Below are positions 1 to 29,477 of a stretch of 29,477 bases of DNA, piece after piece. The notes beneath the pieces were generated by a model. It was not told the DNA's origin, ran no database searches, and saw nothing but the letters and a program-made list of their open reading frames with translations. Numbering within the stretch: position 1 is the first letter of the stretch; each line of letters starts with the position of its first letter. The stretch is from Alteromonas naphthalenivorans (GTDB lineage: Bacteria; Babelota; Babeliae; Babelales; CAIQNR01), in assembly GCA_047631715.1 (NCBI GenBank), contig JBLICC010000004.1, forward strand, positions 1 through 29,477, written 5' to 3'. The position numbers and the translations under genes are program-made.

Positions 1-2
1 AA

Positions 3-92
3 AAAGTAGTTGTTGATATCTGGAATTATTGGTCTAAAAAAGAAACATCTCCTACTCGTACTACTGAAAAAACAACTCAATACTCTATTTAA
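3..92 (+). CDS. Partial CDS (3' end only), possibly a UDP-glucose/GDP-mannose dehydrogenase family protein
   Basis: The frame is open from the window edge: KVVVDIWNYWSKKETSPTRTTEKTTQYSI*, with TAA at 90-92. The 'VVDIWN' segment resembles the C-terminal VxDxxN motif of nucleotide-sugar dehydrogenases. It overlaps the next gene convergently by 8 bp. Only 29 residues are visible. Confidence 0.45.
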   Translation, partial: KVVVDIWNYWSKKETSPTRTTEKTTQYSI

Positions 93-1416
93 TACGACGG
101 CGAGAGATTCCAACATTAGAAAAAGCTGCATAGAGCACATAAATAATATTTAAAAGAAAAAAGAAAAAAACATTATTTGTATAACATGTCATATGGTCAC
201 ATAAAACATTAAGAGCCGTTTGATACCCTATTACACTTATCATTAAAAGAAAAAATAAATTACTTGTATAAAAAGCAGCAAATATTGCTACGGGTAATAA
301 TAAATAAGATGTCAGTGTTATATGAGATGCTAAACCTCGAGAAAAATGCTGTAAAGCAATGGCAAAAAAACGTAAAAAGTTTTTTGTTTTTTGTACTTTA
401 ATATCACTTCTATTTTCTCTTTCTATAAATTCTCCATTATAAACACCTTCTGTAACAACAAGATAAAAAGTATAGATACATTTTTTTACATATTCCCAAG
501 GATCATTTTTAATAAGTTCTAAAAACTTACTTTTTAAAACCTTATCTCCTTTATAATCCCATGTACAAGCACTTTCCCCATAAACATCGTCAACAAATTT
601 ATGTATTACAGGGCATCCATCACTGTTTATCGGTGCAATTCCCCATTTATTATTAGGGTATTTACCTAGTCCAGCTAAGCATACGTGACCCCCATTTGTA
701 GACGTTATTAAATAATGCCCACAAACTTTTTTAGTAAAGAAGGCCCAAGGAATAAGAAAACTATATAACATCAATGCCCATATCAATATTTTTTTACTAT
801 TCTTAATACTACACTGCGCCCAAAGAACAATGAGCATTATCCCAATAGGCATCAAAAAATAATCTGATCTAAAATTAAGAAGCAATCCAAATGCAATCGC
901 CGATAAAAATAAAGAAGGCCACTCTTCTTGTTTAATTCCTCTATAAAGAGCAGCTATAGACAAAACGCAAAGACTACTGGAAATACTGTAAGGCCACCGA
1001 ACTGAATGAAAAGCATACCAAGGAATACTTACTAAAAGTATTAACTTAAACAAACGAATATATGATTTTGGAAGAAGAGTATTTATTTCCATAGTACGTA
1101 TAAAATACCATACAGAAAATAAAGCTAGTGCAAACTGAATAGTCACTAAAGCAATATGATTCTCCGTTATAAGCATTATCCAACCATATCCCCATATAGG
1201 AAAAGTTAATGGCTCAGTTGTGGTAGTTGCAGAAAGATCAAACCAAGATTTAATAATTAATGCAAAATTTTTATAATAAATCTCTAAAGCACCTTTTCTT
1301 AGCTGTGCATCATAATTAAAATACAAAATAATAGGAGCAATACATGCCATACCAACAAGATAATAATGATCAATAAAACTTTTTAAATACATACTAAAAT
1401 TTTGCTGTGCTTTCAC
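85..1416 (-). CDS. Multi-pass membrane protein, putative GT-C fold (polyprenyl-phosphate-sugar-dependent) glycosyltransferase
   Basis: 443 aa with many hydrophobic segments. GTG start with AGGAG RBS. Motifs FPIWGYG, NFRSDY, STNGGHVCLAGLG and SDGC, plus a large soluble loop before the final TM helices, as in ArnT/PMT-like proteins. Confidence 0.6.
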   Translation of the reverse strand: MKAQQNFSMYLKSFIDHYYLVGMACIAPIILYFNYDAQLRKGALEIYYKNFALIIKSWFDLSATTTTEPLTFPIWGYGWIMLITENHIALVTIQFALALFSVWYFIRTMEINTLLPKSYIRLFKLILLVSIPWYAFHSVRWPYSISSSLCVLSIAALYRGIKQEEWPSLFLSAIAFGLLLNFRSDYFLMPIGIMLIVLWAQCSIKNSKKILIWALMLYSFLIPWAFFTKKVCGHYLITSTNGGHVCLAGLGKYPNNKWGIAPINSDGCPVIHKFVDDVYGESACTWDYKGDKVLKSKFLELIKNDPWEYVKKCIYTFYLVVTEGVYNGEFIERENRSDIKVQKTKNFLRFFAIALQHFSRGLASHITLTSYLLLPVAIFAAFYTSNLFFLLMISVIGYQTALNVLCDHMTCYTNNVFFFFLLNIIYVLYAAFSNVGISRRRIK

Positions 1417-1431
1417 TACTGCTCCTAATCT

Positions 1432-2685
1432 TTAAATAATTGTTGGATGAGGCAAAGGAACTATAAACTTACCTTTGTAACCTTTGTTTCGTAAATTAGT
1501 TATAAGTTCATCTGCAATATGCCAAGAAAGCAATAAAGCATATTCTGGTTGATCTTCAAAAAGTTTTGCTTCATCTACTACAGGAATAAGCGTTCCAGGA
1601 ATATATTTCCCTACCTTATGAGAACCTTTAATCTCTACCACACAATCCAATATTCCATCATCAAGCCCGGTATAGGTGATAAGTGTAGATGCACGCGAAG
1701 GAGCCCCTACTCCAAAAATACGTTCATCTTTATTTTTAATATCAGAAATAAGGGCATAAAGTTTAGAACGCGATTTTACCACTTCTTTCTTAAATAATTT
1801 AAGCCTATCTAGCGTAAGACTTTGTTCTTTTTCTTGAATTTCTTTTACTGACGCCTGAACAGAATAATTACCTGGACGCGCTGCATAAACTCTAATCGAT
1901 CCACCATGCGTTGGAATTGCCTTTGCATGAATAACTTCAAGACCATGCTTGTTAAGCAAGTAAGTTAAACTTTTTAAAGAATAATAACGCAAATGTTCAT
2001 GATAAATAGTGTCGTACTGAAGCGTTTCTATAAGAGGCAGTAAATAATGTGATTCAGAAACAAAAATGCCATCGTCGGTAAGAACATCTTTGATACTTGC
2101 AAGAATCTCGTTCACATCTTCCATATGAGCAAACACATTAGTTGCTGTAATTATTTTTGCTTTTCCATGCTCTTCTTTTACTCGAGCTGCAGTCTCTTTA
2201 TTAAAAAAATCTATAACTGTTGGTATGCCACGCTCTATTGCAAGTTTACCAATTTCTTCTGGTGTAATGCCGAGTACTTTAGTTTTATTTTTAAAATTAC
2301 TTAAAAGATTTCCGTCGTTCGAGCCAATATCAATGGTGAGATCTTCTGATTTTAAAGTAAATAACTGATTACACTCTTGAGCTAGATCTGCAAAGTTATC
2401 TCGTAATATTTTTGTAGTACTACTTGTATAGGGATATTCAGGTGGAAACAGAATATTAGGATCAACCAACAACCCAAGCTGTACTAATTCGCACTGTTTA
2501 CAAAATAATAAATTTGCAGGATAACTTGCTTCTTGCGCAGGAGTGCTTCCTTGCTTGCGCATAGTATTAACAGAAGGCAAATATCCTAAAAACAAAATAG
2601 GATCTAAATCGGTTGATTGGCATACTTGGCAAAATTCAACGGCAACACTTGCACCCGTATTAAAGGCTGTTTGTACGGTATTCAT
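1432..2685 (-). CDS. NDP-sugar C-methyltransferase (TylCIII/EryBIII/TcaB9-like class I SAM methyltransferase)
   Basis: Zn-binding CQVC...CKQC, DIGSNDG SAM motif, ATNVFAH, YDTIYHEH and HGGSIR motifs, and a C-terminal GAPSRA...LLLSWH...FIVPLP domain. I moved the start to the ATG at 2685 (MNTVQ), which has a purine-rich RBS and avoids overlap with the upstream gene. The ORF track extends to 2742. Confidence 0.9.
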   Translation of the reverse strand: MNTVQTAFNTGASVAVEFCQVCQSTDLDPILFLGYLPSVNTMRKQGSTPAQEASYPANLLFCKQCELVQLGLLVDPNILFPPEYPYTSSTTKILRDNFADLAQECNQLFTLKSEDLTIDIGSNDGNLLSNFKNKTKVLGITPEEIGKLAIERGIPTVIDFFNKETAARVKEEHGKAKIITATNVFAHMEDVNEILASIKDVLTDDGIFVSESHYLLPLIETLQYDTIYHEHLRYYSLKSLTYLLNKHGLEVIHAKAIPTHGGSIRVYAARPGNYSVQASVKEIQEKEQSLTLDRLKLFKKEVVKSRSKLYALISDIKNKDERIFGVGAPSRASTLITYTGLDDGILDCVVEIKGSHKVGKYIPGTLIPVVDEAKLFEDQPEYALLLSWHIADELITNLRNKGYKGKFIVPLPHPTII

Positions 2686-2702
2686 TACTTTCTCTCTCTT
2701 TA

Positions 2703-3680
2703 TTATATTTTTTGAACTTCTTGAGCATGTGCTTGATACCATGCTGTAGTTGCACTAATTCCATCTTTTAAAGAAATCTTTGGGCAAAATCCAAGGGCAC
2801 ACACTTTACTATTATCTGGACATCTTCGAGATACTGAACCTTGCGTGGTTGCTCCACCAATAATATGTACTTCTTTTTTAAAGTAATTACCAACTTCACA
2901 CGCAACATCTTTAATAGCAACCTCATTCATGGTTCCAATATGATACGTTTGTAAATGTTTGCCCTTTATAATCACATGCATAAGACCATCTATAAAATCA
3001 TCAATATAAATAAATGCACGCGTTTCTAATCCACCACCTTGAATAGGAAAATCAACCGTATCGGCATCTGTTTTTAGAGATATCTCATTCATACGCAATG
3101 CAAATTGAGGAATAACATGTTCCCATCCCATATTTGGACCATAAACATTAAATGGTCTAAATATAAGCACACGATCAAAATGCTTACGTCCATAATTAAT
3201 GGCTAACATCTCACTAATCATTTTACCTGCACCATATGAATAACGAGGATTTAAGGGATCCGGAATAATAAGAGGCACAGATTCATCCGTAGGGATACGT
3301 TCGGTAGATTGATAGACTTCTGAACTTGAAGCTAAAATAAGTTCTTTAATATTGTTCTCTATACAAGCATCAATAACATTCAGCATGCCACGCACACCCA
3401 CATCAAGAACAAGCTCCGGCATTTTGTAAAAATACTCTGTGCCGTTAATGTAAGCCAAATGAGCAACACTATCTATACCACTACAAGCTTTTTTTACTAT
3501 ATCAGCATTACGAATATCACCTTCTATAAACTCTATATCTTTATAAACATCACCAAGTTTTTCTATAGATCCACGAATATTATTGTCTAAAACACGAACA
3601 CTGTTACCTTCTTTTACTAAGCGCTTTACTAAAGCACTTCCTATAAATCCGGTTCCACCAGTAACTAAATACTTTTTCAT
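2703..3680 (-). CDS. NAD-dependent nucleotide-sugar epimerase/dehydratase/decarboxylase (extended SDR, UXS/ArnA-like)
   Basis: TGGTGFIG Rossmann motif, SSSEVY, PRYSYGAGK (YxxxK), RPFNVYGP and RRCPD. Confidence 0.85.
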   Translation of the reverse strand: MKKYLVTGGTGFIGSALVKRLVKEGNSVRVLDNNIRGSIEKLGDVYKDIEFIEGDIRNADIVKKACSGIDSVAHLAYINGTEYFYKMPELVLDVGVRGMLNVIDACIENNIKELILASSSEVYQSTERIPTDESVPLIIPDPLNPRYSYGAGKMISEMLAINYGRKHFDRVLIFRPFNVYGPNMGWEHVIPQFALRMNEISLKTDADTVDFPIQGGGLETRAFIYIDDFIDGLMHVIIKGKHLQTYHIGTMNEVAIKDVACEVGNYFKKEVHIIGGATTQGSVSRRCPDNSKVCALGFCPKISLKDGISATTAWYQAHAQEVQKI

Positions 3681-3693
3681 TACTCAAACTTTC

Positions 3694-4479
3694 TTATTTT
3701 ATAGCTGCCCCTAAAGGCACTTTTATTACTATTTTAGATCGTTGATAATTTGATGATCTAAGTTCTTTAATACCCCAAAAGAACCATTTAATATATTCTC
3801 TACACCATGCTATCACGTGCAAGCTAGACTCTCCGCCATACATACGATTAACCGAAACAATGGGATACTCCCCTAATCGTACTCCAAGCATTTGAACCTT
3901 TATGGCTAACTCAAAAGAAAAAGCCCACCCAACAGGGTTAGCCTCAAGATGAAGTTGTTCAAAAACTTCTTTATGAAACATTTTTACCCCAAAGGTAGGA
4001 TCGGTAAAAGCACCGCCCGCAAGATGATAAAAAAGGTAATTGGCTAAGGTAGAAATTTGCTTACCAATAAAAGCTCCACCCACATTCTTACCTCCATAGG
4101 CTTGACGAGTTCCATTAATAAAGTCACAACCTTGATCCATAAGAGCCACCATATTATTAATAGCAGGAATCGGACCAATATCATCAGCAGCAATAATCAG
4201 AATATATTCGCCTCTTGATGCCGCAACCCCTGATTTTACTGCATTAATAACACCACGCCCTCGTTGATTATACACAAGTCTAAGACCTGGATACTCCGAT
4301 TCAAAAGCTTTAACCACAGGAATGCTATTGTCTTCTGGAATATCATAGGTAATGAGCAACTCATGATCAATATCAACTAAAGCCTTAAAAATTTTTAAAA
4401 TAATTTTAAGACTATCTCCCTCATTAAATACTGGAACTACTATTGATAACTTTGGTGGATTTGAACTTTGCTTTTTCAT
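3694..4479 (-). CDS. GT2 glycosyltransferase, DPM1/ArnC-like polyprenyl-phosphate glycosyltransferase (no C-terminal TM hairpin)
   Basis: SIVVPVFNE, AVKSG, AADD, DFINGTR, FTDPTFGVK, FSFELAIK and a R..GESS tail typical of DPM-synthase-like GT2s. Confidence 0.8.
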   Translation of the reverse strand: MKKQSSNPPKLSIVVPVFNEGDSLKIILKIFKALVDIDHELLITYDIPEDNSIPVVKAFESEYPGLRLVYNQRGRGVINAVKSGVAASRGEYILIIAADDIGPIPAINNMVALMDQGCDFINGTRQAYGGKNVGGAFIGKQISTLANYLFYHLAGGAFTDPTFGVKMFHKEVFEQLHLEANPVGWAFSFELAIKVQMLGVRLGEYPIVSVNRMYGGESSLHVIAWCREYIKWFFWGIKELRSSNYQRSKIVIKVPLGAAIK

Positions 4480-5242
4480 TACTCTCTTTTAATTTTTTCC
4501 ATTTAGTTATATTCATAGAAGCATTTTTATACATCTTAAAAGACAATTCTTTTTGAATGTCTTCATACATAGTAGGTTTAAGATTCGGCTTATGTATTTT
4601 ATAGCGTTCATAGTCAGACATCGCCTTAGAACCTATATTAAGAGTTCCTACAAAATCATCTTCAACTACCACTTTAAGTGCTTTAATAAATTCTTCAAGT
4701 TCAAGTTTTGATGAAAACTGATCAATTGCAGCATCAGGAAATGGTATATTACGAGAATCAAAAAAACTTGTTCTTACAATACAAAAATCAGACAACACAT
4801 TAACCGCACACTCTGCTCCCAACTTTGCCCACCCATACGTATTATAGGGAATAGTAGGGCTCTCTTCAGAATAACCTCCTACATCACATGCATAGACAGC
4901 ATCAGTTGATATATGAATAAATCGAATATTTTCTTTAAGTCTTTTCTCTTTTTTTAAAACTGCTGATACAAGATTTGCTGTTCCAATGATATTTGCTTGA
5001 AAAGTAGTAACCGGATCTTTTTCTGCCAAACTTACACGAGCCTGAGCAGCGCAGTGAATAATCGTATCAAAAGAATTATTTTCAAAAAATGTTTCTACCG
5101 TCTGTGGCTTTGTAATATCAAAAACCTCTAATTCTGGGCATAATAATTCTCCAAAAAGTTTTGAATTTTGAATAAACGATCCAAGTTTTCCCGAAGCTCC
5201 TGTTAATAAAGTTGAGTTACTATAATGCTTATGAATCATCAT
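4424..5242 (-). CDS. RmlD-like NDP-4-keto-sugar reductase (SDR)
   Basis: TGASGKLG, IIHCAA, HISTDAVY, YSEESPTIPYNTYGWAKLGAE (YxxxK) and IVRTSF. Confidence 0.8.
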   Translation of the reverse strand: MMIHKHYSNSTLLTGASGKLGSFIQNSKLFGELLCPELEVFDITKPQTVETFFENNSFDTIIHCAAQARVSLAEKDPVTTFQANIIGTANLVSAVLKKEKRLKENIRFIHISTDAVYACDVGGYSEESPTIPYNTYGWAKLGAECAVNVLSDFCIVRTSFFDSRNIPFPDAAIDQFSSKLELEEFIKALKVVVEDDFVGTLNIGSKAMSDYERYKIHKPNLKPTMYEDIQKELSFKMYKNASMNITKWKKLKESNEKAKFKSTKVINSSSSI

Positions 5243-6134
5243 TTTTTCTTTTTTTAAACTTATTTAAGATAAAACAAATTAAAATTAAAATTAAAAATAA
5301 AACTGGACCAATACAAGTAAATACAAAATATAACCAATTAATAATCTCAAGATAATTATTAGGCACTCCATTAGGAGAAAAATAATACAACACAGGACCT
5401 TGCCAATAACGCAAAGGAAGCTGAATAATCTTACAAATACTATGAGAAGAAAAATCATTCCCATACTGAAACATCAAAACATTATTAAAATGCGCAAGCC
5501 AATAAATAGGATATGTTTCTAGCCGAGCTTTATAAGCAACTTCTCCATAAAAAACTGATCGTATATCTTTAAAAGATCCATCAAGTAGCGATTTTGCAAT
5601 ATCAGTCGCCCCCAGTAGGTGACCATCTCGTTCAAAACTTACATTAAATGTAGGATCATAAATAACCCACTTTCCATCTTGAAATACTTCAACCAAAGTA
5701 TGTGTTGCATAGGGATCACCAATATTTTTAACAACAAATAACTTTCGTGCTTTATACCCTTGTAGACGCAATGCATGCAAAAACAGCTCTGACATACCAT
5801 TACACGTTAACCCTCCACCCAATTTTGCATTAGTATAAAAATCTTTAACATGCTCAGACTTCCATTGAGTATTATTTTTTTTATCTACAAAATTCATAAT
5901 TTTTTGCATTATTTTAACAGGAGATTTTTCCGAAAATTCTTGTAATTCTTGAGGGGTTTCATAGGGATATCGATATTCAAGAGTATCAAAGTTTTGAACC
6001 GGAATTGTTCTTAATAAATGATTGTGATCTCGTAATAAATAAAAAACTCTGTATTCAAAAACAAAAATTAATAATAACATGCCTAGGCACACAGAATACA
6101 GGTTATTATAATTCTTTATTTTTAGTTTATTCAT
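5229..6134 (-). CDS. Membrane-anchored transglutaminase-like (Cys-His-Asp) domain protein
   Basis: GLTCNGMSELF...QGYKAR...THTLVEVFQDGKWVIYDPTFN matches the transglutaminase-like core pattern. There is one N-terminal and one C-terminal hydrophobic helix. Confidence 0.8.
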   Translation of the reverse strand: MNKLKIKNYNNLYSVCLGMLLLIFVFEYRVFYLLRDHNHLLRTIPVQNFDTLEYRYPYETPQELQEFSEKSPVKIMQKIMNFVDKKNNTQWKSEHVKDFYTNAKLGGGLTCNGMSELFLHALRLQGYKARKLFVVKNIGDPYATHTLVEVFQDGKWVIYDPTFNVSFERDGHLLGATDIAKSLLDGSFKDIRSVFYGEVAYKARLETYPIYWLAHFNNVLMFQYGNDFSSHSICKIIQLPLRYWQGPVLYYFSPNGVPNNYLEIINWLYFVFTCIGPVLFLILILICFILNKFKKRKNDDS

Positions 6135-7263
6135 AGGCTTGTTTCTTACTTAATACATTTAGAGCATGTACTATTGAATGTATTCCATATAATACTGCTA
6201 CACTTATAAAACCTAATAAATAAAGTGTATTAGGTATCGTCAATATTCCAGGCAAGGCACTTATGCACATCATGCCCCAATAAGATAACTCAATATACAA
6301 AGGCTTAGGGCGATAATAGGCAGCTAATAATCCAACATTAGTGAATAACAATAAGTAGTAAATCAATACGCCTAACTTTGCAAAAAACACTCTTAAAACA
6401 TAGTGCGGTGAACATAAACACAATTTTAGAACTTCATTACGCAAAACAGTTTCGTACTCTGGTTTTAAGTATCCTGCTGTAGGGTTTACTTGTTTTACTT
6501 TTTTTGCCGAACAAGCATCTGAAAAATAAAGGGTTTTATTATTAGTAATAAACCCAAGCCCCATATAAATATTGTGCCAAAAAGTATGCTGTATATTGTC
6601 TTTTTCAAATACATATCTCTGATCTTGTAAATAACTATTTCTCTGATTAATCATACTCTGAATATGTATATTAACTAACATCATACCCAAAAAAAGACAT
6701 CCTAGAAATAAGACTGTTTTGCGAGAATTTTTTAAAGAACATATAATTGCAATACTTACTCCAACCAATAATGGAAATCCAGAAAAGCTTCTAACAAAAT
6801 TGCCATATTCAACTATAAGACCAAGTAAAAAACTATATATAATTAATGTGCGATAACGCTTTTTTTCTAGTAATACGAGTACCCAAGGAAAAAAAGAAAC
6901 CGTAAAAAAATACGTTACATACACATCAGAAGCAAGCCATGCGACTATACCCATTGATACAATTCCAACTACAGTAATAACTTTTCCCAAAGTAGTTTTT
7001 GCAATTAAGAACAATGCTGTTCCAGAAGTCATAATAGCTATAGCAACTTGTCCAAATAAAAAATACCAAGTTGCACTCAAAGCTGAAATTGTAAAATGGA
7101 ATGCTATAAGCGGCACAAAATAAAACATACCCGCTTCTCCACCAAATGATTGCTCTACCGGAATAGGTTGTGTTCCATTATATTTAAGAAGAAATACGCC
7201 GGTGATTTGATACAGAACAGTTGCAGCTTTGAGTATTCCAATTCTGATGGGCATAAGATTCAT
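6127..7263 (-). CDS. Multi-pass membrane protein, paralog family A copy 1 (putative GT-C-like)
   Basis: 378 aa, hydrophobic, AGGAG RBS. Shares VRSFS, HTFWHNIYMGLGF, FSDAC, LRNEV, FAKLGV, PKP and SALPG.L..P..YL.GF with the ORFs at 10947, 14866 and 16042. Confidence 0.6.
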   Translation of the reverse strand: MNLMPIRIGILKAATVLYQITGVFLLKYNGTQPIPVEQSFGGEAGMFYFVPLIAFHFTISALSATWYFLFGQVAIAIMTSGTALFLIAKTTLGKVITVVGIVSMGIVAWLASDVYVTYFFTVSFFPWVLVLLEKKRYRTLIIYSFLLGLIVEYGNFVRSFSGFPLLVGVSIAIICSLKNSRKTVLFLGCLFLGMMLVNIHIQSMINQRNSYLQDQRYVFEKDNIQHTFWHNIYMGLGFITNNKTLYFSDACSAKKVKQVNPTAGYLKPEYETVLRNEVLKLCLCSPHYVLRVFFAKLGVLIYYLLLFTNVGLLAAYYRPKPLYIELSYWGMMCISALPGILTIPNTLYLLGFISVAVLYGIHSIVHALNVLSKKQAYE

Positions 7264-8200
7264 TTTTATACTCTCCTGTTATTTGCTCTACAATATACAA
7301 GGGACGTTGCTTTTGTTGCATATACATACGGCCAATATACTCTCCCACAAGCCAAGTAAGTAAAAATTGCACACCAGTAAAAATATAAATAATAGTTGTT
7401 AACCATTTAAACAATGGATACCGTGTTTCATAAAAAATAGCGTCATAGGTAATATATCCAAACATAAAAGCACCTGTAACAATTACAAAAGCACCAATAT
7501 AAGCCGCAATTTCTAATGGAAAAAAAGAAAAACCAGTTAAACCATCGAAACCTAATTTAAAGCTTTTTGCCCATGTATAACCTGGATCTCCAGCTACACG
7601 CTCTTGCCGATCAAAATCAATAAATGTATGCTTATAACCTGTCCATGCTACTAGTCCGCGCCAATAACGCGTTGGCTCTTGGGAAGAACTAATTGCCTGT
7701 AATACTTTTTTATCAATTAAACGAAAATCCCCAACATTACGTGGAATACGCACTTCTGCAATAGCATGTAAAAGTTTATAATATACATGTGCAACCGTAT
7801 CTTTTAGCCAGCCATCATTACGTGCTGTTCGTCGAGCATATACAATATAATAACCAGCTTCCCATTGTTTTAACATTTCAAAAATTAAACCTGGGGGATC
7901 TTGCAAATCTGCATCGAGCGTTATAATCGCATCCCCCTGAGCAACATCATACCCAGCAGCAAGTGCCATTTGATGCCCAAAATTACGAGAAAAAGAAATA
8001 CCTTTTATTTTTGTATCTTGCTTTGTAAACCCCTGGATTATTTTCCATGAATCGTCCCTACTACCATCATTAACAAAAACAATCTCCCATTCATAATGTT
8101 CCTTTATTTTCATAACCGCTTGTTGTAACTGCTCATGTAATAAAAAAAGCGTTTCTTGTTCATTATATACGGGAACAACAATAGAAATTAATTTTTTCAT
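7184..8200 (-). CDS. GtrB/YfdH-like GT2 bactoprenol-phosphate glycosyltransferase, copy 1
   Basis: IVVPVYNE, VNDGSRD, FSRNFGHQ, DADLQDPP, GDFRL, R.AG, two C-terminal TM helices and GEYIGR...RPLYIV. Confidence 0.9.
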   Translation of the reverse strand: MKKLISIVVPVYNEQETLFLLHEQLQQAVMKIKEHYEWEIVFVNDGSRDDSWKIIQGFTKQDTKIKGISFSRNFGHQMALAAGYDVAQGDAIITLDADLQDPPGLIFEMLKQWEAGYYIVYARRTARNDGWLKDTVAHVYYKLLHAIAEVRIPRNVGDFRLIDKKVLQAISSSQEPTRYWRGLVAWTGYKHTFIDFDRQERVAGDPGYTWAKSFKLGFDGLTGFSFFPLEIAAYIGAFVIVTGAFMFGYITYDAIFYETRYPLFKWLTTIIYIFTGVQFLLTWLVGEYIGRMYMQQKQRPLYIVEQITGEYKNESYAHQNWNTQSCNCSVSNHRRISS

Positions 8201-8212
8201 GACTCTCTCTTT

Positions 8213-9154
8213 TTAATGCTCTTCAAATCCAAGATGCTCATCAATAATATATAATGGTCGTTTTTTTTGTCTAAAATAAATCTTACCTACATACTTGCCC
8301 AAGAACCATAACAATAAACACTGTATACCCATGGCAATATATATCATTACAGAAAGCCACTTAAATAAAGGATAGTACGCTCCTCTAACTAAAGCATCCC
8401 ATGTTATATAACAAAACATAAACAAGCCTGTTGCACATACAAATAGCCCAACATATGCTGCAATTTCAAGTGGAAACAAAGAAAAACTGGTTAACCCATC
8501 AAAGGCTAACTTAATTAATTTTTTCCATGTATAGCCGGTTTCTCCCGCAATACGCTCTGGTCTTGTAAACTCTATAAAAGTGCTTCTAAAACCTGTCCAA
8601 GCAACAAGCCCTCTCCAATAACGCGAAATTTCTTTGCATTTTCTAATTTCGTGCACAACTTTTTTATCAAGAAGCCGAAAGTCTCCCACGTTTCGTGGAA
8701 TATCAATATCGGCAACCAATGCTAACAATTTATAATAAAGCGCTGCTGTAGAGTCTTTTAGCCACCCATCATTGCGAGCAATTCTCTTGGCATACACAAT
8801 CAAAAATCCTTGTTCCCATTTACGTATCATATCTAAAATAAGTTCCGGGGGATCTTGCAAGTCTGCATCTATCGTAATAACAGCATCACCTTGTGCATAA
8901 TCATGACCAGCAGTAAGAGCCATCTGATATCCAAAATTACGAGAAAAAGAGAGACCTACAACATGCTTATTGTCTTTTGACAACTCCTGAATCAAACTCC
9001 ATGAATTATCACGACTACCATCGTTAATAAATAATAATTGATAGTCATACGTATCTTTTATATCTTCGAAAATAACATATAATGCTTGATAGATAAGAGA
9101 AATGTTTTCTTCTTCATTATAAATGGGAATTACTACTGAGATGACTTTCTTCAT
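8213..9154 (-). CDS. GtrB/YfdH-like GT2 bactoprenol-phosphate glycosyltransferase, copy 2
   Basis: VVIPIYNEE, INDGSRD, FSRNFGYQ, DADLQDPP, GDFRL, RIAGET, two TM helices and KRPLYII. Confidence 0.9.
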   Translation of the reverse strand: MKKVISVVIPIYNEEENISLIYQALYVIFEDIKDTYDYQLLFINDGSRDNSWSLIQELSKDNKHVVGLSFSRNFGYQMALTAGHDYAQGDAVITIDADLQDPPELILDMIRKWEQGFLIVYAKRIARNDGWLKDSTAALYYKLLALVADIDIPRNVGDFRLLDKKVVHEIRKCKEISRYWRGLVAWTGFRSTFIEFTRPERIAGETGYTWKKLIKLAFDGLTSFSLFPLEIAAYVGLFVCATGLFMFCYITWDALVRGAYYPLFKWLSVMIYIAMGIQCLLLWFLGKYVGKIYFRQKKRPLYIIDEHLGFEEH

Positions 9155-9916
9155 TACTTTTATTCATCCCTTTCAATATACTATCATGACTTTCTACATG
9201 CTCTTTTACAACATATAAAGGTCGCTGTTTTAATTGTGAATAAATTCTACCAATATATTCACCCAAAAGCCACATGAGTAAAAACTGAATTCCTGTTGCC
9301 ATATACAAAACAACCGTAAGCCATTTAAAAAGAGGATAACGTGCATGATATATAAAAGCATCTACAGCAATATACATAAACATCAGTGATCCTGTAATTA
9401 TTACAAAGCTACCAATATAAGCTGCAATTTCAAGCGGAAATCGTGACAAGCTCGTAAGGCCATCAAAAGCTAGTTTTATAAGCCGCAACCAACTGTAACT
9501 TGAAGTTCCCTGTGCTCGAGCAACAGGAACAAAATCAATAAATGTATACGTAAAACCTGTCCATGCAATGGTACCCCGCATATAGGGCTCTCGATCTCTG
9601 CATTGTTTAACAACTTTATGCACTTTTTTATCAATCAAACAAAAATCCGAAATATCCCCTGGAAGCTTAATGTCGGAAATTTTATTTAATAATTTATAAT
9701 AGACTGTGCCTGTTAATTGACGTAACCATCCTTCTTCTCGATAAGAACGCCTTCCATACACAATATCAAAACCTTCTTGCCATTTGTGTATCATAGCAGG
9801 AATAACTATAGGCGGATGCTGCAAATCACCATCCATTACAATAACAGCATCTCCTTGAGCATAGTCATAACCCGCAGTAAGCGCCATTTGATATCCAAAA
9901 TTACGAGAAAAAGAGA
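8925..9916. repeat. 28-bp identical segment shared by GtrB-like copies 2 and 3
   Basis: TGATATCCAAAATTACGAGAAAAAGAGA occurs at 8925..8952 and 9889..9916, in the SFSRNFGYQ coding region. Confidence 0.7.
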
Positions 9917-10112
9917 CTCCCTCAACTCGAGAGTCTTTCTGAATAAGTTTCTTAATCTCAAACCATGAATTATCAGAGCTTCCATCATCAATAAAAATTA
10001 TTTGATAAGTATACGATTGCAAAGATAAAAATACATGAGATAAAGCATTATACATAAGAACAATGTTTTTTTCTTCGTGATATATAGGAATAATAATTGA
10101 GATTTTTTTCAT
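9117..10112 (-). CDS. GtrB/YfdH-like GT2 bactoprenol-phosphate glycosyltransferase, copy 3
   Basis: IIIPIYHEE, IDDGSSD, FSRNFGYQ, DGDLQHPP, SDFCL, two TM helices and GEYIGRIY...RPLYVV. Confidence 0.9.
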   Translation of the reverse strand: MKKISIIIPIYHEEKNIVLMYNALSHVFLSLQSYTYQIIFIDDGSSDNSWFEIKKLIQKDSRVEGVSFSRNFGYQMALTAGYDYAQGDAVIVMDGDLQHPPIVIPAMIHKWQEGFDIVYGRRSYREEGWLRQLTGTVYYKLLNKISDIKLPGDISDFCLIDKKVHKVVKQCRDREPYMRGTIAWTGFTYTFIDFVPVARAQGTSSYSWLRLIKLAFDGLTSLSRFPLEIAAYIGSFVIITGSLMFMYIAVDAFIYHARYPLFKWLTVVLYMATGIQFLLMWLLGEYIGRIYSQLKQRPLYVVKEHVESHDSILKGMNKSNEESHLSSNSHL

Positions 10113-10120
10113 AGTTTTAT

Positions 10121-10954
10121 TTAAAAGGAACTATTCTTTTTAGCAATAATTGTCTGATTAATCCCTTCTCCAAAGAATTGCGTCATCCCAAATGTTGCAG
10201 ATACTCCAATTTTGTAAACAGACTGCATAAAGCCATTATCATTAGGAACATCAACAGCTGCTAAAGGGAAATTATGACTCCAATGATCCAGCACCTCAAA
10301 CCCATTACCTTTTATTAATCTTTTAAAAGATTTTAACGAATAATGTTGAAGATGATGATGATCATAAAGCCTATTACAAGGACCTCTCCAATTACAATAT
10401 CGAAACAAATTTGCTAAATTATACATCAAACTAGAACTGTTGATAGTATTTAAAACAACTATTCCATTTGGGTTAAGCAAAGTATGAATCTTTTGAACAA
10501 ATGCACGAGGATCAGGCATATGCTCTACAACCATAAACCCTACAATAACATCGAATGATGAATCAAATTTAAATGTATCAAAGTCTCCCTGAATAAAAGA
10601 TATTCCATCATGTTCATTCTTAATAAGATCTATTCCATAAAGAGACACATCTTTCTTTTTTAAACCAAAATGCTTAAGAAAAGAACCAGTACCGCATCCA
10701 ACATCTAAAACTTTAATCTTAGGTTTTGCTACCTTTTTGATTACAGAATCGTATAATGTAATATCGGGATGAGCAAACCAATTTTTATGAGTTTCTGAAA
10801 AATACTCTTGCAAATATGGCTCTTGTTCTTCAGGATTCAAAATAGTGAATTGATGCGTACAATCTTTACATTCATAAACAGACATCACACTATCATGAAT
10901 CGTATAATTTTTTTCATGACACACCGCACACTGAACATTTAACTTATTATTCAC
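10121..10954 (-). CDS. Class I SAM-dependent methyltransferase with N-terminal CxxC...CxxC
   Basis: CAVC...CKDC, VLDVGCGTG, FDVIV...VVEHMPDP, LNPNG and HLQHYS. GTG start with an 8-bp overlap with the upstream gene. Confidence 0.85.
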   Translation of the reverse strand: MNNKLNVQCAVCHEKNYTIHDSVMSVYECKDCTHQFTILNPEEQEPYLQEYFSETHKNWFAHPDITLYDSVIKKVAKPKIKVLDVGCGTGSFLKHFGLKKKDVSLYGIDLIKNEHDGISFIQGDFDTFKFDSSFDVIVGFMVVEHMPDPRAFVQKIHTLLNPNGIVVLNTINSSSLMYNLANLFRYCNWRGPCNRLYDHHHLQHYSLKSFKRLIKGNGFEVLDHWSHNFPLAAVDVPNDNGFMQSVYKIGVSATFGMTQFFGEGINQTIIAKKNSSF

Positions 10955-12098
10955 TAGTATAACCCTTCCTTACATATTTTATTTTAGTTTCTATTCCATT
11001 ATTGCAAGCAATAATAAAACTCAAGACTGTATAGATTACAACACAAACAATAAACCCCGCTAAATACTCAAAACAAGGAATAGTTAAAACTCCAGGAGCC
11101 GCACTACATCCAAAGGCCAGTAGAAATGCTAACTCATAATACCATGATTTAGGAACTAAATAAGCACAAATCAATCCAACCCAACCAAACCATATCAAAA
11201 AAAACATCATCACAATTCCAAATCTAGCAAACAAAGAAGTTAATACAAAATGCCGATCCTTTTGAAAAAGATTAATTATCATATTTTTTGTAATTTCTTC
11301 TCCTTCTAAGCCTCCCACTCCCAATTTAGGATTAATTTTCTTAATAGCTCTATCATTACAACCATCTTCCCATGTAATTCCATGGCTATTTTGGAGAAAA
11401 CCAAAACTTATATAAATATTATGCCAAAATATATGTTGATAATTTTGCGAAGATACCACTCCATAAGATTGCAAAAAACTTTTTTGCTGACTTAAAGCCC
11501 ATTGATAATGAACATAGGGAATACCATAACCAATTAAAAAAAATAAAAGTGCGCCAAATTTTTCTTTTTTATTAAATCGAGGAGAAAAACAACCAATTAA
11601 GAAGAAAAGTATAAAAACAGGCCATGAAGCAAAGCTTCGTATTAATGAACCTACAAAGCCCAATAGCCCAACTAGAAATGACGATATCATAAAGTATACT
11701 TTATTTCTTTTTTCTAAGGCGCCAAAGAAAAGCATTATTGGTATAAAAGGGATAATATAACCTATATATACATCTCGCATCATAGAAATCTTATAAGAAC
11801 ATAAGATGAGCAATACAGATGCAAATAAACTCCCTTTCAATGTAGAAGAACACAATGAAACGCCCCAAAAAGATATAATTAAAAAGACAAAAGCTACTAT
11901 TTGTATAAATAATATTTCAGCATTTAAAGACTTAATATTAAGAAAATAACTTAAATAAGGAATATACAAAAAAAGACCTGCATCATCATAAGAAACAAGC
12001 TCAGAAAATTTGTTTCCAGATTGCACTACAAGAAACGTTCCAAACGTTTTATACATCCAACAAACCGATTTTAAAGCTACTGTTCTGCCAGGCAACAT
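10947..12098 (-). CDS. Multi-pass membrane protein, paralog family A copy 2 (putative GT-C-like)
   Basis: 383 aa. Motifs YDDAG, IRSFA, HIFWHNIYISFGF, WEDGC, FARFG, PKSWYYE and SAAPGVLTIP..EYLAGF. Confidence 0.6.
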   Translation of the reverse strand: MLPGRTVALKSVCWMYKTFGTFLVVQSGNKFSELVSYDDAGLFLYIPYLSYFLNIKSLNAEILFIQIVAFVFLIISFWGVSLCSSTLKGSLFASVLLILCSYKISMMRDVYIGYIIPFIPIMLFFGALEKRNKVYFMISSFLVGLLGFVGSLIRSFASWPVFILFFLIGCFSPRFNKKEKFGALLFFLIGYGIPYVHYQWALSQQKSFLQSYGVVSSQNYQHIFWHNIYISFGFLQNSHGITWEDGCNDRAIKKINPKLGVGGLEGEEITKNMIINLFQKDRHFVLTSLFARFGIVMMFFLIWFGWVGLICAYLVPKSWYYELAFLLAFGCSAAPGVLTIPCFEYLAGFIVCVVIYTVLSFIIACNNGIETKIKYVRKGYTSE

Positions 12099-12100
12099 CT

Positions 12101-13492
12101 TTATCTTTCTTTTTTTAAGATAAATAATTTATTTTTCTTATCTATAATTTTATAGTAATTATTCAATACTATATCTATATCATCACTACCGCATAATTTT
12201 GTTTTCTGAACTACAGCTGGAAAGCGTAATAATATTTCCTTAGAGTCTAATGAATGATACGGCAAAAACATATTATAAATATTCTTATTTCCCCAAAAAT
12301 CTCCATGCCAAAAAAAATCTGGGCTTTTTCTAAAATTACAGGTTAAACCATCTCCAAAACAGGTATCCTGATCATTTGAAAGAGATCTAAAATAAGCAAG
12401 CAATTTTATTTGATCATGATTACCAAAGGCAATATTCCCGCTCCATATCTTTATAGAAGGGCATAAAAGAAAAAAAATAAAAAACAAAAGCAATCTCTCT
12501 TGTTGTTTAAAAATTTGCTTCAAACCTAAACTTGCAAAAATAGAAATATAAGGCAATAAAATAATCCAATAATGCATACCGTCAATACGCATTCCAATAA
12601 GGCTAATCACTATAATATAAACTAACAATATAAGATAAGATTTTTTATGGTAAAAAAAACCTATAAAAACAAAAAACCATAAAACTACATTTGGTAAAAA
12701 AACTTTATTTACCATTGTTTTTAATAAATTTAAAAAAGTAAATTTTTGAGAGATTACTGCATTAAATAAATAATTACATACCCAATAATCATAAAAATGC
12801 CCTTGAATATACAATAACACCCAATAGAATAAGATTGGCAATCCACATACTAAAATCCAAAGTACACACTTAAACAAAGAAATGTTCGATTTCCACCATT
12901 CATAAAATAAAACAAGAATTGCGAAAACAAGGAATATAAAGGATTTTTGTAAAAAAAGAAATGAACAACTATAAGCACATGCGCTCATAATTCCATATTT
13001 ATATTTTTTGTTTTCTAAAAAACAAAAAAAGTAGTAGGTCCCTAGAGTGGCAATAGCAACCTGAGGAATATCAGGTCGCACCTCAAAAGCACTATCTGCA
13101 AACATATTCCAAGCGCAAACAATCAAAACAGAAATCTTTGCTCCAAATCTTGTACAGAATAATGCTGCTAGACGATAAGTATAGAGTAACATTAAGAAAC
13201 AAAATACAAGACTAAGCAGTCTTCCGGTAAATAAATATCCAGTAGGGCTTAACAAAAAAGCAAATGGCGACAAAATATAATAAAATAACGGATGATGATG
13301 TTGAAAAAAATCTACATAAGGAATCATCGATTGAGCAATAAACCATCCCGAACGCAAACATTCCATCTCATCATAAACCCATCCTCTTCTTATTCCCGCA
13401 ACACCAATAAGTGTCCCTATGGTAACCAATAGACCATGCACAACACTTTGAAAGCTATATTGTCTTTTTTTAAAAAGCTTAGAAAACAACAT
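12101..13492 (-). CDS. ArnT/PMT-like (GT-C fold) membrane glycosyltransferase
   Basis: An N-terminal TM helix is followed by YDE...PYVDFFQHHHPL, then GRLLS, EVRPD and FLQK. Many TM helices and a soluble C-terminal domain. This layout is typical of GT39/GT83-like proteins. Confidence 0.75.
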   Translation of the reverse strand: MLFSKLFKKRQYSFQSVVHGLLVTIGTLIGVAGIRRGWVYDEMECLRSGWFIAQSMIPYVDFFQHHHPLFYYILSPFAFLLSPTGYLFTGRLLSLVFCFLMLLYTYRLAALFCTRFGAKISVLIVCAWNMFADSAFEVRPDIPQVAIATLGTYYFFCFLENKKYKYGIMSACAYSCSFLFLQKSFIFLVFAILVLFYEWWKSNISLFKCVLWILVCGLPILFYWVLLYIQGHFYDYWVCNYLFNAVISQKFTFLNLLKTMVNKVFLPNVVLWFFVFIGFFYHKKSYLILLVYIIVISLIGMRIDGMHYWIILLPYISIFASLGLKQIFKQQERLLLFFIFFLLCPSIKIWSGNIAFGNHDQIKLLAYFRSLSNDQDTCFGDGLTCNFRKSPDFFWHGDFWGNKNIYNMFLPYHSLDSKEILLRFPAVVQKTKLCGSDDIDIVLNNYYKIIDKKNKLFILKKER

Positions 13493-14876
13493 TTTTGATC
13501 TTTAATTTTATTTTTTTATATATAATCCCAAAACTATAAAACGCAAAAAGGCCAAAGGGCCACGCATGAACAGCAATAATACGGTCTTCTATATGAGAAA
13601 GTAACATATACCCAGAGCTATAAACTACTCCAATCAGCAACATTGATACCATAAAATATTTTTTTCTGTAAATAGCAATCATAATACCTATCCAACCGAA
13701 CAATCGCATGAAAGGAATATACGAATGCAAAAACAATTCTGGTAAATCTTTTATACTTACTCTGCCAAAATTAAAATTCTCTATATAGCGATACAAGGAA
13801 AATGACGTACTCAAATCTAAAGGTCGCCATTGGATATTTCCAAAAGCAATTTCTTTAATTCGATATATTAAACATTCAATTTTTCGATAAGGATATTTTT
13901 TACAAATATCTTTATATAAAATGTCATATCTTTCATAAAAACTAATCTTCGGGTCTAATTTCCCTATTCTAACCTGTTCATTAGTATAATCAGGATAATC
14001 TTCAGCCTTTAGCATGTCTCCATTCGGTAAAGGGTAGGGACTACATAAACTACAAAAAAGCGCTTCTTCTGTTGGTGCAACAAAATAAGTATTATAAGTC
14101 ACCTTATTAAAAGTCATAAAGGGAACCCAAAATAAAAGAATGTTACTTATCCAAAAGAATTTTAAAAAATACAATGTCTTTTTGTTATCAAAATATCGAT
14201 ACAATCCAAATATAAAGGCCAAACAAGATAAAATAAAAAATGAAGAGAATAACGAGGCCCTAATCCATTGACATAAAATGCACGTAAATATTCCCAAATA
14301 AAGAAACTTATTTCCTTTCTTTGAAGAAACAAAATAAATAAAAAAATACAAGAAAAAAATGATACCAAAATACTGAAAAATATCTCTAAACCAAATTATA
14401 TTAACGTATAATAAAGGAGGAAACGCTACAACTCCCAAAGAACAGATAAATGCCATCCATGGCTCTTTTACAAAGAAGATATTTATTCTAAATAATAAAA
14501 TACTTATTAAAGAAAATATAATAATATTAATAATTTTCATATACAAAAGACTAGGAACCCCTGTTAATCTCCAAACAGTAGATGCTAAAATTGGATATCC
14601 AAGAGTTTCTCCAACTGGAGGATTAACAAAATCTATTATTTTTTTTTCTTTACCAGAATATAAAATATATCCATTCTTTAGAGGATCTAGTCTTTCTATT
14701 TTATTGGATATACCATGATTGTAGTAACTATAAGCCCACCCTGTCCACATTTCACCAGTTGCATGTAAACGTTTCTGTATGGCAGAACACTGTAATTCTT
14801 GAGATAAATAAACTAAGTTTACCAATACAGATAAAAAAACAAGGACCCATTCTAATCTTTTTATTTTAAAAACCAC
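13479..14876 (-). CDS. Multi-pass membrane protein, paralog family B copy 1 (putative GT-C-like)
   Basis: 465 aa, GTG start. Motifs GETLGYP, WFRDIFQYFG, CQWIRASLF, FWVPF..FN and HIEDRI..HAWPF. It is a close paralog of 17202..18626. Confidence 0.6.
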   Translation of the reverse strand: MVFKIKRLEWVLVFLSVLVNLVYLSQELQCSAIQKRLHATGEMWTGWAYSYYNHGISNKIERLDPLKNGYILYSGKEKKIIDFVNPPVGETLGYPILASTVWRLTGVPSLLYMKIINIIIFSLISILLFRINIFFVKEPWMAFICSLGVVAFPPLLYVNIIWFRDIFQYFGIIFFLYFFIYFVSSKKGNKFLYLGIFTCILCQWIRASLFSSFFILSCLAFIFGLYRYFDNKKTLYFLKFFWISNILLFWVPFMTFNKVTYNTYFVAPTEEALFCSLCSPYPLPNGDMLKAEDYPDYTNEQVRIGKLDPKISFYERYDILYKDICKKYPYRKIECLIYRIKEIAFGNIQWRPLDLSTSFSLYRYIENFNFGRVSIKDLPELFLHSYIPFMRLFGWIGIMIAIYRKKYFMVSMLLIGVVYSSGYMLLSHIEDRIIAVHAWPFGLFAFYSFGIIYKKIKLKIKNVVF

Positions 14877-16026
14877 TTTTGTGCCTTCTTATTTTTGTAA
14901 CATAATATTTTTTAAAATCTTTTAATATACCTCTATTTAAAGCAATTATTAAAGAATACATTGTATAAATAATAGTTACCGTTATAAATCCAATTAAATA
15001 GGGGGTAGTAGGTAGCGTTAAAATTCCTGGTAAAGCGCTTATCCCCAAAGCTGCCCAAAGGGCTAACTCCAAATACCACGGTTTAGGATAAAACCAAGAA
15101 ACTAAAATACCTAAACCTCCAAAGTAAATTAAGAAAAAATATAAAATGACACCTAATTTTGCAAAAATAGTTGTAGCAATAAAATAACGCTTTTCTCTAC
15201 ATAATCTAAAAATTTCATTTCTAATTGTTTTTTCATATAAAACAGATGGATATCGAGCTTTAGGATTAATTATAAGTGCTCTATCTCCAGCACATTTATC
15301 TTGCCATGCAATGCTTTCTTGATTGCTTAAGAAGCCTAATCCTGTGTAAATATTATGCCAAAAAACATGAGTGGTTCGTTCAGGAATTGCAATACCATGT
15401 GCAACCAAAAATGTATCTCTTTTATTCATATGATACATATAATGAAAATAGGGAATAGAGTATCCAATCAAGAATAAAAAAATGAAAATGCTTTTTTGCC
15501 TAACAGACTGCCTATAGCTAAATAAAATATATATTATATAAAATACAAACATCGGTAGCGCCGAAAACATTCGTATAGTATTAGTAATCGAAGCTATTAT
15601 TCCTCCACTCAATGAACTTATCCAAAATAATATTTTTGAAGATCGAAAATCGGCACATAATAATATTGCAATAGGCGCAACTCCTAATCCATATGCAATA
15701 TAAGGATGATTAAGATAAATAAAAGGCATCCATAGTCTCAATAAGCCAATTACTATTATTCCATAACCACTATAACTTTTCCCCATATAAAAACATGAAA
15801 TTCCTATTATAGAAAAAAGCACACCAATCGAAATATTGAAAAAACAATATGTGGCTTTAATACAAGACAGCCCTAAACTAGAACCTAAAATAATGGAATA
15901 AAAAAAGTAACCCATATCATCTGCTGAAGTAGAAATAGAATACCCTAATGAACATTTAGTTAAAAGATAAATACCCGTTTCCTTAAAGGAATAATACATA
16001 TTTTCTAGTATCGCGATTCGACTCAT
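14866..16026 (-). CDS. Multi-pass membrane protein, paralog family A copy 3 (putative GT-C-like)
   Basis: 386 aa. Motifs ADDMG, IRMFS, HVFWHNIYTGLGF, WQDKC, IRNEI, FAKLGV, YPKPWYLE and SALPGILTLP..YLIGF. Confidence 0.6.
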   Translation of the reverse strand: MSRIAILENMYYSFKETGIYLLTKCSLGYSISTSADDMGYFFYSIILGSSLGLSCIKATYCFFNISIGVLFSIIGISCFYMGKSYSGYGIIVIGLLRLWMPFIYLNHPYIAYGLGVAPIAILLCADFRSSKILFWISSLSGGIIASITNTIRMFSALPMFVFYIIYILFSYRQSVRQKSIFIFLFLIGYSIPYFHYMYHMNKRDTFLVAHGIAIPERTTHVFWHNIYTGLGFLSNQESIAWQDKCAGDRALIINPKARYPSVLYEKTIRNEIFRLCREKRYFIATTIFAKLGVILYFFLIYFGGLGILVSWFYPKPWYLELALWAALGISALPGILTLPTTPYLIGFITVTIIYTMYSLIIALNRGILKDFKKYYVTKIRRHKSGF

Positions 16027-16041
16027 AATTTTTTATTCTAT

Positions 16042-17205
16042 CTATTTAAATCTACCATTAGAGACTTTTACTTCATATTTCTTTTTTATACTTTGAAATG
16101 CAAAAACAATACTATAAATACCATATATAAAAGCAAAAGATGTTAGCCCAGATAAATATGAAGGTCTCGGTGTTACTAATACACCAGGCACTGCACTCAA
16201 AAGAATACTACCCAAAAAAATATACTCTAATATGCCTTTAGGATAAAAACACCCCGCAATTAACCCAAGGTTTGCACAAGCAATAATAAAAAAAAGAACA
16301 ACACCTAACTTTGCAAATAATGAAGAACCTGCAAGCAATCGCTCCTTCAACACAATCCTTATTACTTCATTTCGTAGTATCTTTTCACACTGTTCAGAAT
16401 AATACTTAACTCCAGGATTGGATTTTTCTACATATCTTACTCCACACCTATCATCATATGAAATATCCAAATAATTTTCTGTATAACCAAATCCAATATA
16501 TATATTATGCCAAAAAGGATGCTCCTTTATTGCAGAAATATCATTACCTAATTGTTGCAATAAGCTATCTGTTTTAGAAAATTGATAATTAAAATGAATT
16601 TTTGGAACAATCATTCCCAACATAAGTAAAAACAATAAAGCACATTTGATTTTTTTTTGTACCGATAATTGCAATAGTACATAAAGAAAAATAAAGAAAA
16701 ATATTGCAACAGAACTAAAAGAACGAATGTAATGACAATATCCAATTACTAGACCAGAAGCAAACATCCAAGCATAATGATACCGTTTTATTTGCGTAAC
16801 ATTGTTAAATATCCATAGACAAAAGGGAACAAGAGTAAATGTACAAAAAACTGCTGCTACATAAACATCTGTCAATCTAAAGAAACCCTCTCTATATAAT
16901 AGAAAAAAACTTATTCCGGAATAAAAAACAAACCAAATATTACTCAGTAATAAAACAGATAATAAAAACATACAAAATGCTATTAACAGTGCCCCATAAA
17001 AAAAATAATTAATAGCTAAAGGTATAGGGATAGAAAACTTCCGTGCCAATAATGGAACAAAATAATACATTCCTAAATCATCAAAAACAACATTTTCTAG
17101 AGCAACCAATCTTCCATTCATCTTTATTAAAAAATAGTATCCTGTCTGAATAAAGGCTTCATATGTTTTTACAAGAGAATCAAAACGCCCACCCATTATA
17201 ATCAT
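16042..17205 (-). CDS. Multi-pass membrane protein, paralog family A copy 4 (putative GT-C-like)
   Basis: 387 aa. Motifs FDDLG, IRSFS, HPFWHNIYIGFGY, YDDRC, LRNEV, FAKLGV, YPK and SAVPGVLVTP..YLSG. ATGA overlap with the upstream gene. Confidence 0.6.
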   Translation of the reverse strand: MIIMGGRFDSLVKTYEAFIQTGYYFLIKMNGRLVALENVVFDDLGMYYFVPLLARKFSIPIPLAINYFFYGALLIAFCMFLLSVLLLSNIWFVFYSGISFFLLYREGFFRLTDVYVAAVFCTFTLVPFCLWIFNNVTQIKRYHYAWMFASGLVIGYCHYIRSFSSVAIFFFIFLYVLLQLSVQKKIKCALLFLLMLGMIVPKIHFNYQFSKTDSLLQQLGNDISAIKEHPFWHNIYIGFGYTENYLDISYDDRCGVRYVEKSNPGVKYYSEQCEKILRNEVIRIVLKERLLAGSSLFAKLGVVLFFIIACANLGLIAGCFYPKGILEYIFLGSILLSAVPGVLVTPRPSYLSGLTSFAFIYGIYSIVFAFQSIKKKYEVKVSNGRFK

Positions 17206-18626
17206 ATTATAATCTTTTTATTATGATTCTTAATCTGTATACGCTTATAGCTAAAAACAAACACTATGCAATCAAATAGAAAAGATCCTGCAAATAAGGC
17301 AAAAGGCCACACATGCACAGAAAGTATTCGCTCTTCTATATGAGTAAGAAGCATATAACCAGAACTGTATACAATTCCAATCATACAAAGTGAAAGTAAA
17401 AAATAGTTTCTTCTATAAAGTGCAAGTAACATTCCAAGAATTCCGAATAGTCTTACTAATCGAACCTGTAAACGCAGTAATAACTCTAAAAAAGCACTGC
17501 TACTCGAAAATGCATAAATATATTTTTCTTTAATATCCTTAGGAAGATGAGTAACTGCTTCTGGTATACGCCATTCTATATCTTGGCTAAAAATCATATA
17601 TATTCTATACATAAGAGCTTTTATTGGTTGCCATGGATATTTCTTTTTTAAAATAGCGTAATATTCTTCACAAGCACCATCGTAATCTTTTGCCTTTGAT
17701 ATGCCTTTTTCTAATCTTTCAAATACATACTTACTATGTCCAGCTACAGGAAAATGAAAACCATCATAAAATGTTGGAGCACACAAACTCGCTAATTTAG
17801 CCTCTCCAATTGGCCCTACAAAAAATTTCCCATATGTACCATAATTAAAAATAGAAAAAGGAATCCAAAATAATGTAATATTTGCTATCCAAAAAATTAT
17901 TAAAAAAGTACGCACTTTTTTAATTGAATATCTTCCCCATAATCCCCAAAATAGAAGCGTTAAGGATAATATTACAAATGACGGAAAGAGCGATGCTCGT
18001 ATCCATTGGCACAAAGTAAATAAAAATGATCCTACCAATAAAAATCGGAGAGATTTATTTTTATTCTGCATATAAGAAAGAAATACATATAAAAAAACAA
18101 TGAAACCAAAATACTGAAAAATATCTCTATACCAAAGCACATTTGTTGCTATAAGCGGGCCAAAGCATATAACACTTAAAGACGCACACCAAGCTCTTAA
18201 ATAAGAATTAAAAAGAAAACAGCATACTTGAAAAAGAAAAAAAGTTGATAAAGCAAATAAAACAACATTAAAAATTTTAAGATAAAGAAAACTTGGTTTA
18301 TTAAATAATTTCCAAATGCTAGAAGCAACTATAGGATATGCCATAGTATCTCCTATAGGAAAGACCTCTAGCTTGCTTTTCTTATCCCCTTCATCATAAA
18401 GTGTATATTTATCTTTTTTAAGATTAAAATTACGATAATAATTTGAAATTTTTCCTTTATAAAAACTATATGCAGGATAAATCCAAACCATACCCCCAGG
18501 TCGTGTATCTTTGCTTAATGAAACAATTTTACTATCTTGATGCAAATATAGAATATTAACTAAAAGAGCTATTACTACTAAAGAATATCCATATAAATTC
18601 TTTTTTTTGAAAATAGTCGAAACCAT
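17202..18626 (-). CDS. Multi-pass membrane protein, paralog family B copy 2 (putative GT-C-like)
   Basis: 474 aa, AGGAG RBS. Motifs GDTMAYP, WYRDIFQYFG, CQWIRASLF, FWIPF..FN and HIEERI..HVWPF. Confidence 0.6.
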   Translation of the reverse strand: MVSTIFKKKNLYGYSLVVIALLVNILYLHQDSKIVSLSKDTRPGGMVWIYPAYSFYKGKISNYYRNFNLKKDKYTLYDEGDKKSKLEVFPIGDTMAYPIVASSIWKLFNKPSFLYLKIFNVVLFALSTFFLFQVCCFLFNSYLRAWCASLSVICFGPLIATNVLWYRDIFQYFGFIVFLYVFLSYMQNKNKSLRFLLVGSFLFTLCQWIRASLFPSFVILSLTLLFWGLWGRYSIKKVRTFLIIFWIANITLFWIPFSIFNYGTYGKFFVGPIGEAKLASLCAPTFYDGFHFPVAGHSKYVFERLEKGISKAKDYDGACEEYYAILKKKYPWQPIKALMYRIYMIFSQDIEWRIPEAVTHLPKDIKEKYIYAFSSSSAFLELLLRLQVRLVRLFGILGMLLALYRRNYFLLSLCMIGIVYSSGYMLLTHIEERILSVHVWPFALFAGSFLFDCIVFVFSYKRIQIKNHNKKIII

Positions 18627-20032
18627 ACTACTCCTATGTTTAAACAGAATATATATAAAAAATACCCTGCCAATAATGGATAAATAAAATAAAATGGTGT
18701 TAAGTATCGATGCTCAGCATGAGAAATAATAGCAGGAGCAATCCCTCCAGCTGTTAACGATATCAGCAAACCCAATAAGAAAAATTTTTGCTCATATATT
18801 AAACATAATGCCCCAAAATAACCCAATATCATAAAAACCCGAACAAACCATCGTCTAAATAAAAACTCTAATAAATTGTAAAATCCAAAAGAATATGCTG
18901 CATTTAGACGATCAGAATATTTTGAGAAAGAATTATAATACTTCCAGTTCCACCCATAAGTAGTACTCCAAGTTAAATCTAGAAGTAAAACTTTTTTGAT
19001 ACGCCATAAAAATCCTTTAACCCAAAATATCGGGTCCTGACAAAACCATTCCCAAAAGGCCTCACCCATTTTATCGTCCATTGCAGAAGTGCCGACTTTT
19101 GTTTTTGTCGTATCAAGATTAAAGCGTTTTACGGTATATTGAGTAACACACCCATCACAATACAAGCCATTATTGGTGTCAGGACAATCTGGATTAATTT
19201 TATTAGGGCCAGTCCACCCCATGCTATCAAGCAACTGTTGGCCACTTGGAGCCGCAAAATAACGTCCATGCACTTGTTTATTAAAAAGTGTCCAAGGAGC
19301 CCAAAATCCTATTCCATTAGTTACTGCAAGAATAGATCCCAATAAACATATATTTAAAAACTTTTCTCGTTTATAAAAATACGAATATCCCATAATAAAA
19401 CAAAATCCTAAAACTAAAGATCCAAAAATAGTAGGCCGCATCCATTGACACAAAGCAATAAATAGTCCACCTGTAGTCATTTGTTTAATCGAAAGCTCTT
19501 TATAATAAGCATAAGAAAATAAATAAAATAAAACCGCTGCGCCATAGAAACAATAGATATCTCGAATAGGATTAACATTTAAAAACAAAAGTGGAAAAAA
19601 CAATGGCACTAAACATGCAGCCCATAATGCTTTTTGTGAGTCTAATAAAGCAGCAAAAAGACCCCAATAAAGCAGTAAGCAAGAGAAAACAAACAATAAC
19701 ATTTGTACAATCTGCATGTCATAATATTTTAAAGATCCTGTCACCTTCCAAGCCAAGCCCATTAACCATCCATAACCAGGATGTTCAAAAATAGGAATTT
19801 TAGATGAAGCAACATTTTCCTGATTAATTATCACTCCATCTTTATAATAAACACCAGCTTTATAATGTGAAAATGAATTATATTGATATACAGAATAAGC
19901 AAGAGCCGTTGGTGTTTCGGGATAATAAGAACCATTATTTTTTATATAACCATGAAAAGAAATAAAAAAGGAAAGACACATAAAAAAAGATACTAATATT
20001 ATTTTAACTTCATGAGAATTGCTAGCTATCAC
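18578..20032 (-). CDS. Multi-pass membrane protein, paralog family B copy 3 (divergent; putative GT-C-like)
   Basis: 484 aa, GTG start with AAGGGG upstream. Motifs EHPGYG, PIRDIY.FYG, CQWMRP, FWAPW..FN, CDGC and HAEHRYLTP. Confidence 0.6.
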   Translation of the reverse strand: MIASNSHEVKIILVSFFMCLSFFISFHGYIKNNGSYYPETPTALAYSVYQYNSFSHYKAGVYYKDGVIINQENVASSKIPIFEHPGYGWLMGLAWKVTGSLKYYDMQIVQMLLFVFSCLLLYWGLFAALLDSQKALWAACLVPLFFPLLFLNVNPIRDIYCFYGAAVLFYLFSYAYYKELSIKQMTTGGLFIALCQWMRPTIFGSLVLGFCFIMGYSYFYKREKFLNICLLGSILAVTNGIGFWAPWTLFNKQVHGRYFAAPSGQQLLDSMGWTGPNKINPDCPDTNNGLYCDGCVTQYTVKRFNLDTTKTKVGTSAMDDKMGEAFWEWFCQDPIFWVKGFLWRIKKVLLLDLTWSTTYGWNWKYYNSFSKYSDRLNAAYSFGFYNLLEFLFRRWFVRVFMILGYFGALCLIYEQKFFLLGLLISLTAGGIAPAIISHAEHRYLTPFYFIYPLLAGYFLYIFCLNIGVVWFRLFSKKRIYMDIL

Positions 20033-20098
20033 TTTAGCCCCTTTTATCTTCTTTTTTCATTCTGCCACATGTAAACACAACTCATATGCTTTGACAAA
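20033..20098 (-). pseudogene. Decayed fragment of a GT4 glycosyltransferase 3' end (paralogous to 21740..23011)
   Basis: The minus strand reads FVKAYELCLHVAE*KKKIKGAK, against FVKACELCLHMSEQERKKLGKN in the GT4. DNA 20061..20099 matches 21840..21878 at 31 of 39 positions without gaps. Confidence 0.75.
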
Positions 20099-20204
20099 TT
20101 ATTACATACTCATAACATAAAAAAATTGTTTTAAACATTCTTGTAGAAAACATCAAAAATGATAACTTTAAATTACGGTACTATTATTTAAAGGCTTTTA
20201 ATCA

Positions 20205-21746
20205 ATGATGAATTTTTTTGGATGCTTATTGTTAGGTATTTACCCTATCGTCTCTTTATGGTCTATAAATTACCAAGAAGTTTACAGCAATGAACTCATG
20301 CTTGAGTTTGGAGCTTTTCTATTAATTACACTTATTGCATGGGTTTCTTTTTATTTTTTATTATCTCAAAAAAAACCTAAAGTAACCTTTTGCACTTTTG
20401 TTTTTCTTTATATGTTTGTTTCTTTTGAGCATTTTTTCGACTCCAAAGGAACTATTTTTATCTTTTTAAATCGCTATTTTTATCTTTCTTACCCATTGCT
20501 TTTACCAATATGGATTAGCATATTTATATTAATTTTTCTTTTAATAAAAAACAGTTCAAAATCCTTAATACACTATAATAATATTTTTTGTTTAATTACT
20601 TTATCTCTTTTTGCTGTTCCTACCTATAAACTTATACATGAACTTAATAAAGGATCTGAAGCTAGTAATATTGTTTTTGAAAAAAAAGAATGTTCTTTAG
20701 GGTATTTACCGAATATTTATCATATCATTCTAGATCGTTATCCTCGTCAAGATACCTTAAAAGAACTTTACAACTATGATAATGCCCCTTTTATTAATTT
20801 TTTAAAAAAAAGGAATTTTTATATAGCAGATCAAAGCTTAAGTAATTATCACAGTACTCTACTTTCTATTCCTTCAACAATCTCAATGGAATACCTCTCT
20901 ATTAAACCAAAAACTGCTCAAAACATTTATCAATCATCGTATTCAGAATATAAACAATTCTGCAAAAGTCCTCTATTCCCATTTTTTAAAGAACAAGGAT
21001 ATAAAATAATTAATGTTTCGAGTCGTTGTGGATTTTCACTTTATAATCATCACGCAGATCTTAATTTAAATATGCCTTATTTCTCTATCTTTTTACCCAC
21101 GCTTATAAACAGAACCTTCATAGGGCCCTTTTTTCGTAATTTAATAAAAAAGCATAAATTTAATATTTTCACAGTCCCATTCATCCATTATCAAGGCGTC
21201 ATTCAACAATTTGAACAACTTAAAAAAATAGCAAAAGAACAACGATCTCAACCACTTTTTGTATTTTGTCATATTCTCTCTCCCCACCCTCCTTATATTT
21301 TTAATGAAAAAGGATTATACGCATTTTTTAATGAAAAAAATACAATTAAATCTCTCCAAATTAAAAAATATACAGATCAAATAGAAGGCGTTAACTTATA
21401 TACTAAGAAAACTATAGAAACAATACTAGATCATTCTAAAAATCCTCCTATTATACTCTTACATAGCGATCATGGAGTTAATTTAATTTTTAAAACAAAA
21501 GATCTTAAAGCAGCGAAAGAATCTTTTGCTATCCTTAATACCTATCATTTACCCGTTATAAAAAACAAAGCGCCCAACCTTTACCCCTCTATAAGCCCCG
21601 TTAACTCTTGGCGAATGATTCTAAACTACTACTTCCAATTAGATTTGCCCTTACTAAAGGATAAATCGCATATAGTCCCGGAACCATTCTCTATTAACTT
21701 TACCCCTACCCAAAGTAATGTTATCAATAAAACTTCGTATCAATAA
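20205..21746 (+). CDS. LTA-synthase/sulfatase-like (alkaline phosphatase superfamily) membrane protein, possible phospho-substituent transferase
   Basis: About five N-terminal TM helices, then PNIYHIILDRY, SNYHST (candidate Thr nucleophile), HILSPHPPY and IILLHSDHG metal-binding motifs. Confidence 0.75.
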   Translation: MMNFFGCLLLGIYPIVSLWSINYQEVYSNELMLEFGAFLLITLIAWVSFYFLLSQKKPKVTFCTFVFLYMFVSFEHFFDSKGTIFIFLNRYFYLSYPLLLPIWISIFILIFLLIKNSSKSLIHYNNIFCLITLSLFAVPTYKLIHELNKGSEASNIVFEKKECSLGYLPNIYHIILDRYPRQDTLKELYNYDNAPFINFLKKRNFYIADQSLSNYHSTLLSIPSTISMEYLSIKPKTAQNIYQSSYSEYKQFCKSPLFPFFKEQGYKIINVSSRCGFSLYNHHADLNLNMPYFSIFLPTLINRTFIGPFFRNLIKKHKFNIFTVPFIHYQGVIQQFEQLKKIAKEQRSQPLFVFCHILSPHPPYIFNEKGLYAFFNEKNTIKSLQIKKYTDQIEGVNLYTKKTIETILDHSKNPPIILLHSDHGVNLIFKTKDLKAAKESFAILNTYHLPVIKNKAPNLYPSISPVNSWRMILNYYFQLDLPLLKDKSHIVPEPFSINFTPTQSNVINKTSYQ

Positions 21747-23011
21747 ATTTTTTGCAATATACGCTCTACATGCTTTTGCCAGGTATAATTTTTGAGAATT
21801 TTTTCTCGTGCATTTTTTCCTAATTTTTTTCTCTCTTGCTCCGACATATGCAAACACAATTCACACGCTTTTACAAATCCTTGTACATTCAACGGTTCCA
21901 CCAAAATGCCTACCTGATTCTTTACCATAAGACTTATCGTAGAAATATTTTTAGTCACTTTAATCGCAGGCGCCAGTACCTCAGAAAGCTGCTCTAAATC
22001 AGATGCTATAACTGGTTTTGCCATACTCATATATTCAAAAAGCTTTGTTGGAGAACCAAAGAAACGCGTTCCATCTTGATTCGGTGCCGTTGGGCACAAA
22101 TAAGCATCGCATGCTGCAAGATATTCTGGCGCCAAATGCTGATCTATTCTACCTGTTAAAATAACCTGTCCATTATTAATATATTTTTTAACAGCTTGCT
22201 CTAAAGATTCTCGTAAAGACCCATCTCCAATAAGCAAAAATTTTGCTTGTGGATAATTATCGCAAATTTGAGGAATAATTTTTTCTAACATTGGTATACC
22301 ATGCCAATGTCCAAACGTTCCAATAAATCCGAATGCAACACTATTTTCTAAATTATATTTTTGCCGAATTGTCATACGTTCTTTCATCAGTTTTTCCCCA
22401 CTAAACGTTTGCTCTTCTACTCCATTAGGATTAACCAATATTTTTTTACTATCAATGCCTCGATCAACTAAATCATCTTTTAGCGCTTGTGATACTGCTA
22501 CAATTAAAGAAGCATGTTTTAGATTTAAATCTTCTACCCAATAAGATAATTGAGAAAAACCAAACCAACGTTTATACCATGGATCATTTTTAGAGGGCAT
22601 AAACCAATACATTTCTGAGCCATTATATTCTAAGATTAACGATATTTTTTTATATTTACTCAGCAATACCCCTGTAAAATTAAGAATACTGTAGCGTTGA
22701 TATATAAACTCATAATCATACTTTTTAAGATCAGGGAAAATTTGACAGAAAAAGAAAACTGTAGAAAAAAAACACTCTAAACGCCATCTAAGATAATTAA
22801 ATCGCCAACGTAAAAAAATAAAAATAGGCCATACTTGTAATTCTTTAAAAATTATATCTTTTTGTTGTTTAAATATTGATTGCATAACGGAAGAATAAAT
22901 AATGACTTTACTATACTTTTTCAATTTACCAATCACACCTATAGAATGCCCAATAGAACCACCACTTAAAATATTATTTTTACAAATATCAGTGCGCAAA
23001 TAAAGTATCAT
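21740..23011 (-). CDS. GT4 family (GT-B) glycosyltransferase
   Basis: GGSIGH, IYQRY, ILEYNG, VAVSQALK, VNPNGV, GFIGTF..WHG, IGDG, GSPTKLFEYMSMAKPVIAS and a YTW tail. Confidence 0.92.
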   Translation of the reverse strand: MILYLRTDICKNNILSGGSIGHSIGVIGKLKKYSKVIIYSSVMQSIFKQQKDIIFKELQVWPIFIFLRWRFNYLRWRLECFFSTVFFFCQIFPDLKKYDYEFIYQRYSILNFTGVLLSKYKKISLILEYNGSEMYWFMPSKNDPWYKRWFGFSQLSYWVEDLNLKHASLIVAVSQALKDDLVDRGIDSKKILVNPNGVEEQTFSGEKLMKERMTIRQKYNLENSVAFGFIGTFGHWHGIPMLEKIIPQICDNYPQAKFLLIGDGSLRESLEQAVKKYINNGQVILTGRIDQHLAPEYLAACDAYLCPTAPNQDGTRFFGSPTKLFEYMSMAKPVIASDLEQLSEVLAPAIKVTKNISTISLMVKNQVGILVEPLNVQGFVKACELCLHMSEQERKKLGKNAREKILKNYTWQKHVERILQKIY

Positions 23012-23028
23012 AATTTTTTATTAAATTT

Positions 23029-23922
23029 TTAAGGCTTTATTATTAATCCCTGGCCCGTAGGAAGTGTTAAAATTTTAATATTTTTTCTTAATGCAAATGC
23101 ATCCCAAGCCTCTCTTTGATGAATAAATTTATACCATCCATAATCATCTAAAACAATAAAAGCTCCCTTAACGAGTTTGTTCCAAAAAAACTCTCCTGCT
23201 TCTATTTCTGGTTTTGCACAATTCATATCTATATGCAGAAAAGCTATTTTTTTTGATGGAACTTGCGAAAGAGTATCAGGTATAGGACCACGAATAAGTT
23301 TTACATTAGAAAAGTCTTTAAATGTTTCACATGCTTCATGATAACAGTCTTCATACTCAGAACCAGAAATCCCCATATCTCGCTCTTTTTGGGTAATAGA
23401 TCCTTCTGGAAAACCAGAAAAAGTGTCCAATAAATAAAAGTTTTTAGATAAAATTTTAAAATCTGTATAATGCACAACAGCACGAGAAACTGCTCCCCGT
23501 GCGACACCGCATTCTATAAAATCACCTTCAAGTTGCTTTGCTTGATGCGCAACCCAACATAATGTATGAATTCTCCACATAACCTTATTAACAATACCAG
23601 CTCTTGTCGTAAAAGAACCGGTTTCTTCAGCAAGTTTATAAGCCTCTGCAAATCTTGGTTCATACATCCAATCAACACTGTGATTTGTCATTAAACCATC
23701 TGTACAATAAGTTATTTCATCGCTAAAAACGAAATTCCTTACTTCAGGAAGTATAAATTTATCAACTTTTCCTAAGCAATATTGAGTAACCATTATATTG
23801 AATTTTTGTAATTTAGAAGGACCAGGAGAAGGTTTAAAATACCGTAAAAATTTAAGAATCCCTTTTATTGTTTTTATCACAAAAAAAGGCGCTTTTTCTT
23901 TAACAACACTTCTAATATACAT
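23029..23922 (-). CDS. TylF/MycF/NovP-family sugar O-methyltransferase
   Basis: GDFIECGVARG, LLDTFSG, G.IPDTL, FLHIDMN and GAFIVLDDYG. AGGAG RBS. Confidence 0.88.
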   Translation of the reverse strand: MYIRSVVKEKAPFFVIKTIKGILKFLRYFKPSPGPSKLQKFNIMVTQYCLGKVDKFILPEVRNFVFSDEITYCTDGLMTNHSVDWMYEPRFAEAYKLAEETGSFTTRAGIVNKVMWRIHTLCWVAHQAKQLEGDFIECGVARGAVSRAVVHYTDFKILSKNFYLLDTFSGFPEGSITQKERDMGISGSEYEDCYHEACETFKDFSNVKLIRGPIPDTLSQVPSKKIAFLHIDMNCAKPEIEAGEFFWNKLVKGAFIVLDDYGWYKFIHQREAWDAFALRKNIKILTLPTGQGLIIKP

Positions 23923-23970
23923 CTACTATCTCCTAACTATAGAGAGAATTTTACTTTCTTATTTAAAAAC

Positions 23971-23996
23971 ATATCATAATATTGAGTATATGATAT
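23971..23996. promoter_or_regulatory. Inverted repeat ATATCATA-N10-TATGATAT in a divergent promoter region
   Basis: Perfect 8-bp arms at 23971-23978 and 23989-23996, between the divergent TylF-like and rfbC-like genes. Each arm gives a -10-like TATGAT on opposite strands. Confidence 0.35.
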
Positions 23997-24027
23997 TTAT
24001 CAATTATGAAGCATTAGGAAAATTTAA

Positions 24028-24597
24028 ATGTTTTTCAAAAAAACATCTATTCAAGGAGCTTATACTATTATCTTAGATCCAAAAGAAGATTCAAGAGGAT
24101 TATTTGCTCGTACATTTTGCTCTAAAGAATTTGAAAAAACAAAAATAACAAGTAATTTTGTTCAATGTAATATTTCAGAAAACAAGAATAAAGGCACTAT
24201 ACGAGGCCTACATCTTCAAAAAGATCCCTATGCCGAAGATAAATTAGTTCGATGTTTTAGAGGAGTAATTTTTGATGTTTGCGTAGACCTAAGACCCAAT
24301 TCTTCATCTTATTTGCAGTGGTATGGAGAAGAATTATCAGAAGATAATAATAAGGCTCTTTATATTCCTAAAGGATGTGCTCATGGATATCAAACCCTCA
24401 GCGATAACACGTTAATATTCTATCAAACATCACAATTTTATACTCCAACTGCTGAACAAGGTATTATTTGGAATGATTCCACTCTTAATATACAATGGCC
24501 CTTACAAAACAATCTTATTATTTCTAATAAAGATACAAAATCCCTTCCATTTTCTTCTTTAAATTTAAAAAGTTTTTATAGTTCAAAACATGAATAA
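24028..24597 (+). CDS. rfbC: NDP-4-keto-6-deoxyglucose 3(,5)-epimerase (RmlC/RfbC cupin family)
   Basis: DSRGLFAR, VQCNIS, GTIRGLHLQ, KLVRC..G.IFDVCVDLRPNS, LYIPKGCAHGYQTL and GIIWND. Confidence 0.92.
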   Translation: MFFKKTSIQGAYTIILDPKEDSRGLFARTFCSKEFEKTKITSNFVQCNISENKNKGTIRGLHLQKDPYAEDKLVRCFRGVIFDVCVDLRPNSSSYLQWYGEELSEDNNKALYIPKGCAHGYQTLSDNTLIFYQTSQFYTPTAEQGIIWNDSTLNIQWPLQNNLIISNKDTKSLPFSSLNLKSFYSSKHE

Positions 24598-25471
24598 AAA
24601 AATTATAATAACTGGAGCTAACGGATTTATTGGAAGACACCTTATTCCTTTTTTTGAACAAGAATATCAATTGTACGGTTTTTATTTAGAACACAATACT
24701 ACTATAGAAAAATTCCCTTATATTAATTGGATTAAAGTTAACCTTAAAGATTTCATGGCAACTAGTCATGCTATTAAAGAAATATCTCCTGATGGCCTTA
24801 TTCATCTTGCCTGGAATATTCAAGATCCCAATTACCAAACTTCTATAGAAAATTTTGAGTGGGTCGCTGCCAGCTTGAATATCATTAAAGCCTTTGGAGA
24901 AAATAAAGGAAAAAGACTTCTCATTGCAGGATCATGTATAGAATATGATTGGGGGAGAACAAATTTTTCAGAAAAATGCTCCCATTTAAACTGGCAACTA
25001 CCTTATGCTAATGCAAAAAACAGCCTGCACAAAATGACTCAATGCTTATCTTCTTTATATAGTTTTAGTTATGTGTGGACACGGATTTTTTATCTTTATG
25101 GCCCTCATCAGCCCTCTCGATGCCTTATTCCTTCGATTATTAATAATCTTTCTCAAGACAAAAAAATACAATGCAACGATTCTTCACAATTTCTTGATTA
25201 TCTGCATGTTCATGATGTGGCACAAGGAATTTACAAAGCGTTCATAAGCGATCATAACGGGCCTATAAACATTTGTAGTAGTCAAGGAACAAAAGTAAAA
25301 GATATCGCTCTTGCGCTTGCAGAAAAATTAAATAAAAAAACATTAATAACATTAAAGAAGGATCGATCTTTGAAGCATTCGATTATTGGTACTAATACAT
25401 TATTAACTCAACTCAATTGGCAGCAAACATTATCTCTACAAAAAGGTCTTAATCAGCTTATTAATAAATAA
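24590..25471 (+). CDS. NAD(P)-dependent SDR, probable NDP-4-keto-sugar reductase/epimerase
   Basis: ITGANGFIG, IHLAW, AGSCIEY, YANAK (YxxxK), RIFYLYGP and DYLHVHDVA. 8-bp ATGAATAA overlap with rfbC. Confidence 0.85.
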   Translation: MNKKIIITGANGFIGRHLIPFFEQEYQLYGFYLEHNTTIEKFPYINWIKVNLKDFMATSHAIKEISPDGLIHLAWNIQDPNYQTSIENFEWVAASLNIIKAFGENKGKRLLIAGSCIEYDWGRTNFSEKCSHLNWQLPYANAKNSLHKMTQCLSSLYSFSYVWTRIFYLYGPHQPSRCLIPSIINNLSQDKKIQCNDSSQFLDYLHVHDVAQGIYKAFISDHNGPINICSSQGTKVKDIALALAEKLNKKTLITLKKDRSLKHSIIGTNTLLTQLNWQQTLSLQKGLNQLINK

Positions 25472-25498
25472 AACGATATATTAAAAAAGAGAATAATA

Positions 25499-26416
25499 AT
25501 GGAAACTAATGCTATTATCATTTGCACTAAAGACAGAATAAATGACACTATTCAATCAATTCAGTCTGTTAGCAAACAATCATTACCACCCAAAGAAATT
25601 ATTATAATAGATAGTAGTAAGTACCCTCTAAATAAGAATATTGAATTTAAAAAAATATTTAACAAAGAAACCTTTAAATCATCAAACCTTATCTATAAAC
25701 ACACAGCCTCAGGACTCCCCCTACAAAGGAATATCGGTATTGCATCTGCTACATCCGATATTATTCATTTTATAGACGATGATTCTATCTTAGAGAAAAA
25801 TTATCTCGAAGAAATGTCTTTAGCCTTTGAAAAGCACCCTTCCTATATTGGAGGTATGGGATATATAACCAATATAGGAAAGAAATATTATAACTTTGAA
25901 AGACTAATTCGCACGTTATTCTTACTCCAAAAAGATCATGCTTCAGGAAAATTTACTTATTCAGGAATGCCAACTCATCCATATGGCACTACAACATTCA
26001 AAAATGTTGAAATCGTTGGAGGATGTTGCATGTCATTTAGAAAGAAGTATCTTTTAGATAATCTTTTTGATGAAAATCTCACAAAATATGCTTCTATGGA
26101 AGATTGTGATATTGCTAAAAGAATGACACACAAAGGAAAACTTTTTTTTAATCCAAAGGCTCGACAAATTCATAATAATAGCCCTATTGCTCGCGAAGTC
26201 CCCATTGCCTCTAGAGCAATGTACATACGTAATTATCGATACCTATTCTTTAAGAATTTTTATCCTGAAAACAAGGTACGCATAATTGCTCATTGGTGGA
26301 GTATTATTGGACTTTTTGCACTTGCCCTTTATAAAAGAGATAGCACTTCAATAAAAGGCTACCTTAACGGTTTATGGATACCTCTTTTACCCCGCCAACA
26401 ACAAATTGTTGAGTAG
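25499..26416 (+). CDS. GT2 family glycosyltransferase
   Basis: IIICTKDR, IIIIDSS, GLPLQRNIG, FIDDD, GCCMSFR and FDENL..YASMEDCD. Confidence 0.9.
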   Translation: METNAIIICTKDRINDTIQSIQSVSKQSLPPKEIIIIDSSKYPLNKNIEFKKIFNKETFKSSNLIYKHTASGLPLQRNIGIASATSDIIHFIDDDSILEKNYLEEMSLAFEKHPSYIGGMGYITNIGKKYYNFERLIRTLFLLQKDHASGKFTYSGMPTHPYGTTTFKNVEIVGGCCMSFRKKYLLDNLFDENLTKYASMEDCDIAKRMTHKGKLFFNPKARQIHNNSPIAREVPIASRAMYIRNYRYLFFKNFYPENKVRIIAHWWSIIGLFALALYKRDSTSIKGYLNGLWIPLLPRQQQIVE

Positions 26417-27389
26417 TAAAATAATTTACATACCAAGAAATTGTCTCCTGCAACCCTTTTTTAAATCCAAAACGAGGGCTCCATTTAAGGATGTTTTGAG
26501 CTTTTTTACAGGAAAGATGCTGATCTAAAATTTCACCACTAGCACTATTCTGAATAATAGGCATGATGTTATTTTTATTCATCAACAGAGTGACTAACTG
26601 AACAACCTCAAGAACCGTTAAAGGTTTTTCTTCACTTAAGTTAAAAGCCTGCCCCCATATTGTGGAATCATCCATACTTTCTGCTAATTTCATATAACCA
26701 TCTACAATATCTTTAACAAAGATATAGTCTCTAGAAAATAAACCATTAGAACGAATTATAGGTTGTTCATTATTAAAAAGAGCCTTTATAGTTCCAGGAA
26801 TAATACGACTGTAATGAAAGTCCCCTCCACCAAAAATATTACCGCATCGAGTGATACACACAGGAAGATTATATGTTTTATAGTAAGAGTGAGCTATAAG
26901 ATCACTACAACTTTTTGATACATCATAAGGATGCTCTCCTTGCAAAGGTGTATCTTCTGTATAAGGCAAAACTTCTTGATCGCCATAGGCTTTGTCACTC
27001 GAAGCAACAATAATTTTTTTTACCCAAGGAGATAGTCGGCAAGCTTCTAGTAAATTCCAAGTACCTTCTATATTAGAATGAAAAGTAGAAAGAGGAGAAC
27101 GATTAGCATACCCCACAAGCGTTTGAGCTCCTAAATGAAAAACCGTATCCACATCATATTCATTCAAAATTCTTACTAATGATTGATAATCACATAAATC
27201 ACCTTGAATAATTGTTACTTTTTGAGACAGATTTTTTAATGTAAATAAAGACGAAACTTGCGTATCACGCAATAATGCTATTACATGAGCTTTATCTTTA
27301 ATTAATTGCTCGATTAGCCAAGATCCCAAAAGACCTGCCGCTCCTGTAACCAATACATTTTTATTATTCCAAGAAAAATTACTGTTCAT
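26364..27389 (-). CDS. rfbG: CDP-glucose 4,6-dehydratase-like SDR
   Basis: FSWNNKNVLVTGAAGLLGSWL, FHLGAQ, SSDKAYG, PYDVSKSC (YxxxK) and RCGNIFGGGD. It lies directly downstream of rfbF with an ATGA overlap. Confidence 0.8.
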   Translation of the reverse strand: MNSNFSWNNKNVLVTGAAGLLGSWLIEQLIKDKAHVIALLRDTQVSSLFTLKNLSQKVTIIQGDLCDYQSLVRILNEYDVDTVFHLGAQTLVGYANRSPLSTFHSNIEGTWNLLEACRLSPWVKKIIVASSDKAYGDQEVLPYTEDTPLQGEHPYDVSKSCSDLIAHSYYKTYNLPVCITRCGNIFGGGDFHYSRIIPGTIKALFNNEQPIIRSNGLFSRDYIFVKDIVDGYMKLAESMDDSTIWGQAFNLSEEKPLTVLEVVQLVTLLMNKNNIMPIIQNSASGEILDQHLSCKKAQNILKWSPRFGFKKGLQETISWYVNYFTTQQFVVGGVKEVSINR

Positions 27390-28237
27390 AATACAAGCTC
27401 TCCAGCAGACTTTATCGACTGAGTTCGATAATAATTACTATCATCTTGCCATACCTTCCATGGAGCATTATTTTTCCAAAGAGACTCTAAGTGTTCCTTA
27501 TCTCTAATGGTATCCATACAATACCAAAAGTCAGTATGTTTATACGCCATTAATTCATCGGTATCACATAAAATAGGTAAAACATCTTTTTCAAATATAC
27601 AAGACTCATTTTTTGATACTAAATCCAAAACTTTTTTATTTAAAACAAAAAAGCCACCATTAATCCAACTTGTTGCAAATCGTTGTTTTTCTAAAAAAGA
27701 TTCAACTTTATTTTCATTTAATTTAAGGTGTCCAAATCTAGTCGGTGGATATACTCCTGTAAGCGTAGCTATTTTATTATGAGAAAAATGAAAATCAATA
27801 AGCTTCTTTATATCTACATTTGCTATGCCATCTCCATAGGTAAGCATAAATGTATCGGTCTTAATATAATCAGCAATTTGAGCTACTCGTGAACCTGTTT
27901 GATTAGTATCACCAGTATTAACTAAAGTTACCTCCCACTCTTCTTTCTTTATACTACTTTCTGTTAAAAGACCTGTTTTTGTATTAATAGTAAAATCTAA
28001 ATCTTGAAGCCTATATTTAAAAAAGTATTCTTTTATCATCTCTCCTTTATAGCCAAGACAAATAATAAACTTATTAAATCCAAAATAAGAATACAACTTC
28101 ATAATATGCCAAAGAATAGGCCTTCCCCCTATGGTGACCATAGGCTTGGGTCGAAACTCAGTCTCTTCTCGCAAGCGAGTTCCTAACCCCCCTGCCAAAA
28201 TAACAACTGGTATATCACTTTTTTTTATTGCTCCCAT
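27386..28237 (-). CDS. rfbF: Glucose-1-phosphate cytidylyltransferase
   Basis: VILAGGLGTRLREETEFRPKPMVTIGGRPILWHIMK, CLGYKG, LTYGDG, WINGGFFV and FWYCMDTIRDK...APWKVW. Confidence 0.95.
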   Translation of the reverse strand: MGAIKKSDIPVVILAGGLGTRLREETEFRPKPMVTIGGRPILWHIMKLYSYFGFNKFIICLGYKGEMIKEYFFKYRLQDLDFTINTKTGLLTESSIKKEEWEVTLVNTGDTNQTGSRVAQIADYIKTDTFMLTYGDGIANVDIKKLIDFHFSHNKIATLTGVYPPTRFGHLKLNENKVESFLEKQRFATSWINGGFFVLNKKVLDLVSKNESCIFEKDVLPILCDTDELMAYKHTDFWYCMDTIRDKEHLESLWKNNAPWKVWQDDSNYYRTQSIKSAGELVL

Positions 28238-29310
28238 TGCATGCCCCCTCCATCATATAAAGAATAAAGATTTGATTCTATAACAGAGCGTTTAATAGAA
28301 GAAAAAGATTGTTCATTTTTTTCCAAAATTTTTTTATATGTATCAACTAAAGATTTTTCAAAAAGCAAAAAGTTTAATTTTGATGCTATCTTATCCTTAA
28401 TAGCAACCCCCCACATGCTCTCTTTAATAGTATTATGATCTTTAATCGTAACACTATGCGCATCTATCATGTCATTAATAAGTCGTCTCACTAAATCATC
28501 CGCCTCTTTATAAATTATTTTATAATCTATTGTTGATGATTGATTCAATAAAGATGAAATTTCTAAAAATAACCATGCTCGATCTTTCTGGAAATTTTGT
28601 GTGAAAATTTTTTCTTCATTTAATAAACTTAATTTAGCTCCCACAGTATCCCCACTTTTTTCTTGAAAATGATAAGGTAAATTAAAAACCTTAAATTTAC
28701 CCGCTATCAGAGTAGCCGACTCTATAAACTGAATAGACAACCAATCCCAATCCTTTTTAGATTGAGAAACTATTTTATAATTATTTTGCAGAACAGCTGT
28801 TCTATGAATAGCATAAAAAGAACATGAATTAGAAAGATTCATACTTTTTATTCGATCTAAAGAAGTATCTCCTTCTATAGATTGCATATGATGAACTGGC
28901 AACCAATAAAAATTTTCTGTTGGCAAAGAATAAAAATTATAAAGCAACCCTCGAGCGGCACTGTACTCTTTATTTTGTAATAAAAATTCGCAACTTTTTT
29001 TTACTGTATCGTATATCATAAAGTCATCATCAGCACATAAAGTCGTCAAAGGTGTAGAAACAATATGCAAAGCCTTAGAAACTTTACTATAAAAAGAAAT
29101 GCTAGAATCATAGTTTTGCAATATAAAATTCTTATCTTTACAATCTACAACTATCTTTCTTACTTCTTCTTTATAGTTATCATCACTTGAATCGGCAATT
29201 ATAATACTAAGGTTAAAAGATTCTTTAATAAAATATTTTAACAATCTTTTTAAATATTGCGGTCTATTGCGTGTTGGGATAACTATTGTTAACAAAGTTT
29301 TCATTTTCAT
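28225..29310 (-). CDS. GT2-like glycosyltransferase (TIGR00180-like)
   Basis: LTIVIPTRNRPQYLKRLLKY, IIIADSS, LCADDDF and FYAIHRT. I placed the start at the ATG at 29310 because it forms an ATGA overlap with the upstream partial ORF. The ORF track extends to 29373. Confidence 0.8.
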   Translation of the reverse strand: MKMKTLLTIVIPTRNRPQYLKRLLKYFIKESFNLSIIIADSSDDNYKEEVRKIVVDCKDKNFILQNYDSSISFYSKVSKALHIVSTPLTTLCADDDFMIYDTVKKSCEFLLQNKEYSAARGLLYNFYSLPTENFYWLPVHHMQSIEGDTSLDRIKSMNLSNSCSFYAIHRTAVLQNNYKIVSQSKKDWDWLSIQFIESATLIAGKFKVFNLPYHFQEKSGDTVGAKLSLLNEEKIFTQNFQKDRAWLFLEISSLLNQSSTIDYKIIYKEADDLVRRLINDMIDAHSVTIKDHNTIKESMWGVAIKDKIASKLNFLLFEKSLVDTYKKILEKNEQSFSSIKRSVIESNLYSLYDGGGMQWEQ

Positions 29311-29477
29311 ATTTGTTTTTCTTCCCATTTTAACAAAGGCCTTATAGCTGAAGGCAACCAATTCCCAACCCAATTACCTCGTGCTCCCAATCCTTGTTGA
29401 TGATCTACCATCTTAAAAGAAAGAATATATTCTAAAACAACATGGGATTTTTTCTGAGGAGTCATAATATGAAGAGA
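29307..29477 (-). CDS. Partial CDS (3' end), unknown product
   Basis: The frame is open from the window edge: SLHIMTPQKKSHVVLEYILSFKMVDHQQGLGARGNWVGNWLPSAIRPLLKWEEKQI*. Its stop overlaps the next ATG (ATGA). Confidence 0.55.
   Translation of the reverse strand, partial: SLHIMTPQKKSHVVLEYILSFKMVDHQQGLGARGNWVGNWLPSAIRPLLKWEEKQI

Follow-up and report, generated by a model that had tools for sequence, protein, structure and literature searches.

On balance, we favor the view that the gene run at positions 85-20032 of the window (the whole 29,477-nucleotide stretch of DNA that was analysed) encodes a multiplexed three-component system that adds side branches to a polymer exported by Wzm/Wzt. Three GtrB-like proteins and a DPM1-like GT2 would load sugars onto undecaprenyl phosphate, some flippase would carry these lipid-linked donors across the membrane, and most of the GT-C proteins are predicted to move the lipid-P sugars, as side branches, onto the polymer for export by Wzm/Wzt. 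(Side-chain decoration by the nine predicted GT-Cs and four predicted loaders is likely.) The polymer itself would be started by WecA and extended on Und-PP by cytoplasmic GT4s and GT2s; it would contain amino-uronic residues, which AsnB may amidate.

The features of the window are:

85-1416, minus: GT-C-like, divergent subfamily B4 of family B, 443 aa (family B profile E 2e-111, with this protein itself in that alignment)
1432-2742, minus: NDP-sugar C-methyltransferase (PF08484, PF08421 and PF13489 over cut-off)
2703-3680, minus: NAD-dependent sugar epimerase/dehydratase (PF01370 E 3e-46)
3694-4479, minus: DPM1-like GT2 with 0 TM, predicted polyprenyl-P sugar loader (best PDB match 5mlz E 2e-13)
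4424-5242, minus: RmlD-like NDP-sugar reductase (PF04321 E 9e-24)
5229-6134, minus: two-TM transglutaminase-core protein (PF01841 E 5e-7; 75% to G054, 50% to G042)
6127-7263, minus: GT-C-like, family A, 378 aa, GE replaces DD (profile E 6e-127; G054 ortholog 64%)
7184-8200, minus: GtrB-like loader 1 (PF00535, motifs; G054 ortholog 83%)
8213-9154, minus: GtrB-like loader 2 (PDB 5ekp, Synechocystis GtrB, E 1e-77; G054 ortholog 80%)
9117-10112, minus: GtrB-like loader 3 (altered DxD and acceptor-loop context, common to the G054 ortholog)
10121-10954, minus: class I SAM methyltransferase (PF13489 E 6e-29)
10947-12098, minus: GT-C-like, family A, 383 aa (family A profile; G054 counterpart 35%)
12101-13492, minus: ArnT/PMT_2-type GT-C, 463 aa, DE pair after TM1 in the translation (PF13231 over cut-off; 47% to G054)
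13479-14876, minus: GT-C-like, family B, 465 aa (41% to 17202-18626; profile E 3e-92)
14866-16026, minus: GT-C fold (modelled), family A, 386 aa, without TM1 (pLDDT 91.7; ArnT match)
16042-17205, minus: GT-C-like, family A, 387 aa (family A profile; G054 ortholog 48%)
17202-18626, minus: GT-C-like, family B, 474 aa (sequence and profile comparison)
18578-20032, minus: GT-C fold (modelled), family B, 484 aa, with TM1 (pLDDT 91.0; G054 ortholog 66%)
20205-21746, plus: membrane-anchored sulfatase-fold protein (PF00884 E 3e-7)
21740-23011, minus: GT4 marking the backbone locus across Babelota (PF00534; in 30/191 phylum genomes)
23029-29373, strand ".": TylF O-methyltransferase, RmlC, epimerase, GT2, RfbG-like dehydratase, RfbF and TIGR04440 GT2

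A surface-polysaccharide locus

The source bacterium is likely a Babelota parasite of protists with a small genome. As originally predicted, positions 85-20032 form one co-directional, tightly overlapping run of about 20 kb: there are 18 ORFs on the minus strand, with gaps of -80 to +15 bp between first-start ORFs. The gene content is also borne out: besides three homologues of GtrB, the run has a single DPM1-like GT2, and nine of its proteins are multi-pass (5-9 TM each by a crude hydropathy count). The run is not self-contained. It is the variable half of a Babelota surface-polysaccharide locus of roughly 45 kb, which runs on into another contig (C19; 311-bp overlap with the window's contig at 99.4% identity). 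C19 encodes Wzm, Wzt with a Wzt_C domain, WecB, WecC, AsnB, a ManC-like protein, GT4s, and a tenth GT-C, which is frameshifted. Wzm/Wzt on this contig probably belong to the acceptor pathway, which lay beyond the reach of the original reading, as did the atypical active site described below. Two genes in the genome match PF00953, and we read them as MraY and WecA. (Genome completeness is 90%, and the left end of the window borders a gap.) By their annotation, the genes at 23029-29373 are sugar-supply and backbone genes. The sulfatase-fold protein at 20205-21746 is possibly a phospho-substituent transferase; its homolog in the same-genus genome G054 stands at the opposite end of the G054 locus.

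The gene run is not a chance arrangement: all six matches in the genome to Pfam GT2 over cut-off lie inside the window, as does every family A and core family B gene found by profile search of the genome, and comparison with the closest counterparts in G054 gives dN of 0.12-0.66 against near-saturated dS (1.1-1.8). (All three GtrBs were compared in this way, along with six membrane proteins out of the nine.) The compared membrane proteins and GtrBs are under purifying selection.

Two families with a predicted GT-C fold

One of the nine membrane proteins had been described as ArnT/PMT-like, and indeed 12101-13492 scores 31.8 bits against PMT_2, for which the cut-off is 26.1. The other eight had been described as mutual paralogs, but they form two orphan families of four: family A (about 380 aa) and family B (443-484 aa). 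The family A proteins (6127-7263, 10947-12098, 14866-16026, and 16042-17205) are 28-35% identical to each other. The core of family B (13479-14876, 17202-18626, and 18578-20032; 24-41% identity) is joined by the divergent B4 protein at 85-1416, which is 39-41% identical to tandem paralogs in G053 that flank a DPM1-like GT2. Among the window's eight proteins, neither BLAST nor phmmer matched any A-B pair; the families are linked remotely, and only by profiles (hhalign 98.2%, E 4e-14; 95.6% for A vs B4). All eight fall below every Pfam cut-off and have no NCBIfam match. Shared acidic, IR, and H/D-x-C motifs were also part of the original prediction. The Arg of "IR" is kept in all eight, but "D-x-C" is not: in the family A alignment its Asp is found in 59/59 and its Cys in 19/59, and, as aligned, two of the four family B proteins in the window are without the Asp. 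Within the first outer loop, the acidic pair lies just ahead of helix 2, away from the canonical catalytic position.

We predict that families A and B adopt the GT-C_A fold. (For the nine proteins, the fold assignment comes from one model per family, from homology for six proteins, and from Pfam for one.) The family A model (14866-16026) matches ArnT (Z 16.9, rmsd 4.0, 282 aligned), Pmt1 (Z 16.3), and Pmt4 (Z 15.8). The family B model (18578-20032) matches AglB (Z 23.0, rmsd 4.1, 317 aligned), ArnT (Z 22.6), STT3 (Z 21.0), and PglB (Z 19.0). For both models, the first 20 VIA matches are chains with the GT-C_A fold (17 glycosyltransferases and three GPI-transamidase chains), and the next match is FtsW, at Z 5.6-5.8. 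In Foldseek, AglB is the only match under E 0.001 for family B. WaaL appears in Foldseek only at rank 18 (E 0.67). Neighbours in the atlas that carry a family name belong to PMT_2/ArnT-type or CHIM_prot/DUF6020 clusters. The structural check points to the GT-C_A fold, and for family A no Wzy polymerase, flippase, or transporter was matched in its place.

Members of the GT-C_A class share an N-terminal module of seven TM helices that starts with TM1. Published work places the catalytic acid of these enzymes at the tip of EL1's first helix (ALG3 D71, DPY19 E71, AftB D62, ALG9 D82, ALG12 E35, and ArnT D55), and papers describe this EL1 acid as essential. Family B has TM1 (residue 3 of the model aligns to ArnT 27). 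Family A lacks it: residue 1 of the model aligns to ArnT 57, Pmt1 74, ALG3 69, and AftB 60, and the N-terminal tail, with a median KD of 0.69 where the first TM has 2.04, is not hydrophobic. Depending on the template, the canonical position in family A is residue 3 (Arg in 59/59) or -1 (mostly Ile/Leu/Met), and neither holds a conserved acid in this mapping, which uses the ends of aligned ranges rather than residue-level superposition. The residues of interest in the modelled family A protein are R3, D36, D37, R152, H220, H224, and D243. Across the family, R3, Y109, R152, and D243 are found in 59/59, H224 in 57/59, and D37 in 56/59. A near-invariant DD sits on the helix after the canonical site (6127-7263 has GE there), and family A may rely on D36/D37, together with D107 and D243, to make up for the missing acid. 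In the modelled family B protein, the corresponding list is E83, R157-D158, R199, D285, and H-x-E-x-R-Y. The commonest EL1 residues in core family B are H-G-E-x-A-Y (E in 32 and D in 8 of 71), which are not kept in the window's three core proteins. The loss of the essential acid from family A, and probably from family B, weighs against the favored reading.

Loaders and their association with the two families

The window's GtrBs are 49-59% identical to each other (8213-9154 is 56-59% identical to the other two), and each has two predicted C-terminal TM helices, the DxD motif, and the acceptor-loop Asp. The matches to 5ekp (from a PDB search with 8213-9154 as the only query among the three) and to 5mlz, along with the intact motifs, suggest from sequence that these loaders are polyprenyl-phosphate sugar synthases. 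The three GtrBs may make different lipid-sugars, as the original reading supposed.

Family A is found in 31/261 genomes from the phylum. GtrB (at E<=1e-60) is present in 30/31 of these and in 54/230 of the others, as counted with a 17-row profile built from neighbours of family A; the phylum counts include kin, so the genomes are not independent. The two genes are within 10 kb of each other in 28/31 genomes and within 1 kb in 27/31. The three genomes with no GtrB near family A are G082 and G083, in which family A is at a contig end, and G111, which is 64% complete. The GtrB subfamily at >=360 bits occurs in 31 genomes: 29 have family A and two have it within about 3 kb of a core family B gene. 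In a wider genome scan, using a profile of the window's three GtrBs alone, 15/20 family A loci carry a GtrB-like gene, including loci from Chlamydiae, Verrucomicrobia, Eubacteriales, Acidobacteriaceae, and actinobacterial records; 3/20 have no loader in the fetched DNA (L006, L014, and L016). The predicted association with polyprenyl-phosphate loaders therefore holds for family A.

For family B it holds in part. Relatives of B4 have a loader in 8/43 metagenome loci (5/13 among loci of 9 kb or more). G232 and G234 have a single family B gene and Wzx but no GtrB at E<=1e-60 (a short GT2 from G232, the one tested, is weakly loader-like, E 1e-6). Such loci without a loader, and the three of family A, weigh against the favored reading. 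We propose two partnerships: the GtrBs and a conserved methyltransferase would work with family A, and the DPM1-like GT2 would work with B4, along with the epimerase, C-methyltransferase, and reductase encoded alongside.

The locus GT4 is found in 23/25 near-complete family A genomes. The related loci that we fetched have 1 to 8 GT-C-like genes, which is the variation expected of decorations. Of the genomes that have the locus GT4, 29/30 keep at least one GT-C-like match (in the other, G104, a remnant of two genes is left), and this fits an essential ligase as well.

Acceptors, alternatives and known systems

No dedicated flippase was found in the locus; GtrA is found in 0/1 genomes and, over cut-off, in 0/5. 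In G000, neither a Wzx-like match nor a counterpart of the small EamA-like protein turned up, and the EamA genes in the genome are unlinked to the locus. The lack of a flippase weighs against the favored reading. Four related loci do hold a small EamA/SMR-like protein (below the Pfam cut-off in three), so all three components are complete there. Babeliales lack most LPS genes, and LpxC is found in 0/6 genomes (90-99% complete), so there is likely no lipid A acceptor, and we rejected ArnT-type lipid A aminoarabinosylation. We found no Wzy_C in the window or in six genomes, no STT3 (PF02516) in five genomes, no LCP in G000, and no WaaL or other ligase in the genomes tested. A Wzy or WaaL of an unlisted family may still be present, and a protein with the GT-C_A fold could itself ligate. 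Given that flippase, LpxC, WaaL, LCP, and STT3 were not found, joining the finished polymer to its anchor may fall to one of the GT-Cs, most likely a family B protein, in place of side-branch addition. We rejected membership in the oligosaccharyltransferases (GT66) because of the PF02516 result and because family B aligns to the membrane part of AglB only.

An alternative is that both families act chiefly as ligases, oligosaccharyltransferases, or polymerases that use the Und-PP glycan and replace WaaL/Wzy in an envelope without LPS. The glycan would be polymerised, or else joined to a lipid anchor or to proteins, and the paralogs would serve different acceptors. In favor of this, AglB, STT3, and PglB are among family B's best structural matches, but AglB and ArnT are tied, and the alignment of family B to AglB spans residues 15-473 and leaves out the C-terminal domain. 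The missing Wzy_C, STT3, and LCP, the Wzx with one family B gene in G232 and G234, and the retention of a GT-C-like match in 29/30 genomes also fit, as does the presence of B4 or family A in loader-free oxidoreductase/AsnB/Wzx/heparinase operons at several loci. On the other hand, family A is usually within 1 kb of GtrB, and two Acidobacteriaceae loci have separate Wzy_C genes beside family A. Also, a ligase seldom needs 4-8 copies. We consider this alternative unlikely.

It is quite improbable that the GT-Cs use Und-P-sugars directly on proteins or membrane lipids, in the style of PMT or ArnT, instead of on a polysaccharide. The closest folds to family A (ArnT, Pmt1, and Pmt4) are of this kind, and with Arg in place of the base, an acceptor that is already anionic and requires no deprotonation would be suitable, but LpxC was absent from all six genomes tested, the genes lie inside a polysaccharide locus, and family A tracks the locus GT4. 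Finally, it is very doubtful that family A derives from GT-Cs but has no catalytic role and binds Und-P-sugar as a flippase, carrier, or GtrB scaffold: this would account for the loss of both TM1 and the acid and for the missing GtrA, and it fits the tight linkage to GtrB, the lack of a flippase among our matches, and the GPI-transamidase chains (non-catalytic, with the GT-C_A fold) among family A's matches, but family A keeps invariant polar residues in its outer loops, four loci have a separate EamA/SMR-like protein beside it, and in the two-GtrB locus of G042 two family A genes are the sole GT-C-like genes, which leaves no other user for the donor.

Side-branch addition by several loaders and GT-Cs can be compared with known systems. 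In mycobacteria, many GT-Cs (Aft/Emb/PimE) build one envelope, from dispersed genes and with few donors. These proteins are fold matches (Z 7.8-16.4), but they keep the EL1 Asp (AftB D62). ArnT of the ArnC/ArnEF/ArnT system (GT83; 5f15) is the best fold match of family A and the tied best of family B. By motif order, its D158 and K203 are kept here as Asp and Arg, and acids replace its K85; unlike ArnT, family A starts past TM1 and D55, at ArnT residue 57, and LpxC was not found. The GT66 proteins AglB, PglB, and STT3 resemble the membrane domain of family B (Z 19-23), but family B lacks their C-terminal domain and PF02516 is absent from the five genomes. GtrABC of Shigella and Salmonella, ABC-linked systems of Klebsiella, and GT136 of Citrobacter also have a GtrB-type loader and a GT-C beside an ABC-exporter polysaccharide locus, according to the relevant part of PMC11127046. 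In contrast, there are four loaders and nine or ten GT-Cs here, no GtrA or MATE flippase was found, lipid A/O-antigen is likely absent, the transferases are outside the curated families, and the canonical Asp is absent from family A and probably from family B.

A precedent is Streptococcus mutans, in which, as the relevant sections of PMC11754754 describe it, one locus has two loaders (SccN/SccP) and two GT-Cs (SccM/SccQ) that act on an ABC-exported backbone; those sections identify no flippase. The locus described here has 4 + 9 rather than 2 + 2, its backbone is different, it includes pathways for methyl- and deoxy-sugars, and it is from a probably diderm parasite. Parts of PMC11754754 and PMC11127046 also note multi-GT-C systems in Xanthomonas and Bacillus. 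The premise that one loader normally serves one transferase was therefore too strong, and multiplexing as such is already known, as in S. mutans. What stands of the original reading is the predicted fold and the link between family A and its loaders, with family B partly linked. The novelty lies in family A, whose model and alignment point to a GT-C without TM1 and the canonical acid, with an invariant Arg in that place and a near-invariant DD.

Two families of membrane proteins in one gene run

The minus-strand run from 20032 to 85 holds 18 ORFs with intergenic gaps of -80 to +15 bp. The original prediction placed nine multi-pass membrane proteins and four loaders (GT2s predicted to make polyprenyl-phosphate sugars) in this run, and both counts stand. 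But the eight "mutual paralogs" are not a single family: they separate into families A and B, and a pairwise search joins no A-B pair. (A profile-profile alignment does relate the two, at 98.2% and E = 4e-14.) The genes discussed below are:

6127-7263, 10947-12098, 14866-16026 and 16042-17205, minus strand: family A, predicted GT-C proteins
13479-14876, 17202-18626 and 18578-20032, minus strand: family B core
85-1416, minus strand: B4, a divergent family B protein
12101-13492, minus strand: PMT_2/ArnT-like protein, the ninth GT-C
7184-8200, 8213-9154 and 9117-10112, minus strand: GtrB-like loaders
3694-4479, minus strand: DPM1-like loader
5229-6134, minus strand: transglutaminase-core protein

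Of the nine multi-pass proteins, one passes the cut-off for PMT_2; the other eight have no Pfam family over cut-off and match no NCBIfam model. The four family A proteins in the window have 378-387 amino acids, and family B comprises the three core members and B4. The three GtrB homologues are 49-59% identical to each other and have two predicted TM helices apiece. 8213-9154 matches Synechocystis GtrB at E = 1e-77. The DPM1-like GT2 lacks TM helices and is nearest to dolichol-P-mannose synthase (E = 2e-13). A word-index search with a four-row family B alignment returned only the window's own proteins because of its limited sensitivity; a full HMMER search found 471 relatives.

Contigs from one DNA sequencing run cover most of 74-19787 piecewise with 0-1 differences (this run may be the source of the assembly, so it is not independent), and no RNA dataset was listed as carrying the window's sequence. 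The GT-C-rich block (10947-20032) has 29.6% GC, lower than the genome (35.6%) and the GtrBs (34.8%), which could reflect either membrane-protein composition or foreign origin. The transglutaminase-core protein has two TM helices and is retained in the loci of two relatives (G054, of the same genus, and G042). A role in surface-layer acylation or cross-linking would be speculation.

Fold and active site of family A

Structures were predicted for two of the nine membrane proteins, 14866-16026 (family A; 19-row alignment; pLDDT 91.7) and 18578-20032 (family B; 118 rows; pLDDT 91.0). Among 48,161 chains, the first 20 matches to the family A model all have the GT-C_A fold. The best is ArnT (Z = 16.9, rmsd 4.0, 282 residues aligned), with further matches to Pmt1 (16.3), Pmt4 (15.8), and AglB (13.1); the first match outside GT-C_A is FtsW, at 5.6. 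The structure-search tool warns that helical bundles can reach a Z of about 13 by chance, so we note that the top matches are higher and that the list of matches is homogeneous. The family B model matches AglB (Z = 23.0, rmsd 4.1, 317 aligned), ArnT (22.6), Pmt1 (21.4), and STT3B (21.0). For family A, Foldseek also ranked ArnT first (E = 0.0017), with no match below E = 0.001. Neither the family B profile nor 12101-13492 had a meaningful match in a sequence search of solved structures.

The original prediction could have failed if these proteins resembled Wzy polymerases, flippases, or transporters. Instead, both models match GT-C_A chains first. Transporters appeared only at low Foldseek probability, and WaaL and FtsW lie far below the GT-C_A proteins.

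The family A model lacks the first helix of the fold. The family B model aligns from ArnT residue 27, and its TM1 is present. Residue 1 of family A aligns at ArnT 57, Pmt1 74, ALG3 69, DPY19 69, AftB 60, ALG9 84, and ALG12 37, in each case past TM1. The first 35 residues of family A are not hydrophobic (median KD 0.69, versus 2.04 for the first TM). Four loops or tails predicted to be inside are net basic, and the N-terminal tail is slightly acidic. We ruled out an overlooked upstream TM1, as the open frames have only 383-393 amino acids and a Met or the ORF start lies at most 7 residues before the conserved Arg in 53 of 59 rows.

Published work describes a critical acid after TM1 as common to GT-C_A enzymes (ALG3 D71, ALG9 D82, ALG12 E35, DPY19 E71, AftB D62, ArnT D55, and Pmt1 D77). 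If the alignments start without gaps, this site falls at residue 3 of family A (by ALG3, DPY19, and AftB) or at residue -1 (by ArnT, ALG9, and ALG12). Residue 3 is Arg in all 59 sequences, and the columns just before residue 1 are mainly Met and Ile/Leu. So there is no conserved acid at the canonical EL1 (outer loop) site in either register. Other positions in family A are conserved: D36 (54/59), D37 (56/59), D107 (52/59), D243 (59/59), Y109 (59/59), R152 (59/59), H220 (56/59), and H224 (57/59). Going by the order of the motifs, D107, R152, and D243 would correspond to D158, K203, and the EL4 acid of ArnT, and the DD of family A would occupy the place of ArnT's phosphate-binding K85. We infer a charge swap in the active site; R3 may equally be a phosphate-binding Arg. 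Without TM1 and the EL1 acid, two defining features of GT-C_A, family A is better described as GT-C_A-derived.

Core family B conserves D/E83 (94%), R157-D158, R199, D285, and H-x-E-x-R-Y, and its alignment has no well-kept acid at the EL1 tip. The acid at position 83 is missing from B4.

Linkage to loaders and variation among relatives

Family A is present in 31 of 261 genomes from the phylum. GtrB (at E ≤ 1e-60) is present in 84 of the 261: 30 of the 31 with family A and 54 of the 230 others. For family A, the co-occurrence expected from the original prediction was borne out: in 28 of 31 genomes a GtrB lies no more than 10 kb from family A, and in 27 no more than 1 kb (counting the 56 top-scoring GtrB places and the one in G111). 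A caveat is that the GtrB profile was built from family A's neighbors and that the genomes are kin, not independent. A wider genome scan gave 20 family A loci, and a profile built solely on the three GtrBs of the window finds a GtrB in 15 of them (5 of the 20 are from genomes that are also in the phylum set); of the remaining loci, two have a DPMS-type GT2 and three have no loader.

Family B is linked more loosely. Among the nine genomes with a match stronger than E = 1e-40, six have GtrB nearby, G232 and G234 have no GtrB, and the ninth is G053, where B4-like genes accompany a DPM1-like GT2. Of 43 metagenome loci with B4 relatives, 8 have a loader (5 of 13 among loci of at least 9 kb), and several of these B4 relatives lie within oxidoreductase/AsnB/Wzx/heparinase operons. 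In G053, five tandem B4-like paralogs surround one DPM1-like GT2 (C3:61771-69569), and this genome has no GtrB at E ≤ 1e-60. The module of C-methyltransferase, epimerase, and DPM1-like GT2 (window 1432-5242) is found again in L076, an unrelated metagenome contig, close to a B4 gene and a sugar dehydrogenase, which suggests that it may make a lipid-linked C-methyl sugar.

A methyltransferase of about 230 amino acids (C24:1119-1814 in this genome) adjoins GtrB or family A in many loci, with 43-57% identity in other Babelota, Chlamydiae, and Verrucomicrobia, and is likely a third member of the cassette. A small EamA/SMR-like protein joins the cassette in four loci.

All four family A genes and all three GtrBs have a single partner each in G054 (support 91-100, in quick trees that we used for ortholog pairs only), so the panel is older than the split of the two species. 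Between these genomes, dN is 0.12-0.17 for the GtrBs and, among the six GT-Cs tested, 0.26-0.66 (dS of 1.1-1.8 is near saturation, so these values are rough). In GtrB 9117-10112 and its ortholog the motifs are altered in the same way, which hints at a different donor.

The fetched regions of 11 relatives contain 1-8 GT-C-like genes and 0-4 GtrBs. With 8 GT-C-like genes in G054, at least 7 in G163, and 6 each in G053 and G110, the window is at the top of the range and not unique. In G163, one run (C2:296001-336000) has at least 7 family-B-like genes, several proteins with 8-10 TM helices, and one GtrB.

The surface-polysaccharide locus and its proposed role

A GT4 at 21740-23011 marks the backbone locus for surface polysaccharide in Babelota. 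It is found in 30 of 191 near-complete genomes and in 23 of the 25 with family A. By a hand tally, 29 of these 30 have a GT-C-like match; the exception, G104, has a remnant. The nearest related locus (L002, Candidatus Babelota) is a contig of G054, so the window's organism likely belongs to Babelota (Dependentiae/TM6) as well. The window is contig C4 of our assembly (845 kb, 58 contigs, 90% complete), and another contig, C19, shares 311 bp with its right end at 99.4% identity. C19 encodes WecB, WecC, a two-domain oxidoreductase, a frameshifted tenth GT-C, a ManC-like protein, AsnB, two GT4s, a methyltransferase, Wzm, and Wzt. Contig C24 begins with a sugar dehydrogenase, a methyltransferase, and glyA, a gene set that G053 and G054 have where their locus ends; by synteny only, C24 would be the other end of this locus. 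The whole would be about 45 kb, or 5.3% of the assembly. In G054, G042, G053, and G085, the locus sits between alaS and glyA/efp.

The tenth GT-C (L001:7666-9014) is over the PMT_2 cut-off. Its frameshift is at a run of ten A (C19:8007-8016), one of 11 A/T runs of at least 10 in the assembly, and would stem from an assembly error or from slipped-strand switching. At this site G054 lacks the gene, which G053 has. A heparinase II/III-like gene (C14:14972-16843, after a metG-like gene) is unlinked to the locus here and lies within it in distant relatives. Other tandem runs of multi-pass proteins are at C2:16552-22451, C10:18086-22187, and C6:300-2725 (those on C6 and C10 are EamA-type). Other Babeliales have fusions of about 910 amino acids in which the locus GT4 is joined to a membrane domain that weakly resembles Wzx, and the fetched DNA of those loci showed no Wzm/Wzt:

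L013:7116-9857, Wzx-like/GT4 fusion
L028:16300-19083, Wzx-like/GT4 fusion
L059:2302-5013, Wzx-like/GT4 fusion
L040:1-1863, Wzx-like/GT4 fusion

The genome has two PF00953 genes, which we read as MraY and WecA. Searches for LpxC, GtrA, Wzy_C, LCP, and STT3 found no match in the 90% complete assembly. GtrA, LpxC, and Wzy_C were also not over cut-off in five better-assembled relatives per test, nor was STT3 in four.

Most likely, and in our view probably, a WecA-primed polymer would be exported via Wzm/Wzt, the loaders would make Und-P-sugars, and the GT-Cs would add side branches outside the cytoplasm; GtrB would supply family A, and the DPM1-like module would supply B4. That most of the GT-C proteins are instead ligases, oligosaccharyltransferases, or polymerases is unlikely; a single member with such a role is compatible with the side-branch reading too. 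Direct glycosylation of proteins or lipids by the GT-Cs is still less likely, and lipid A modification is ruled out, as LpxC was not found in this genome or the five relatives. It is very improbable that family A is non-catalytic.

A fuller proposal is tentative when taken jointly. Family A would be a minimal GT-C family that dropped TM1 and the EL1 acid and has a charge-swapped site (an invariant Arg at the tip of helix 1 and DD at the start of helix 2). It would travel across phyla in a cassette with GtrB and the methyltransferase, and LPS-less Babelota parasites would have amplified it, together with its sister family B, until a panel for combinatorial glycan editing took up about 5% of the genome, with one member also anchoring the polymer in place of WaaL.

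We likened the run to the three-component glycosylation system of PMC11127046, whose loader and GT-C fold are both predicted here; for its flippase, GtrA was not over cut-off in this genome or the five relatives. (GT-C classes and donors follow PMC10920833.) Several loaders with several GT-Cs are already known in S. mutans, according to PMC11754754. A literature search that covered few subscription journals returned nothing on families A or B, Babelota glycosyltransferases, or GT-C proteins without TM1. What stands out is the predicted atypical family A, along with a large locus for glycan editing in a parasite that likely has no LPS. If the prediction is correct, a conserved and selected family without TM1 and the acid would introduce a new catalytic arrangement and found a CAZy family of its own, and at about 380 amino acids, family A would be a small scaffold for glycoengineering.

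PMC4776705 calls the envelope of Babeliales degenerate and LPS-poor, with most LPS genes missing. In this 845 kb assembly, about 5% is spent on one surface-glycan locus. With its fixed site and its varying GT-C content among relatives, the locus of about 45 kb is a candidate for the coat that replaces LPS in these parasites of protists.
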